Shown here in pieces: positions 1 through 55,154 of a stretch of DNA of 55,154 bases. Positions within the stretch are counted from its first letter, which is position 1; the number at the start of each line of letters is the position of its first letter. A model generated the notes under the pieces. The model worked only from the letters and a program-made list of their open reading frames with translations. It had not been told where the DNA came from and searched no databases. The position numbers and the translations under genes are program-made. The DNA comes from Prorocentrum cordatum (Eukaryota): positions 62,001 through 117,154 of the forward strand of contig CAUYUJ010000182.1 of NCBI GenBank assembly GCA_963575745.1, in the 5' to 3' direction.

Positions 1-115
1 ATTCGTAGTTCCTAGATGAGCTGAGGTTGCTCCAGGCTGCCGTGCGCCGCGGAAAGGGCAGGAGGTTTGTTTTTTTCTAACATATGTTGCGAGGGCCAGG
101 TTTACATTTCATGAT

Positions 116-3100
116 GTGGCAGATTTCCGCGAGCAATCTCCAGGAGAACTGTTTCAGAGACTATTGCCGTTGCAGGGAGAGTGCCCAGAAGGTGGAGTGA
201 CTACTTGTGGCGAGTGGGTTCGATTGATGTGTGACGCTCAGAATGGTGGCAAAGCGCTCCCCGTGGAGGTGGCGAGGCTAGGATATCATGTTGCTACGTC
301 GGCAGAGGGTTCAGACTGGTACTTTTGGCATGCCACTGCGTTGGGATGGGGCTTCTCTCGGCGACCCGTCATCGGCAACGCGCCCACCCTCAGGCAAGTG
401 AATCACGTCATGCAGGAGTTTGGGCCATTCGATTTTGATCGCTTCGAGTCTGCATTCTTGGACCTGCCAGGGGCGGTAACCCACGACTCCAGGAGCAAGC
501 CTGTTCGAACAATTCTTGATTGGTTGGACGCGACGCGAGACTTGAAGCAAATGCGGATGAAGGATGCAGCTTGTGAAAAATGGAATAAGATCATCAGTGG
601 AGCACGCGAGGTTGAAAACGCGCCGATTGAGGAGACGGTGGGCTACAATGTGTTGCGGTACGCTCGGGTACGGGTCGACTGCGTGGCCATGTTGTTGTGG
701 AGGGAGCGGTTCGCCAGGCTCGACGGCGACGGATTCGATATACATTTGCACAGCGATGGGTCACCACAATGGGCTGGGGTGGAATTGTTCGCGTCCACGT
801 TCGATATATTGACACCTTGCGCGCAGGGCCCGAGCAAGTATCATGTGGACAGGCGCCTGCTTCCGTTGATCAGCATCGGCATGTCAATGTTCAGTGCGCT
901 TGGGAAGTGTTTCGCGCTCCTCTGGCAGGTCTTCCTCATAGCTGGGCCGCGCTTCGAAGATGTTCGCAAATTTCTTAACATAGTACGCTCGCTGACAGTT
1001 GACTTCGGCACTGAGCGGTTGCTGGCGGATTACGAGGACGTCCTGCCGTGGTTCTTCGGGTCCTGAGGCGGCGTGGTGCCGTCGAGGTTTTCGCAATTCA
1101 GTCATTTGCTGCCGCGTTGCTTGTTGGCTCCAGGGTGGCGGCGCACGGTGGATCGCATCATCGGGCGAACGCGTGGCGGCTTGCCTGTCTTCCCCCTCTT
1201 TCTCCGCAGAGTCAAAGCCATCAACAATTTCGCGAGGCACTATAGGTTGGATTTGACACGGCTGCTCAAGGATGTGGAGGCGTTCGGCGCGGCCGATCTT
1301 GTGCAGACTGCGTCTTTGCCATATTTTGCGGAGTGGAGGTGGGGAACTTTACATGGCGTCTTGAAGTCGCTCGAATCCTGCATCGCGGCCGTCGTGGCGT
1401 CGATTGACCTCGGCGCGTTTATCAAGTGGCAGACGGCAACCAAGATGGTCAAAGACGTCCAGGAGGCATTCGGATCGGGGCAGTTTCACATTGAATTGAA
1501 GTTCGTGGTGTGGTTTACCAGTTGGTTGACTGAGTTGCAGAATGCAGCGACGTGGTGTCCTTGTCATTTGGGAGCTTGCAAGAGGAAGGAGTACCCTGAC
1601 TGCAACATGCGAGGCCGTATACTGCCAATCGTTCCGGATATCAGATCACATTTCCTTGCTGAATCCATTGCTACGATAGAACAGTGGACGATCACGCAGT
1701 GGAGAGATGCAAATACATTGAGGCTTTTGCAAGGCAGCGCGCGGTGGGCGCACGGCCTGATTCTCGAGGTCGCACGGTTTGCAGATATGATCCCGCACCT
1801 TTTCAGCCGACTTGATCAGCCTCATGTGAAGGAGGAGTGCGTTCGCCAGTACACGTCGGAAAGCCACGACCAGCATCATAGAGTTTCGCAGTATTTCATG
1901 GACCCCGCTGGCCCCATGCGGCGACTAGTTGATGAGGTATCGGAGGCAGGTGAGATCAACGATGAGCATCTCAAGAGGGAGGTCGAGTCCGTCGCCAACA
2001 TCAGTCTTGACGACAATGTGAATGAGAGCCCCCACGCACACGTCAAGCGCGAGATGGGCAGATGCCGTCCAGCACTCTTTCCTTGGAATGCGTCTTCTTG
2101 CAGGTTGAACCAAAACCTAGAGGACCTGAAGTACTTAGGTTCTGGAGGGGACTCGGAATTGCAGAAGTTATTGAACGTTTGCTCGTCGACCATCCAGGTG
2201 GAGAGTAGGAAGCTTGGGCGCAACCCACGGTGTACGAAACAAGTGTTCACGGACAAGCTGTACATGGTGCTCAGCGGCTTCCGCGACGGCTTTGGCGAGG
2301 GCGATGCCGAGCAGGATGACGATGGGGATGACGATTGCCCGACCTTCGACGATGTCGACGGTGGTGGCGGAGCTCTCGTCGCGCGCCGACCTCCGAAGCG
2401 TCCTAAGCCAGATGTTGCTGCCACTGGCGACGGCGGAGGTCGACGTCGGCTTCGCGATCAGGTCGACATGGCGATGCTTGTGCGTGAGTGGCTGATCAGC
2501 TCAATCAAGCAGTTCGAGTATCTGAGCCTTTGGACTATCAACGCCGATGGCAACATGCAGATCAGAGTATTCCAGATCCTGAGTTGTAACGTCAACGTCG
2601 TGAGCGTCACGACGTTCGAGAGCACCAAGCCCAATGAGTTCGGCTTGAAGGTCTGCGTCCAAGAGCTGGAGGTGTGGAAAGTGGACACCATACGCTACGA
2701 CACGAATCTGATTGACGTGTTCACGGGCTCCCCTCCAGAGCATGTCGACATGCTCGGCCTCGTTGGCACAGACGAGAGGAACAGGCGCCAGATGAAGTAC
2801 TGGACTTGGGCCGAGTCTGACTTGGACGGCTGCCTGGCGCTCGCTTCTCCACGACCGCGCTGCCCGACGGTGGAGCTCAAGGACGCGCCTGTCCTGACTT
2901 TGCTGGAGGACCGACGCCACAGGGGATGGAGGGATGAGGGATGCGTGTCAGCGCGGCAACGGTGGAGGAAGGAGAAGACAGGCTAGCGGAGGAAGGGGGG
3001 GCAGGAGGAGAGGACGGGTGAACGAGGAGGGGGAGGAGGGAGTTTTGGTTGCTATGATCCATGTTTTCGCCGGGAGTTGGAAGCCAAGGGTTTCGTCGGC

Positions 3101-3844
3101 TGCGGCCGCATCGTGACCCGCGTCCCAGGCGGCCCCGCAGAGTTCGATCATCGCAGGCTCCCATCCAAGCGTTTTTATCTGTTATGCGTCTTGGCACAGC
3201 CGCACCTCTTTAGCAACGGGTGCGTTCAATTCAAGTCGAATGGACCTCAGGCGTACTTCAAGGCATTACTGAAGGATCCAACGGCGGTGCCAGGGCTGCC
3301 AGCAATCAAATACATTGAAAATGACGGTGAATCTCACGACGGCCCAGCTCCAGCACAACTACTGGGGCTTCCGACCAGGTCGGCCACGAGTGAGGCGGTG
3401 GCGAGAGTTGATGCAGACATCGACGGCGACGATGGCTCCCTCCATCGCGCGCCAGCCCCGCTACAGCTTGCAGATGACGGCGGCTCCAGCGCGCACTCGC
3501 ACACATCTTCGTCGCACGCTTCTGTCGATGAAGGCTCCGTGGACGGAGACACCGCTGTCGGGCCAGACTCGTGCCCGCTCTTCATCGACGGCATGACCGT
3601 CACTCGGGAGTCCCACCTTGGCCGAGGGGACTTCGGACTGAGAGTGAAGTGTTCGAACCCATCTCACGTGAATTGCAGTTGCTACCGATCAGTTAAGCTG
3701 TGGACGGAGGAGTTTGGGGTTGATGCACCAGCGTTGTTTCTGAAAACGTGGATGGCCAAGAGTTTGGTCATGGATGGTTTGGCTCACAGGAGGTGGAGGC
3801 CAGGCCGCCAGGATGTCAGATTGCATGTCCTTGCGGACTCGTGA
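116..3844 (+). pseudogene. Degenerate DDE (hAT-like, RNase H fold) transposase-like gene, ~1190 codons, with a C-terminal Cys/His domain; probably 5'-truncated by the window edge
   Basis: ORFs 116-1066, 1073-2986 and 3077-3844 share one frame. They are separated only by one TGA (1064-1066) and a 165-168 bp purine-rich insert (2909-3076). Motif order IHLHSDGSPQ (D at 755), SLTVDFGTE (D at 1001), AEWRWGT (1334-1342), DDNVNESPH (E at 2024) resembles hAT D..D..RW..E. A probable frameshift lies in the T-run near 70-77. Confidence 0.55.
2909..3076 (+). other. Short insertion or candidate GA-AG intron (introner-like) flanked by GGAG direct repeats
   Basis: It splits PVLTLLE|(E)LEAKGF and carries an in-frame TAG (2984-2986). 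GGAG occurs at 2905-2908 and 3073-3076. Removing 2909-3076 (168 bp, GA...AG) or 2909-3073 (165 bp) restores the frame. Confidence 0.6.
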
Positions 3845-5199
3845 GGTGGATGTGCAAGCGTTCGTTGCATGACGGATGTGCCATGGAGCGTTTGGCTCCA
3901 TGGACTTGTCGTCGGCGTTCCGCCGTGCAAAACACATGCGAACAAATGCTAACGCTATCGTCACAGCCACCTCCGACCCCGAAGAGACGCCCCCAGCACG
4001 CCTGCACGACCGCACTGCGATAACCACGCCACGCGCAGCACATACACTAGCAACCTCAAGCGTGCAATCCATGTACAAGCACTGCGCAATCACACGCGTG
4101 ATAACACCACACTCGCACGCGCGCGGTATATCTTACTGGCCCTAGTTGCGTAAACCTGCCCCGTATGGGGCGGGACCCTGAGGGAGGGCGAAGCCTAAAT
4201 TAATAAGTCTGGGGGGGGGGGGGGGCTCGGAGTCCGACTTGGCTGGTGGACCCTGCTAGCTGGTATCAGCGTAATGGGGCCCGTTTCGACAAAACCCCAA
4301 TTTGGGCACCCCCCTTGGCTATGGCCTCGATTGGGCGGGGCCCTTTGGCGTCAGGCCGTTTCGAGCGAGGCGCTGTGGGACGGGGCCTCGCTCCGCGATC
4401 CTCGGGGGAGGGGCACCACCAGCGCAAAGCTGGTGGTGCAACTTGTTGGGGCGGGCTTTTCAGTGCGAAAAGCTTCGGGCACATCACCTTGTGGTCTCAG
4501 CGTGCCTCGGCTTGCCGATGATTGCGGGATCCAGTGATCGGGCAGGGGGGCGAAAGGGAGCGAGCGGGCTGGCGGGCAATGGTTTCGCGGCTCTGCTCCG
4601 CATTGGCTCGATGGCTGCAAGGCGCAGCCGCCGCGAACCGTTCCCGAATTACACACAGCAGGTCGCCGATGCTGAAAACAGCCCAACGAGAAACCGCCAC
4701 TAAGGCTCGTTGGGGCAACGTGCGCGCAAACGTTGCACCACCGCGCGGTTCGTGGCATCTAACGTGCCACGCGACGTTGCCCGCGTTTGGGTTTGCGCGC
4801 GCTCAAGGATCCATTGGCCGTGGCCCGCTCCACATATAATCTGGACCCGCGGGTTGGATGCGGCGCGCCAACAAACAAGTTTACGCTTGAAGCGCACGGA
4901 GGCAACCACAACCCCAACCGACGGCCACGTTGAAGTACGAACAACACCTCTCAGGCAACGCAAGCAAGGCTCCGAACCACCCGCGCCGAACTGATGGGGT
5001 TCCCAGCATGCGCACAACGCGGCTGGCGGAACCGAAGCGATGCCCCGAGGTTGCCCAGCCGAAATGTACTCGTCATTTACGCTGGTTAACTTTGGCCACA
5101 AACCACAAAACCCGAAATGCCCGTAGGCTACGACAGCAACAGGGGTGGATTACGGACGACAAGCGGCGGCGCCATCAAGAGTTTGTCCTGGCTTGCACT

Positions 5200-7700
5200 T
5201 GAACTACGATCGCGACCACGTGAACCACCCTGGGGCAGTCCTGATATGCCCTTACGCTGCGCGCATGCCAACGGTGGGCAACGAGCGACCAACATTTGAA
5301 CCACCCTGAACTAGTTCTGAACAGCGATTGAACTGCGAGCGCGACGACGTGGGTCAACTTGCATTAACACTGAACTGTTCTTGGGCTACGCAGGTGCCAG
5401 CGGTAGGCTACGGGCGACCACAAGCTGAACCACGCTGGCCTAATCCTAAGCTGTTCTTGGGCTACGGGCGCGGCGACCTTCGCGACCTTGGGCTAATCCT
5501 GAACTGCTCTTGAACTACACCACCCACAGCGGTGGTTTACGGACAAGCAGCAGAGGCACGCTGAACTACTCCTGAACTACAACTGAACTACAAGTGCGAC
5601 GACCTGAACCGCGCTGAACTAGTCCTGAACTACCCTTGAACTACAGCGACGCCTTTGATGGGCGATGGGCTGTCACAAGCTGCACCACGCTGAACTACTA
5701 CTGCACTATTCTTGAACCACCAGAACAAGGACCTGAACTACCCTGAACTAGTCCTGAACTACCCGTGAACTACACGGCCGACAGCGACGGACCGAAGGCG
5801 TTACGGGGTTGAGCCACGCTGAACTGCTCCCGAACTACTCTTGAACTACGCTCGCGACGACCTGAACCACGCTGAACTATTTGTGAACTATCCTTGAACT
5901 ACATGGATGCGAGCGGCGGGCGGCGGGCGACCACAAGCTGAACCGCCCTGAACCAGCCCTGAACTACACTTGATCTACATGCGCGACGACCTGAACCAAC
6001 CTGAACTACTCTTGAACTAGTCTTGAACTGCAACGCCCACAGCAGCGGTGGTATATGGACAAGCAGCAGCGGAACCACGCTGAACTACTCCTGAACTACC
6101 CTTGAACTACAAGCGCGACGATCTGAACCACCCTGAACTAGACCTGAACTGCCCTTGAACTACAGCGATGCTTGCGATGGGCGATGAGCGACCACAAGCT
6201 GAACCACGCTGAACTAGTCTTGCACTACACTGGAACTACAAGCGCGAAGACCTGAACTACCCTGAACTAGTCCTGAACTACCTTTGAACTACACGGCCGA
6301 CAGCGGCGGACCGAAGTCGCCCAGGGGCTGAACCACGCTGAACTACTCCTGAACTACTCCTGAACTACGCGCGCGACGACCTGAACCACGCTGAACCACT
6401 CTTGAACTACTATTGAACTACATTGGTGCGAGCGGTGGGTGACGGGCGACCGCAAAATGAAACACCCTGAACTACTCCTGAACTACTCTTGAACTACGCG
6501 CGCGGCGACCTGAACCAACCTGAGCTACTCTTGAACTAGTCTTGAACTACACGACCGAATGCGACGGGCCGAAGGCATTCAGGGGTTGAACCACGCTGAA
6601 CTACCCCTGAACTACACTTGGACTACGAGCGCGACGGCCTGAACCACGCTGAACTACTACTGAACTACTCTTGAAACACAGCGCGGGCAGGAGTGCACCA
6701 TGGATCAGCACAAGCTGAACCACTTCGAACTAGTCCTGAATTACACTTGAACTACGCGCGCGACAGCCTGAACCACACTGAACTACTCTTGCACTACGCT
6801 TGAACAACAGCGTGCACAGGCGTGTGCCATGGACTAGCACAAGCTGAACCACCCTGAACTAGTCCTGAACTACACTTGAACTACGCGCGCGACAACTTGA
6901 ACCACCCTGAACTACCCCTGATCTACTCTTGAACTACAGCGCTCACGACGGTGGGCGCGTGGCTGCCAGTGGTCGAACCACCCTGAACCACTGCAGCACT
7001 TTTCGCCAACTACGATTGCGACGACGTTAGCTACCCCGAACTAGGCCTGTACTTCTTTTGAATTGCGCGGATGCGGGCGGCGGGCTACGGACGACCACAA
7101 GCTGAACCGCGCTGAACTACCCCTGAACTATTCTTGAACTACGAGCACGACGACCTGAACCACCCTGAACTAGCCTTGAACTGTTCTTGAACTACATTGA
7201 TGTCAGTGGTTGGCGATGGACAAGCAGCAGCTGAACCACGCTGAACTGCTCCTGAACTACCCTTGAACTACGAGCACGGCGACCTGAACCACCCTGAACT
7301 AGTCCTGAACTGCTCTCGAACTACAGCGATGCCTGATGAGCGATTGGCGACCACAGACTGAACCACGCTGAGCTACTCCTGAACTACCCTTGAACTACAA
7401 GCGCGGCGACCTGAACCACCCCGAACTAGCCCTGGACAGCCCGCGACCTACAATATTTACATTGTGCGCGCGCGGGCTGCCATAGGCTGAACCAACATGA
7501 ACTAGTGCCGAACTACTGGCGACTTACGCGCGAGGCGACCTGGACCACCCCGAACTTCAACTGAACTGCCCTGGGTCTACGCTAAGAACGGCGGTGGCGC
7601 ACGGGCGTCCGCAGTCTGATCCACCCCGAGCTTGCCCTGAACTGCGTTTGAACTGCGCGCGCGACGGCCTGAACCACCTTGAACCAGCCCTGAAATGCAT
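5200..7700. repeat. Left arm of 129-bp TGAAC-box tandem array (~19 units, decaying at both edges)
   Basis: Repeated (C/T)TGAAC(T/C)A boxes in groups of four with a CGCGACGRCC linker. A 4-unit higher-order repeat of 519 bp is visible (5645/6164, 5774/6293, 5903/6422). Confidence 0.95.
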
Positions 7701-8774
7701 TTGAATTGTTATTCCGGCAGCGGGGGGCGGCTTGCGATCAAGTCCACCACGTCGAATCACACTTGAGGTGCACGTGAGCACCACCTCCATGTTCCCACGA
7801 GCGGGGCTGGACGGGTGGGCTGCGGCCGCGTCGCGAAATACGAGGGTGCTTCGCGACGCTCTCCTCGCACCAATGGTGGCGCGTGTCGCGCCGCTGCTGG
7901 CAGTGACGGTGGAAGCGCGTTGCTTGGGCGCTTGCCCCGCGCGTTCAAGTCGAGACGGCGGGGCGCCGTCGGCGCGCCTTGGGGCGCCAAGCGCCGCCGC
8001 GCTCGCCAACCGCCTCCCTATGCCAGCGGCGTGGTGTCCAACTCGAGGGTGTCACCGGTTGGGGCTCCTGTTCGGACGCGCTGCGGGACGTCGGCGGTCG
8101 TCGATGGCGTCGGCTCGCGGGGCGGCAGTGTGCGCGACAATTCTGTGTGCGGCTGAGTGGTGCGGAGGCTCGATGTGTATGAAACCATGTGATTTCATAT
8201 GTTTCCGCGCGTGTCGGTTTGTATGCGGTGGGCGGCTGCGCGGCCGCAGTGCGCACGCCGCCCGCCGTCGCGGGCGGCGACGCAGTGCGCCGCGCCAGTG
8301 GTGTCTTCATGTGCGCGGGGCGGGTGGCGAGGGGGGCGCTGCTCGGCGGTCTACGCGGCGCGCTTGGAACTCGCGCGCGCAGCGCTCCGCACGCGCGGCG
8401 GGGGCGGCTGTATTGGGGGGGGGGGGGGGGTGCGCGCGGCAGCCTGACGTCCATAGCCAGCCTTTCGTTGGCCATCTTGCACTGCGACCCCATCGTGTTC
8501 GCAAGGGTTTTCGCTATCGCGGGCATCGCGTGGGCGCGCCTTGGGTGGAATCCGCGAGTTGTGGGGCGCGCGCCAACCGCGTCGAATGACGTTGCGACGC
8601 AAATTGTCTAGGCCTGAACCGCGCGGGCGATTTCCGCGCGCAGCCTGAGGGGCGCGGTGTATACATGCGCTGTCAGACGACGCCAGTAGTGCATCGAGGG
8701 TGATCAGGGGCCACAGCCCCTGAACCCCGTCGGGGCTATGCGGGGCGGGCGGTCGCGATCACCTGGCAGACTTT

Positions 8775-11620
8775 GAACTACCCCTGATCTAGCATTGGCT
8801 ACGACGGCAAGGGTAGCGGAGCAAGGCCGCCTAGAGGCGGTAACGCCTTGACCTGGTCTTGAGCCAGTCTTGAACTACGCGCGCGACGACCTGGACAACC
8901 TTGAACTATTCCTGGGCAACTCTTGACCTACAGAGCTCACGGGCGCGAGCCACGGGCTGGCGCAAACCGAACCATGTTGAACTAGTATTGAACTACACTT
9001 GAACTACGCGCGCGACGGCCTGAACCACCCTGAACTATTCCTGAACTACTATTGAACTACAGCGCGCACAGGCGCGAGCCACGGGCTAGCACAAGCTGAA
9101 CCACGCTTGATCTAGTCCTGAACTACACTTGAACTACGCGCGCGACGGCCTGAACCACATTGAACTACTCTTGAACTACTCCTGAACTACAGCGCCCACA
9201 GGAGTGCACCATGGACTCGCACAAGCTGAACCACTTTGAACTAGTCCTGAGCTGCACTTGAACTACGCGCGCGACGGCCTGAACCACACTGCACTACTCC
9301 TGAGCTGCTTTTGAACTACAGCGCCCACGACGGTGGGCCATGGATAAGCACAAGCTGAACCACTTTGAACTAGCCCTGAACTGCACTTGAACTACGCGCG
9401 CGACGGCCTGAACCACCCTGAACTACCACTGAACTACTTTTGAACTACAGCGCTCACGGCGGTGGGCCAACGGCGACCGCGGGCTGAACCAAATTGAACT
9501 AGTCCTGAACTACACTTGAACTACGCGCGCGACGGCCTGAACCACCCTGAACTACTACTGAACTACTTTTGAACTACAGCGCCCACAGGAGTGCAGCGAC
9601 AACCGCCAATGGCTGAACCACATTGAACTAGTGCTGAACTACACTTGAACTACGGGCGCGACGGCCTGAACCACCCTGAACTATTCCTGAACTACTCTTG
9701 AACTAGAGCGCGGACAGGAGTGCACCATGGATCAGCACAAGCTGAACCACTTTGAACTAGTCTTGCATTACACCTGAACTGCGCGCGCGACGGCCTGAGC
9801 CATCCTGAACTAATCCTGAACTGCTCCTGAACTACAGCGTGCACAGGCGTGCACCATGGACTCGCACAAGCTGAACCACTTTGAATTAGTCCTGAACTAT
9901 ACTTGAACTGCGCGCGCGACGGCCTGAACCACCCTGAACTACCCCTGCACTACTTTTGAGCTACAGCGCCCACAGGAGTGGAGCAAGAGCCACCAATGGC
10001 TGAACCACCTTGAACTAGTCCTGAGCTACACTTGAACTACGAGCGCGACGGCCTGAACCACGCTGAACTACTATTGAACTACTCTTGAACTAGAGCGCGG
10101 ACAGGAGTGCACCATGGATCAGCACAAGCTGAACCACTTTGAACTAGTCCTGAACTGCACTTGAACTACGCGCGCGACGGCCTGAGCCACCCTGAACTAC
10201 TCTTGCACTACTCTTGAACTACAGCGTGCGCAGGCGTGCCCCATGGACTACGACAAGCTGAACCACTTTGAACTAGTCTTGATCTGCACTTGAACTACGC
10301 GCGCGACAGCCTGAACCACCCTGAACTACCCCTGAACTACTCTTGAACTACGGAGCTGACAGGCGTGCGCCATCGACTAGCACAAACTGGACCACTTTGA
10401 ACTAGTCTTGAACTGCACTTGGACTGCGCGCGCGACGGCCTGAACCAAACTGAACTACCCCTGCACTACGCTTGAACTACAGCGCTGGCAGACGTGGGGA
10501 GGCGCCCAACGATGACTGAACCAGTTTGAACTAGTCTTGAACTACACTTGAACTACGCGCGCGACGGCCTGAACCACCCTGAACTACCCCTGAACTACTT
10601 TTGAATTACAATGCTCACATGAGTGGGTCGGGCGACACCAAGGCCAGAAACATTTGAACTAGTCTTGAACTACACTTGAACTACACGCGCGACGACCTGA
10701 ACCACCCTGAACTATTCCTGAACTACTCTTGAACTACAGCGCTCGCGACTGCCAGCCATGGACTAGCACAAGCTGGGCCACTTTGAACTAGTCTTGAACT
10801 ACACTTGAACTTCGCGCGCGGCGGCCCGAACCACACTGAACTACTCCTGAACTATTCTTGAACTACAGCGCCCACGACGGTTGGTCATGGACAAGCATAA
10901 GCTGAGCCACGTTGAACTAGTCCTGAACTACACTTGAACTACGCGCGCGACGGCCTGAACCACCCTGAAGTACCCCTGAACTACTTCTGAACTACAGCGT
11001 GGCAGGAGCGTTCCACGGACTAGCACAAGCTGAACCACCCTGAACTAGCCCTGAACTACACTTGAACTATGCGCGCGACGGCCTGAACCACCCTGAACTA
11101 CTCTTGAACTGCCCCTGAACTACAGCATTCACAGGCGTGTGGCATTGGCGAGCACAGGCTAAACCACTTTGAACTAATCTTGGACTATACTTGAACTACG
11201 CGCGCGACGACCTGAACCACCCTGAACTACTCCTGAACTACTCTTGAACTAAAGCGCGCACGGCGGTGATCCATGGTCAAGCACAAGCTGAACCAAATTG
11301 AACTAGTCTTGAACTACACTTGAACTACGCGCGCGACGGCCTGAACCACCCTGAACTACCCTTGAACTACTTTTGAGCTAAAGCGCGGGCAGGAGTGCAC
11401 CACGGACTAGCACAAGCTGGACCACCCTGAACTAGTCCTGAACTACACTTGAACTACGCGCGCGACGGCCTGAACCACATTGAACTACTCTTGAACTACT
11501 CCTGAACTACAGCGTCCACAGGAGTGTACCATGGACTCGCACAAGCTGAACCACTTTGAACTAGTCCTGAACTGCACTTGAACTACGCGCGCGACGCGCG
11601 GAACCACCTTGAGCTACCCC
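8775..11620. repeat. Right arm of 129-bp TGAAC-box tandem array (~22 units), same orientation as left arm
   Basis: The anchor GAACTACGSGCGCGAC recurs at 9001, 9131, 9260, 9389, 9518, 9647 ... 11580 (20 periods in 2579 bp). Confidence 0.97.
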
Positions 11621-13973
11621 TGCGCTGCTCTTGACCTGCTCTTGACCTGCGCTGCTCTTGACCTGCGAAGTCGTTACTTGCATCTTAGCAGCGCGCGCGA
11701 AGCCCTGCAAGAACGTCACGTCGCCTTGGGCTAAGATTGAACAGCCACGCCCACTGCAATGACGCCTGGGCTACCAAGCGCCGGCTACGTTGAACGGGGC
11801 TTGGGCTATTCTAGAACTGCACGCGCAAAGGGCTGCGCCGTTTCGACATGTTCTTGATCGGCGCATGGACTGCGGCGGTGGCAGCAGTAGGCCATGGGGG
11901 GAGAGTGGTACGTCCGCCCTGAGCGGATGCTGTGGTATTCTGAAACTCAGAAGACGACGGCCTGACCCATCTTGCGCTAGCATGGGCGACTCGCGCGCTG
12001 CGCCGCAGGCAAAGACGGGCTGCCGGCCGCCGAGAGAGCAGCTGCTTTTATTCATCTGCGCTTGGTCAATTCTTGAGCTGTGATGCGCGCTCACAAATCA
12101 CCCTGTGCTACACGTGAGACAGAACGTGTACACTGCGCTTAGATGCCGACGCGCCGTGGCATGACCATCTGGTATGATACGCCCGCGCTACAAGCCCAAA
12201 TCATCATGGCCAATCATTGTGCCACTTTGGGGTTCGGGGCGGCAAGCACTTGTTCGGTTCCGACTGAGAGCAAGGCAACATGCCGCGGCGACTTAGCGTC
12301 GCGTAGCCATGCGCTCCAGCAAATTAGCGCTCCGTGGCACGGGCACGAGGTGCGCGCAGGCTCGTCTCTGCCATCGCTGGGCTATGGCGGGCCAAGTGCA
12401 TAGCCGCGCACGGCTTTCCCTGGGCGGCGATTGGTTTGCGCGATCGATTGCCCAAGCCACCTCGAAGCATTGATGAAGTACTGCTGTTCTGGCCCCGAGA
12501 GCGGGCCATGCTTGCCCGACAGCAGCATTCCCCACATTGCCGCGCTGCTGCGCTGAGGTTGGGGCTGCGAAGTCCTTAGGCCTAGGCCCTGCAGAAATGC
12601 AAACGACACGCGTCGAGTCCTACGCGCATGGCCACGCGAATCGCAAAGCCGTTCTGGACCTCACTTGGGCCAGACACCGACAGCGTTGAGCTGCGGGCGC
12701 AGGGGTGCCTGGCCCAAGTTTGCTGCTCCCATCGCATGCTCAGTCGTGCGGAGGAACAGCAAATTATCATTGAGTTTCGCCAGACGCATGTCGGCGATGC
12801 CCCGACGACGTCGCCTTGCGTGTTGTTCCTACTACAGTGGGTCGTCAGCGTTGTCTTCTTGGGCGAAGCCAGCGACAAGGCCTGTGCTTCCAGTGTTTGT
12901 CGACCTGGTTTTGCGGACGTTCGGGGTGCCCGATTCGCCACGTCGCGTGACCATCAGCATGCGCGACCGAAAAGGGTCGCGGCGCAGTTTACAGCGTCCA
13001 GCGATGGCCACATTCATTCGCTTCAGCGCAGCCCGCGCGAATCCACGACGTGACGCGCAATGCAGCGCGCGAGCAAGAGTACCTAGCTTTGCTTAAGCCA
13101 AGGCTAACATATCGTGCCGTAAACAGAAAGCTGTACAAACAAGTTAGCGGTATGCGCTTAACCAAATATGCGCTCTCACAATAAAGGCCACTTGCTGCAC
13201 GGACGCGCGTCGCACTTACAGGCGCCACGCGTATGGCGCATTCGAGGCACAGCGCAGCGCCAGTATACATTGCAGTGCATACAGCACGCGCGCTGGGCAT
13301 GAGCACACACCAACGAATATCACTGGCTGGCGAGACCCCCCCAACGGGCCTCTGCAAGGGTTCTGGGGCTCTCAAAGTTCACGTGGTTGCAAATCACATG
13401 TTGCTGTCGCTTGTCGGCGCTGCGCTACGTGTTATGTTTTCTCGAGGATGCATGCGCCAACGTTTCGCAATGATGGGGGTAGATTGTCTAAGCGTGTTGT
13501 TTCTGAGGGCTCTCGCAGTTGGTCTCTTTCAAGAAAGCCCTAAGGCGGCGCGTCCGCACTCTGACTTGGTTGCTCGAATGTAAAGAACACAAGCGGTTTC
13601 ACGCCGACTTCTCGCGACCACGGCGTTCGAGGCCGCGGCGCCACATCTGAAGACCCGATGCGGCGTTGAGGCCCCGACCGCCGCGTTGTCCGGGACGGAC
13701 GACGTGAAACCGCGAAAAAAGTGGTCAGTCGGTACCAGGGCGTTGTTGTTTTTTGTTTTCTCGTGGCCTATTGGGGTCCCTCGGGGCCTATCCCAAAAAC
13801 TGTTCGGCGGGAATCTCTGTCGTGCTGGGGGCTTGTTGTTTGGAAAGGCCGCAAGTTCCCCCCAGGGCTCAAGCGGACGGAAACCAATGAAATGTCCAGC
13901 GGCATGGCCGTCATTATGACCGCACGATCCGTGAGAGCAACATTTGGATTTCGAATTCTCCATTCGCTTCCGT

Positions 13974-13995
13974 ATCGTAGCCATTATGATTCAGG
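13974..13995 (+). other. Relic dinoflagellate spliced leader (DinoSL-like)
   Basis: ATCGTAGCCATTATGATTCAGG versus DCCGTAGCCATTTTGGCTCAAG, 17/22 ungapped, ending 76 nt before ATG 14072. Confidence 0.7.
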
Positions 13996-14071
13996 GTTGT
14001 TTTCTCGACGCACCTTGCGGCCCAGGGTGAGGTGCGCGTCTCTTCACTTAACGGAGCGCCCCTCAGCAACC

Positions 14072-16693
14072 ATGTCCGTCTCTGGAGACGACGTTGACGC
14101 AGCGGAGATGCGGCCTCCTACAGCCCCGCCAGTGGCTCGCAGGAGGAGTTCTGCCAGCGATCATGCTGCTCACACCAAGGCCGAGTTCGCAGGCGCATGC
14201 TACTTCTGCCAGGAGCCGTTGCGCCCTAAGGACAACACCAAGACATGGCACGGCTACGTCTTCCACGCTAGCCCGTGCTGGAACAACATTCGGGCTCGCC
14301 AGCGCGTCTGCTATACCACCCAGAACGGCCTCAGGCGCGAGCTCGAGTTGATGAACGGCGATCCTGAGAAGTGGCGCTGCGAGGCGATGCAGTTCGATCG
14401 GCCTCACTTGGATAGCAACCGATTGCATGCGCGCGAAGCTCTGACGAAGCAGCTTGCAGACTACGTGCTCGAGCTGCAGCGCATGGCTGAGCTGACCTTG
14501 ACTGACACCGCGAAGTACACCAAGGCACAGTACAAGAAGGCGAAGTTGAGGGGCATGGATTCGGACGAGGCGAGCGCCGACTGGGACAGTGAGTACGCAG
14601 AGCACCCGACGGTCAACAAGAAGGGCGAGACGTGCATTGCCATTGAGGGCCCCGAGGTGACCAGGAAGTTGGAGGGGACGGAGCGCCAGGGCGTGAAGCG
14701 AGGTCTGATCGAGTCGGCGCCTGGAACCTCCTCTTGGAGCTCAGGGGCGGCGTCTTCTGGTGGCGATGGGGCTAGTCCAGCTTCGGGGCGAACTGGCGGG
14801 AAGAGCGGCGCCAGCCTGACGGAGATGAACATCCAGCGCCTCACGGATGCATTCAATGAGATTAGAGAGGATGACGTTATCTCAGTGGTGAGCACGCGCG
14901 CTCGCGGTTCACGCGGCGCCCGCTTGGCGCCGCAGCTGCAGCCGTCGCAGGGCTTCCTGAAACAGAAGGATGACATCGGCACCACGCTTCGGGAGATCGT
15001 CTCAAGCATCGACGGCAGCAAGAAGGAGATCGGCGCGATCAAGAAGCTCCAGGCGCTGCACACCAAGGCCGTGGAGAAGAACATTGGGGTGGGGGGTCTA
15101 CCTCATGACGTCAGCACGGTGATCGGCGACCTCTCTCGCGTGAGCTCGTTGGCCAAAGGCGAGCTCGAGAAGATCGGCCCCGCCAAGGTGGATGCAGTTC
15201 CATCTCTCGAGGAGGCGCTAACGAACATCCAGAAGCAGAAGTCCACGTGCCTCGAGCAGGTGCAAACTCTCACGGATCAGTTGAATTTCAAGTTCCAGAA
15301 GGCTTGCTCTGAGCAGAGGTCCGAATACCAGAAGAACCGCTGGGAGAAGACGAAGATCCAACATATGCTCAGCAAAGGAGGCTTTGGCCTGAACTTGTCC
15401 AAGTGGGCGTCGGAGCAGATCCACAGCACGGATAGCTTTAGTGGCGCCAGCACGGATGGCATGATCTGTTTGTGTGAGAAGGCGCAGCTCAACCCCGAGG
15501 ACGGTTCCTTCGACGTGGCCAAGCTGGCTCTCTTCACGGGCGAGAGCCCCAACGAAGACTGCCAGTCGCATAGTGTGTGGTGGGGCATGAAGTTGCTGCT
15601 GGACGATGCCGCGAAGGTCTTCATCGACAGCAAGATCACCAGCATGAAGGCTGAGATGGCCAACCACCCGCTGTGGCCAGGTGCGATGGGGGGGGTGTCA
15701 GATTGCTTCGCAAACGTCGACGCGGTCGCCACCTTGGGCGCGCAGAGCACCAAGGAGAAGGGCTCGGAGTGCTGGCTCGTGTGTGCGAGAGCTGGCGTCT
15801 ATCGCATTGGTCCTCAGAGCGTGCCCATGCCAGGCACGCCATCGATCCTTGTCGCCATGGACAAGCCGCTCTTGGTCCACGCCGTGCGCATGAAGGACTT
15901 CTTGGGCCAGGGCATCGCCGTGAACAACTACGAGCAGTTCCTCGCGACAGCGACGGGAGCAGACATCATCAAGCAGTCAACGTTGGTGATCGTCAACCCA
16001 GGGGACAGCTTGTACGTTCCCACGGCGTGGTGGTGGTCCTTGACGGTGATCGCGGGGCTCCGCGACACGGTTGCATCAGACGAGTCGAGGGCGAAGGGGC
16101 CACCGAAGGCGAAGGCGAAGGCTTCCGCCACGGCTCCAGCTCCAGGTCAGGACACGGTCGGCATGGCCACGGTGGTGCCAGTCTACTCCCCGTCGCTTTG
16201 GGGCGCCGCCCAGAGCAATGAGCAGGGGGCGATCGTCGCTTTGAACAAGGCCCACTTCGACACGAAGAAGTGTCGTGCGATGTGGGATGAGCGTGCCGCG
16301 GCATTCGGACAAGTGTTTGCCACCTCGTCGGTGAGATGGAGCTTCGAACCTAACAAGGCCCATGGCTGCGCGCTCTGGGTCAACGCATGGCAGTCCCAGC
16401 TGGTGGCACGGACATTGATGCGAGGCCCTTGCAAGCTCAGGGTGGAGTGTTTCATCAGACATGGGCGCCCGAGATCCCTTCATCAGGGCGATCGCCGTGG
16501 CATTTCATTCATTGCCTCCCCCACCTCATCATGCCAATGTGTTGTTGCATATGTGGAGCTTCGCTCTATGCACCCTGATGTTTATAATACCTGGAGCTTC
16601 GCTCTCTGCACCCTGATGTTTACTATTCCCAGAGCTTCGCTCTCAGCACGCCTGGTGTTAAGTATATCTGGGCATTCGCTCTGTAAAGCTTGA
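14072..16693 (+). CDS. Intronless hypothetical protein: N-terminal Cys/His motif, predicted coiled-coil middle, C-terminal cupin/DSBH-like motif
   Basis: Long open frame with GC3-rich codons from ATG 14072 (MSVSGDD) to ~16330. Motifs CYFC..HASPC and IVNPGDSLYVPTAWW. The 13721-14071 extension and the tail after ~16330 look non-coding. Confidence 0.75.
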   Translation: MSVSGDDVDAAEMRPPTAPPVARRRSSASDHAAHTKAEFAGACYFCQEPLRPKDNTKTWHGYVFHASPCWNNIRARQRVCYTTQNGLRRELELMNGDPEKWRCEAMQFDRPHLDSNRLHAREALTKQLADYVLELQRMAELTLTDTAKYTKAQYKKAKLRGMDSDEASADWDSEYAEHPTVNKKGETCIAIEGPEVTRKLEGTERQGVKRGLIESAPGTSSWSSGAASSGGDGASPASGRTGGKSGASLTEMNIQRLTDAFNEIREDDVISVVSTRARGSRGARLAPQLQPSQGFLKQKDDIGTTLREIVSSIDGSKKEIGAIKKLQALHTKAVEKNIGVGGLPHDVSTVIGDLSRVSSLAKGELEKIGPAKVDAVPSLEEALTNIQKQKSTCLEQVQTLTDQLNFKFQKACSEQRSEYQKNRWEKTKIQHMLSKGGFGLNLSKWASEQIHSTDSFSGASTDGMICLCEKAQLNPEDGSFDVAKLALFTGESPNEDCQSHSVWWGMKLLLDDAAKVFIDSKITSMKAEMANHPLWPGAMGGVSDCFANVDAVATLGAQSTKEKGSECWLVCARAGVYRIGPQSVPMPGTPSILVAMDKPLLVHAVRMKDFLGQGIAVNNYEQFLATATGADIIKQSTLVIVNPGDSLYVPTAWWWSLTVIAGLRDTVASDESRAKGPPKAKAKASATAPAPGQDTVGMATVVPVYSPSLWGAAQSNEQGAIVALNKAHFDTKKCRAMWDERAAAFGQVFATSSVRWSFEPNKAHGCALWVNAWQSQLVARTLMRGPCKLRVECFIRHGRPRSLHQGDRRGISFIASPTSSCQCVVAYVELRSMHPDVYNTWSFALCTLMFTIPRASLSARLVLSISGHSLCKA
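16555..16644. repeat. 38-bp tandem repeat, ~2.3 copies
   Basis: GAGCTTCGCTCT(A/C)TGCACCCTGATGTTTA units start at 16555 and 16593, with a partial copy at 16631. Confidence 0.9.
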
Positions 16694-17725
16694 TTGCATG
16701 TCGAATGGCATTCTGGTGCGCCATGCCATTCGACATCCATGTGGCGGGTTGTTGGGTCCGCGTGGCCTTTCAAGGGTGCCTTCGGGGCCCGCGCCCTCGC
16801 GAGCAAGGGATGGGGCGGGAGGGCGGGCGCGATATAAGACAACTACGTTGGGATCTGGGGAGGCTGGGGGCGAGGGGCACAGAGGGGCACGGGGTAAAAG
16901 GTCGGAAGAACGAACGAGGATGGAGGCATGATACTTGGGCGGGAGGGCGGAACGATCGCCCGTAGGACGTGCGCTGGAGGCGCGGGGGTGGCGGGGGAGG
17001 GCGGTCGCGCGGGAGGGGGGCGCGCAGCCGTCACTGACGGCTGTCGTGATCGAGTTCGGCTTTGCCGCTGCGGCATCCGAGCCGTTTACTGGACGAACCG
17101 CCCGCGTGCACTCATGGTCCAGCGACGCGCCCGTCGCGCGGAACGAGCGGCCAGATGCTGTGGCCGTGTCACAACGTATGGCCGTCGTTCACGCGCCGCG
17201 GGCGCATTGGCGGACTTTGGGTGCGAGCGCGGGGTGCGTCCAGCAAACGACGCACGTGCCGAGGTGGCGGCGCCAGACTCGATCGCGAGTGCTGAAAGTG
17301 AATGTTGTCCTGCGTGGCGCGCTTGAGGGTGCTTACGTTGACAACGCGGCCGCGCTGCGCGTCCCATTAGAGCGCGATCTCGCGAGCGCGGGCCTGCGTC
17401 AAAAGGCGTTCGGATGTTCGATGCGCTGATCTTGGCGTTGCGGGTTCGTTCGCCTCGCCGCGCAATCGCAAATTGACGACTCGTTCGGGCGTGGGCGCGC
17501 GATGCGTGCGCGTCACCACTTGCGAGTAGCATTGCGTCGGCGCGTGCGCTATTCGATGAAAACGTGAATGAATTAGAACATAAAAAACAACGAACACACC
17601 GCCGAACTATGCGGCTTGGCAGTGTGTTGTTTTTTTCCGTAGAAGTTACATGATGTGTTGAGCGTTTCTGTAGCGGATGGTTGCTTGCCAGCGCTTTGAC
17701 CGTAAGTCCGTGCCTTGCCATCCGT

Positions 17726-17890
17726 GATAACAGGTTTGCCAGAAACATGGTTGCCCGAAAACGGGTTTGCCAGATAACAGGGTTCACCACTCATCACATT
17801 TTCCGAAATACCGACGTGCAGATGACACATGTGCCAGATAGTATGTATCCCGTAATAACAGATTCGTCATATAACAGATTTGCCAGATAA
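17726..17890 (+). promoter_or_regulatory. Cluster of ATAACAGRTTTGCCAGATAA-type boxes upstream of the nuclease gene
   Basis: Copies at ~17726, 17766, 17832 and 17871; the same motif recurs at 19508-19551. The regulatory role is inference. Confidence 0.45.
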
Positions 17891-17993
17891 TTGATGATAG
17901 ATTGACGCGCGTACAATTGCAAAACATGTTTAGATGGGTTGCCTTGTATATGATTGCCGTTGGCTCAATCTTGTATTCGTGAGATCTTACTGA

Positions 17994-18059
17994 CGTGGCT
18001 CAGCTTTGCTGGCCTGTTCACTTTCCGCGTCTTGGCGTGGCTCAGCTTTGCTGGCCTGT
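17994..18059 (+). promoter_or_regulatory. Two copies of a conserved 24-nt 5' hairpin motif (CGTGGCTCAGC-TTT-GCTGGCCTGT)
   Basis: Identical copies at 17994-18017 and 18036-18059, upstream of ATG 18115. Confidence 0.6.
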
Positions 18060-18114
18060 CCACTATCAGTAACTATAGGACCAGCTTTGCTGTCCTATCG
18101 TCTCGTTGTCATCA

Positions 18115-19318
18115 ATGGCCGCTCCTGTCTCTCGCCAGATCCTGGTGTGTTTCAACCACTTGCTGCCCGACATCGCGGCGCGCGGTGTGCCGCTGGAGAG
18201 GCTCGGCTTCAAGCCTGGCGACTGGGGCAGCGGAGTCGCCTCGGCTGTCGCCGTCGACGCGTGGGACTTGGCCGCGCCGCTGGAATACGGATTCAGAGCG
18301 ACCGATCGCTGCGCCAAGGTCCTTTCCGTGGCGGTGGCGGCGTTGAGTCGCCCAGTTCAGTGGCCGACCATGAATGCCATCGCCCAGCCGCAGTTGGGCC
18401 GCCGAACCGTTAAGAGCTGTCCCCGGTGGGCGCAGTCGTGCGCGTGCGCAGTGCCCGCCGGGGGGGGGGCGCGAACAGTGACCGCGCTATCCAGCCAGCC
18501 CCGTCGCTCGAGCTTGGCGGTCGTCCTGAGCGACGAGAACGCTGCGGGCCGCGCCGGAGGCTGCTCTCCTGCACGAGTTTCTTGTGTCGCACGGTGCCTG
18601 CGACGCCGAGATCTGCGCCGAGGTGAAGGCCACTGCGAGAGCGGCTCCCCGCCTGGCATGCCTGATGGAGAGTTTATCCCTCTCGGATCCGGAGATCGTA
18701 GAGAAATGACGCCTGAACAAGGAAGAGGCGGCTAGGCGGGGCACCTGGATGCACTGGACGTTCGAGGCCCACCTCAACCGCGTTCCGGTACCCCGCGACG
18801 CCGTGGAGTTCCAGTTATTCCTGAAATACTTGGGCGCGCTGAGAGGTCTGACGGCTTTCCGCGCAGAGTGGGCCATATTCGCCGGGCACGAGGGGCTTGC
18901 TGGGTCAATCGATTTCGTGGCTCGAGACTCCGCGGGCAGCTTGTACATATACGATTGGAAGCGGGCGAAGAATTTACGTTCAAAGTACACGAACCCGTTG
19001 CAGAATATGAAGTTTCCATTGAGCCGATGGCCAGACTGCCAGGGAAACTATTACCGGGTGCAGCTCAACATTTACAGGTGGATGCTGGAACGTTACTACG
19101 GCGCCCGCGTGGCTGCGATGCATGTGGTCTGCCTGCATCCGGACAACGGCGACCAGCCATTCGTGGACGACGTGCCGGTGATCCCAGAGATCGAGGAGCC
19201 CATGGCCATTCAACGCACGAGGTCCCGAGAGTTGCGAGCCATGGCATCGGAAGACGCTAGCGAGATGGACCCTCTGGGCGGCTGGCCGCGGCCAGTCGTA
19301 GCGGCGCGCTTGCCTTAA
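18115..19318 (+). pseudogene. PD-(D/E)XK (RecB/Cas4-superfamily-like) nuclease, disrupted
   Basis: RGTWMH just 5' of ORF 18749, then FRAEW, GSIDFV..IYDWKR and YRVQLNIY. An in-frame TGA lies at 18707-18709 (EIVEK*RLNKEEAARRGTWMH) and a frameshift near 18680. The 5' extent is uncertain. Confidence 0.8.
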
Positions 19319-19507
19319 TGCGTGCGCACCGCGGCCAATTTCGATCGTGCGTTTCGCCGGCCCGCAGTGGAGGTCGCGCCCTGGCGAGGCCGTTGCGATT
19401 GCGCGCCGCCTTCATGAGGTGCCGTTGCAGCGGCGCTCAAGCTCTGCGGAAGTAGTGGTGCGCTAACGCAAGATAGAAAACAGTATTTGGTTGTTCGGAT
19501 AAATGCG

Positions 19508-19551
19508 TTTGCCAGATAACATTTTCGCGACGTAACAGGTTTTCCAGATAA
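19508..19551 (+). promoter_or_regulatory. Second cluster of GCCAGATAA-type boxes
   Basis: TTTGCCAGATAAC (19508-19520) and TAACAGGTTTTCCAGATAA (19533-19551). Confidence 0.45.
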
Positions 19552-19641
19552 TGCGAATTTCAGCAGAGGCCTGTGTCACAAGTAGTACCAGCACGGGTAT
19601 ATGCTGCCGTCGTCGTCGCAGTAGTACTCAGCACAGAGCAA

Positions 19642-19664
19642 ACCGTAGCTGTTTTTCTCTCAAG
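19642..19664 (+). other. Relic DinoSL-like sequence
   Basis: ACCGTAGCTGTTTTTCTCTCAAG keeps the SL 5' octamer ACCGTAGC, the T-run and the 3' CTCAAG; it lies upstream of ATG 19801. Confidence 0.65.
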
Positions 19665-19678
19665 GACCATCGCTTTGG

Positions 19679-19702
19679 CGTGGCTCGGCTTTGCCGGCCT
19701 GT
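19679..19702 (+). promoter_or_regulatory. Conserved 5' hairpin motif, variant CGTGGCTCGGC-TTT-GCCGGCCTGT
   Basis: Same motif as 17994 with a compensatory A-T to G-C stem change. Confidence 0.6.
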
Positions 19703-19800
19703 CATTTAACTATCTGCATCGCTAGCCCTTGCCGGCCTGCTGCGCTGCCTCGTGGAGGATCGGCATTGCTGTCCTGTGAGTTGTCCTGCACTTTGGCGCA

Positions 19801-20595
19801 ATGGCCACCGACGCGCAGCGCGCTGCCGGCCCCCCGTTTCTGAGCTCGCAGTCCCCTGAGCTGAGCGACCCCACGCCGCGCGGGAGGCCTCGCCAGCGGC
19901 GCGCTTACTCTGGCGCCCGCTCGCTGACGCCGGCGCGCAAGAAGCATCGACTGTCCTCGCGGGCTGCGCGCGCGGCTGCAGCGCGAACCCCTTCATCGTC
20001 GCCGGAGAGAGACGACGCCGCTGACATCGAGGCTTTCGCGCTGATGGTATCAAGGGTCTCAGATGAAACATTAAATTCTATCATGTCATGCTTCCCTGCC
20101 GTGCGGAGACGGACATTAGCGCGTCGTTTCGCACGGGATCAACAGATTCGCCAAGACAGAACGTTTATACTCGTGAGGCCGGTCGGTTCGAGCAGGCCGC
20201 GGGCCTCGCGTGGCCCGCGCGGCGCCGGAGTGCCCGGAGCCCTTGCTGTTGTGCCTCGCTGGTTTCAGCCTGCCAACGCAGAACTTGCCTCGGCGACAGC
20301 CCCGAGCCTAGTACACGATCGCTGTTTCATTTGCGGGTTGGATGACGGCGACGTCGACGGCATCGGCCACTATCTGGAGGGGTGCGTGGCCACGGTGAGA
20401 TCATTTCCGTTCCCAAATGTTACCCTTTTGCGCGCGACGACCTCCGCGCGGGCCATGTTGGCGCAGCGGTTGGAACCTCGCGGCGACGCATTCGCGTGCG
20501 CGCGGTGCAGCGGGGTCTGCGTCGCCTGGGAAGACACCCTGAACATAGATCTCGCTTCCGATATGCTCGGACTGCACAGGCGACAAGCGGTTTGA
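19801..20595 (+). CDS. Hypothetical 264-aa protein, Arg/Ser/Pro-rich N-terminus, Cys/His-rich C-terminus
   Basis: ATG-started ORF after an SL relic and the hairpin motif; CFICG..GHY..C and CARC motifs. Possibly degenerate. Confidence 0.4.
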   Translation: MATDAQRAAGPPFLSSQSPELSDPTPRGRPRQRRAYSGARSLTPARKKHRLSSRAARAAAARTPSSSPERDDAADIEAFALMVSRVSDETLNSIMSCFPAVRRRTLARRFARDQQIRQDRTFILVRPVGSSRPRASRGPRGAGVPGALAVVPRWFQPANAELASATAPSLVHDRCFICGLDDGDVDGIGHYLEGCVATVRSFPFPNVTLLRATTSARAMLAQRLEPRGDAFACARCSGVCVAWEDTLNIDLASDMLGLHRRQAV

Positions 20596-20903
20596 AAACA
20601 GGGGCGCGAGCCGACTCGCGCCCGCGATTGGACTCGGGGAGACGCGGCGGCGCCGGCGCCATTGCGCGGGCCCCCGTCGAGCTCGGGCCGCGATTTTCGA
20701 TCGCCACTTTGCGCCGACAAAAGCGCAACATCTCCATCATATCTAGATTCTCTTCCCGCCTTCCCATGTGTCAAACGTGGCGTGGGGCTTTCAAGTCGCT
20801 CGATATCCCCACTAGTCGAGCTCTTACACGTTCGACGTCAGTGCCACTGATGGATCGTTGCTTATCTCTCCTCATCGCTCTCCGGCTCAAGACACGCGTT
20901 TCC

Positions 20904-20971
20904 CGTGGGTCGGCTTTGCTGCCCTGTGCTTTCTTTGTCGTGCCACCTGTGGGTCGGCTTTGCCGCCCTGT
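20904..20971 (+). promoter_or_regulatory. Two more copies of the 5' hairpin motif (GTGGGTCGGC-TTT-GCYGCCCTGT)
   Basis: Copies at 20904-20927 and 20948-20971, preceded by GGCTCAAG (SL 3' end) at 20884-20891 and followed by ATG 21005. Confidence 0.6.
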
Positions 20972-21004
20972 TTTTTGTTCTACCACCTCCCCGCACTATC
21001 TCAC

Positions 21005-23251
21005 ATGCGCGGCGCACTCGCTCAGCAGGGGCAGGACGCTGCAAGGCTCGCGCCGGCGCCGACTCGGAGACGGATCAGAGGCAAGAGCGCGGCGGACGAC
21101 GTCGGCGAGAGCTGGGTGTGCCTCGCGGCCGAGCAGCGCGAGCCCCACGAGCTCGCGGACGTGGGCTCGGCGGAGACACCTGAATCCCCGAGCGGCGATG
21201 AGGGTGAGACAGTGGTGCGGACAGAGTTGTTCGACTGCCTGGAAAATGAAGTCAAGAGCTACTCTGCAGGGGTGAAGCTCCTGCGCCCCAAGCGGGACAG
21301 CGAGGGCGTGCAGTTGAAATTTGCTTGCGGTTTATGTCCGTTCCGGTCGTTCTCGACGCAGGTACTCCTGGCCGCGCACGTCTCGAAGTACCACCTCAGA
21401 AAGACGCGCTTCGTGGCCTCTGGCACGAAGCAGTTCAATGTCGTGTGCGCGTTGTTCGACAACGACCGGCTTCTGCGAGCTCCAACGGGGAACCTTCTGA
21501 GGCGGTCTGCAGCGGTCCTGCGGGAGACAGTATCTCCTGCCGTTCATCGCGGACAGAATGCCATTGACAAGGATATTGTCCTAGTTCTCGACGACGACGG
21601 GCCCTCGTATCAGAACAAGGCAGCGGTGGGGCAGAATCTCGCGTGCAGACGAGCGGGGTACACGTGCTATACCCGTGGCTTCGCCGATATCCTGTTGCAG
21701 GAGTCCTTGCGCCACCATGGGCGCGCGCGCCCGGCGATGCTGCGGGCGTGCGCTCGCGTCGCGGAGCAGGGCTCCGAGTTGAGCAGCATGCTGCCGACCG
21801 CCGTTGAGCACTGGCTAGAACTTATGGAAGACGTGTTCAACTGCGCGCACGTAGAGAGGCGCAGCGCTGCGTTGATGGAAGAATGCCACCGACGCAAGGA
21901 ATTCCTCCACATCTCCATGGACGCCACTATCCGCATTCTGCGCAACGTCAAGGGCCAGGCAGACTATCGGTCTGCACAAGCAGTGCGCGATGCTGCACCC
22001 GTGCCAGACGTGGACGCCAAGTGCCGCGTTCTGACTCTCGCGGGCCGGACGGGGGCGGCGCTCGGCGTTTTTTTGACGAAGGACGAGGGGGCTGATGAAA
22101 TAGCTGGAGCCCTTGCAGCTCGTTGGTCGGCGGCGTGCAGATCGCAGACGGCGTCCGTCGCCAGTGACCAGCCGAGCAGCGCGCTACTCCGTGTCTTGCG
22201 AGGTTCATGTTTTCCCAATTTATCGGTCTTGAGCCTCGACCCTGTTCATCTGCCCATCACGTACGAGGAGACGCACTGGAGGAAAAAGACAGTGGGATCG
22301 CGATTATTGCGGATACTAGTGGCCAAATTTACGAAGGTGGATTGCACGCTGCCCGCGCACTACTGGGGGGCGCCGTTCGACGGGACGAACGCCCCGAACC
22401 TGCAGCCAATAGAGGAGCGCGCGCGAGCACAGATACTCGATCATTCACTGGTGAAGTCGCGAGCTCAATACGTTATCGACAACGTGAACGCCGAGCTGCC
22501 ATGGAAAACGACGCACGAGTTCATCGAAGCTATCGCCGCGCTGAGCGCATTGGTTCCAGAAGAGCTTGCTCGCCGCACTCGCGTGAATAACGTTCAACTC
22601 AAGAGATTGCTTTACAATGCGACCGCCCCAGCCCGCATGCAATGGTTCTTCAATAATCAGCGATTCAGGCATTCCTTGCCGGCGGCGCGCTCAGCCCTGT
22701 TGGGGTCTGGCACGTCCGTCAACAAACCCTTCGACCACGAAATCAACGCGTGGTTTCGCAACCAGGGAGACTTCTACGCTTCGACGGCGGAGCTGCAACT
22801 TAGGATTGGCTTCTTGGGCAAGCTGCAAGCCCACAATTGCGCGCTGTATTCGCCGACGCTGCGGCAGCTGCGACAGGCCAACGTGCTATCGCGAAGCATT
22901 ATGGCATGGGCTTTCCCCGTGGATGATTGGAAGAGTTACTGTGCGCTCCTGGAGCAGCGCGGCGCCGACGTCCTGGCGCCCGCGCGGCTTCCGCTCCGCG
23001 AAGCCCGACAGAGAGTCGCACGGCTGATTGCCGAACGCGCCGCGTGCGCTCGGGGAAAGCCAGCGGCGCGCGAGGCCGGGACTGCCGGGCGGCGCGGTGC
23101 TCAGAAGAAACCCGCTGCAAGGGCGCTCTTGGACAGTCTGCGCGATCGCAGAGTGCCTAGGATCAAGAGAACAGCTTTCACTTTGAAACGCAAGCCCGCG
23201 TCGCGCGGCGCTGCTGGCGAAGCCCCCGCCGCGCGCGCTCGCCAGCGGTAG
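21005..23251 (+). CDS. C2H2 zinc finger + DDE transposase-like protein with DxxH signature (MULE/ISL3/KDZ-like), possibly catalytically dead
   Basis: CGLCPF..HVSKYH; ISMDAT (D at 21920), ASDQP (D at 22166), LDPVH (22238-22249); SGTSVNKPFDHEIN where E would be expected (AAA at 22724). Basic RRRIRGK and KKPAA termini. Start chosen at the first ATG after the hairpins. Confidence 0.65.
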   Translation: MRGALAQQGQDAARLAPAPTRRRIRGKSAADDVGESWVCLAAEQREPHELADVGSAETPESPSGDEGETVVRTELFDCLENEVKSYSAGVKLLRPKRDSEGVQLKFACGLCPFRSFSTQVLLAAHVSKYHLRKTRFVASGTKQFNVVCALFDNDRLLRAPTGNLLRRSAAVLRETVSPAVHRGQNAIDKDIVLVLDDDGPSYQNKAAVGQNLACRRAGYTCYTRGFADILLQESLRHHGRARPAMLRACARVAEQGSELSSMLPTAVEHWLELMEDVFNCAHVERRSAALMEECHRRKEFLHISMDATIRILRNVKGQADYRSAQAVRDAAPVPDVDAKCRVLTLAGRTGAALGVFLTKDEGADEIAGALAARWSAACRSQTASVASDQPSSALLRVLRGSCFPNLSVLSLDPVHLPITYEETHWRKKTVGSRLLRILVAKFTKVDCTLPAHYWGAPFDGTNAPNLQPIEERARAQILDHSLVKSRAQYVIDNVNAELPWKTTHEFIEAIAALSALVPEELARRTRVNNVQLKRLLYNATAPARMQWFFNNQRFRHSLPAARSALLGSGTSVNKPFDHEINAWFRNQGDFYASTAELQLRIGFLGKLQAHNCALYSPTLRQLRQANVLSRSIMAWAFPVDDWKSYCALLEQRGADVLAPARLPLREARQRVARLIAERAACARGKPAAREAGTAGRRGAQKKPAARALLDSLRDRRVPRIKRTAFTLKRKPASRGAAGEAPAARARQR

Positions 23252-23499
23252 CAGATGCCGATTTTTATCTATTCGTCGGCGCTCAAAGTTTCCATTCCGT
23301 GCCCTTCCTCTCCCTATGCGCACTTTCTCTGAGTCGGTCTCGGGGTCATGTCTTCGGTAGAGTCTCAAGACCTTACATCCATGGGCGCCTGAAGCATAGC
23401 ATAACAGAAGGGATAAGGGTAGTGATGGAGTGAAAATACGGAAAGAGAGGGGACGCACATTATACCACAATCGTCCCCTTACATATATATATATATACC

Positions 23500-23792
23500 C
23501 GTATCTATCGTCAAAGAATGGCAGTGCACGGCCGTATCTATTCGTATTGCATTTTGTCAGAACGGATGTTGTTGGCTGTGCTCTCGGAGCGAACAAGATC
23601 CATGATATTGGTCGACGCAATGAGGAATGGGATGGGGAGAGTGGGAAGCAGTATCGATGAGGAGCGAAGAGACGAGTGACAACGACAAAACGACGAGGAG
23701 TAGGTTGGATAAGAACGACGAAACGAGATTTCAAACAGAACCGGGTAGGAACAGGGATTCAGAGGAAGTGGATAGCAACGAGGAGGAGGAGG

Positions 23793-23828
<36 letters not shown>

Positions 23829-24310
23829 AGGAGGAGGCTGAAGACGAGGACGAGAACGAGGAAGATGCTCAAATGGAAAGTGAAAGGGGTGGTGCGGGGT
23901 GCGGGCGAGGAGGTTTTAGGAGTACTGGCGGGGAGGTTGACGACGACGATGCGTTGAGGCAGGAGGAGAGGGGCCCAGGGAACGGAGGAAGGAAAAAAGA
24001 AGGAGAGCAATTACGACGCGGAGGACGAGGACAATGAGTAATGTGCATTGTCTTCCCTGTTCGTGGTCATTGAGCGGCCCAGGTCTGGCAGTGGAGACAT
24101 GGCGCCGTATCTATCCGTACCTGATTTTGGTCGACATGTTTTACAGCGGTGGGCGCCATACTGAACCGTATCTAAACATACATCTATATATGGCCGTATA
24201 TAACAATGTCCCTGTATCTAAATTTACACAACACGTGCCTCCCGAATCGAAATGCGTAAGAAGTCGTATCCAAACGTGTATATGTTTGAAACAAAGCTAC
24301 TCGTATCTAA
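23500..24310. repeat. Dispersed CGTATCTA-type boxes in AT-richer DNA, interrupted by a purine-rich GAG tract
   Basis: Copies at ~23500, 23533, 24106, 24167, 24213, 24265 and 24302. Confidence 0.7.
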
Positions 24311-24689
24311 TTGTTTCAAAGAAAACGCAGTAAAACACAGATGGTTCAGGGGCATTGTTTCTTTCTGCCGTGCGACCGTCCGAATGCAGCTGCCGCTGGG
24401 AAAATCAGCAACCAACATTGATTTGATACATGTGTCTTCCAGGGGCGTGGCCTGGCGCGCCACGGGCCGATTTCGCGAGGGTGTTTCGAGCGAGAGCCTT
24501 GCTGGGACGCGCTTGGCGCGCGCCCTGGTCCTGGTCCCTGCAGGGGCGCGGTGGGGCATGACCTACTACTAGCGCGGTGGGTGTCGACTTTGCGAGGACG
24601 TCTCGAGCGAGAGCCCTGCTGGGACACGCCCCGCGCGGGGCCTGGAAGTGGTTTCGTGGGGCGCGGTGGGGTCTGACCTACTCGGGCAT

Positions 24690-25080
24690 TGACGACGATG
24701 ACGCTGACGACCACGACAACGATGATGATTGTGATGATGACGAGGACATTGATGATGCTGATGATGCTGATCGTGTTGGTGATGCAGACGATGATGCGGA
24801 TGCTGATACTGGCGATGGTGATGATAATGCTGGTTGTGTTGATGGTGATGATTGTTTTGATGAAAATGCTGCTGGTGATGATGACGGGTGGTGATGATGT
24901 TGATGGTGATGTTGAGGTTGATGGTGATGTGGTGATGATGTTGACGATTATGGTGATGATGTTGATGCTGCTGATGGTGGTGAATATTAGGAGGATGTTG
25001 CTGGTGCTGTTGATGCTTATTCAGCGTATGATGATGAATGTGATTCGGATGATGGTTCTGTTGCGCCGGGATGCTGAATG
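24690..25080. repeat. Degenerate (GAT)n microsatellite
   Basis: Direct reading. Confidence 0.9.
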
Positions 25081-25082
25081 TG

Positions 25083-25182
25083 NNNNNNNNNNNNNNNNNN
25101 NNNNNNNNNNNNNNNNNNNNNNNNNNNNNNNNNNNNNNNNNNNNNNNNNNNNNNNNNNNNNNNNNNNNNNNNNNNNNNNNNN
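25083..25182. other. Assembly gap (100 N)
   Basis: Run of N; true distance unknown. Confidence 1.
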
Positions 25183-28110
25183 GAGGAGGGAGGAGGGAGG
25201 AGGGAGGAGGGAGGAGGGAGGAGGATGAGGAGGAGGAGGAGGAGGCTTCTGGGAGCCGCGTGCTGCACAGAATCAAGGCGTCGGTTCTTCGGGCCCGGGG
25301 CTCGAGGACGAGACGGCCGCGTGAGCACCCCTGGCCTGCGTTCCGCGCGGGCGCCTGTGGGCGGCGGTGGGTCCCCGAAAGCGCAGCGGTCGCCGAGCAC
25401 TCCTTCTCCACGAGGCCAGCGCTCACCGTCCGGTTCCCCTGGCCTGCGGCACTCGCCGCGCAGGACACTTTTTTACCATCGCAGCGGAGCCCAGCGGCAA
25501 GACGAGGGAACGACAGACGAAGACAACGACGGCGGCGACGACGAGGGAGAGGAGGGAAAGGAAGGGCGAGGGGGCAAGCGCCCGCGCCCGCGCGGCCTCG
25601 CGCCGTGCTGTGTCGCCGCGCACGACACAGCACGGCGTGGGAAAGGGTGCAGAACGGGAAGTGGTTGGGGATCGGGATTCTGATCTGGGCGTCGGGAGAA
25701 GGACGGGGGAAAGCCGGCCCGAGCAGAAGATGGCTGCGGGAGGCGCAGGGCAGGAAGAGTGGGGCTGAAGGGAAGAGCACCTGTGCACTGAGCACAGCAG
25801 AATTGCAGCGCCCAGAAATCTCTGTTCCCTTTAGCCCTCTAAGCACATGCTCACATTCTCACAGTTCACCTCTTGGGCCGATGTCCTGCCTCACTCCGCA
25901 CCTTGTGAGCCGCCAGCGTGTCCTCCTCCTCCTCCTTCACTATGCACAGCGACCCGTTTCTCATGAGATCCACAATCAAATCCATCCTCGCCTTGCGTTT
26001 GGTAAGCCCATCCACCAGCATAGCAGGGCGTGTAGCGTGGAGTCCACCACTCTGGTCATTCGTGACCTTCTCCATGCCAACAAACTCGCGGGCCCACGCT
26101 TCCCAGCGGCAACCTCACGCGTAGTAGCAAGTACTGCATATGCTCCCTGTGATCCTCCTTGGCTGCTGTTGTGGAGACTGGCGTCTGAGACCGAAACCCA
26201 CATCAACTCCTCAAACGGAATAGACCATACCGTGATACCCAATTCTGCAGTCTCCTTCATGTGCTTCACCAGCTGGTTGATCTCCTTCACGTCGTCGTAC
26301 GTCAGCTTGCACAGAGCATGCTGCAGTAAACTGTATCTTCCTTCACCGTCCGCTCGAAGTTCTCACGTGAGCCAATTGAGAGACCCAAGTACCGCACGTG
26401 CCTGACTGCATTCCCCGGGCGTGCGGCCCTCGCATCCATTATTCCCCTTGGTTACCTTCACGGGTGCAAGTCTCTCTTCTATGAACATCTTCATGCTCAC
26501 ATGGAAATTGAACCCCTCGTCCTGCGTATAGTGACGGCCATTGAACATCGCGCCTTCCGAGTCCTTCCACAGCGACTTAACCTTCCCGAACCTCCTCAGG
26601 TCCCTCAGCTGATTCATCTTCTCCTGGTGCCGTCCGCCACCAACATCAAAGATATCGTCGACCTCCACGACCACGATCCCCTCGACGTCCGCCCGGTACT
26701 GAATACCTGGTCCATTAACTCCGCGTTGTCCTCCCATGTCTGCAAGCCGCACTAGCGGCTTTACTGGCGTCTCGACAGGGAACAGCATGAATACCGTGGG
26801 ATCCAGCCTACTTGAACGATAGCCGAGCTCCACCAAATCTCTCTTGAGCCCCTTTCGGAAATGAAGGGGTGCACCTACCAGCCCATAGACTCCTGAGACC
26901 AGCTCGATCAATTGCCCGGGATCCATGCCTGGTAGTCCGCTCTTCGGCTGCTCAGCGTCCAGCTTGCCATTCTCCCTTACAGTCGGGGCGCTGAATAAGG
27001 AACCCCTTTCGTTGGGGAGGGGCTCCGTGCTCCCTCATTGTTTCGCATTTGGCCTCAGATGTTCCTTGGATTTTCGATGGGAAGTCGAAGTTTAACTTCT
27101 GGAGAAAAGGGGCCTCGTTCCTTATGTAAGGTTCCTCAAGTCAACACCCCGATGGTACTAGCCTGTCGGACTGCACGAATGCCTTCCGCAGGTCTCCGAT
27201 ATGGTGGCCTTCCACTTGCTGGACGCCGCAGTCTGCAGAACCATCATGAGAGAATTCGTCGTCACCGTCGGAGCTGGCCTGACTGATGACATGAACTCTG
27301 GATCCTGGTCTTCCCTCACACTTTGTGGGCCCCGGAAGCGGCAAGGCCGTTTTTTCTCCGCTCCCACAAAAAAGTCCTTTGAACATGGAAACGGCAAAAC
27401 AACGGCGACCGGAAACGGCAACAAAAACAGCTCCAGGATTGGACCCGGAGCTGGAACCGGTCAGAAAACGGCAAGACGGAACCGGTAACAAAACGGCGTC
27501 GGAATTTGCAAAAAAAAGGCAAAACGGAACCGGTAACAAAAACGGCCCTTGTCGTTTCCAGGGCCCACGAAGCCCTCACACACCCTCTGCTCTTGAAGCT
27601 CGCGGGCACTCCGATCTGTTCCGGCGGCTTCTTTCTCCTTCCCGTGCGCGAAGGATCGGGGGCGGCAAAGAGGGGGGTGATGACTAGGGGGGGTGGATAT
27701 CATGGTGGGGGCCACGATATTTCCCCAGATCTCATGGCGCCTCTTCTTGTTTCATGACGTCCCTGGCCCCCCCGCTGGGCCGCGCACATGCCGCCGGTCA
27801 CGATTTGCACCCCCCCTCTTGGACACCCCCCTCTTGGCCGCTACCGAAAGGAATGACACGATCCTTCTTCCCCTGGCGCGCTGGAGCCTCTCGCACCCTG
27901 CGGCTGTCCTCCCGCGACAGCACACGTACCCCTCCAGTGGATCTCACCCCATCCCATGCGGTAGTATCTGACGCAATCCGCTCGGGCCATTCCTCCGCGG
28001 GGACATGTCGCTCTTGCACTTCGTCTCCCCCACGCTTCTCGGTAGATATACACACCCACGTCCGACGCACATTCGGAGGCTGCCTTAAGACGACTGAAAC
28101 ATCTGCCCTC

Positions 28111-28342
28111 CTCCGTTTCATTCCACCAGCCATTGCCGAGCAGGCCTTCGTTTCCCGCCTCAGGAGTAGGACTCGTCCTCGGAGCCTTTGAACCCAGGTC
28201 CAGCTTCTGGTTCGCATTGAACACCCGCTCGATTGCAGCCTCGAGCCGGCGCCTCAAAATCTGTCCTCCTCCGTTTCATTCCACCAGCCAATGCCGAGCA
28301 GGTCTTCGTCCTCCGCCTCGGGAGTAGAACGCGCCCTCGGAT
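28111..28342. repeat. Direct duplication (~70 bp, spaced 159 bp)
   Basis: CTCCGTTTCATTCCACCAGCCA..GCCGAGCAGG..CGCCTC..GGAGTAG at 28111 and 28270. Confidence 0.85.
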
Positions 28343-28463
28343 TTTTTTGAGCCCCGGCCCAGGTGCTGGCTCTCACGGACCGCCCGCTCGATTTGGCAGC
28401 CTCGCTCCGGGCGCCTCGCCGGCCCAGGCCCTCCTCCTCCCCCTCCCAACCTTCTGTCCGACG

Positions 28464-28635
28464 TGTCCCCCTACAGGGGGATCTTCGACGAAAAATGCAA
28501 AAAGACCCGAAAAATACCCCACGAGGGTCAAAAAACACTCCAAAAATAGTCCCCAGGCTGTTTTGGGATTATGTTTTGATTCTTTTCGGAATACTTTTTT
28601 ATGTGTTTCGTCGAAAATCCCCCTGTAGGGGGACA
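28464..28635. mobile_element. MITE-like element with ~30-bp terminal inverted repeats
   Basis: TGTCCCCCTACAGGGGGATCTTCGACGAAA ... TTTCGTCGAAAATCCCCCTGTAGGGGGACA around an A-rich then T-rich interior; related copy at 43955-44139. Confidence 0.75.
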
Positions 28636-30410
28636 GGCCCTCATTGTCCTCCTTCTACCTGCGTACCAGCCCGCGGCTGAGCCCCGACACGTCCAACTCC
28701 ATTCCGGGGGTGTCCGACGCCTCCTCGCTGCTCTTGGCAGCCGCCGCGGCAGCTCTCCAGAGTAGCTCCTCTCGCTCCTCCTCCTTGTCATGGGACTCAT
28801 TCCTTGGCTTGGCGTTTCGCTCGAACGGCTCGTCCAGTGCATCTCTCACTTCCTTCTCGATTCCCTTGCGCATCTCCTCGTCTTCGGGATCCTCCTGGGC
28901 CTGCTCCTGGGCTGTCTCCATGGGTTCAGAGGGTTCTTCAGGTTGAGATGCTTCCTGCTCCGCTTCTGCACTTCCTTCGTCTTCCGAGGGTGGAGCTGGG
29001 ACACCCTCTGCAGGTTCTCCACGTGGACCTGGAGGTTCCTCAACCAGTCGAGGCTCAGCGCGTTTTTCATGAGGTTGATGGAATTCGCAATTTCCGCCCC
29101 AAGGCCACTTAAAAGGTGGTCCCTCTGTGGCCACGTCGGAGAACCAATGTCTCTTCCCGCGTTTAGATAGCTGTTCTCGAAGACCATCGTAGTGGGCGCT
29201 TAGAAGTTCAGCACCTCGACAGTCATCACTTGTCGCAAGCATCACCTGCTCCAGGCTGCACTGCCACAGGTCACCCTTGTGGTTCACCCACATACCATAC
29301 AGACCCGTCCTTCACCATGAGCACGACACACGGCCCAATCCACCTCTCTTTCTTGTAGTCTGGACTCCACCGATCACCGCTATCCTTGGTGAATTTCCTC
29401 CATACTCCTAACCCAATCTCCTGGTTGTACAGTCAACCCGCATAGTTAGGCGCGGGTGCTCGAAAATAAAGTATCTGCCTGCAGCATGCCTCTCGGCCAA
29501 CACCTTGACGGTGAAACGTAGGTGTAGTTGGCCAGAACTGAGATGTGGTCGCGCCTTCTTCGAATCCATGTGGCCTTAGTTCCACTCCAGCAACGCACAG
29601 AAAGGACCGCATGGCGGAGAGACCACCGTAAGATCCGGATCGCGTGCACGAACATCTGCCACGCACTCCGCATGATCTTGAGCTCATCGAAGCTCTAGCC
29701 CATCTTGAGATCATAAGCGGTGCCCGTTCCCCAGCCTCTTCTCTCCAGCTCCTCCGTAACTCGAGGCATTGAGTTGATCTCGGCGACCTTGATTTGCTGC
29801 TCCTGGCGTATCCTTGCCAGCACGTTTGGGGCACGTCCTTCATCTCTTCGTCCAGCACGTCCCAGTTGACCAAGACAGCTCCGCCACCCAGGCTTTCTGG
29901 CGCCTCCGAGAGCTCCTCCTCAACCTCTTGGTTCTTCAGCCTCCAGCATCACCTGCCGACCACGTAGACTCGATCGTGCTGAAGCTTCTTCGCCGTCTTG
30001 AGCATCTCCTCCGTGGTGATGAGGACCACGCCGTCGCCACCGCATTCTGGCTCCTTCTCCATGCCCAGCTGGTTCCACCTGACGAGCCTGCCGGTCACAA
30101 TGTCTTTGATCTCCTTTAGTCCTCCCCCGACCACCAGCCGCAGTCCTCGTACTCCATCAGGTCGCCGCCTCGCTTGCGTATCGTCTTCCGCTCCGGCGGT
30201 GGTGGACCTGGTCCCTCCGCCCCCGGTGTCGCCTGTGCCGACGAACGCGAGGGTGCTGGCTTCGGCGCTGCCCTCATCGCTGCGGCCCTCTGAGGGGGCT
30301 CCCCGAAGACCTCCTCCATTGGCTCCTCCTTCAGCCGCAGCAGAGTCCTTGTCTTGTGCAGCGCCATCAGCAGATGAGCTTTCGGCCCCTTCTCCCACCG
30401 CCCTCCGCAC

Positions 30411-30450
<40 letters not shown>

Positions 30451-30532
30451 CTACTACTACTACTAGTACTGGTAGTACTAGTAGGAGTAGTCGCAGTCGC
30501 AGTCGTAGTCGTAGTCGTAGGTTAGTAGTAGC

Positions 30533-30576
<44 letters not shown>

Positions 30577-30608
30577 TAGTCGTGGTCGTAGTAGTAGTAG
30601 TAGTAGTC

Positions 30609-30652
<44 letters not shown>

Positions 30653-30780
30653 TAGTAGTAGTAGTAGTAGTAGTAAGTCGAGTAGTAGTTAGTAGTTAGT
30701 AAGTTCTAGTAGTAGTAGTTTAGTAGTAGTAGTGGTGGTAGTGTAGTAGTGTAGTGGTAGTGTAGTAGTGGTCGTAGAGT

Positions 30781-30829
<49 letters not shown>

Positions 30830-31075
30830 CGTTTAGTAGTTGTAGTGTAGTAGTAGTCGTAGTAGTAGTAGTCGTAGTAGTTAGTAGTAGTAGTAGTTGT
30901 AGTAGTAGTAGTGTTGTTGTGGTAGTTGTCGGGGTTCGTAGTAGTAGTAGTAGTCGTAGTAGTAGTAGAAGTGTAGTTGGTAGTAAGTAGTAGTAGTAGT
31001 AGTAGTGTTAGTGGTAGTGGTAGTGGTTAGTGGTAGTTTGGTAGTGGTAGTTGTGTGGTCGTAGTATTAGTATAT

Positions 31076-31112
<37 letters not shown>

Positions 31113-31510
31113 CGTAGTAGTATTAGTATTAGTAGTAGTTCAGTATAGTGTAGTAGTAGTAGTAGTAGTCGTAGTAGTAAGTTAGTAGTACAGTAGTAGT
31201 AGTAGTAGTGGTAGATAGTAGTAGTAGAGTAGTAACAGTAACGACGTAGTAGTAGTAGTGTAGTAGTAGTTAGGAGTAGTAGTAGTGTAGTAGTAGTAGT
31301 AGTAGTAGTAGGAGTTAGAGTAGTTCGTAGTAGTATATGTAGTAGTAGTAGTAGTAGTAGTAGTCGTAGTAGTTAGTAGTAGTAGTAGTAGTAGTTAGTA
31401 GAGTAGTAGTAGTAGTTAGCAGTAGTTAGTTAGTAGTAGTGGTAGTGGTAGTGGTAGTGTAGTGTAGTTAGTGAGTAGTAGTAGTTAGCTGTGTATTAGT
31501 AGTAGTAAGT

Positions 31511-31557
<47 letters not shown>

Positions 31558-31574
31558 ATAGTAGTAGTAGTAGC

Positions 31575-31624
<50 letters not shown>

Positions 31625-31750
31625 AAGAAGTAGAAGTAGTAGTAGTAAGAGTAGTGGTAGTAGTGGTAGTGGTGGTGATGGTGGTGGTATTTGTAATTGT
31701 TGTTGTAGTAGTAGTAGTAGTAGTAGTAGAAGAAGAAGAAGAAGTAGTAG
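30411..31750. repeat. Long imperfect (AGT)n microsatellite
   Basis: Direct reading; it abruptly truncates the copia remnant. Confidence 0.97.
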
Positions 31751-33289
31751 TTGTAGCCGCTGCTGTCAAAAAAACTAAGCCTAACAGTTAATTTGAATTG
31801 GAAGCGGTGCACTTTGAAAAGAACACGGTGCGAACCCCTGGATGAGCTCTTTGATAGGCATCGGGAAGGGGGGATCAACAATACGTATTCTACAAGACAC
31901 GAGAGTTCAACAACAACACACATCAAACCAAAAACAACGACAACAATACCAGCAGCCACAGCAACAACGAAACCAGCATCAAACACAACCGCATTCAGTT
32001 TAAGACTGATTTCTCCTACCTGGTCGCGTGACACTCAGCACGTTTATCCCAAACCCTCAGTACCCGCCATATTCGCCAGCCATCTTTGTCTTCGATCGTA
32101 CCCCATTTGAGACTCATCTTCCTCACCTGCCACGTGGATTTAGCGAAGCCCTTCATACAGGGGAAGAGAGGACGGATGGAACGGGGAGGGGGAAGGATGG
32201 AGCACCAGAGAAACTAGCAGCAAGGGGGCTAGGAGCAGAACACATTTGGCAGAGCCAGATGGTTAGATTGGGCGGGCAGACGCTAGCGGGCGGGTCGGGA
32301 AGGCGGGCCAATGCGGCCAGGTCGAGCAGGCGGGTTGCTGAAGCGTGAGTCCTGCATGAATCGCGAGGAGGTCTCAAGCGATAGCGCGATAGCGTCCAGG
32401 AGGGGGAGTTTGAATAAAATGAGAGGGCGTCCCGCGCGAGAGCGCGATTCCTGCGCAAATTGTTCGGAACTCCCGCGAAAGAGTTCGAGTTGGGAATACA
32501 TTGTGAGGAAGTATCAGGCGGAAGCCGTTGTTGAGCTTTCATTTCTCAAGATTAAGTATTGTTGATCCCTCTTCCGTCGCACATCGTTTCTCCCATTGAA
32601 ATTCCCTTCGCTGGCCTCGCACCCTTGTTGAATTCTTTATATAGGGGATCATGAAAGCATTGCTGCTCAATTTGGTCCCTGGGCCCCCCCCCGGCTGCAA
32701 CAACAGTGGTTCCCGCCGGGCATTGCTTCGCAATGGTATACCACGTCCCCACGCGGGCTCCCCAACGACTGCTACCAGAGTCGGGCTCTCGCGGGGAACG
32801 CCCTCGCCATGTATTCCGACGCCGCGCCCTCGACACTCAGGAATCACGCCCTCGCGGCGGGTGTCCTCACAGCTTCCTTGGGGATCGCGCTGTCGCTTGG
32901 GATCTCTTCGCGAATCAAGCAAGGCTCACGCTTCGGCAGCCCGCTTGCTCAACCTGGCCGCCTGGGCCCTTCTTCCGACCTCGCTCACTGGGGTCTGCCG
33001 ACCCGATCTGCCAGTTTTGTTCTACCACGTGTGTTCTGCTCCTCGCCCCCTTCCTGCTAGTTTCTCTGGTGCTCCATCAGTTCTCCTCCCCCTTCCATCC
33101 GTCCTGTCTGCCCCTGTTTGAAGGCGATCCGCTAAATCCACGTGGAAGGTGAGGAAGGTGTACCCCCGAGTGGGCACGTTCCAAGACGAAGAGGGCGTGT
33201 ACCGAGGGTTTGGGATATACGCATTGAGCAGCACGTAGGGCAGAAACGAACGAACAGTCTTAACATAATTGCTGTTTTTGTTGGCGGGG

Positions 33290-33294
33290 GTGTT

Positions 33295-33334
<40 letters not shown>

Positions 33335-33335
33335 C

Positions 33336-33366
<31 letters not shown>

Positions 33367-33368
33367 GC

Positions 33369-33416
<48 letters not shown>

Positions 33417-33530
33417 GTTTGATGGCGTTGGTATTACTATTGTTGTTGATGTTGGTGTTGTCGTTGTCGTTGTTGTTGGTGGTGTTGTTGTTGTTGTAAG
33501 TGTTGTTGTGTCTGCTGTTGTTGATGTTGA
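33290..33530. repeat. (GTT)n microsatellite
   Basis: Direct reading. Confidence 0.95.
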
Positions 33531-34117
33531 GTGTTCATTCCAACGCAATGAATATTGTTGATCCCCCCTCCGGGGCACATCTGAGTTTTCAATTGAAGTG
33601 CGCTTCCCGGGGCTCGTACCCTGTTTTTTATAATGGAAAGGCTTGGCGTCCCAGGTCTGGGCTGTTGGCCCCCAATTTACAACAATAGTGGTTCCCGCCT
33701 GATGCATCCTCACAACATATTCCCAAGTCGCTCTCTCGCGCTGGACTTCCCCCGTTTTAAGGGCTGCGCTAAATGCACGTAGCAAGTAAGGAAGATCGGA
33801 GGTTGGGGGGTGAGATCGAAGTGGAACGGAGAGCCCCCCTACCTGGAAATCGATTTCGGTTTCGTGTTCGTGCGTGCCGTGCGGGCGAGGCGAAGCTGCG
33901 TGGGCGGGCGAGAGAAAGTCTCCTGTGGCTGAGGCGCGGCCGGACCAAATGATTCCCTTCCGGGCGGCCGGGGCCCCGCGGTGTCCCGCCGGTGTCCCGC
34001 TGGTGTCCCGTGTGGCTGAGGCGCGGCCGGACGAAATGATTCCCTTCCGGGCGGCCGGGGCGGCGCGGTGTCCCGCCAGTGTCCCGCCGGTGTCCCGTCC
34101 GTGTCCCGTCGGTGTCC

Positions 34118-34208
34118 CGATGATGATGTTGATGATGATTATGATGATGATTCTGATGATGATGGTGATGATGATGATGGTGATAATGATGATGATGTTG
34201 ATGATGGC

Positions 34209-34254
<46 letters not shown>

Positions 34255-34401
34255 TTGATGATGATGATGATGATGATGATGACGTCGATTGCGAGATCGA
34301 TTGTGATATCGGTAGTGAGACCGAATGTGAGATCGATTGTGCGATGCTGATGGTGATGATGGCCTTCATGGTGTTGATGTTTGTGATTATGATGACGACA
34401 T

Positions 34402-34478
<77 letters not shown>

Positions 34479-34580
34479 CTGGTAATGCTGATGATCATGA
34501 TGAATACGATGATGATGATGCTGATGATGATGATGATGATGATGTTGATGGTGATGTCGATGATGATGATGATGACGACG
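34118..34580. repeat. (GAT)n microsatellite, preceded by an 87-bp-spaced duplication and GTGTCCC repeats (33924-34117)
   Basis: Direct reading. Confidence 0.95.
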
Positions 34581-35890
34581 TGGATAGTGATATCGATTGT
34601 GAGATCGGTAGTGAGACCGCATGAGACAGCGAATGAGGTCTTCTCTCAGGTTCTCCTCCACCACGCACCCCTCGGTTCTGGACCTCTCCTTTTCCCTCCT
34701 CCTCCCCATCTTAGCTTCCTCATCCTCCGAGGGTGTTCTTCAGTTCAATTCGCCGTTGACAGTGAGCGGGCCGGCCGTGCTGCCGATTTTGCGCAGAGAG
34801 TCTTCGTGTCGACTGGCATGGGCGGAGACACGGAGAGAGCGGCATGTGTGTCGAGCGGCATTTGTGTCGAGCGGCATGGTGGGATCGTGTGTGGGATAGT
34901 GAGACCAGCCGAGAGAGATCGATGGTGAGATCGATTGTGAGATCGATGGTGAGATTGATCGAATGAGATCGATGAGTGAGACCGATAAAGAGATCGATCG
35001 TGAGATCGATAGTGCAAGAGGGGGCGCGGGCTGCGCCAAGCTTTGCCAGCGCTTCAGTCTTCTGTGGCCAAATGGCGCCGTTAGCTGCCGTTGCGCAAGT
35101 TGGGCAGGTTCCCAGGGGGAGGGCCGAATGGTACCAAGGCGCCAAAGAGCGAAGGGTGACGTAAACAACTCGACACCAACGCTCCCAAGAGCGAGCGGCA
35201 ACGCAACTATCTCCACTGGCATTGTCACAACAACATTCACCACTGTTGCCCATTGCTGGGGCCCTCCCCCCCCAACCTCCTTATCACCCGCAGGGTGGTC
35301 GTATAGGTATACCCCGGAGGGGGTAAGATCGAAGACGCGGAGGGCGGGTACCGAGGGTTTGGGATACACGTTGTGAATGGCACGCGAGCAGATACGAGCG
35401 AACAGTCATAAAATGATTGTTGTTGCTTTGCTGCTGGCGCTGGTGTTGTTACTGAATTCTCACCCATGTAGAACAATTAATGTTGATCCCCCCCCGCCTG
35501 GTGCACATTGCACTTTTCAATTGAAGTGCCCTTCCCGAGGCTCGCACCTTGTTTTTGTACCCGGCAAAATCTTGAACGTCAAACTGCGCCCTTGGCCCCC
35601 GAGTTACAACAACAACAATAACAACAACAAGAACAACAAATCATTTTAATACTGTTCGCTTTTATTTGCTCGAGTGTCCAATAACGCGTATTTCCTACAC
35701 CTTCGATGCCCGCCCTCTTTGTCTTCGATCGAACCCCGTGGGGGGGTATACCTTTCTTCACTGCAGGCCGGGCCCCGGCAAGTGGCGGGGCGGCCGCGGA
35801 CCATCGGCCTGGCCAGCGGCAGCGCTGATCGGCGGGGCGGCCGCGGACTGCCGACCCGACCCCAAAAGGGACGGACAGGGGACCGACCAC

Positions 35891-35924
<34 letters not shown>

Positions 35925-37619
35925 GCGACTACTGCGACGACGGCGACGACGAGCGAAAGCGAGAGCGAGAGAGAACGACAGCAGGGCCACGAAGGACACG
36001 AAGTAGGCCAAGAAAGGCGACAGCGGGGACACGAAGGGAATGCGTATGGGGCCACGACGAGCGCGAACGAGCGGGGGCCCACGAAGGGCAGATAATGCGG
36101 GGCCACAGAGGCAACGATGGGGCCACTGAGGGTAGCAATTGGGCCACGTAGGATTGTGAGGGGGCCACAAACGGCGTCAGCGGGGCCACGAAGGGCATGC
36201 ACATGGGGCCACAACGAGCGCGACTCCTGGGTGCCTGGGTGTCGGGAGCGCGACGCTTGAGCAGATTGCAAGAAATTCCAACGCAATGCGTTTTTCTTTG
36301 TAGTAAACTGCAAGCAAATCTCCAGCGAGAGCGCGACACCAGAGCGCCGGGAGAGCGATTCCTGAACACAACGTAAAGAAGTCCCAAGCGAGAGCGCGAT
36401 TCTTGAATCAAATGCGAGGAAGTTTCGGGCGAGAGTGGAGGTCCTGGCTAAATAGTGAGGAAGTCTCAGGCGGGAGCCGTTGTTGTTGTCACCTGGGGGC
36501 CAGGGGTTCAGTTTGAGCATCAAGATTTCCTATGTCAAGAAACAGGGTGCGAGCGTCGAGGAGTATGCACTGGTGGGGGGATCAAGAAGAAGTAGTCTTC
36601 AGAAGTGAGCGTTCAACAACGGCTCATGCCTGATATTTCCTTAGAGTTTGCGTGGGGCCTCTTCGCAATGTATTCAGACGCCGCGCCCTCGACACTCAGG
36701 AATCACGTTCTCGCTGTGGATTTCCTCACGATTTACTTGGAAAATGTGCCACCGCTCGAGATTTTCTCGCGATTCTTGCAGGACGCACGCGTCAGCAACC
36801 CGCCTGCTCGACCTGGCCGCCTGGGCCCGCCTTCCCGATCCGCCTGCTAGCGTCTGCCCGCCCGATCTAATCATTTGGTTATGCCATGTACTTTCTGCTC
36901 CGGGCCCCCTCATTGTATTGTTTCTCGTGCTCCATCCTCCTCCCTTTCCCCTGTCATTTCGTTTCGTCTGGTTTCTCTTCGCTTGTGTGAAAGGGGCTAC
37001 ACGAAATACACGCGGCAGGCAATAATGATATACCCTAAAATGGGCACGACCGAAGACGAAGAGGGCGGGTATCGAGGGCTTGGGATACACGTGTTGATGG
37101 CACGCCAGCAGATAAGAGCGAACATTATTAGCATGTTTTTTGTTGTTTGTGTTGTTGTTGAACTCTCACGGTTGAAGAATATATAGTGTTGATGCCCCCT
37201 TCCAGTGACCATTGTGTTTTTCATGTTAAGTGTTTCCCCCAACATTCGCGCCTTGTTTTTAGCAGGGAAATCATTAGGCCCAAGCTGTGTTCAATCTAGG
37301 GGAAGTCACTGGGCCCATACTGGCACTTCCTCACAATTTAGCCAGGACCCTCGCTCCCACCTGAGACTTCCTCGCATGTTGCTCAGGATTCGCGCTCTCG
37401 CTTGGGACTTCCTTACAATGTATTCATCAATCGCTCTCTCGGTGCTCTGGAGTCGCGCTCTCGCTGGAGACTCGTTTGCAATTTACTCCAGAATCGCGCT
37501 CGTGCGTTGGAACCCCCCGCAATTTACTCAAACGCCGCGCTCTCGACACTCAGGCACCCAGGAGTCGCGGTTTCTCCTGGGACCCCTTTCACAGTTGACT
37601 TAGGAACCGGGATCTCGCG

Positions 37620-38235
37620 GCCCTTTCGTGTCCCCGTTGCAGCCCTTCGTGGCCCCTTCGCTGCCCTTCGCTGACCCGTTGCAGCCCTTCGTGGCCCCCT
37701 CGCTGCCCTCCGTGGCCCCGTTGCAGCCGTTCGTAGCCCCCTCGCTGCGCTTCGTGGACCCGTTTCAGCCCTTCGTTGCCCCCTCGCTGACTTCCGTGGC
37801 CCCGTCGCAGCCCTTCGTAGTCCCTTTGCTGCCCTTCGTGGCCCCGTTGCAGCCCTGCGTGGCCCCCTCGCCTTTGTGGCCCCGTTGCAGCCTTTCATGG
37901 CCCCCTCGCAGCCCTTCGTTGCCCCGTTGCTGCCCTCAGTGGCGGCCCCGTCCTGGCCCTCTGCGGCCCAATATACGTATACCCTTCGTGGCCCCCGCCC
38001 GTGGTGGCCCCATATGCATGCCCTTCGTGGCCCCGCTGTCGCCTTTCGTGGCCCTTCGCTGCCCTACGCGGCCCTGTTGCTACCCTCAGTGACCCCGTCG
38101 TTGCCCTGTGTGGCCCCGCATTATCTGCTTTTCGTGGCCCCCGCTCGTTCGCGGCCTTCGCGGCCCCGTACGCATGCCCTTCGTGGCCCCGCTGTCGCCT
38201 TTCGTGGCCCCCATTCCTGCCCTTCGTAGCCCCGC
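37620..38235. repeat. ~21-bp GCCCTTCGTGGCCCC minisatellite (inverted, shorter counterpart at ~35980-36215)
   Basis: Direct reading. Confidence 0.9.
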
Positions 38236-39286
38236 TGTCGCTCTCGCTTTCGCTCGTCGTCGTCGTCGTCGTAGTCGCTGTCGTCGTGGTCAGTCCCCTG
38301 TCCGTCCCTCTTGGGGTCGGGCTGCCGCCGATCAGCGCTGCCGTTGGCTAGGCCGACGGTCCGCGGCCGCCCCGCCGCTCGCCTGGGCCCAGCCTGCAGG
38401 GAAGGAACATGTACCCTCCAAAAGGGGCACGATCGAAGACGAAGAGTGCGGGTATCGGCGAGGGTTCGGGAAATACACGTTGAATGCCGTTCGAGCAGGT
38501 AAGAGCGAACAGTTTTACACTGATTGTTGTTGTTGTTATTGTGATTGTTGTTGCTGCTGTTGTTGTTGTTATTGTTGCTGCTGCTGCATGTTGTTAGGGG
38601 GTCCAAAGAGGCAGTTTGAGCACGAGTATTTCCGTGAGTAAGAACGGATACTAGCCCCGAGGCGGGCATTTCAGCTGAAAAGCGCAACCTGCACTGGTGA
38701 CGGGGGATGAACAATACTTTTTTCCAACAGTGAGAATTCAACAGCCACGGCAAGAGCAACAGCAGCGGAAACATCCAACACAGCAAGCAGAATCCTCTGG
38801 ACGGAACCCCACCTGTGCCCCACCAGCGGAACCACAGCTCGGCCCCCTCACTCCGGTTTATGTCTGTGCAGTCCCAGACATGCGACGTCTTATTTTTTCA
38901 ATACGCGGTCCCCAGAAGTCCCGACCCTGTCCCCAGGCCGGCTTTCGCGTCCCATGTCGTTTCCTGATGGTCCCCAGGCCCGGCGAGGGCCCCGGTGGCC
39001 GAGAGAGGGGCGAGACGCCCCCCGCCGCGATGCTGTTGTATTCGATCAGGAGGGGGTACGTGCAGCTGCTTCTCCCCCCCCCATGGGCGGCGGAGGCCCC
39101 TCCCCCACCCCGATGCCGTAGGCACGGGCGGGGGCCGCCGGGAGCCCGACGCCAAGGGCCCCCCCGCCGCGCCGCTCGGGCGGAACTGCCGCCCTGGCGG
39201 GCGGGGCCCGCCCGACAGCGGGGGGTGCTCTCAGGGACGTTCCCTTTGGGGGCCCCAGCAGGGCACCACCACCGCCACCTCCGTTC

Positions 39287-39515
39287 AAGCAGTGGCGAAG
39301 CGTCCTGGCTCGCCTGTAGCCCTGCCAAACACTGTTCTAAGAACCTTTCGTGGTTTCCACGAAATGTTCTTAGAACACTTCTGGCGGAGACTGTCTTGTT
39401 CTGTCACACCGGGCTTATGTTCTAAGAACACTGTTTTTGTTCTTAGAACATTTTGGGGGTCTAAGAACACTTCGTGGTAGGACTATCGGAATGCCGGGAC
39501 GGTCGGTCCCTGCTC
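39287..39515. repeat. Dispersed repeat with TTCTAAGAACAC boxes, copy 1 (copy 2 at ~41586-41812, diverged copy ~43600-43740)
   Basis: GGCGAAGCGTCCTGGCTCGCCTGTAGCCCTGCCAA ... CTAAGAACACTTCGTGGTA.GACTAT.GGAATGCCGGGACGGT shared between copies. Confidence 0.85.
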
Positions 39516-40551
39516 AATCCATTGCCCCTCCCTCCTCTGCCCTCCTTCTCCTCCCATGAGATCCTGACCTCGCAACTCCGTCGAGCCGTGCGCTGTCGCC
39601 GGGCGTCGGGCCCCGGCGTCCTCGCAGATCGGTGCGGCTCGGAGAGATGGGGCCCGCGCGGGGCTCTGGGCGTGGCTTCTCTCGATGTTGCAGCTGTTGC
39701 GCTACGCCGGACATCGGGGCTCCTCTGCCCTCCTCTTCCTCTCCCCTGTCCTGGGAGAGGGAGGGGAGAGGGAGGAGGTGGTGGTGGTGATGTAGATGTT
39801 TGGGCCCCGCATCCCCGTTCGCAGCAGCTCCCTCCGGCGGGCAGCGGGCGATGCCTGGGCAGCCAGCCGCCATGAAGCAAGCCCAGATCTCCGACGATAC
39901 GACTTTTTGTAATGCGGGCGAATTTCCTCGGGTTCGGCCTCCAGGATACCGGGCCCCGGGTCCATACAAACACGCATCCCGGAGCGCAAAATTACCCCCG
40001 GGGGATGGGGTCGGGACTTCCATTGGCCGCGGATTGAAGGGAGGAGGAGCGGAGGAGAAGGAGGAGGAGGAGGAGGAGGGAGGGAGGAGGAGGAAGGGAG
40101 GAGGGAGGAGGAGAAGGAGGTAGGAGGGAGGAGGGAGAGGGAGACGAGGAGGAGGAGGAGAGGAGGAGGAGAAGGAGGAGGGAGGAGGAGGAGGGGAGGG
40201 AGAAGGAGGAGAGGAGGAGGAGAGGAAGGAGGAGGTGGAGGGGAGGGTAGGGGACAAGTAGGTGCGCTCGCGTCAACATCTGACATCCTACCCTTCCCCC
40301 CATCCTTCCAACGCGTGTCGTAGCGGACCTGTGGCTCCGCGCGCGTGTGCGTAGTGGGTGGTGGTGCGCGTGCGTGCGTGCGTGTGTGCGTGGTTGTGGT
40401 TGTTGTGGTGGTGGTGTGTATGTGTGTGTGTGCGTGTGTGCGCGTGTGCTGTGGTGTGACGTGGTGTGGCGTCTTGGTGGTTTGGTGGTGGGCCAGGTGC
40501 GTACGTGCGTGATGGCGGTGGTGGCGGTGGTGGTGTGTGTGGTGGCGGTGG

Positions 40552-40775
<224 letters not shown>

Positions 40776-42142
40776 TCTGTGTGTGCGCGCGTGTGATGTG
40801 GTGTGACGCGGTGTAGCGTGGTGGTGGTGGGTGGGGTAGTGCGGTGGTGGTGGCGGTGCGCGGTGGTGGTGCGCGTGCGTGCGTGCGTGCGTTGGTGGGT
40901 GGAAGTGGCGGTGGGTGTGCGTGCGGCGGGGCGGGGCGTGGTGCGGCGCGGTGGTGGCGGGCGGATGGGCGCGCGAGAAAGAGGCCCGCGCTGGGGCGAG
41001 AACGCCATCCTGAACGACGGAGGCAAAACACCGATCCGAAAATGAGGCCCACGCTGCAGCAGGAGCACGATTCGGAACGATTCGGGAGCAGAAATGAGGC
41101 CGGCGCCTCAGCGAGAGCAGCATTTTGAAACAAAAACGCAGGCGAAAACCCAACTCCGGGGAATCCTGTGTATGTAAAAAAAAACAGTACGCGGGGGGGG
41201 GAGGCGAATACGAAAAGACGTCATCAGGGGAAGAGGGAGAGTAGTATCCATATTGAGAATTGTGGGAGGAGGAGGAGGAGGAGGAGGAGGAGGAGGGGGG
41301 GAGGGGGAGGAGGAGCAGGAGGAGAGGAGAGGAGGAGGTAGGAGGAGGAGGGAGAGGAGGAGGAGGAGGAGGATGAGAGAGGGGGAGGAGGAGGGGGGGA
41401 GGAGGAGGGGGAGGGAGGAGAGGAGGGGAGGAGAGGGGGAGGAGGGGGGGAGGGGGACGAGGAGGAGGGGGAGGAGCAAGAGGAGTAGGAGGAGAAAAAG
41501 CAGGAGGAGGATGAGGTTGGTTGGCTTGTTGGTTGGTGTCCTCCCAACGAGGCTCCGTGTCCTTCAGGGCCCGCCTGCTTCATCCAAGCAGCGGCGAAGC
41601 GTCCTGGCTCGCCTGTAGCCCTGCCAAGCAATGTCCTCAGAACCTTTTGTGGTTTCCACGCGATGTCAGAACATTTCTGGCTGGGGCTGTCCTGTTTAAA
41701 ACATCGGGTTTATGTTCTAAGAACACTGTTATTGTTTTTCGAACATTTTCGGGTTCTAAGAACACTTCGTGGTATGACTATAGGAATGCCGGGACGGTTG
41801 GTCCCTGCTCAAGTGTCCTTCGGGGCCCGCCTGCTTCATGCTTGGGCTTAAGTCGGGCCTGCCCCCCCTACAGGGGGACAAGTCATAACATAGGCAAACA
41901 AATCGTCGTGTGACGATGGTTCGACGATGTCTGGCAGTTTGCTGCGTATGCTTTGACATGTTTTGTTTGTCGTCCGAGATCCGCCTGTAGGAGGACATGC
42001 CCGACCGAAGCCCGGGGCCCGTGTCCTTCGGGGTTTCCGCCTGCGTCATGCCTGAGCCGGGCGCCCTCCCAGTGCCTTCGGCAGCAAGTCACGGGAGCCC
42101 GGTGTAGCAGATGCGGGTACTATGTGCCGTTTTTAATATATG

Positions 42143-42210
42143 CTCCGCGTGCGGGTCATGTATTAAACATGCAGGGGTTCAGTACTAAAAACAACGATGC
42201 GTTCATGCAT
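42143..42210. repeat. Dispersed AT-rich repeat (second copy ~53010-53076)
   Basis: CTCCGCGTGCGG.TCAT...ATGCAGGG...AGTA.TA.AAACAACGATGCGTTCATG in both places. Confidence 0.8.
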
Positions 42211-43954
42211 AAATCTATGCATACATTAAGCATGTATTAAAATTCTATATTTGTGAAAGTCCCATGTGTTGAAAGTTGCCCTGTAATGTGTGCACCCGTA
42301 CCCACTGCGTCGTGGAGTCTTGGGCTGCCTTCCCCAGAAGCCCGAGGCGCAGTGGACATGTGTAAAGATCTGGCTTATTTTTGGGGTTCGATTTGTATCC
42401 ATGTCCACTGCGCCTCGGCCTTGTGGCGCCCCTTCCAGAGAGTCCAAGTCGCAGTTGATGTGGATACAAATCTTGCCTGCGCCAGAAATTTCGCCTCTAG
42501 CGTCGGTTAGCGTTGACTAGTGTTTGGGGATCGATGAGATGCCGCCCATGTAGTGTCGATGAGCGTCGATTTAGCGTCGATTGGCGACACCTAGCGTCGA
42601 TTAGCGTCGATTAGCGTCGATTCGCAAGAGCCGACGCGATGGTATGGGAGGCTCCAACAAGTTGCCACCGAACAGTGCACGCAGGTGGGCACCGGGCCCC
42701 TTTTGCCCGTGGGCGGCGATGGTTCATCGTCGTCTATTCTCTAGGCCTCCCACATGGGGTCCGAGTAGATATGGGTCGGAGGATCGCGCCGCGTTGCTGC
42801 TGCATCGCGATGCGGATCGGTGTTTCCCCACGCCGACGTCGCCGAAGCATAGCCGACGTCGCCGACGCATCACCAATGCATCGGCGTTGCATCGCCGACG
42901 CGGTTCCACCCTCCGACCCCATCTGCTCGGACCCCGCCTGGGAGGCCCCAGCAACCGCACCAGAGGCTGGCGCGCCACGCCGTCTCTCACGCAGCGAGGG
43001 CGCGCGCCGCGGTGCTGCCGAGAAAATGGACGCGCGCAGCCCCAGGAAGAGGAGCAGGAGGAGGAGGAGGAGGAGGAGGAGGAGGAAGGAGGAGGAGGAG
43101 GAGGAGGAGGAGGAGGAGGAGCAGGACGAGGAGGAGGAGGAGCACGAGGAGCTCCAGGAGGAGGACCGGCGCGCGCGGCATGCTTTTGAGTCGGGAGCCT
43201 TGAGACGGGGGTCAATGCAAACGGGGGTCAGCCACGGCACCGGATCCTGCAGGATCCTGCGAAGACCCCCTCTGGCTGACCCGGGTTAGCGAGCCGCTCG
43301 TGGCCGCGAGGCGGCCGCACATATTGGCTGACCAGGGCTTGCGAAGACCTGCGTTGCCGTTTTTTTCCTGCATTGCAGTTTTTGGTTTCCTGCTGACCCG
43401 GGTCTGGATTGACCCGGGTCAGAAGATCCCCGACTGAGCAGCAGGCGGGGCGCCAAGGGGTGTGCAGGGACCACGCATGTTGCGTGTCCTCGTCTCGCTG
43501 CCCAGCCCGAGTCGAGCAGTGGCGATGCTCCTGGCTTGCCAGTGGGCGCACCAAAGAACGGTCCAAGAACCTTGTTGGCGGTCTGCACGACATGTTCTTG
43601 AAAGCATGGCTGGCTGAGACTGCCTCGTGTTAGTGCATCGGCTCTATGTTATGAGGACGGTGTTCTGCTCTTGGAGCAGTTCGTGGCTCCTGGTAGGCCT
43701 ACAGGACTGCCGCGACGGTCGCTCCCTGCTCAACCGAGCGGTGGGGACACCTCTCCCCCCAGCGGCTCCAGGGTGTCCAAGACGTTCCTCGTTCCCAGAC
43801 ATCAAACGTCGCGCTTTTGTTTGCAGCGTGACTCCCCTGAGGTCTGGGCCGCTCCCTCGGGACCGGAGTCTCCGCCCGAGCAGTCTGTCCACAGTCCCGG
43901 GGCCCGGTGCGCGCCCCCGGCAGGCCCACAAGCACCGCAGAGCGCCAGTCTTAA

Positions 43955-44139
43955 GTCGGGCCTGTCCCCCTCCCAACAGGGGGATTTTCGACGAAAAAAA
44001 AAACAGATAGAATCAAACACTAATCCAAAGATACTCTGGGGACTATTTTTTCAATTTTTTCTGTTTTACCTTTTTGGCGTATTTTGGGGGTATCTTTCAT
44101 TTTTCGTCGAAAATCCCCCTGTAGGGGGGCACGCCCGAC
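43955..44139. mobile_element. MITE-like element, second copy (isolated end-like fragment at ~41852-41880)
   Basis: GTCGGGCCTGTCCCC..ACAGGGGGATTTTCGACGAAAA ... TTTTCGTCGAAAATCCCCCTGTAGGGGGGCACGCCCGAC. Confidence 0.75.
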
Positions 44140-44422
44140 ATGATTCTGTGTTTTTTCTTGGCGCGAGGATGCCCAGGTGCGTTTTCAAGACGTCCCACAA
44201 TCCAGACATCCTCCGATCTGATTGTTGCTCAATCCGAGGCCCCAGAGGTCCCCATCCCTCCGGCAGGGGACGGTCCTCCACCCGGGCTCCGCTTTCGTCC
44301 ATGGCCCCCCGTGGAAGGTTGGCATCGGGGACGTGTGGCCCGATGGGGAAGGTCGCAGAGTCGACCCGCATAGTAAGGATAGGCAACATTCTCCTCCTCC
44401 TCCTCCTCCTCCTCCTCCTCCT

Positions 44423-44585
44423 GAAGAACGGTATAAAATAAACTTGTCCGCCGTCGGGGGCGCCTGTCCCTGGGCGGCTGGAAAGTTTATACCCCTGCGG
44501 TGCCACCGTAAGGGTATAAACTTTCCAGCCGCCCCGGGGCAGGCGTCCCCGACGGCGAAAAAGCTTATCTTATATCCCGTTCTTC
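44423..44585. repeat. ~163-bp near-perfect palindrome / foldback
   Basis: GGGCGGCTGGAAAGTTTATACCC.T.CGGTG-C-CACCG.A.GGGTATAAACTTTCCAGCCGCCC, with pairing extending out to GAAGAACGG / CCGTTCTTC. Confidence 0.9.
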
Positions 44586-45164
44586 GCCCGTGAACTCCAG
44601 GGCACCCTTGCATCCTTGCCTCCTCGGCGCATCCCTGGCCACTGTCGTTGGCCGCGCCCCGCTCGCAAAAAGCTTCGAAAATGGGCGTCCCAGGCCCTTT
44701 GCGTCCTTATATCGCGCCTCCTTCTGATACGGATCGATGGTGTCGTCGGAGCTCCGGCACCCATCCCATGGACACTCGAGGAAGACCTCCTGGAGCATGT
44801 GGATATCAGGAGGAACAAAAACCACACAGACACAATTCATCGTCGGCCCCCAGGAGAAAGTATGGGAAAACATGGGAGTTTGGGCGGGGGGACGAAGACC
44901 CAGAAAATCTGGGAAGAGATGGGGAATCTTTTCATCTGTGTGTCTTTATCTGTGTGTCCCAGGGCCCCTTCCGTGGAGCCTGCAGGGGCGGAGCGAGATC
45001 CGGGAGTTGCGGACCATACTGTGGTGTTGTTGCAGCTGGTGCTTCTGTTGCGTTGCTGGACGTCGCCCCGCTTCCTGGTTGGTTTGTGTTGCTTATGTGT
45101 GTGTATCGTTGGATGTTCGCGCTGCTGCTGTTTTTGTTGAACCCTCACTCTTGGGGATTCATAA

Positions 45165-45830
45165 CCTGTTGATCCCCCCACCGGTGCACATTGCATTGTC
45201 TCAGTTGAAGTGCCCCCCTCGGGGCTCACACCCTGTATTCAAATCGAAGAACGTCGGCCTGCTCAAAGCGTGCCCCTTGCCCCCCTGGCTACAACAACAA
45301 CGGCTCCCGCTTGATATTTTCGTACAATGTATTCCAAAATCGCTCTCCCGCGCAGGACTTTCCACAGTGTATGCAGGAATGGCGCTCTCGCGTGGGACAC
45401 CCTCGCAGTTGAATCAGACGCCGCGCCCTCGACACTCAGGAGAGATTCTCTCGCTTTGGCCTTTCTCACGATCTACTTTGGAGTCGCGCTATCGCTCGGG
45501 ACCCGCTCGCCGTTCGGGCAGGGCTCGCGCTTCAGCCACCTGCCTGCTCGACCCGGGCGCCCGCGCCCGCCTACGCGACCCGCCCGCTTGGGTGTGCCCG
45601 CTCGATCTGCCCTTCCTGCTAACTTGTCTCGTGCTCCGTCCTTCTTCCTCCCCCTTCCATCCAACCTCTCTACCCCCTGTTCTAGGGGCTGCACTACATG
45701 CACGTGGCAGGTAAGGAGGATATACCCCCAAGGGGGTACGATCGAAGACGAGGAGGGCGGGCACCGAGGGTTTGGGATATACGTGCTGAATGGCACGCGA
45801 GCAGATCGTAGCGAGCAGTCTCAATCTGAT
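45165..45830. repeat. Further long copy of the modular dispersed repeat family seen at 31.8-38.6 kb
   Basis: Same modules in the same order as the 32560-33290 copy; core at ~45735-45785. Confidence 0.85.
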
Positions 45831-46011
45831 TGTTGTTGTCGTTGTTGTTGTTGCTGTTGGTGTCGTTGTTGTTGTTGTTGTTGGTGGTGTTGCTGTTGAT
45901 GTTGTTGTTGGTGTTGTTGCTGCTGCTGCTAATATGGTTGTTATTGTTGTTGTTGCTGTTGTTGGTGGTGTTGCTGTTGCGAGTTTTGTTGATGTTGTTG
46001 TTGTTGGTGCT

Positions 46012-46069
<58 letters not shown>

Positions 46070-46252
46070 CTGCTGCTGTTGTTGTTGTTGGTGCTGCTGC
46101 TGTTGTTGTTGTTGTGGTTGTTGTTGTTGTGGTTGTTGTTGTTATTGTTGTTGTTGTTGCTGTTGGTGTTGTTGTTGTTGTTGTTGGTGTTGGTGTTGTT
46201 GTTGTTGTTGTTGTTGTTGGTGGTGTTGTTGTTGTTGGTGTTGTTGTTGTTG
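45830..46252. repeat. (GTT)n microsatellite
   Basis: Direct reading; another run at 47405-47575. Confidence 0.95.
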
Positions 46253-46434
46253 AATATTATTCCTTCTAAAGAATTATTATTGTTGGGACCCCTGGTGCAC
46301 GACCCCCCTCCAAAACCTAGGCCGCAGCTACATTTTCATCATTTTTTCGCGAAAGCTGCAGAAAAGTGGATTATGCCAGATCCGGTTGTTTTGTTGTAAT
46401 CCGTTTTCCCTTGCAAAAAACACTATAAAATGAA

Positions 46435-47010
46435 AATTCTTGTTCTTACTTGATCAAATTGCAAGAATCCCTTGCAAAAAATAAGGTAAAGTGGACATTC
46501 GTGCGCGCAAGACGAAATCCTTCCAAAACCTTAGGTTTCGTAACGATTTTAACATAAAAACATCAAAAACCCAATGGTTTTTTAAGAAAAAATTGTCAAA
46601 ATGTCCTTCCGCGCGCGCTGTCCGAATCCCACAAAACCAATGGTTTTTCAACATTTATGTTACATGAGCTCGCGCGAGCTACTTTTTCTTGTTCTAACAT
46701 AATCAAATTTCAATAATCCCTTGCAAAAAATAAGGTAAAGTGGACATTCGCGCGCGCAAGACGAAATCCTTCCAGAACCTTAGGTTTCGTAACGATTTCA
46801 ACATAAAAACATCAAAAACCCAATGGTTTTTCAAACAAAAAATGTCCAAATTTCATCCCGCGCGCGCTGTCCGACTCCCACAAAACCAATGGTTTTTCAA
46901 CATTTATGTTACATGAGCTCGCGCGAGCTACTTTTTCTTGTTCTAACATAATCAAATTTCAATACTCCCTTGCAAAAAAAAGTAAAGTGGACATTCGCGC
47001 GCGCAAGACC
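46435..47010. repeat. AT-rich 249-bp tandem repeat, ~2.3 copies
   Basis: ATCAAATT..AA...TCCCTTGCAAAAAA..GTAAAGTGGACATTCG at 46453, 46702 and 46951. Confidence 0.92.
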
Positions 47011-50000
47011 AACAAAAAACACGACGATCTCAGGAACTTGCCCCAAAAATGTGACCAACTCCGCTCTCTCTGTCTCTCTCTCTGTCTGCTCTCTGTCTCT
47101 CTCTCTGTCTGTCTGTGTCATGTATTGTATGTCACAATTGCAGGATGCTGGGCACACGCGCGCCCCGAATAAGTGACCAAGTTCTGTGGGTGTGTACCCC
47201 ACGCCAGTGTAGTAGCCACGGTCGTCCGCACGCCACGAAGTGAAGTGTCCCAACGTCATAGGGCGGGAAGCTGGGTTTGGGTGGTCGCGAAGAGTCGTTT
47301 GGATATTTGGTAGAGCTTGAACTGCCCCCCCACGAAGTGGGGGTATTGTCTCGCGTCGCGTGAAAACCCTGGCACTGGTGAGAACACTGAGCGTTCGGGT
47401 AAAATGATTGTTGTTGTTGTTGTTGTTGTTGTTGTGGTTGGTGTTGTTGGTGTTGTTGTTGTTGTTGTTGATGTTGCTGTTGTTGTTGTTGTTGGTGTTG
47501 TTGTTGTTGTTGTTGTTGTTGTTGTGGTTGCTGCTGTTTTGTTGTTTTCTTGTTGTCGTTGTTCGTTGTTGTTGAACTCTCAATCTTGAGGAATAACTGT
47601 TTTCGATCCCACCACAGTTGCACATGGTATTTGTTCAATTGAGGTGCCCCCCCTCAGGGCTCGAGCAGATCGCAGCGACGAGTATCGAACTGATCGGTGC
47701 TGTTGTTGTTGTCAATGCTGTTGCTGTGGCTGCTGCTGCAGCTGCTGCTGTTTCTGCGGCGGAAGCGAGGAGGAGGACGAAGAGGAGGAGGAGGAGGAGG
47801 AGGAGGAAGCGGAAGCGGAGGAGGAGGAGGTGGAGGAGGAGGAGGAGGAGGAGGAGGAGGAGGCGGAGGCGCCCATCCCGCCTCCCGCCTTCGCCCGTGG
47901 GCGGCGCCCACCCGGGGCACGCTCAGAGGGCCGCGCCAGGCCGCTCCGCGCACCATCTGCCGCCCCGTGCCACGCGTGTGCTCGCGGGGTGCGTCTGGGA
48001 TGCTCGTGGCCTCGAGGTCGCGAGCGGCCTCCTCCTTCTCTTCCTCCTCCTCCTCTTCCTCCTCCTCCTCCCTCCTCCTCCTCCTCCTCCTCCTCCTCTT
48101 CCTCCTCCTCCTCCTCCTGCCCATCCCCTGGGACGCCCTGCGGGACGGCCCCACTGTCGTTCTCCTGGGACAAGTACCGCCCTTCGGGGCATGGCGCTCT
48201 ATGAATGGGTTGGGCCCAGAGCCGCGAACCCTAACCGACTAACCGACGATAGACGACAGACGCCCTGCGATACTACCCCACGGTAGATCCCTGGGCAATA
48301 ACCGACGAAGAGCCAGACTCGACATCAGCTGGCCAGACAACCACAACCGACCCCAGCAGCACAGCCCCACGTCACCTGCTGGGAAGACCGACGCCCCGCG
48401 GGACGGCCCCACGGTCGATCTCCTGGGCAAGTTGCCCTATGAAGCAGCCCCACGGCTATGCTCATGGGCGGACAGACGGACGAACTGGAAGCCCCTCGAC
48501 TTCGACTGGAGGGCCGCGTCCAGGGAGAGCTACGGGACCGTTCGGGAGGACGGCGACGAGGCCTGAGAGGAGGCCTGCGCCCTCCGCCAGCAGGCCCGCA
48601 GGAGCGGAGAGGGACGTCGTCCTGGGGGAAAGTCGTGGGAAAGTCCTGCCCATCCCCTCCCCCCCCCATCTTCCTCCTTCCCCTTCCCCCGTCCCTGCCC
48701 TGCCCTTCCCCGGCCACCCCCACATACCTTCGAGCTCCTCTGCCCTGCCCTGGCCCCTCACCCCCCTGATTGTACCTCGGGGTCGCAATCAGAGCAGACA
48801 GTCTCGAGTGCGCGGGCGGGGGCGCAGGCGAAGGCGATAGGGGGCGGTGGATGTTTGGCCTTCCCGAGCTTGACAGAATCAACGACTGGCTCAACTGGTT
48901 GGCAGCGCGCACGAATGTGAACGAGCGCGCGCGAAACCTCGCACGCGCAGAACCATTCACATCGGCGGTGCCTGGTCGAAACTCGTCCGAGTCGCGCCCA
49001 GCCCTCGCCTCGATCGGTCCTCCTCTCTCGACTTCCCCCTCGTCCCTCCACCTCGTTCCTCCCTGCTCCCACCCACGTCCTCATCCTGCTCCTTCCTGCA
49101 CCTTCCTCCTCCCTAGCTTCGTACCCCCCCCAAACAAAGACGATGTATATACAAGTGGCACGCGTGTGCCCAGGCTCATACAAAACAGCTGAAAAGGGCG
49201 TTTGAAGCAGGAAGACACCATGACGGCGGAATCGGAGATGGAGAAGGGGAAGCTGGGGCGGCGCCGCCGGTGCGTGCCTGAGAGAAGGGGACGAGGCAGG
49301 AGGTGAGCGCAGAAGAATCTAAGATCGAGCAAGAGTCCCCCCCCCCCAAAGGATTGGTCTGAGGAGGGAGGCGGAGGCTGAACAATCGGCGGCCCAGCGG
49401 GCCAGAGGCGTGCTGAGGTCCGTTGGTGGTTCACAGTATCTGTCTAGCTCGCGTGCGCGCGGAGTGGCCCGTGCGCGCCACCGAGCGACACGACACCCCG
49501 GGAACACCCTGGGCGCACCTTGTGGGAAGAGCACCCCAGGCCCGTTCGACAAAAAAACACCCCGGGGCGCAGTCCGCGCGGCGCCTCCCAGAGGGGCGCG
49601 TTGCCCACGGTGACGTTTGGCCCCGAAGTGCGCGAGGAAGCGATCGAAAGGCTTCCTCTCCGAAGCCACCGAGAGGCCTCCTCCTCCTCATCCTCATCCT
49701 CCCCTCTTCCTCCTCCTGCTCCTCCTCATCCTTGTGGCTCGCCACAATCACACGACAATATAGTACCAGTGATGCAAGATGGGCTGGCGGAGTGAGCGAA
49801 GCGATTAACAAGATAAGTGTAAGCACGATTCCCACCAGCCGATTCGTTTCACCAGACAATTTGTGGAGGGAGAGAGAAGGAGGAGAAGAAGAGGAGGAGG
49901 GTAGCTGCTGGGAGTGAAATGCAATAGTGAGATCGCATTCGAGCGCAAGTGGGGTTGCCACACCTTGCGATGTATGTACCAGGGCCCCCCAGGAAGCCTC

Positions 50001-50189
50001 CGGAGGCCCGACTTGGATACCAGAAGAGGCTCCAGGAGGCCCCAGGATTGTGAGTGTTGTGTGGGTGTGTGTGATGTGTGCTTTGTGTTGTGCGTGTTTT
50101 CTGTGCGTTGTAGGTGTTGTGTGTGTTATATTCGTCTAGCGTGTGATGTGTTGGGTGTGATTTGTGTCTCTTTGTGCGCATGTAGTTCT

Positions 50190-50480
50190 GAGGCCCCAGG
50201 AGGCCCCAGGAGGCCCCAGGCGGCCTCAGGAGGCCCCAGGCGGCCTCAGGAGGCCCCAGAAGACCCCAGGAGGCTCCAGGAGGCCCCAGGAGGCTCCAGG
50301 AGGCCCCAAGAGGCTCCAGGAGACCGCAGGAGGCCCCAAGAGACCCCAGGAGGTTCCAGGAGATCCCCAGGAGGCTCCGAGGCGGGGTCTGGGGTACCAG
50401 AAGGTACAGAAAGCCCCAGGAGGCACCAGGAGGTTCCAGGAGGCCCCCAGGAGGCTCCGAGGCGGGTTCTGGGGTACCAG
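50190..50480. repeat. 10-bp AGGAGGCCCC minisatellite
   Basis: Direct reading. Confidence 0.9.
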
Positions 50481-53400
50481 AAGGTACGTCGGGGCTCGAT
50501 TTTGGGAGGATATCTCAGGCGAAACCGCCATCCTCTGAGAATCGCTGACAACATTATTGCAAGTACAATGTGTTTTTGAAGGTTTTACGTTCGAATGTTG
50601 AAATTCCCATGTGTTTTTGGACCCTGACGTCGCGATCTGTGTAAGGGGTGCCACCGATTTTCAGAAGTTCGAGGATGTCCCTAGCGAAACGGCCAAAAAA
50701 ATCGCGAACGCGGCGCGTACTCATTAATCGCCTCTGGGCCTCTGAGTTCTACTCCGTCGGAGAGGTGCGTATGAGACTATACATATATATACACAAGACT
50801 GCAGTGGCGCTTCGCGCCATGCACCTTGGTCCTTGAAGTTTGGCATGCAGGCGGAATAGCAGGAAGGTCAAGCCGGCAATTTTGCGATAACTCCTGGTTG
50901 CCTTTTCTGCCATCGCCGCTATAATAATGGTATTCGTTATCCTTCCTCCATGCATTTTTTCCCCTTATTTTCACAATGCCCTGCGCATTCTCCCCATCCT
51001 CCTCAGCTCTTTTTTGCGGAGGCTCCTCTTTGGAGAGCCTCTAGGGTCCTCACAACAGTTGTTTCAGGCTTTCTTAAGGCCTTCTGGAGACCTCCTGGGC
51101 GTATTCTGGGGGCCTCCGGGGGCTTCCTCGGGCCACCCTGCCTCCAACCGCGGTCTCCCTGAACTACCGAATCACGATTTGGAATTCTTCGGAGGGTGTC
51201 TTTGGGCCATCTTGGGCCGCCATGGGGCTCTCTGAGGGCCATCTTGGACCCGTGTTCTGCCGTTTTGGGGCTCTCTTGGACTGCCTGGAAGCCCTTTCGG
51301 ATGGTTGTGGGGCGATTTGGGAGCCTCCCAGGCGTCTTCGGACGCCCAGAAGACCGCCGCATTTGAGCGTCGGGAAGCCGAAAAGAGGAGAACCCTACAA
51401 TTCACCAAAAACCCAGAGAAAATCAATGATTTTTGCCTCGGGGGGCCCTCTTGGGAGTGCTCTTGGAGGCCTCTTTGGAGCCGTCCTGGAGGCCTCTTGG
51501 GCCATCTTGAGGTCACGTCGGTCACTCTTGGAGCGCTCTTGTACTGTCTTGGGGGTCTCTGGGACGTCTCCGATGACCCCCCTGATCGCCCTAGGTGTGC
51601 TGGGAAGGCTTGGCAAAACGCCATGTGAGGCCCGGTGGCAGCTTCGAGGCCCGTCTGGAGGGTCCCAAAGCCCCAGATCCCGGGAGTCCGGTTTTTGTTT
51701 TGGGGGGGGGGGATGGGTTTTCCCCCCGCCCGGGCTTATAAAAATATAGGAAGAGGAATATGTGTGTACGCACACATCGGAGTTAACGACTACAGGAAAA
51801 GACAAACGACAAACAAGCTATACAAAAATGGGCATACCAACATGAAAAGAGAAACATATACAACAAGAGACTAGCAAAACAAAAGAGAGTGGAGACCATC
51901 TTGTACCTTCTCGAAGGCACGGAAGGTTGGAGTGCCAGGGTACGTGGGGTAGGACATTCTACTGAGCGGGCTCTGCCCACTCAGCCTGGATCGCCACCCC
52001 CCCAAGCCACGAAGGGCATTCGTGGCCTACTTATGAGCCAGGCTGGGCCATATATCATCACCTTGACATCCGCTTACCCTGAGATCCGACGTAGCGAAAT
52101 AATTGCAAAATCGCGAAGTGACCAATCACGACCAGAGCCTCAGATCCCATCTTTCTGCGCCAGTTTTCGAGCCGGATCGATCTGCGAGCGTCCTGGGGCC
52201 CGAGAAAAAGAAAAAACGCCCGGCTCGAAAAGATTGAGACGCCTAAATCTCAGGGTATAGCCCCCCCTAACCCCCGACGCCATGATCTTCTCATAACGTC
52301 GACTCGGGGAGTTCTCGTCCCGTTCCCCAGGGCCGGTCTTTCATGCCCCGTCGTTTTCGAGCGGCCCCGAGGCCCGGTGAGGGCCTCTGGAGGCCGAAAG
52401 TCGAGACACTCCCAGACCCCCTGACGTCGTGATGTTCTCACAACCTCGACTCCTCCTCCTCCTCCTCCTCCTCCTCCTCCTCCTCCTCCTCCCCAGGACC
52501 GGTTTCTCGTCCTGAGTCGTTTTGTTGACGCTCCTGGGGCCCAGTATAAGGGCCCCCGGAAGCCGAACATAGGGGAAAACTTGCCGTCGTGATTTTTGTT
52601 CACCACGCGAGGGGGTCTGGGAACCTTCCTGCGCGATTGGTTTGTTTTTTTTTCTTTTGCTCCTACAACTCGTCCTGAAGTACCCATGGGGCCCGGGCGC
52701 ATGCCCGCACAGGCGTTCCGTGTCCTGCAACTTGTCAAAATTATCAAAAAATGGCGAACACGCCCCTACGATGTCGGCACGCCCTTCAATGTCGATAGAC
52801 GTCCCTCCAATTTTGGGGCCAGGGCAAAGGTGGCCTGACCGGGAACGACTCCGAAGTTCGATGATGACCGACATTGGAGGGACGGCGCACACAAGCACCT
52901 CGCAGTCATCGCTACTCTGTCCAGCATCTCCCCACAAACAGCTCAGCCGCGCAAGGCATTTTGGGGGTTAATTTTGACGCGGGTTGTACAGTGCCGTTTT
53001 CAACACATGCTCCGCGTGCGGATCATATTTTAAAAAATGCAGGGATCTAGTATTAGAAACAACGATGCGTTCATGTCAAAATTCAGTCGTACATGAATCA
53101 TTATTAAAAGTCCTGCATTTTTTTCAAATAATCCTATGTACTAGAAGCTGCCCTGCAGGGGGTCTGGGGCTCCAGCGCACCCGCGGTCCTCCCAGCGGCG
53201 GCTGGCGGCCGGCGGCCGGCGCGCGCGCGCCCGACGCCTCCGCCCTTTTGCGCAGGGCCTGGCGCTGGAGGGCGGCGGCGGGCCGCCGGTGCCGCGGAGG
53301 GCCGCGGCGGCCGCCGAGGAGCGGCGCGGCGCGGGGGGGAGCCTTCGTGGGGTGAGCTCTCTGGAGGAGGGGGGGCTTCTTAGGAGGCAGGGGTGAGGAG

Positions 53401-54874
53401 GAGGAGGAGGAGGAGGAGGAGGAGGAGGACGAGAAGGCAGGAGTGAGGGGTACGAGGGCGAGGATGACGAGGAGGATGAGGAGGAGGAAGAGGAGGAGGA
53501 AGAGGAGGAGAAGGGAGGAGGAGGAGGAGGAGAAGGCAGGAGTGAGGAGGGGCTTTGTCAGAAGCGTACAGGTACTCGCAAGAGGGCTCCTCAGAAGCCA
53601 CGATTGCTTCTCCCTGCCCTCTCAAAAGGCCGCCCCCCCCCGCGCGAACCCCTGGTGCGCGCCAACCGTCGGGGGTTTGCCAACGATGCCCCGGGCCCAA
53701 GGTGTCCCCAGCTTGTCGCTCCATTTTGGAGCCCCCAGGGCCCTCAGGGCATCGTGAGGGGTGCTCTGGAGGCCTTGGTGGCCTCCTTGGCAACCCTGGA
53801 GGCACCCTGGGCCAGGGGCATTTCTAGCAGCCCCCGATGTCAGGGGCAACGACAGGGGGGGGGGATACAGTCGGAACCGATGAAGGGGATGGGTCACCTT
53901 CCCATGGGTAAGTACCAGTGCATCCTTGCATCCTCGGTCCATCATTAACCTCGATAGCCAGCCCCGCTCGAAGAACCATTGGCGTTGGCGTCCAAGGGGC
54001 TTGCATCCTTACCGCGAATCCTTACCAGTTTTGATTGTAGGCTCGAGGTTTGAGGTTCGAGCTTCTCGGGCGCTTCCGTCAGTTCCTGGCGGTGTTCTGG
54101 CTTTGGGATGCTTTCCAGCAGCTACGCCTCGCAGAGAGAGTTCCGGGGTCCCCGGATTGCCCCGAACGGCCACCCGAGAGCCGAGTTGGCATGGTTGAGC
54201 CGAGCATCCGGAAGGACGCGTAGGCAGAAGAGTGCACGATTGGCAGCTCTTCGTGACAATGCAAGGGACATCTTGCAGATGTATTGCGTGAACACAGAGG
54301 CTCGACTGTTATGAACCCGAGAGCCGAGTTGTGTCCCGAAACCCCATCGGCAATGTTAGGGGGGATTGGCTCAGGGAGGAACGCCTCGCACCCCATCGCC
54401 CATTGATCGTCGACATGGGTCTGATAGCCCCACCCCGCCCAGGAGCGTGCGGATTCGGTATCGGGGGGCATATCGCCGATCAATCGGCGGTGCATCGCCG
54501 ATTCCAGGTCGATGTGTCCCCCCTTTGGCAGTCCCCTTCTATCGCTGCCCCTCACTTGGGCGTCGACATTGAAATCAGCTTTTCTTGCATTTGGACCGCA
54601 TTTGGCCCTTCCTCCGCTGCCCTTGCCTCGTTTCTGCCCTGTTGGGCTTCCTTGGAGGCCCTCGTCACCATCGCCGGATTCGCCTCGAAGTTCTGGTCAG
54701 ACCGCATTCCGGGAGATGTGCGGGGAGTAGCGGTGTCGGTACCTTTTGGTTTCGCCATGTTCTCATGGCCGTGCCAGCGGGGGCGGGGACCTGCCGAACG
54801 ATGCTGATGTGGGCGGCGTGACTCGCGAAGGTTCCTTCGGAGGCCTCCCCCGGACAGCCGGCGCCTGCTGGGAA

Positions 54875-55154
54875 GAGGAGGAGGAGGAGGAGGTGGAGGA
54901 GGAGGAGCAGGAGGATGATACTTTGGAGGAGGAGGAGGAGGAGGAGGAGGAGGAGAGGAGGGAAGGAGGAGGAGAGGAGGAGGAGGAGGCGGAGGAGGAG
55001 GAGGAGGAGAGGAGGAGGGAAAGAGGAGCGGGGGAGGCAAGACGAAGAGAAGAGAGGAGAATGGGAGGGGGATGGGGAGAAGGGGGAGGAGGAGGGGCGG
55101 AGGAGGAGGAGGAGGAGGAGGAGGAGGAGGAGGAGGAGGAGGAGGAGGAGGAGG
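54875..55154. repeat. (GGA)n purine tract (similar tracts at ~40040-40250, 41265-41515, 43045-43165, 47765-47860, 53395-53550)
   Basis: Direct reading. Confidence 0.95.

Follow-up and report, generated by a model that had tools for sequence, protein, structure and literature searches.

Four apparently unrelated components in a 24-kb block of the Prorocentrum cordatum genome, including a defective copy of a putative three-gene DNA transposon

Genes and repeats of the locus

The window analysed here is a stretch of 55,154 nucleotides from the dinoflagellate Prorocentrum cordatum. Its first 24,310 positions had been proposed, in a sequence-only reading, as one large cargo-carrying mobile unit bracketed by two unrelated transposase genes. 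The five long ORFs of this block are co-oriented, all on the + strand, and the block is poor in microsatellites, as that reading had stated: no array of period ≤6 lies before 23780, and many are present from 24.7 kb on. The identified features are collected in Table 1.

Table 1. Features identified in positions 1-24310 of the window
Feature	Position	Strand	Remarks
ORF A, decayed hAT-like (Hermes-fold) DDE transposase gene	1..3844	+	Predicted fold of a relative; family matches
129-bp satellite array 1	5196..7434	+	17.4 copies, 71% matches
GC-rich spacer between arrays, about 1.1-1.4 kb	7700..8810		No coding signature
129-bp satellite array 2	8869..11634	+	21.4 copies, 82% matches
Weak dinoflagellate spliced-leader look-alike	13975..13995	+	16/21 bases; 77 bp upstream of ORF B start
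ORF B, low-copy single-exon gene	14072..16441	+	Strong coding signature, GC3 0.79
Direct repeats of ~16 nt (TAACAGRTTTGCCAGATAA type)	17726..17892	+	Repeat families D17, D18; second cluster at 19501-19553
Three tandem stem-loops (GGN-N-CNGC WTT GCNG-NCC)	17997..18095	+	Last ends 10 nt before ATG 18106
Coding-like 5' fragment joined to truncated exonuclease	18106..18540	+	GC3 0.81
PD-(D/E)XK exonuclease fragment, Cas4/lambda-exo type	18542..19318	+	Pfam PDDEXK_1, PHROG 298
Two stem-loops, same family as 17997..18095	19682..19774	+	Last ends 26 nt before ATG 19801
Small ORF, 264 aa, Cys/His-rich C-terminus	19801..20595	+	Conserved in other copies
Two stem-loops, same family as 17997..18095	20907..20968	+	Last ends 36 nt before ATG 21005
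ORF D, N-terminal C2H2 finger and IS256/Mutator-like DDE core	21005..23251	+	Frame intact
(TA)n tract, approximate right limit of module	23483..23498		Contigs of other copies stop matching
Five exact CGTATCTA repeats downstream of module	23500..24309	+	0.44 expected; 0/100 shuffles reach 5

ORF A, a decayed hAT-like transposase gene

The first gene had been listed as an open frame at 116-3844. A long + strand frame is indeed present, but it is not open, being interrupted by the in-frame stops TGA (1064-1066) and TAG (2984-2986). A frame change lies near 44-68, and the gene extends beyond the 5' end of the window. An intact relative, P0012 (62% identity), carries Leu at the place of the first stop, and the tail at 2987-3841 is matched by 51 of the best 150 members of the family, which comprises 1921 representative clusters at 50% identity.

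The DDE-like assignment of this gene holds by predicted fold. The structural comparison was made with the intact P0012 rather than with the decayed window copy; its model (pLDDT 82.7) aligns with Hermes at Z 19.0 (rmsd 4.2 over 412 residues; E 7.3e-7 by Foldseek), the next unrelated fold reaching 8.2. The family model covers residues 107-609 of Hermes (PDB 4d1q/2bw3), a range comprising the catalytic core, insertion domain and C-terminal portion, and the Asp, Asp and Glu residues are conserved in the family (D303, D385 and E727 in member A3). Two features set these proteins apart: (i) no Pfam hAT dimerisation or BED domain was detected in any of the 15 members scanned; (ii) a length of about 1300 residues, roughly double that of Hermes. 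Judged by the modelled fold, the window contains, as ORF A, the last four kilobases of a hAT-like transposase gene that is now dead. Hallmarks of hAT elements are terminal inverted repeats of short length and target-site duplications of 8 bp.

The 129-bp satellite

The period of 129 bp given in the sequence-only reading was recovered, but the repeats form two arrays and not one. Array 1 is built on an 11-bp YTGAACYAC sub-repeat, and 203 of the 204 + strand matches to TGAAC[CT]A[CG] in the window fall within 5.2-11.6 kb. By their sequence, the arrays form a self-contained satellite based on the 11-bp motif and show no sequence connection to the ORFs. The ORF at 7705-8589 in the spacer is probably non-coding, because its GC content stays flat from one codon position to the next (0.73/0.71/0.67) and the family search gave nothing for it.

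ORF B

The frame of ORF B remains open to 16693, with the coding signature gone in the last 250 bases. Its sole match is P0013, the deposited gene model of the same locus; no other relatives were found. P0013 consists of 1116 residues encoded by six exact segments of the window and chains ORF B to the nuclease; if transcripts support this model, the two are at least co-transcribed. As annotated, the deposited P. cordatum model thus joins ORF B with a broken transposon gene.

The description of ORF B as cupin-like stood only as a lead: the Pfam Cupin_8 match (13.5 bits) is below the cut-off of 27.4, while the language-model (Atlas) lead is 0.87, with JmjC in 10 of the 10 best named matches. The positions expected to hold His are occupied, as judged by eye, by Asn and Trp (NVD; WWWS). 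It is possible that the C-terminus is a degenerate JmjC/cupin-like domain. The spliced-leader look-alike upstream of ORF B is not significant on its own, since shuffled windows yield about 1.1 such matches at ≤6 mismatches.

Exonuclease, small ORF and ORF D

The three genes downstream of ORF B encode an exonuclease fragment, a small Cys/His-rich protein and a second transposase. The nuclease recognised earlier was supported by Pfam PDDEXK_1 (E 1.3e-6; 29 bits, cut-off 22) and by PHROG 298 "exonuclease" (E 6.2e-15), the latter at profile positions 101-238 only. The P. cordatum gene model P0004 covers positions 44-239 of this profile, for which E ranges from 6e-15 to 3e-19. The window copy therefore has no N-terminal third (the first ~100 profile positions), its 5' part being cut at 18541. 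The core motifs IDFV...YDWK...QLNIY are readable in the sequence, and the Cas4 model is weakly matched (21.9 bits, cut-off 65). The frame contains a TGA at 18707-18709, where contigs of other copies have G at 18709, giving TGG (Trp). The small ORF shows 73% identity to its counterpart in the gene model P0005 and 72% to that in copy L001, and gave no match in the family search, which included Pfam and PHROG.

The DDE-like call for ORF D likewise holds by predicted fold. The model (pLDDT 78) aligns best with the transposase of ISCth4 (PDB 6xgx/6xg8), at Z 13.7, rmsd 3.8 and 272 residues (Foldseek probability 1.0); three ISCth4 entries rank highest (Z 13.7, 13.1 and 12.0), followed by PFV integrase (9.5) and Hermes (9.4). 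Atlas gives a Mutator-like transposase as a lead (0.87). The likeness to the Mutator/MULE superfamily and the related bacterial IS256 family extends to the following features: (i) D306, D388 and D412-x-x-H415 are conserved in the family, the D-x-x-H lying 24 residues past the second Asp; (ii) Glu is present at position 574 in 11 of 11 cleanly aligned relatives; (iii) a zinc finger is located at the N-terminus. From its conservation and position, E574 is presumed to be catalytic, and the window copy carries Lys there. Pfam MULE, Mutator and Transposase_mut gave no match for ORF D or seven relatives. Comparison with the 91%-identical copy L001 yields a dN/dS of 0.19 over 553 codons. Distant relatives possess an extra fused N-terminal domain of ~450 residues.

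Stem-loops in front of the module genes

The shared 5' motif GCTTTGCYGSCCTGT noted in the sequence-only reading has seven matches in the window (≤2 mismatches), all on the + strand, compared with 0.62 expected by chance, and none of 100 shuffles reaches seven. The matches lie in three groups, each shortly before one of the ATGs at 18106, 19801 and 21005, so that each module gene has two or three tandem 7-bp stem-loops in front of it. Both stem-loops before ORF D are kept in L001. Across nine related copies, all 63 of 63 cells are paired, as against 30-64% in slid controls, and compensatory changes are seen in two of the seven stem pairs (GC/CG/AU and GC/AU/GU); the score for covariation in these copies is 0.389, compared with 0.165 after shuffling, and 0/500 shuffles reach it. 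The stem-loops bearing G-U pairs have energies of -8.7 and -8.9 kcal/mol on the + strand versus -3.8 and -5.2 kcal/mol on the - strand. The shared motif thus appears to be a stem-loop that covaries and pairs best on the sense strand. Such a sense-strand structure with G-U pairs suits RNA better than a DNA promoter. The direct repeats further upstream of 18106 and 19801 are promoter-like.

Extent and copies of the three-gene module

The linkage of 17.7-23.3 kb, formerly drawn from the common 5' motifs, was strengthened by the recurrence of the gene order at other loci. The order nuclease, small ORF and ORF D is found at two further P. cordatum loci, in the gene models P0004 (spanning nuclease and ORF D) and P0005 (spanning all three genes), on contigs of 52 and 834 kb. 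At the metagenome locus L007, a nuclease with 38% identity to that of P0004 lies 4 kb upstream of a co-oriented ORF D relative, also of 38% identity. In total, five P. cordatum gene models belong to the module family, on five different contigs and with 61-88% identity. Relatives at 30-50% identity occur on many metagenome contigs with differing neighbours, and the best frame contains stops at 7 of the 21 related loci.

The limits of the module were approached through contigs of other copies. Contigs of three sequencing runs diverge just before 18541; one of 1697 nt (run X2) has only its first 652 nt on the window, ending at 18540. In run X1 the summed contig depth, which is not a copy number, is 8-24 at 11.7-18.6 kb, 17-68 at 18.6-23.4 kb (above 36 in 8 of the 11 bins) and 5-11 after 23.8 kb. 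On the right side, loose contig ends lie at 23454 and 23497, and the summed depth drops after about 23.4-23.8 kb. The element may extend to the left of 18541, to ~17.7 kb, because the repeats and stem-loops before 18106 resemble those before 19801; the present copy may reach that far, or it may be a rearranged variant.

Mutator/MULE-IS256 elements carry terminal inverted repeats and 8-11-bp target-site duplications. By comparison, searches of the truncated copy in the window and of L007, L002 and L004 revealed neither terminal or long inverted repeats nor target duplications around the module, and the CGTATCTA repeats have no inverted partner anywhere in the window. Since the ends of the module were not found, its transposition is deduced from the enzyme and the dispersed copies. 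We infer that the module, about 17.7/18.5-23.5 kb, is a defective member of a multi-gene family of DNA transposons; this cut-and-paste family with three genes is seemingly undescribed. The exonuclease gene has lost its 5' end and is interrupted by a stop, and Lys replaces the presumed catalytic Glu of the transposase; for these reasons the window copy would be unable to move alone, and it is regarded as dead on its sequence.

Interpretation of the block

Taken together, positions 1-24310 probably represent four unrelated components, namely the 3' part of a dead hAT-like gene, a satellite, ORF B and a defective copy of a three-gene DNA transposon, and not one cargo-carrying mobile unit. The parts of the block occur independently, and the same gene order between common ends was not encountered at the 21 related loci or among the best 150 ORF A family members, so that the single giant unit of the sequence-only reading was not upheld for the block as a whole. 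Copy number and adjacency are judged here by contig depth, by gene models and by 21 metagenome contigs, most of them short.

The alternative that fares best, although it is itself improbable, sees in the module a duplicated, non-mobile cluster of domesticated host genes. It agrees with the purifying selection on ORF D, with the element ends missing from the window and the three other loci inspected, and with the deposited annotation, which lists parts of the module as host genes. Against it stand the divergence of the copies and their location on five different contigs, the decay of many relatives as well as of the window copy, and the presence of distant relatives among varied neighbours in the metagenome contigs.

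Even less likely is a giant composite DNA transposon, formed by the whole 24 kb or by the stretch from ORF A to ~24.3 kb, in which cargo genes, the satellite and two transposases would belong to one element, present here as a rearranged copy. The co-oriented ORFs and the scarcity of microsatellites relative to the rest of the window could be read in its favour, and since ORF A runs past the window start, a left end could lie beyond. The co-orientation, however, is expected anyway, because dinoflagellate genes form long unidirectional arrays, as described in PMC11071213. The parts of the block differ in family size and in summed contig depth. Neither ORF A nor ORF B relatives were found in the flanks of any of the 21 metagenome loci bearing an ORF D relative, and none of the best 150 ORF A family members contains ORF B, nuclease, small-ORF or ORF D sequence. 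Contigs of other copies break off at 18541 and ~23497, and a search of the window for terminal inverted repeats gave none. Compared with the giant cargo-carrying eukaryotic transposons (reviewed in PMC6431247), the block shares several co-oriented genes beside a transposase gene but has neither common boundaries nor an overall conserved order.

The least probable reading takes 17.7-24.3 kb for a fragment of a large DNA virus, or of a virus-like element, that was endogenised and has separate transcription units under a common promoter motif. It can draw on the motifs upstream of three consecutive genes, on the PHROG 298 phage family and on distant relatives of the exonuclease (24-34% identity) at 13 IMG/VR loci, some on 124- and 322-kb contigs. 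Against it, exonucleases of the PD-(D/E)XK type are common in cells as well as in mobile elements, neither transposase found a relative in viral contigs, BFVD gave no match to the ORF D model at E ≤0.001, no ORF matches capsid, polymerase or packaging families, and the motif fits RNA better than a DNA promoter; the endogenised viral segment also suggested in the sequence-only reading accordingly received no support.

Comparison with known transposons and a possible mechanism

The multi-gene transposon family has partial counterparts among described elements. Some MULEs bear additional ORFs, such as mudrB, mutB and vanB/C, and the module resembles them in this respect; the introduction of PMC6446971, which names these ORFs, lists neither a PD-(D/E)XK exonuclease nor a small Cys/His ORF, and the words exonuclease, nuclease and dinoflagellate are absent from the text of that paper. 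The nearest precedent for a transposase and exonuclease pair is ISL2EU of the PHIS superfamily, a DDE cut-and-paste element whose second ORF has a YqaJ exonuclease domain, given in PMC4482050 as of unknown role. Its transposase is of PIF/Harbinger type with THAP and HTH (PMC4482050), whereas ORF D is IS256/Mutator-like, and YqaJ and the module exonuclease are compared here by description only.

In the proposed mechanism, the transposase would cut and paste the element, the exonuclease would resect DNA ends arising from excision or insertion, the gaps then being repaired by recombination, and the stem-loops would act within sense-strand RNA leaders, controlling expression of the genes of the element. 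It is conceivable, though rather doubtful at present, that 17.7-24.3 kb represents an undescribed dinoflagellate multi-gene Mutator-like class, with the stem-loop leaders as an element-specific signal. Such a class would combine a transposase with a recombination-type exonuclease, its relatives adding a Cys...His domain and ankyrin repeats within one giant frame, and the leader of tandem, covarying RNA stem-loops before every gene might control translation, spliced-leader addition or RNA handling, in an organism for which little regulation of transcription is assumed.

Dinoflagellate genomes are huge and repeat-rich, and to our knowledge their DNA transposons are almost uncharacterised. Recognition of the block as a patchwork prevents a false call of a giant transposon. 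Neither transposase is recognised by Pfam, and the family of ORF A counts some 1900 clusters at 50% identity. The module family would improve the repeat annotation of dinoflagellate genomes, and a Mutator-like family with an exonuclease partner and stem-loops would offer a testable example of a mobile element that might organise its own gene expression in a dinoflagellate.

Organization of the block

Analysis of the first part of the window (1..24310, here called the block) makes it likely that this DNA is a patchwork, in which only a module of a nuclease, a small ORF and the transposase ORF D is a linked mobile unit. The sequence-only reading had described five long co-oriented ORFs in DNA poor in microsatellites; the five ORFs are present on the + strand, and in the output of Tandem Repeats Finder arrays of period ≤6 are absent before 23780 and numerous from 24.7 kb. 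It had also called two of the genes unrelated DDE transposase-like genes, in agreement with structure models that match Hermes (ORF A family) and ISCth4 (ORF D). Copy number and adjacency were judged from protein collections, metagenome contigs and contigs of public sequencing runs.

Coordinates of the features in the window and in the metagenome contigs L002 and L007
Feature	Position	Remarks
ORF A	1-3844	single frame; in-frame stops at 1064-1066 and 2984-2986
G-rich tract	4140-4210	downstream of ORF A
G14 run	about 4203-4216	downstream of ORF A
First array	5196-7434	
Second array	8869-11634	
Leader 21-mer match	13975-13995	77 bp upstream of ORF B
ORF B	from 14072	coding signature ends near 16441
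Gene model P0013	14072-19315	six segments
Tandem repeat, 38 bp	16554-16682	3.4 copies; end of ORF B open frame
Inverted repeat, 12 bp, perfect	16700-16736	GTCGAATGGCAT / ATGCCATTCGAC
G-rich tract	16790-17030	downstream of ORF B
Leader look-alikes (by eye)	17953-17966; 19643-19665; 20885-20896	end GGCTCAA / CTCTCAAG / GGCTCAAG
Coding-like fragment	18106-18540	GC3 0.81
Nuclease frame	18542-19318	TGA at 18707-18709
P0013 'intron'	18623-18721	GT..AG
Small ORF	19801-20595	
ORF D	21005-23251	transposase
CGTATCTA repeats	23500-24309	five exact, + strand
L007 frames	1603-11653 (L007)	ankyrin repeats, 1131 aa; nuclease, 626 aa; no-family ORF, 713 aa; N-domain + transposase, 962 aa
Tandem repeats and (TA)n tract	4058-5899, 8589-8943 (L002); 12695-13927 (L007)	94-384 bp; 3' of transposase ORF

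The block had been proposed to form one mobile unit, a reading with which the common orientation of the ORFs, the scarcity of microsatellites and a possible left end beyond the window are compatible. The deposited model P0013 ('PD-(D/E)XK endonuclease-like domain-containing protein', 1116 aa), whose sequence six segments of the window reproduce exactly, also links ORF B with the nuclease, though one of its 'introns' takes out an in-frame stop and, with it, sequence that belongs to the coding part of the paralogue P0004. P0013 is probably a chimeric annotation, chaining ORF B to a broken transposon nuclease. Against a single unit, the families of the parts are of very different size. None of 150 ORF A family proteins (the best of 1921 clusters) carries other parts of the block, the array motif is restricted to the arrays, and other copies break off at 18541 and about 23497. 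Gene order within the module recurs elsewhere: the gene model P0004 spans nuclease and ORF D, P0005 includes the small ORF as well, and L007 has a nuclease relative upstream of its ORF D relative. Relatives of ORF A or ORF B accompany ORF D relatives at 0 of 21 loci. Terminal inverted repeats were not found in the window; the search for terminal repeats there and in L007, L002 and L004 gave only short inverted pairs (16-29 nt, 72-95% complementary), not at plausible ends. An endogenised viral segment, proposed as another origin, is disfavoured, as IMG/VR contains no relatives of either transposase, BFVD gives no match with E ≤0.001 for the ORF D model, and only the exonuclease has viral relatives, distant ones.

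A single array with a 129-bp unit had been described; the repeat is real and is divided between two arrays. Built on an 11-bp sub-repeat, YTGAACYAC, each unit is made up of 76 + 53 bp. The 8-mer TGAAC[CT]A[CG] has 204 + strand matches in the window, 203 of them inside 5.2-11.6 kb, most commonly spaced by 11, 10 and 21 nt. As the motif is missing outside the arrays, it was ruled out as subterminal repeats of either transposon. The inter-array DNA is without a codon-position GC signature and without a family match. Rfam gave no family in the window, and the by-eye impression of a reverse transcriptase at 26363-27034 was dropped, Pfam giving no family for this ORF.

ORF A and ORF B

The in-frame stops of ORF A, a Hermes-like model and DDE-type residues together indicate that it is a dead copy of a predicted hAT-like transposase gene. 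The alignment with its intact relative P0012 (62% identity) begins at the first bases of the window; ORF A therefore starts outside the window, with a frame change near 44-68. P0012 has Leu at the first stop (TGA in the window), and among the 150 best family members 51 match the piece 3' of the second in their C-terminal part, which makes this stop internal as well. The family counts 1921 representative clusters at E ≤0.001, with a full length of about 1300 residues, and Pfam gave no family in any of 15 members scanned. An AlphaFold model of P0012 (40 relatives as input, pLDDT 82.7), standing for the family, matches the Hermes hAT transposase with a Foldseek E of 7.3e-7 and a VIA-align Z of 19.0 (rmsd 4.2, 412 residues, spanning Hermes 107-609); ISCth4, the next fold, scores 8.2 and RAG1 5.6. 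The conserved D303, D385-G-E and D-D-x-x-x-E727-x-P-H are compatible with a DDE site. Sequence-profile searches of solved structures gave nothing useful for ORF A, ORF D or the nuclease, and no match for ORF B.

ORF B had been read as a cupin-like gene. Its coding signature is strong (GC3 0.79 vs GC2 0.48); the cupin/JmjC likeness is only a lead, Cupin_8 reaching 13.5 bits vs a cut-off of 27.4. The Atlas score is 0.87, all ten best named clusters are JmjC, and inspection by eye shows that the His residues usual for metal binding are not conserved. The sole relative among 5.8 billion clusters, in the searched length range, is the gene model of the same locus. The end of the open frame carries a tandem repeat followed by a perfect inverted repeat. 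G-rich tracts of the type GGGGCGGGA...GGGAGGGCG lie downstream of both ORF A and ORF B, and are possibly a common downstream signal or mere GC-rich filler.

Proteins of the module

The window comes from a dinoflagellate; close relatives of its proteins (61-97% identity) carry the name Prorocentrum cordatum in their sources. The protein collection contains 11 relatives of ORF D, among them five P. cordatum gene models, each on a different contig, and metagenome contigs contain 21. Its structure model (19 sequences, pLDDT 78.1) best matches the IS256-family ISCth4 transposase (Foldseek E 4.7e-3, probability 1.0; VIA-align Z 13.7, rmsd 3.8, 272 residues), the next fold scoring 9.5. The family keeps (i) a C2H2 finger (C108, C111, H125, H130); (ii) D306 and D388; (iii) D412-x-x-H415; and (iv) Glu at position 574, present in 11/11 cleanly aligned relatives vs Lys in the window ORF D. 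Comparison with L001, a 91.7%-identical DNA copy on a metagenome contig, gives a dN/dS of 0.19 over 553 codons.

The nuclease named in the sequence-only reading is borne out, its frame matching Pfam PDDEXK_1 above the cut-off and also the phage family PHROG 298 'exonuclease'. The latter profile is covered at 101-238 only, vs 44/45-239/245 in P0004 and L007. The TGA stands where P0004 has Trp, and the base at 18709 is G in contigs from three runs. Pfam and NCBIfam gave nothing for the small ORF.

The nearest precedent is ISL2EU, whose elements combine a DDE transposase with an ORF for a YqaJ exonuclease, described as having an unknown function (PMC4482050). In the P. cordatum genome paper repeats were masked and transposon-like gene models removed, and such elements are not described in its accessible portion (PMC10666404). 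The text of a eukaryote-wide Mutator survey lacks the words dinoflagellate, Symbiodinium, Alveolata, exonuclease and nuclease (PMC6446971). This family was not found in the titles and abstract openings of literature on dinoflagellate hAT/Mutator and on Mutator-like elements with an exonuclease, a scope outside which most subscription journals and Repbase reports lie.

Limits of the module

Contigs of four public runs (X1-X4) were placed on window 11700-24650 at 80% likeness, and stretches without contig cover in X2-X4 were left out of the evidence. The summed contig depth of X1, which is not a copy number, is 8-24 up to 18.6 kb, 17-68 over 18.6-23.4 kb (>36 in 8/11 bins), 26 in the bin after 23.4 kb and 5-11 past 23.8 kb. 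Two X1 contigs and one X4 contig diverge directly before 18541, and an X2 contig of 1697 nt matches the window in its first 652 nt only, ending at 18540. The right side has a concentration of loose contig ends between 23454 and 23497, at a (TA)n tract. The depth and the breaks therefore set the multi-copy unit in the window at 18541 to about 23497, with its 5' end cut relative to other copies. Upstream of the left break lies a coding-like fragment, preceded by repeats of the same kinds as is the small ORF, so that the window copy probably arose by internal deletion or rearrangement. Just past the point where other copies stop matching, exact CGTATCTA repeats occur without an inverted partner, together with several near-copies found by eye, all on the + strand.

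Stem-loops upstream of the module ORFs

The 5' motif reported as common to three ORFs was recovered: seven matches, all on the + strand and vs 0.62 expected by chance, form three clusters, one immediately 5' of each of the ATGs at 18106, 19801 and 21005. A gap-free alignment of nine copies, seven from the window and two from L001, gives a stem-loop of the form GGN-(N)-CNGC / WTT / GCNG-NCC, in which 63/63 cells are standard pairs. Sliding the partner by 1-3 columns lowers the pairing to 30-64%. In two of the seven pairs both partners vary (GC x4, CG x3, AU x2; GC x4, AU x3, GU x2), and the covariation score, 0.389 vs 0.165 shuffled, was reached by 0/500 shuffles, for nine copies related by descent. 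Where copies contain G-U pairs, folding is clearly better on the + than on the - strand; this speaks for a function in sense-strand RNA or single-stranded DNA. From the end of the final hairpin to the ATG the distance is 10, 26 and 36 nt in the three clusters.

A spliced-leader relic was rejected as an identity of the motif: the leader 16-mer has no match at ≤3 mismatches, and the sole 21-mer match at ≤6 mismatches (16/21 bases) is within chance. Each stem-loop cluster has, 25-40 nt on its 5' side, a short look-alike of the 3' part of the leader, noted by eye.

Distant relatives of ORF D

In L007, an ORF D relative of 38% identity has a nuclease relative 4 kb upstream on the same strand. The four long frames are co-oriented and nearly abutting, and the ankyrin and nuclease frames share one reading frame with one stop between; the stretch has the look of a single giant reading frame, some 3350 codons long, with a few breaks. 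Pfam and NCBIfam gave nothing for the L007 ORF 6915-9056. The tandem repeats with a (TA)n tract in L002 and L007 echo the (TA)n tract of the window, 235 bp past the ORF D stop, which may be coincidence.

P0008, P0010, P0011, L002 (3-1700), L004, L007 and L014 (3-790) carry some 450 additional residues at the N-terminus, a domain without a match in Pfam and NCBIfam. Motifs conserved in this domain include D-L-D-I-x-N-A, S-L-H-F-D-G-x-R-x-D, G-N-C-I-P and P-H-C; as a guess, the Gly-Asn-Cys...His motifs may mark a cysteine protease, and the N-terminus of P0004 may be OTU-like. Residues 168-239 of P0004 are weakly like this domain (E 3e-4 and 5e-3, set of 11 sequences), which suggests that the domain may move around within the element family.

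Follow-up and report, generated by a model that had tools for sequence, protein, structure and literature searches.

The window analysed here, i.e., the whole stretch of 55,154 nucleotides from Prorocentrum cordatum, carries two arrays of a 129-bp tandem repeat in what is, as judged from the protein match of the downstream flanking gene, intergenic nuclear DNA of the dinoflagellate, between two co-directional genes. The upstream flanking gene (12..3004, + strand) was located by tblastn with residues 56-1050 of the protein P0002 (61% identity); its copy in the window is split by a stop codon into ORFs 116-1066 and 1073-2986, and no Pfam family was found for it. The downstream flanking gene (14072..19315, + strand) corresponds to P0001 ('unnamed protein product [Prorocentrum cordatum]', 97% identity), which maps onto the region as four pieces, and starts 2.4 kb beyond the end of the second array. 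A family search of the neighbouring ORFs found no origin, partition or packaging genes beside the arrays. The window also contains a scaffold gap of 100 N at 25083-25182.

Array A (5196..7434, 2.2 kb) comprises 17.4 copies according to TRF (71% matches, 2% indels), which also reported a 387-bp period for it, and array B (8869..11634, 2.8 kb), the more uniform of the two, comprises 21.4 copies (82% matches, 1% indels). Both are non-coding satellite on the same (+) strand. The original prediction had placed a single 129-bp array at 5200..11620; the period was reproduced by TRF, but the array falls into two, split by a GC-rich spacer of ~1.4 kb (7435-8868). The spacer has degenerate units at each rim and a non-repeat part that was read directly from the sequence (7746..8838, strand not assigned). 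Its core has a GC content of 66% (measured over 8001-9000) as compared with 53-56% in the arrays, and a G-run lies near 8415-8432. All six frames had been described as closed, which is correct for the arrays (longest open stretch 85 codons across the six frames) but not for the spacer core, which holds an open stretch of 294 codons; the open frame 7732-8589 gave no Pfam match.

Eight TGAACYAC boxes are present per 129-bp unit, starting at offsets 0, 10, 21, 32, 53, 63, 74 and 85. These are the offsets originally read from the unit at 9227, some of them with one mismatch, and a printout of the units in register agreed with them (the one-mismatch boxes of that unit are at offsets 21, 63 and 74). 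The predicted arrangement of two quartets with 10/11/11-bp spacing and gaps of 21 and 44 bp was likewise seen in the registered units. In the example unit (+ strand), quartet 1 (offsets 0, 10, 21 and 32) occupies 9227..9266 and quartet 2 (offsets 53, 63, 74 and 85), which is reflected in a 53-bp sub-period in TRF, occupies 9280..9319. Between them lies a CpG-rich short linker of 13 nt (GCGCGCGACGGCC, 9267..9279) with a column identity of 0.97 in array B and 0.84 in array A, and quartet 2 is followed by a long linker of 36 nt (9320..9355), the most variable part of the unit, with a column identity of 0.68 (A) and 0.76 (B). The unit aligns as 53 + 76 bp, each box position having its own flavour, and the periods are nested (10/11, 53, 129 and 387 bp).

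TGAACYAC matched 172 times in the whole window, as compared with 2.44 +/- 1.59 matches in shuffles. All but four of these matches (168) fall in 5200-11586, every one on the + strand, and the four outside the arrays correspond to chance level; for the shorter word TGAAC, 5100-11700 has 250 occurrences on the + strand and a single one on the - strand. Regarding the 37 aligned units, all 232 exact boxes stand on the eight offsets, a count that allows a one-base register shift in unit 9098 (the script scored 226, the other six being those of that unit). Of the 296 lattice positions of these units, 232 are thus exact after adding the six and 47 have one mismatch; each of the 37 units has 4 + 4 box slots.

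Relative to the co-directional gene pair, the boxes are in sense orientation, and therefore read-through transcription is conceivable. It is nevertheless very improbable that the arrays act as RNA, in which case a transcript with ~300 UGAACYAC motifs would be a sponge or scaffold for an RNA-binding protein, or a source of small RNAs. The heavy reliance of dinoflagellates on RNA-binding proteins, described in part of PMC12787238, would fit such a role, but the arrays gave no Rfam match (nor any tRNA match), the unit folds no better than shuffles on either strand (z +0.58 to -1.67 in 6 folds), and a 10.75-bp spacing makes no obvious sense for single-stranded RNA.

Unit length is tightly kept, as predicted: 32 of the 38 periods tracked are exactly 129 bp, the others being 126, 127, 128, 128, 130 and 132 bp. 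Unit starts run from 5297 to 7617 in array A (15 of 18 periods at 129 bp) and from 8968 to 11547 in array B (17 of 20), the 20 periods of the latter totalling 2579 bp, the figure given originally. Other longer-unit repeats in the window (TRF rows of 63 and 249 bp) likewise have 0% indels. The decaying right edge of array A (7359..7745, + strand) consists of three units that have not left the 129-bp register; their alignment to three consensus units shows 106 mismatches and 2 one-base gaps. The decaying array edges overall (774 bp) retain the register with 212 mismatches versus only 2 one-base gaps. The proposed comparison of indels with substitutions thus confirmed that indels are rare, but they are equally rare where the arrays decay. 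Because the decaying edges stay in register, the rarity of indels looks like a property of the DNA here and not of selection, and the tight length is therefore no evidence of selection.

Regarding helical phase, the boxes recur with a lattice period of 10.75 bp (129/12), in agreement with the predicted spacing near multiples of ~10.7 bp, whereas the usual twist of B-DNA is 10.5 bp per turn. Phase coherence along the two arrays was R = 0.69 and 0.85 at 10.75 bp and 0.73 and 0.91 at the best-fitting periods (10.76 and 10.74 bp), but only 0.15 and 0.05 at 10.5 bp. One unit alone at 10.5 bp gave R = 0.97, its eight boxes lying within +/-0.1 turn, and each next unit is rotated by 0.286 turn. The prediction that every box falls on the same helical face would thus hold along the arrays only for DNA with 10.75 bp per turn; at 10.5 bp per turn it would hold within a single unit but not between units.

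This geometry bears on a tentative reading that we regard as possible but unlikely, namely that the arrays form a docking lattice for a putative sequence-specific protein, which would bind TGAACYAC cooperatively along the single helix face of a quartet while the linkers would set the arrangement of quartet to quartet. Dinoflagellate chromosomes are permanently condensed and largely without nucleosomes, and in such nucleosome-poor chromatin the lattice might serve as a chromatin-organising, boundary, attachment or centromere-like platform. The common face within a unit at 10.5 bp per turn, the placement of all boxes on one strand and the fixed 4 + 4 architecture in all 37 units argue for it; the loss of long-range phase at 10.5 bp per turn (R 0.05-0.15), phase-shifting indels of 1-3 bp in 6 of 38 periods and the chance-level occurrence of TGAACYAC outside the arrays argue against it, and no candidate binding protein is known. 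Further points in its favour are a geometry like that of the R1 plasmid centromere parC (PMC2241845, in part) and an alveolate precedent for protein-bound motif arrays, PfSIP2 on SPE2 (PMC2829057, in part).

Identity in the array cores was 0.92 (A) and 0.96 (B) for box cores and 0.77 (A) and 0.81 (B) for inter-box bases, and with 0.68-0.76 for the long linker this bears out the original remark that the sequence between boxes varies. Box cores were more uniform than inter-box bases plus long linker in both arrays (Mann-Whitney p ~3e-5 and <1e-7). CpG decay was rejected as the cause of the contrast, which persists at non-CpG bases (inter-box 0.78/0.81, long linker 0.67-0.79). In edge units, by contrast, box cores matched at 253 of 320 positions (0.79), a loss similar to that of other position classes, and those at the right edge of array A matched at 31-35 of 40 positions. 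In the comparison of boxes with the remaining sequence, which had been proposed as a check, the boxes are thus better kept than the inter-box bases and the long linker in the array cores but decay like them at the edges. The CpG-independent uniformity of boxes and short linker in both arrays favours protein docking, whereas edge boxes that decay as fast as other positions, and a length that is equally constant in decaying edges, speak against it. The original preference for a protein-loading lattice over a neutral satellite is accordingly backed by box uniformity in the cores and undercut by edge decay, and the sequence tests do not separate the two.

A more specific proposal, which we consider quite doubtful, is that a putative dinoflagellate protein reads TGAACYAC and polymerises along the one-face quartets, the lattice being tuned to slightly underwound DNA. 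If so, a reduction of ~2% in the number of turns, relative to 10.5 bp per turn, would align all ~300 boxes, and the arrays would represent an element, defined by its sequence, that anchors or bundles liquid-crystalline chromosomes poor in nucleosomes, and a first candidate cis-acting sequence for chromosome architecture or attachment in dinoflagellates. In the literature searched, no cis-acting sequences for dinoflagellate chromosome architecture, attachment or segregation are described and no dinoflagellate centromere sequence was found ('centromere' has 0 occurrences in PMC11453091); the word 'satellite' is absent from the dinoflagellate genome papers searched.

Mean pairwise identity of units is 0.70 in array A and 0.81 in array B; array A is the older, more diverged array. 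Higher-order blocks are present, the best partner units being found at lag 3 or 4, with local blocks of three to four units in array A. Three units inside array A (6587..6973, + strand) are of the array B type, their best partners being B units (identity 0.91, 0.90 and 0.84), and this block indicates exchange between the arrays. The long linkers fall into nine sequence types of equal length (clusters at 70% identity), with an identity between types of 0.47-0.50, as compared with 0.30 in shuffles and 0.81 in the rest of the unit; they contain a weak inverted repeat (64.3% of cells paired versus 61.5% shuffled). The best match to a residual 'ghost' box in the linker is at offset 107, a lattice point (3.48 of 8 mismatches versus a linker mean of 5.82), as is expected if linkers are overwritten boxes; the second-best, at offset 114, is off the lattice.

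Contig joints (run X1 and two metagenome runs) point to related repeats of 54 bp (41+13) and 75 bp (41+34), the 75-bp form having an additional box at +21. Their lengths add up to 129 bp, and both keep the ~10.7-bp lattice; the 54- and 75-bp forms, and the 13-nt linker of the former, were not found in the window. A distant metagenomic box family has ~7 to 11 boxes and a 69-70-bp gap that is out of phase. The same box triple occurred at 1 locus in viral contigs, as compared with 3, 4, 4 and 4 for four permuted control cores. Regarding phase in other copies, proposed earlier as a further check, the two related forms thus conform and the distant family does not. For a docking lattice the retention of the lattice in the 54- and 75-bp relatives is favourable, whereas the out-of-phase gap, the variable box numbers and the viral result are not.

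In run X1, 391 contigs fit the arrays, 114 of them at two places, and many of these contigs, at 85-99% identity (many <95%), run on into unlike sequence. This could indicate that a mobile element or dispersed segmental duplication gave rise to the repeat or carries it, so that the distribution of the repeat would reflect transposition and not a local role. A repeat-rich genome, in which dispersed duplicates make up 64.8% of genes (PMC10666404, in part), and two flanking genes that are both family-less 'dark' genes would suit this explanation, which is nevertheless improbable. There are no inverted repeats of at least 18 bp in 3000-14100 and no transposase, integrase or reverse transcriptase families in the ORFs tested, and summed contig depth, which is not equivalent to copy number, is low in the flanks and spacer (3.6-14) as compared with the arrays (20-318). 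An internal tandem repeat of a transposable element was rejected, since terminal inverted repeats (in 3000-14100) and enzyme families (in the ORFs tested) were not found.

Assembly of tandem repeats is difficult, and the window is a scaffold with a gap of 100 N (25083-25182), but a collapsed or mis-expanded repeat deserves hardly any credence. Contigs from three separate studies contain pieces of the locus that differ little from the window, among them individual units and parts of the spacer (e.g., no difference over 222 letters at 5795-6016 and a single one over 154 letters at 8433-8586), and for this reason the locus is not regarded as an assembly artefact. The units are also diverged enough (70-94% identity) for unique placement.

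On balance, we consider it moderately probable that the locus holds two arrays of a so far undescribed hierarchical satellite, the phasing of which was inherited from an ancestral repeat of ~10.7 bp. The regular spacing is real and is most simply a legacy of repeat construction. The arrays consist of head-to-tail units of a single period, are non-coding, show higher-order blocks and grade from homogenised cores to degenerate edges. As to the order of the building steps, we infer that an ancestral repeat of ~10.7 bp, consisting of the 8-bp box TGAACYAC and 2-3 variable bases, gave rise to a module of ~53-54 bp with four boxes and a linker; two modules, one with a 13-nt linker and the other with one of 36 nt, would then have formed the 129-bp unit (53 + 76), and blocks of three or four units would have been duplicated locally. 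The 10.75-bp lattice (129/12) would be inherited from the ancestral repeat, with each linker filling a whole number of slots once taken by boxes. Unequal exchange in register, together with gene conversion, may have kept the array cores uniform and carried the three-unit block from one array into the other, while the edges would decay through substitution. No sequence-specific factor would be needed for this pattern.

Several observations count against the hierarchical satellite. Boxes, and in array B also the short linker (0.97), are more uniform than the remainder in a way that is not CpG-driven, and therefore a purely neutral model must invoke old differences between founder units or conversion among boxes. 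The long-linker types are only 0.47-0.50 identical and yet unchanged in length, the 4 + 4 slots are fixed in 37 of 37 units whereas the metagenomic family has ~7 to 11 boxes, and the second-best ghost box (offset 114) does not fall on a lattice point. If the arrays are only a hierarchical satellite, they provide a clean example of apparent 'helical-phase' design arising from repeat ancestry alone, and tight length conservation is shown not to be evidence of selection in itself. With its conserved 8-bp box and its rigidly spaced sites, the satellite also offers an inexpensive and concrete probe for FISH, pull-down and footprinting in a bloom species that can be cultured.

Among known systems, iterons are short direct repeats in one orientation with helical-turn spacing, adjacent to an initiator (rep) gene and an AT-rich unwinding region. 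The arrays share the short direct repeats, the single orientation and the spacing, but iterons of a replication origin were rejected, as the neighbouring ORFs tested gave no initiator gene and an AT-rich unwinding element (the arrays have 53-56% GC) and a plasmid or virus context are lacking. The parC site of plasmid R1, the model here for a type II partition centromere, consists of two sets of five 11-bp repeats, 39 bp apart across an unbound linker, with a ParR dimer bound cooperatively per repeat (PMC2241845, in part). Its two clusters of ~11-bp direct repeats and a linker are the same in kind as the quartet-linker-quartet module, but parC is a single 159-bp site beside parM and parR on a bacterial plasmid, whereas the module occurs ~38x in eukaryotic nuclear DNA and no parR/parM-type genes were found among the neighbouring ORFs tested; parC thus serves as a working analogy only and does not imply membership. 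The SPE2 arrays of Plasmodium falciparum, as described in part of PMC2829057, are sense-oriented tandem motifs ~2 kb upstream of genes at chromosome ends, bound by the ApiAP2 protein PfSIP2 (bipartite 6+4+6-bp motif, ~eleven copies, 12-bp spacing). Array B likewise lies upstream of a gene (2.4 kb), but its motif differs. A trait resembling the CENP-B box of centromeric satellites is a short box that is better preserved than the inter-box bases and the long linker in the array cores, although it decays alike at the edges.

The closest likeness is to classical hierarchical satellites. Older satellites are built from sub-repeats of 9-12 bp. As in the alpha-satellite, mouse and Drosophila complex satellites covered in part of PMC8122249, non-coding units of roughly 100-200 bp are arranged head-to-tail, multi-unit blocks are co-amplified, unit length is well kept despite 20-30% divergence, and a short conserved box lies within a variable unit in arrays with homogenised cores and degenerate edges. 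Unlike in the classical satellites, the unit here is built from a single 8-bp box that is present eight times on a lattice of 10.75 bp. The arrays, of 2.2 and 2.8 kb, are small and lie between genes, in a dinoflagellate host with chromatin largely free of nucleosomes.

Two tandem arrays of a 129-bp satellite unit, both on the + strand, were delimited with TRF. Array A (5196-7434) has a period of 129 bp (17.4 copies, 71% matches, 2% indels) and a 387-bp period as well, and array B (8869-11634) has a period of 129 bp (21.4 copies, 82% matches, 1% indels); both contain shorter periods of 11, 21 and 53 bp. The original prediction had placed a single array at 5200-11620; the 129-bp repeat is real, but this range spans two arrays of the same orientation. 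The intervening 1.4 kb carries degenerate units on either rim and a non-repeat core of 66% GC. In 5100-11700 the + strand carries 250 copies of the box core TGAAC and the - strand a single one; the + strand of the other 48 kb of the window has 36. The box TGAACYAC yielded 172 matches in the window (shuffles: 2.44 +/- 1.59), of which 168 lie inside the arrays, on the + strand every time. The array pattern is confirmed and far exceeds chance, but the original prediction needs correcting on two points: there are two arrays, and at normal twist the boxes share a face only within a unit.

Units printed in register show two quartets of boxes on the + strand. The first quartet (offsets 0, 10, 21 and 32) is followed by a CpG-rich short linker of 13 nt and the second (offsets 53, 63, 74 and 85) by a long linker of 36 nt, so that the unit is composed of 53 + 76 bp; the predicted box offsets were recovered in both arrays. 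Each quartet is opened by TGAACCAC, whereas the remaining boxes are TGAACTAC or TGAACTAG. When register was tracked by matching against one reference unit, the first unit start in array B was at 8968 and the last at 11547, periods being 130 bp (once), 129 bp (17 times) and 128 bp (twice), and their sum the 2579 bp predicted for 20 periods; in array A they ran from 5297 to 7617 with periods of 129 bp (15 times), 126 bp, 132 bp and 127 bp. All 232 exact boxes in 37 aligned units fall on the eight offsets if a one-base register shift of unit 9098 is allowed. At the 296 lattice positions (period about 10.75 bp) the lattice script scored 226 exact and 47 one-mismatch boxes and listed 6 other exact boxes, all from unit 9098, which bring the exact boxes to 232.

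The window is dinoflagellate nuclear DNA, as indicated by a P. cordatum protein match, the flanking genes, the GC and microsatellite content and a scaffold gap. The open reading frame at 13721-16693 showed 97% identity to an 'unnamed protein product [Prorocentrum cordatum]'; GC is 50-66% in most 1-kb bins, long microsatellites are abundant and the gap consists of 100 N. The arrays are intergenic: a gene lies on either side, both genes run in the same direction, and the boxes are on their sense strand. The downstream gene (14072-19315, + strand) was delimited by this P. cordatum protein, which aligned as four pieces, and the upstream gene (12-3004, + strand), which has no family, showed 61% identity to its database relative P0002. 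A 1053-aa database protein aligned to 12-3004 through the stop dividing the open reading frames 116-1066 and 1073-2986; this copy could be a pseudogene, or the stop could stem from an error in sequencing or from an intron missing in the annotation. Pfam yielded no family with a meaningful score for ten window ORFs tested or for two database relatives of the flanking genes. The P. cordatum genome is described, in the portion of the paper available, as 4.15 Gb in size and repeat-rich, with mostly unidirectional genes and a mean intergenic distance of 26 kb (PMC10666404).

The spacer between the arrays contains an open frame of 285 aa (7732-8589, 66% GC) for which Pfam gave no match; about 14-18 consecutive G stand at 8415-8432. 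From X4 (organism B), only 6 contigs of 31 letters each were obtained, all at this G-rich spot and none in the arrays, and such contigs cannot show absence. Array B stops abruptly at 11625-11667 in another short repeat (two copies of a 16-bp unit at 100%, with an 11-bp sub-period), and precisely there a contig from X1, a DNA run of organism A in the same study, diverges through many small insertions.

Regarding helical phase, resultant-vector analysis gave a best box period of 10.76 bp in array A (R 0.73) and 10.74 bp in array B (R 0.91), i.e. 129/12. B-DNA in solution makes one turn in about 10.4-10.6 bp. Over this range the boxes of a single unit, eight in all, stay within +/-0.1 turn of one another, and each step to the next unit adds a rotation of 0.17-0.40 turn (0.286 at 10.5 bp per turn), so that the boxes would keep to one face along an array only in DNA underwound to 10.75 bp per turn. 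At 10.5 bp the phase coherence along the array was 0.15 in A and 0.05 in B, and phase-shifting length changes of 1-3 bp occurred in 6 of 38 periods. The claim that every box falls on the same helical face thus holds inside one unit, but not along the array at normal twist.

Identity to consensus was determined for 17 units of A and 19 units of B (one B unit was left out for a register shift), and for eight degenerate edge or odd units. The box core TGAAC reached 0.92 in A and 0.96 in B (edge 0.79, 253/320), the box extension 0.86 and 0.93 (edge 0.76), the inter-box bases 0.77 and 0.81 (edge 0.67), the short linker 0.84 and 0.97 (edge 0.84) and the long linker 0.68 and 0.76 (edge 0.57, a value pulled down by edge unit B11547, which overruns the array end and matches in 2 of 36 long-linker columns). 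With non-CpG columns only, the inter-box bases (0.78 in A, 0.81 in B) and the long linker (0.67 and 0.79) still differed from the boxes (0.92 and 0.96; Mann-Whitney p 3e-5 to 6e-10). CpG decay was rejected as an explanation of linker variability, since variation is greatest in non-CpG linker columns and the short linker, which is rich in CpG, ranks with the most uniform parts. In the cores the boxes are more uniform than the inter-box bases and the long linker, as predicted, but at the edges they decay like the other classes: the loss from core to edge was 0.07-0.15 in each class, and that of the boxes was as large as any.

The length of the unit is indeed kept, but this is not on its own evidence of selection, since the edges keep the 129-bp register while decaying (212 mismatches and two one-base gaps per 774 bp). 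Two other longer-unit repeats in the window had 0% indels at 76% and 93% matches (TRF). Because the decaying edges and these other repeats are also nearly free of indels, the scarcity of indels relative to substitutions appears to be a property of the DNA here. The strongest hint of constraint comes from the long linkers, which fall into nine types (inter-type identity 0.47-0.50, compared with 0.30 in shuffles) at constant length, whereas outside the long linker these units reach 0.81 identity; the hint is blunted by the equal decay of edge boxes and the register kept at the edges.

The simplest account, and on balance a probable one, is a hierarchical satellite. A repeat of about 10.7 bp would have given rise to a quartet-plus-linker module, this to a 53 + 76 dimer and the dimer to multi-unit blocks; in-register exchange and conversion would keep the array cores uniform, while the edges decay. 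The lattice would require no selection, because the linkers fill whole former box slots. That the linkers are plainly degenerate boxes was rejected: the best residual box (offset 107, a lattice point, 3.48/8 mismatches) is the only convincing one, the next by PWM score (offset 114) is off the lattice, and the mean PWM score was below -17 bits at every linker offset. What the hierarchical satellite explains poorly is the greater uniformity of boxes and short linker relative to inter-box bases and long linker in both cores, and the exact 4 + 4 slots in every unit. Both would be accounted for by a candidate protein recognising the box and loading onto quartets, a reading we regard as tentative and rather unlikely. 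The original claim of a protein-loading lattice is neither demonstrated nor excluded, and two of its three sequence arguments (helical face and held length) are weaker than they looked.

As to the history of the hierarchical satellite, mean pairwise unit identity was 0.70 in A, 0.81 in B and 0.71 between A and B, with 0.94 for the top pair; the units are old. A three-unit block is duplicated in B (9485-9871 and 9872-10258) and a four-unit block in A (5552-6070 and 6071-6586). Array A also contains three B-type units (6587-6973; 0.84-0.91 identity to B units), which indicates exchange between the two arrays.

A mobile-element origin, an RNA role and an artefact together share the probability that remains. 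No terminal inverted repeats were found around the arrays. No Rfam family and no tRNA was found in them, and the units folded no better than shuffles on either strand (z +0.58 to -1.67, n=6). An inverted repeat in the long linker had 64.3% of cells paired, compared with 61.5% in shuffles (43 of 500 as high), and its covariation score was matched by 10 of 500 shuffles; this weak hairpin signal stems mostly from the consensus. A reverse-strand likeness to the tRNA B-box was dropped since the conserved positions do not fit. A coding repeat was rejected, all six frames being closed by stops as predicted (longest open stretch in the arrays 85 codons).

Regarding an artefact, 45% of the sampled words were present in X1 and 6-7% in two metagenome runs, whose contigs over units and spacer differed at 0/222, 5/212, 1/154 and 8/151 positions; given so few differences, the locus is real and fairly stable between samples. 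With a likeness cut-off of 85%, 391 contigs of X1 fit the stretch; likeness was at least 99% in 136 of them, 95-99% in 126, 90-95% in 85 and below 90% in 44, and 114 of the 391 fit two places. Summed depth was 20-318 in array bins, compared with 3.6-14 in flanks and spacer, figures inflated by repetition within the locus and not equal to copy number. Contig joints leading backward from 6883 to 6843, in X1 and the metagenome runs at higher depth, carry 13 or 34 other letters. These joints, rather than whole arrays, indicate related repeats of 54 bp (quartet + 13 nt, a linker absent from the window) and 75 bp (quartet + 34 nt, with an extra box at +21). Lattice arithmetic is consistent across the forms (54 = 5 x 10.8; 75 = 7 x 10.7; 54 + 75 = 129).

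A metagenome scan for two boxes, a free gap of 6-36 and a third box (box 4, linker, box 1) returned 7 loci, and the 129-bp family was not among them. Four belong to other box families (L001/L002, which overlap, L004, L006 and L007; 40-48% GC), in which about 7-11 boxes (TGAACTAC + YGG) at 11 bp are followed by a constant AT-rich linker of 58-59 nt. Their units of 147-190 bp vary by whole boxes (8% indels, TRF), and the box-to-box gap of 69-70 bp across the linker is about 6.5 lattice periods, hence out of phase. The L001 satellite spans 1940-4125, and L006 has the same build with a diverged linker. L005, on a metagenome contig of 50% GC, is a spacer-free 8-bp microsatellite (TGAACTAC/TGAACCAC, about 13 copies, reverse strand, ~1912-2020). 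In a viral contig of 56.8 kb and 27% GC (L008), TGAACTAC + AA/AAA forms intergenic arrays, counted as three, in which as many as about 22 boxes follow one another every 10/11 bp (reverse strand, ~200-290, 1459-1545, 1660-1870 and 1950-2200), beside a gene of ~33-residue repeats. Conservation of the box across kingdoms was rejected, as one viral contig is at chance level compared with the 3, 4, 4 and 4 viral loci of four permuted control cores.

Other repeats in the window include very long triplet and hexamer microsatellites (30411-31756, 45830-46252, 47408-47574, 33291-33529, 24721-24976 and 34119-34575), namely (AGT) with about 446 copies, (TTG) with 141 and 56, (TGTTGT) with 40 and (GAT)/(GATGAT). 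A 249-bp repeat at 46437-47009 (2.3 copies, 93% matches, no indels) lies in a 39% GC island amid 56-66% GC, and (GTGC) is repeated about 58 times at 40561-40793 (96% matches) within a strongly G-skewed 1-kb stretch (GC skew +0.57). The available text of an Amphidinium carterae preprint (bioRxiv 10.1101/2023.11.30.569493) reports a GTTGTTGTTG-type motif of 5-hydroxymethyluracil (5hmU) peaks, which the TTG/GTT runs of the window fit; it differs from the P. cordatum box, and a 5hmU link of the box was accordingly rejected.

The repeat was not described in the literature retrieved on the P. cordatum genome and tandem repeats, on dinoflagellate satellite DNA or on the literal 8-mer. The word 'satellite' does not occur in the available portion of the P. 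cordatum genome paper (PMC10666404), and neither 'satellite' nor 'centromere' occurs in a dinoflagellate genomics review (PMC11453091). An undescribed satellite in a culturable species is worth experimental attention. Among known systems, the R1 plasmid centromere parC has, according to the excerpted account, two sets of five 11-bp repeats 39 bp apart with one ParR dimer per repeat (PMC2241845). The quartet-linker-quartet module resembles it in geometry, but the defining genes and context of parC are absent and the module is not a member. The module also recalls the sense-oriented SPE2 arrays that PfSIP2 binds in another alveolate, as far as the partial source describes them (PMC2829057), but the arrays do not belong to the SPE2/PfSIP2 family, whose defining genes and context are likewise absent. 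In kind, the repeat belongs with the satellite DNAs set out in the accessible part of PMC8122249, which combine higher-order repeats with a conserved box.

Follow-up and report, generated by a model that had tools for sequence, protein, structure and literature searches.

Why do several different genes of a dinoflagellate carry the same small hairpin, repeated in tandem, just ahead of their start codons? The question arises from a 55,154-nt stretch of the Prorocentrum cordatum genome (contig CAUYUJ010000182.1, positions 62,001 to 117,154 of the forward strand; in the following, the window). It is of general interest, as gene regulation in dinoflagellates is mainly post-transcriptional, with transcription itself being barely regulated, and as we know of almost no specific pair of a cis-element and an RNA-binding protein in these organisms. 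A 2026 review of dinoflagellate RNA-binding proteins does not mention SLBP a single time.

Hairpin copies and the genes behind them

The pattern GGSTCRGCTTTGCYGSCC has five exact matches in the window, all on the forward strand (17997, 18039, 19682, 20907 and 20951), where 0.07 are expected by chance; five or more were reached in none of 100 shuffles. These are the five copies reported in an initial annotation of this DNA, which placed the sites correctly, although its coordinates lie 3 nt lower through inclusion of flanking sequence. It was also right about the GT before and the TGT after each of the five copies and about the stem substitutions, namely A-T to G-C, C-G to G-C and one G.T wobble (20907), but it overlooked two further intact hairpins and one decayed unit (Table 1). 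The two additional hairpins, 1c (GGACCAGCTTTGCTGTCC; folding energy -10.8 kcal/mol, z -3.7) and 2c (GGATCGGCATTGCTGTCC), carry new changes relative to the other copies, with the hairpin still kept. The decayed unit at 19716-19739 has lost the hairpin fold (folding z -0.43).

Table 1. Coordinates of leader and coding features (window positions, except for gene B on contig L032)
Feature	Position	Strand	Description
Worn dinoflagellate spliced-leader remnant, 3' part (TTGGCTCAA)	17960..17968	+	28 nt upstream of hairpin 1a
Hairpin 1a	17997..18014	+	GGCTCAGC-TTT-GCTGGCC; variable pairs C-G, A-T; bulged T; 40.6 bits
Hairpin 1b	18039..18056	+	same sequence as 1a, 42 nt downstream of 1a; 40.9 bits
Hairpin 1c	18078..18095	+	GGACCAGC-TTT-GCTGTCC; A-T at variable pair; bulged C; 31.7 bits
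206-aa ORF	18115..18735	+	starts 19 nt after hairpin 1c
5'-truncated PD-(D/E)XK nuclease remnant	18542..19318	+	Pfam PDDEXK_1
Relic spliced leader (accgtagctgtttttctctcaag)	19642..19664	+	17 nt upstream of hairpin 2a
Hairpin 2a	19682..19699	+	GGCTCGGC-TTT-GCCGGCC; -15.8 kcal/mol; 42.9 bits
Decayed repeat unit	19716..19739	+	3' arm GCCGGCC retained; 79% identity to unit
Hairpin 2c	19757..19774	+	GGATCGGC-ATT-GCTGTCC; A-T, G.T; loop ATT; 34.5 bits
264-aa Cys-rich ORF	19801..20595	+	5 homologues, 58-83% identity
GGCTCAAG, last 8 nt of the spliced leader, exact	20884..20891	+	15 nt upstream of hairpin 3a
Hairpin 3a	20907..20924	+	GGGTCGGC-TTT-GCTGCCC; G-C and G.T; 41.9 bits
Hairpin 3b	20951..20968	+	GGGTCGGC-TTT-GCCGCCC; G-C and G-C; 42.6 bits
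748-aa ORF with C2H2-like finger	21005..23251	+	10 homologues (4 named P. cordatum)
Gene B	L032:1615-2412	-	266 aa; first ~80 residues form a predicted divergent SLBP-type domain

All these hairpins share one architecture, a 7-bp stem, interrupted behind its third pair by a single bulged nucleotide and capped by a YUU-type triloop, and each leader contains two to three of them in tandem. Four further copies are found in the same kind of gene leader on a marine metagenome contig, L032, giving a set of 11 hairpins for analysis (seven intact ones in the window and four in L032). A covariance model built from this set, a check that had been suggested along with the initial annotation, was run on the window and L032: it scores its own copies at 31.7-42.9 bits and all other matches at 12.9 bits or less (31 matches listed, E<=10). 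No Rfam family matches the hairpins, including in a search of the whole window at gathering score, which agrees with the earlier impression that the motif is not a described family.

The three genes behind these hairpins had been taken for unrelated loci. Sequence comparison contradicts this: they lie next to one another in a single multi-copy element from Prorocentrum-like dinoflagellates. In run X1, 131 contigs map onto the stretch at 80-100% identity, and run X2 spans 18540-21400 in unchanged order at ~95% identity. Likewise, the P. cordatum gene model P0012 unites the gene that we call gene B, the nuclease and the 748-aa ORF, and P0014 unites the C-terminal part of gene B with the nuclease. 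Five different coding sequences with relic-and-hairpin leaders lie inside this one multi-gene element, whose gene content is directly supported. In public gene models of P. cordatum, the ORFs are fused and the leaders appear as introns.

The first of the window genes differs from its initial description as a nuclease. The PD-(D/E)XK match itself stands (PDDEXK_1, PF12705; 25.9 bits over 18749-19315, above the cut-off of 22), but the ATG at 18115 heads the 206-aa ORF, which for its first ~140 codons has no relation to the nuclease and then runs across the nuclease remnant in a different frame. Upstream of 18540/18541, where runs X1, X2 and X4 have loose ends, the sequence of other copies is different. 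From 18542 on, the remnant is 90% identical at the amino acid level to the L032 nuclease, with an open frame from 18710 only; an in-frame stop at 18707-18709 replaces the TGG of its relatives, and other copies have a G at 18709. The intact homologue in L032 matches PHROG 298, an exonuclease (E 4.9e-10). The window copy of the nuclease gene is thereby recognizable as a truncated pseudogene. The 264-aa Cys-rich ORF, which matches no Pfam family, is covered in run X2 at ~95% identity and is, to judge from its homologues, a real conserved gene of the element. Finally, the 748-aa ORF is multi-copy in P. cordatum and has neither a Pfam family nor a sequence match in the PDB. An Atlas feature score of 0.87, a language-model lead, connects it with the PF20700 cluster of Mutator-like transposases; its AF2 model has a mean pLDDT of 54, and Foldseek and VIA-align gave no meaningful match. 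A transposase role, the label given in the initial annotation, is only a lead (Mutator-like, MULE).

Position, pairing and conservation

The hairpins appear to be placed in former mRNA 5' ends, because worn remnants of the spliced leader lie just upstream of them. These were found by gapped local alignment to the 22-nt DinoSL consensus; an ungapped scan with this sequence, allowing up to three mismatches, detected no relic. Spliced-leader-like relics precede the first hairpin by 14-28 nt in all five leaders of the window and L032, with alignment scores of 24, 18 and 16 (window) and 16 and 14 (L032), compared to a null 99th percentile of 16. The relic at 19642-19664, scoring 24, equals the null maximum (null fraction 0.00025), and the score of 18 at 17960-17968 is reached by 0.7% of random 45-nt window segments. 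Between the third leader and its L032 homologue, GGCTCAAG is unchanged, whereas the sequence preceding it shows 6/24 identity. As each leader starts with such a remnant, the hairpins would have followed the ancestral mRNA's leader junction at a distance of about 15-28 nt.

On the other side, the distance from the first G of the hairpin to the next ATG (18115, 19801 or 21005) is 118, 76, 119, 98 and 54 nt for the copies at 17997, 18039, 19682, 20907 and 20951, respectively. The last hairpin of each leader lies 19-36 nt before the ATG, and the similarity between leaders continues through the ATG into the first codons. Proximity to the relics and distance to the ATG, both read directly from the sequence, fit a 5'-leader RNA element common to different genes.

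Within the hairpins, the 7-bp stem is paired in all 77 cells across the 11 copies, whereas slid controls are paired in 28.6-62.3% of cells; the observed pairing was reached in 0 of 500 shuffles. The pair 3/16 is C-G in four copies, G-C in four and A-U in three, changes that represent double transversions without a wobble intermediate. This bears out the earlier claim that compensatory changes maintain a hairpin on the sense strand, but only in part the claim of covariation at both variable pairs: pair 3/16 stands, while the series A-T / G.T / G-C at pair 6/14 is the outcome expected from CpG-to-TpG/CpA decay on both arms and is explicable without selection. At this pair, ~1.8 A.C mismatches are expected and none is seen, which is not significant. 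Furthermore, the sample is small and shallow, consisting of 11 copies from two closely related sources, and since these fall into three hairpin classes, it contains only about two independent double substitutions.

Other features point to RNA of a defined strand. All 11 copies are in sense orientation relative to the downstream ORF, and the opposite strand of the two G.T copies would carry A.C mismatches. The bulge is kept in 11/11 copies (T in ten, C in one), with an A in a twelfth copy at a loose end of run X4, and the second stem position is a G in all 11, always paired with C. Conservation is likewise observed directly: the leaders of the window 748-aa ORF and of L032 gene B are homologous, although the genes differ, and in their comparison the hairpins and GGCTCAAG are 51/52 identical versus 35/82 for the remainder (Fisher p = 2e-12). 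The hairpins alone are 43/44 identical, and the spacers have a 13-nt indel. Copies within a leader are more alike than copies of different leaders. In folds of whole leaders, all hairpins are local in only one of five minimum-energy structures, identical tandem copies cross-pair in three, and the z-scores are weak (-0.4 to -2.7). Taken together, the hairpin is probably a selected RNA element in 5' leaders.

An SLBP-like protein of the element and the readings of the hairpin

Other copies of the element, as represented by L032, encode a protein whose N-terminus is, by profile and model comparison, a divergent SLBP-type domain. As the window copy lacks this gene B, the link between the hairpins and SLBP is drawn from those other copies. 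Gene B matches Pfam SLBP_RNA_bind (PF15247) with 22.9 bits (E = 8.6e-5), over profile positions 37-65 of 70 only and below the gathering score of 27; P0013, a 51%-identical relative, scores 24.1 bits over positions 8-65. A phmmer search against 1.84 billion proteins yielded 59 matches at E<=1e-3, of which 50 have SLBP_RNA_bind as their sole Pfam family, 30 of these with at least 27 bits; eight of the others have no family and one has PDDEXK_1 only. A profile of 22 relatives found four matches in the PDB, all of them SLBP chains (best E = 0.002).

The AF2 model of gene B, with a pLDDT of 91-98 for residues 10-80, leads to the same family. Its first Foldseek hit is Drosophila SLBP (4tux_B; prob 0.99, E 0.3, TM 0.67 by target length), and VIA-align ranks 4qoz_C first (Z 8.7, rmsd 3.9, 70 aligned) and 4tuw_A second (Z 8.3, rmsd 3.3, 65 aligned), the next match having a Z of 6.4; fold-search E-values of 0.3-1.4 are weak, and a Z of 8-9 is modest and not decisive for a small helical domain. 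In the HMM alignment, TPDP...SKRQWE of gene B stands opposite TPNK...SRRSWD, and P51, K60, R61, W63 and E64 are invariant in the family alignments. In human SLBP, the sole base-specific contact joins Arg181 and the G of the second stem position, a G needed for binding (PMC10388802). Gene B shares the TP motif and has, at the place of human Arg181, an Arg (SKR versus SRR) that is invariant in the family alignments. With the stem G present in 11/11 copies, the family would be consistent with the SLBP recognition rule. Finally, gene B is itself preceded by two hairpins.

These observations suggest a common scheme. The motif would act as a sense-strand RNA operator in the 5' untranslated leader of each gene of this mobile or selfish element; the SLBP-like protein made by intact copies would bind the hairpins on all element mRNAs, including its own, and thereby set the translation or stability of all these mRNAs together. 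The most likely mode would be a steric block of ribosome loading, which we favour because of the cap- and AUG-proximal position of the hairpins. What we infer in this scheme is that the leaders are transcribed, that the protein binds the hairpins and in which direction it acts. That the hairpins are operators bound by the element's SLBP-like protein is, in our judgement, a serious but not yet an even prospect. Somewhat more tentatively still, the element could carry a complete, portable post-transcriptional regulon, consisting of its own SLBP-family protein and bulged operators in all leaders, with the SLBP fold re-used for 5'-leader control instead of histone 3' ends. It may be the element's own switch for the amount of its proteins made.

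The evidence from structure, conservation and position would also fit if the hairpins worked in the 5' leader without the SLBP-like protein, for instance through a host factor, as a mark or enhancer of the trans-splice acceptor 14-28 nt upstream, or as a thermodynamic brake on scanning. The window copy, which lacks gene B, retains seven intact hairpins, and Rfam's model does not see a histone-type stem-loop in them. We nevertheless regard this as rather unlikely, since it turns the presence of a hairpin-binding-type domain in the same element, with two hairpins upstream of its gene, into a coincidence, and since the stem G and the Arg, both invariant, conform to the rule of SLBP recognition.

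It is improbable that the repeats act as double-stranded DNA, be it as promoter or enhancer units or as sites for the 748-aa C2H2 protein or a transposase, with the palindrome accommodating a dimeric binder. As units of 38-58 nt repeated in tandem right before ORFs, they do resemble many promoter repeats, a second family of 16-nt repeats occurs further upstream, and dinoflagellate promoters are poorly known. Yet the site of one protein should not show compensatory change, the ever-present bulge makes the half-sites unequal, the G.T copies are mismatched on the opposite strand, the orientation is the same in 11/11 copies, and the position downstream of the spliced-leader relics puts the hairpins inside former transcripts.

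We see little chance that the hairpins have no function at all and belong to a leader module spread by recombination and tandem duplication, its apparent conservation coming from recent gene conversion and the match of the arms from template switching at quasi-palindromes. The greater likeness of copies within a leader, the leader similarity reaching into the first codons, the CpG decay that can explain pair 6/14 and the decayed unit at 19716 would all suit such a history. Conversion, however, would homogenise the spacers too, which are 35/82 identical and differ by the 13-nt indel against 43/44 identity in the hairpins, and template switching would erase the bulge that is found in 11/11 copies. 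Finally, we give almost no credence to the hairpins being 3'-end signals of the upstream gene, used in SLBP-dependent 3' processing as in the histone stem-loop: they do lie downstream of element ORFs, and the canonical SLBP target is a 3'-terminal hairpin (PMC6723414, PMC10388802), but they are 180-460 nt past the upstream stop codons, are separated from the upstream gene by spliced-leader relics, keep a tight 19-36 nt to the next ATG, together with which they are copied, and are missing downstream of the last gene (stop at 23251) in the covariance-model search.

If the operator reading is true, a dinoflagellate would have a well-delimited RNA-protein switch that is small and easy to test, an SLBP-family protein would act on 5' leaders of non-histone mRNAs, and a mobile element would come with translational control of its own. 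This could explain self-limited element dosage in giant, repeat-rich genomes. Moreover, an 18-nt hairpin and a domain of ~80 residues would be a candidate orthogonal tool for transgene control in hard-to-engineer algae.

Comparison with known systems

The histone stem-loop has a 6-bp stem, a 4-nt loop and an A-rich 5' flank and is located at the 3' terminus of a histone mRNA. Together with SLBP (PF15247; 4L8R, 4QOZ, 4TUW, 4TUX), it is the nearest counterpart of the system described here: both hairpins are short and G-C-rich, start with GG, end with CC and have a U-rich loop, an SLBP-fold protein appears to be encoded alongside the element hairpins, and the position-2 G and the equivalent of Arg181 are invariant here. 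Dinoflagellate histone mRNAs are reported to be polyadenylated and without a stem-loop (PMC6723414). The element hairpins differ in their 7 bp with a bulge, their 3-nt loop and their CGU flank, and they occur in two to three copies in the 5' leaders of non-histone mobile-element genes, 19-118 nt upstream of the ORFs, as opposed to one copy at the mRNA 3' end. Searched at E<=10, neither 3.8 kb of the sequence nor 121 nt spanning three hairpins gave a match to the Rfam Histone3 model (RF00032). Gene B, for its part, falls below the Pfam cut-off for SLBP and has an unrelated C-terminal part.

Operator hairpins are also known from the coat proteins of the phages MS2 and PP7 and from the iron-responsive element (IRE), which is bound by IRP in ferritin 5' UTRs. 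There, too, a small bulged hairpin sits near the mRNA start and a dedicated protein controls translation, and in MS2 and PP7 this protein is encoded by the same selfish genome. By contrast, their protein folds are different, neither the IRE nor the MS2 operator has sequence similarity to the hairpins, and here several genes have tandem copies, which are candidate operators.

The leaders themselves recall the relic spliced leaders of retroposed dinoflagellate genes, which Slamovits and Keeling reportedly described in 2008 as 'mRNA recycling'. To our knowledge, no shared structured motif follows the known relics, unlike in the present element. The likeness lies in a worn 22-nt spliced leader directly upstream of each gene's 5' UTR, relics of this kind being treated in PMC5585692.

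Finally, trypanosome SLBP2 binds eIF4E2, a cap-binding protein (PMC7139794). It belongs to the host and acts on histone 3' stem-loops, whereas gene B is an element-encoded candidate; SLBP2 is nonetheless a protist member of the SLBP family with a tie to the machinery of translation initiation, and its binding to eIF4E2 shows that the SLBP fold can be coupled to cap-dependent control.

Tandem hairpins in the leaders of several genes

A scan of the window with GGSTCRGCTTTGCYGSCC returned exactly five matches, all in the same orientation, against 0.07 expected by chance, and none of 100 shuffles contained five or more. This confirms the five-copy pattern of the initial annotation, and each copy is flanked as it had described, by GT on the 5' and TGT on the 3' side in the sequence read. 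The pattern also extends further: a looser scan and a repeat search yielded two additional intact units and a decayed one that, taken alone, does not adopt the common fold (see table). The other seven of the eight units, folded alone, form the same hairpin, in which a single bulged base separates a lower stem of 3 bp from an upper one of 4 bp and the loop has 3 nt, with energies of the isolated hairpins between -8.7 and -15.8 kcal/mol. From the first G of a hairpin to the ATG that it precedes (18115, 19801 or 21005) there are 54-118 nt, and the hairpin closest to each of these ATGs ends 19, 26 and 36 nt away from it, respectively.

Public collections were searched with a pattern that left the variable positions free. 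In viral contigs, it matched 12 single copies, none with the T bulge and three with both variable pairs kept (about 1.7 expected by chance), which we dismiss as chance matches; protein relatives of the nuclease or of the 748-aa open reading frame (ORF) were not found in these contigs either. Among metagenome contigs there were 34 pattern loci, three of which keep both pairs. Thirty-three are single chance matches, and the sole true relative is the marine contig L032, which alone has the T bulge and several copies. Its minus strand carries three consecutive ORFs: a partial gene A, the 266-aa gene B and an intact nuclease homologue. Upstream of gene B, GGCTCAAG is followed by a spacer and two hairpins (GGGTCGGCTTTGCCGCCC); upstream of the nuclease, the order is GGCTCAGG, a spacer, GGCTCGGCATTGCCGGCC and then GGATCAGCATTGCTGTCC. 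Taken together, the leaders of the window and of L032 thus share an architecture found in front of no fewer than five distinct coding sequences, namely the 18115 fragment, the Cys-rich and 748-aa ORFs, gene B and the intact nuclease.

In an alignment of all 11 intact copies, which are without exception oriented in the sense of the next ORF, 77 of 77 stem cells are paired, compared to only 28.6-62.3% when the 3' partner is slid by 1-3 columns; none of 500 shuffles reached the observed pairing or covariation score. Five stem pairs are invariant. Pair 3/16 occurs as C-G (n = 4), G-C (n = 4) and A-U (n = 3), that is, in double transversions with no wobble intermediate, and these three classes indicate that it records about two independent events. 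Pair 6/14 occurs as G-C (n = 5), A-U (n = 4) and G.U (n = 2); its changes are CpG transitions on both arms, which need no selection to arise, and that no A.C mismatch is seen where about 1.8 are expected lacks significance. The bulge is kept in every copy, as T in ten and C in one, and is A in one further copy at a loose end of sequencing run X4. Under a covariance model made from them, the 11 copies score 31.7-42.9 bits, and everything else in the window and L032 at most 12.9 bits. The latter score belongs to TCGGCTTTGCCG, an exact copy of the hairpin's inner stem and loop without the outer stem, which may be what is left of another, decayed leader within the 1.3 kb that precede the first array.

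Selective conservation is seen in the leaders of the 748-aa ORF and of gene B, which are homologous despite the different genes behind them: the hairpins with 2-nt flanks are identical at 43 of 44 positions and GGCTCAAG at eight of eight, as opposed to 35 of 82 in the remainder, which includes a 13-nt indel (Fisher p = 2e-12). When whole leaders are folded, three of the five show cross-pairing between identical hairpins of a tandem, and just one of the five minimum-energy folds has all hairpins local. An outward extension of the stem by C-G and G.U pairs plus a second bulged U is possible; it contains three unpaired cells and no double change. On balance, the hairpins are probably selected RNA elements of 5' leaders.

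Former mRNAs and a multi-copy element

Every hairpin array has, just upstream, an eroded version of the spliced leader of dinoflagellates (DinoSL, 22 nt), as detected by gapped alignment to the DinoSL consensus (null 99th percentile 16, null maximum 24). Gapped alignment was required, and an ungapped scan of the window with up to three mismatches gave no match. Relics of this kind are the trace of a gene's passage through processed mRNA and are a known feature in dinoflagellates (PMC5585692). In a former mRNA, the hairpins accordingly followed the leader junction at a distance of 15-28 nt. A relic also stands in front of the neighbouring 933-aa ORF, some 80 nt before its in-frame ATG (14072); since the hairpin motif is absent after it, this ORF looks like an ordinary retroposed gene outside the hairpin system. 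At its 3' end, the same ORF contains 3.4 tandem copies of a 38-nt unit, which has a period similar to that of the hairpin units and an unrelated sequence.

Features in and around the hairpin leaders (window positions unless marked L032)
Feature	Position	Strand	Details
Hairpins matching GGSTCRGCTTTGCYGSCC	17997, 18039, 19682, 20907, 20951	+	match positions
Extra intact hairpin	18078-18095		GGACCAGCTTTGCTGTCC; looser scan/repeat search
Extra intact hairpin	19757-19774		GGATCGGCATTGCTGTCC; looser scan/repeat search
Decayed hairpin unit	19716-19739		repeat search
Inner stem and loop	17056-17067	+	TCGGCTTTGCCG
Spliced-leader relic	17960-17968		score 18
Spliced-leader relic	19642-19664		score 24
Spliced-leader relic	20884-20891		score 16
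Spliced-leader relic before 933-aa ORF	13976-13993	+	score 24; no hairpins there
933-aa ORF	13892-16693	+	
38-nt tandem units	16554-16682	+	TGGAGCTTCGCTCTCTGCACCCTGATGTTTACTATACC
16-nt units, seven copies	17728-17892, 19501-19553	+	approximately AACAGGTTTGCCAGAT
Ten-G run	18461-18470	+	inside 206-aa ORF
Junction in nuclease gene	18520-18541	+	
748-aa ORF	21005-23251		
Trinucleotide-like tracts	~23780-23862, 24700-25060, ~25190		long, GAG/GAT-type, with N run (assembly gap)
Gene A	L032:2986-5022	-	partial, at least 679 aa
Gene B residues 81-266	L032:1615-2172	-	Cys-rich

The initial annotation had assigned the leaders to three unrelated genes; instead, these are parts of one mobile element. The 748-aa ORF has 10 homologues, four of them named as the dinoflagellate Prorocentrum cordatum (61-88% identity), and the Cys-rich ORF has five. 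Contigs of four sequencing runs were aligned to 17400-21400. In X1, the likely source of the window, 131 contigs match at 80-100% identity, which implies that the sequence is multi-copy, and in the seawater metagenome X2 the region 18540-21400 is covered in the same order at about 95% identity. Moreover, the P. cordatum gene model P0012 joins gene B, the nuclease and the 748-aa ORF, and P0014 fuses the nuclease with gene B's C-terminal portion, which shows that these genes travel together. The annotators of these public gene models read the leaders as introns, a viable alternative to the 5' leaders of an element's genes that we favour. For the 748-aa ORF, the label 'transposase' is unproven, and comparisons of its fold gave no informative match.

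The nuclease is of the PD-(D/E)XK family (Pfam 25.9 bits, cut-off 22), and its intact homologue on L032 belongs to PHROG 298, an exonuclease family. In this copy the nuclease is not an intact gene but a broken remnant. Behind the leader of ATG 18115 come about 140 codons without relation to the nuclease, and these run out of frame into its last 260 codons, which contain an in-frame stop (18707-18709) where relatives read TGG; the L032 nuclease and window 18542-18943 share 90% amino acid identity. Loose ends at 18540/18541 in runs X1, X2 and X4 continue as L032 does at that point, showing that the window copy is rearranged: at the junction it parts from every other copy of the nuclease gene, a deletion or recombination having joined the nuclease's 3' part to a foreign 5' part. 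Near this junction, a ten-G run lies inside the 206-aa ORF that starts at 18115, and long trinucleotide-like tracts follow just downstream of the element.

Other repeats occur as well. Copies of a 16-nt unit, whose core TTTGCCAGATAA has four matches against 0.17 expected, are found 100-250 nt upstream of both class-I hairpin leaders, and none precedes the 748-aa ORF; the same core, CCAGATAAC, is also found in another copy, represented by a loose end of run X1 at 17854. They may be promoter or protein-binding repeats of the element. On L032, gene A, which lies upstream of gene B, has no Pfam or PHROG family. In a protein atlas, it is placed at 0.95 to unnamed clusters, whose few recorded members are of phage or bacterial origin, a hint that the element carries a virus-like gene.

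An SLBP-like protein in fuller copies of the element

The N-terminus of gene B is likely a divergent domain of the type found in SLBP, the binding protein of the stem-loop in histone mRNA, a conclusion drawn from several individually modest lines of evidence. With phmmer, 59 matches were obtained among 1.84 billion representative proteins, and in 55 the alignment falls on residues ~14-78. In 50 of the 59, SLBP_RNA_bind is the sole Pfam family (at or above the cut-off in 30); eight have no family, and one is a fused nuclease model. Karenia brevis is the source of one relative, and a marine transcriptome that of another. The single sequence found no match in the PDB. A profile that takes a gene-B fragment as its lead and comprises 22 short relatives had four matches there, all of them SLBP chains (best E = 0.002), and aligned TPDP...SKRxWE with TPNK...SRRSWD. 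The AlphaFold model is confident at residues 10-80 (pLDDT 91-98) and of low confidence elsewhere. Foldseek ranks Drosophila SLBP first (prob 0.99, E 0.3) and human SLBP fourth, and in an independent alignment against representatives the top two matches are SLBP chains (Z 8.7, rmsd 3.9, 70 aligned; Z 8.3, rmsd 3.3, 65 aligned), ahead of the next match at Z 6.4.

The remainder of the protein, residues 81-266, is Cys-rich and has a DGNC motif conserved with its 51%-identical relative P0013. An assignment to OTU-type proteases on the strength of this motif was dropped, as this part has no Pfam family at E<=10 and low model confidence. Neither tblastn nor a motif regex located an SLBP-like gene within the window; weak matches at 38885-39043 (E 0.03) were rejected, since they fall in an Arg/Pro-rich frame without the SLBP motif.

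According to a study of human SLBP, the sole base-specific contact is the one that Arg181 makes with the stem's second base, a G, which is required for binding (PMC10388802). This G is invariant in 11 of 11 hairpins, as is, in the family alignments, the Arg that aligns with human Arg181. A partnership between the hairpins and the element's SLBP-like protein is a serious but still tentative proposition, to which we would give slightly less than even odds. The presence of such a gene in fuller element copies is new, and gives the orphan motif a candidate binding protein with which it can be tested as an operator.

Possible regulation and comparison with known systems

The initial annotation did not recognize the hairpin as a described family, and we agree: in the window, no Rfam model matched at its gathering score, with only chance-level rows at E<=10, and the literature searched, which comprised neither bioRxiv supplements nor subscription journals, holds no description of it. 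Papers on SLBP and dinoflagellates describe no such hairpin system, nor is there one among the matches listed for at least three of the terms SLBP, transposon, 5' UTR and hairpin; SLBP occurs 0 times in a 2026 review of dinoflagellate RNA-binding proteins, as do 'hairpin' and 'stem-loop' in the P. cordatum genome paper. A likeness to tRNA A-box or SRP Alu-domain sequences, which we also considered, lacks Rfam support. Membership in the histone stem-loop family is also rejected, because its Rfam model does not match and geometry, flanks, copy number and position differ; the common features are limited to the stem's GG...CC base, a loop rich in U and the G at stem position 2. One source reports that the histone mRNAs of dinoflagellates are polyadenylated and lack a stem-loop, but that Perkinsus has stem-loops (PMC6723414).

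The earlier reading of a structured cis-regulatory RNA common to several leaders largely stands. The hairpin, its selective conservation and its place behind leader relics are demonstrated, as are the shared element and the SLBP-like domain; that the leaders are transcribed, that a protein binds them and in which direction this acts, we infer. In the mechanism we propose, mRNAs of the element would carry two or three bulged hairpins between spliced leader and AUG, and the SLBP-like protein, supplied by intact element copies, would bind them and thereby set translation or stability of all element mRNAs together, its own included. The simplest mode would be repression by steric block, given the proximity of the sites to cap and AUG. 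Such repression is exerted by IRP on ferritin mRNA and by phage coat proteins on their operators. Alternatively, the protein might activate via an initiation factor, a mode for which the binding of trypanosome SLBP2 to eIF4E2, as described in one report, offers a precedent (PMC7139794).
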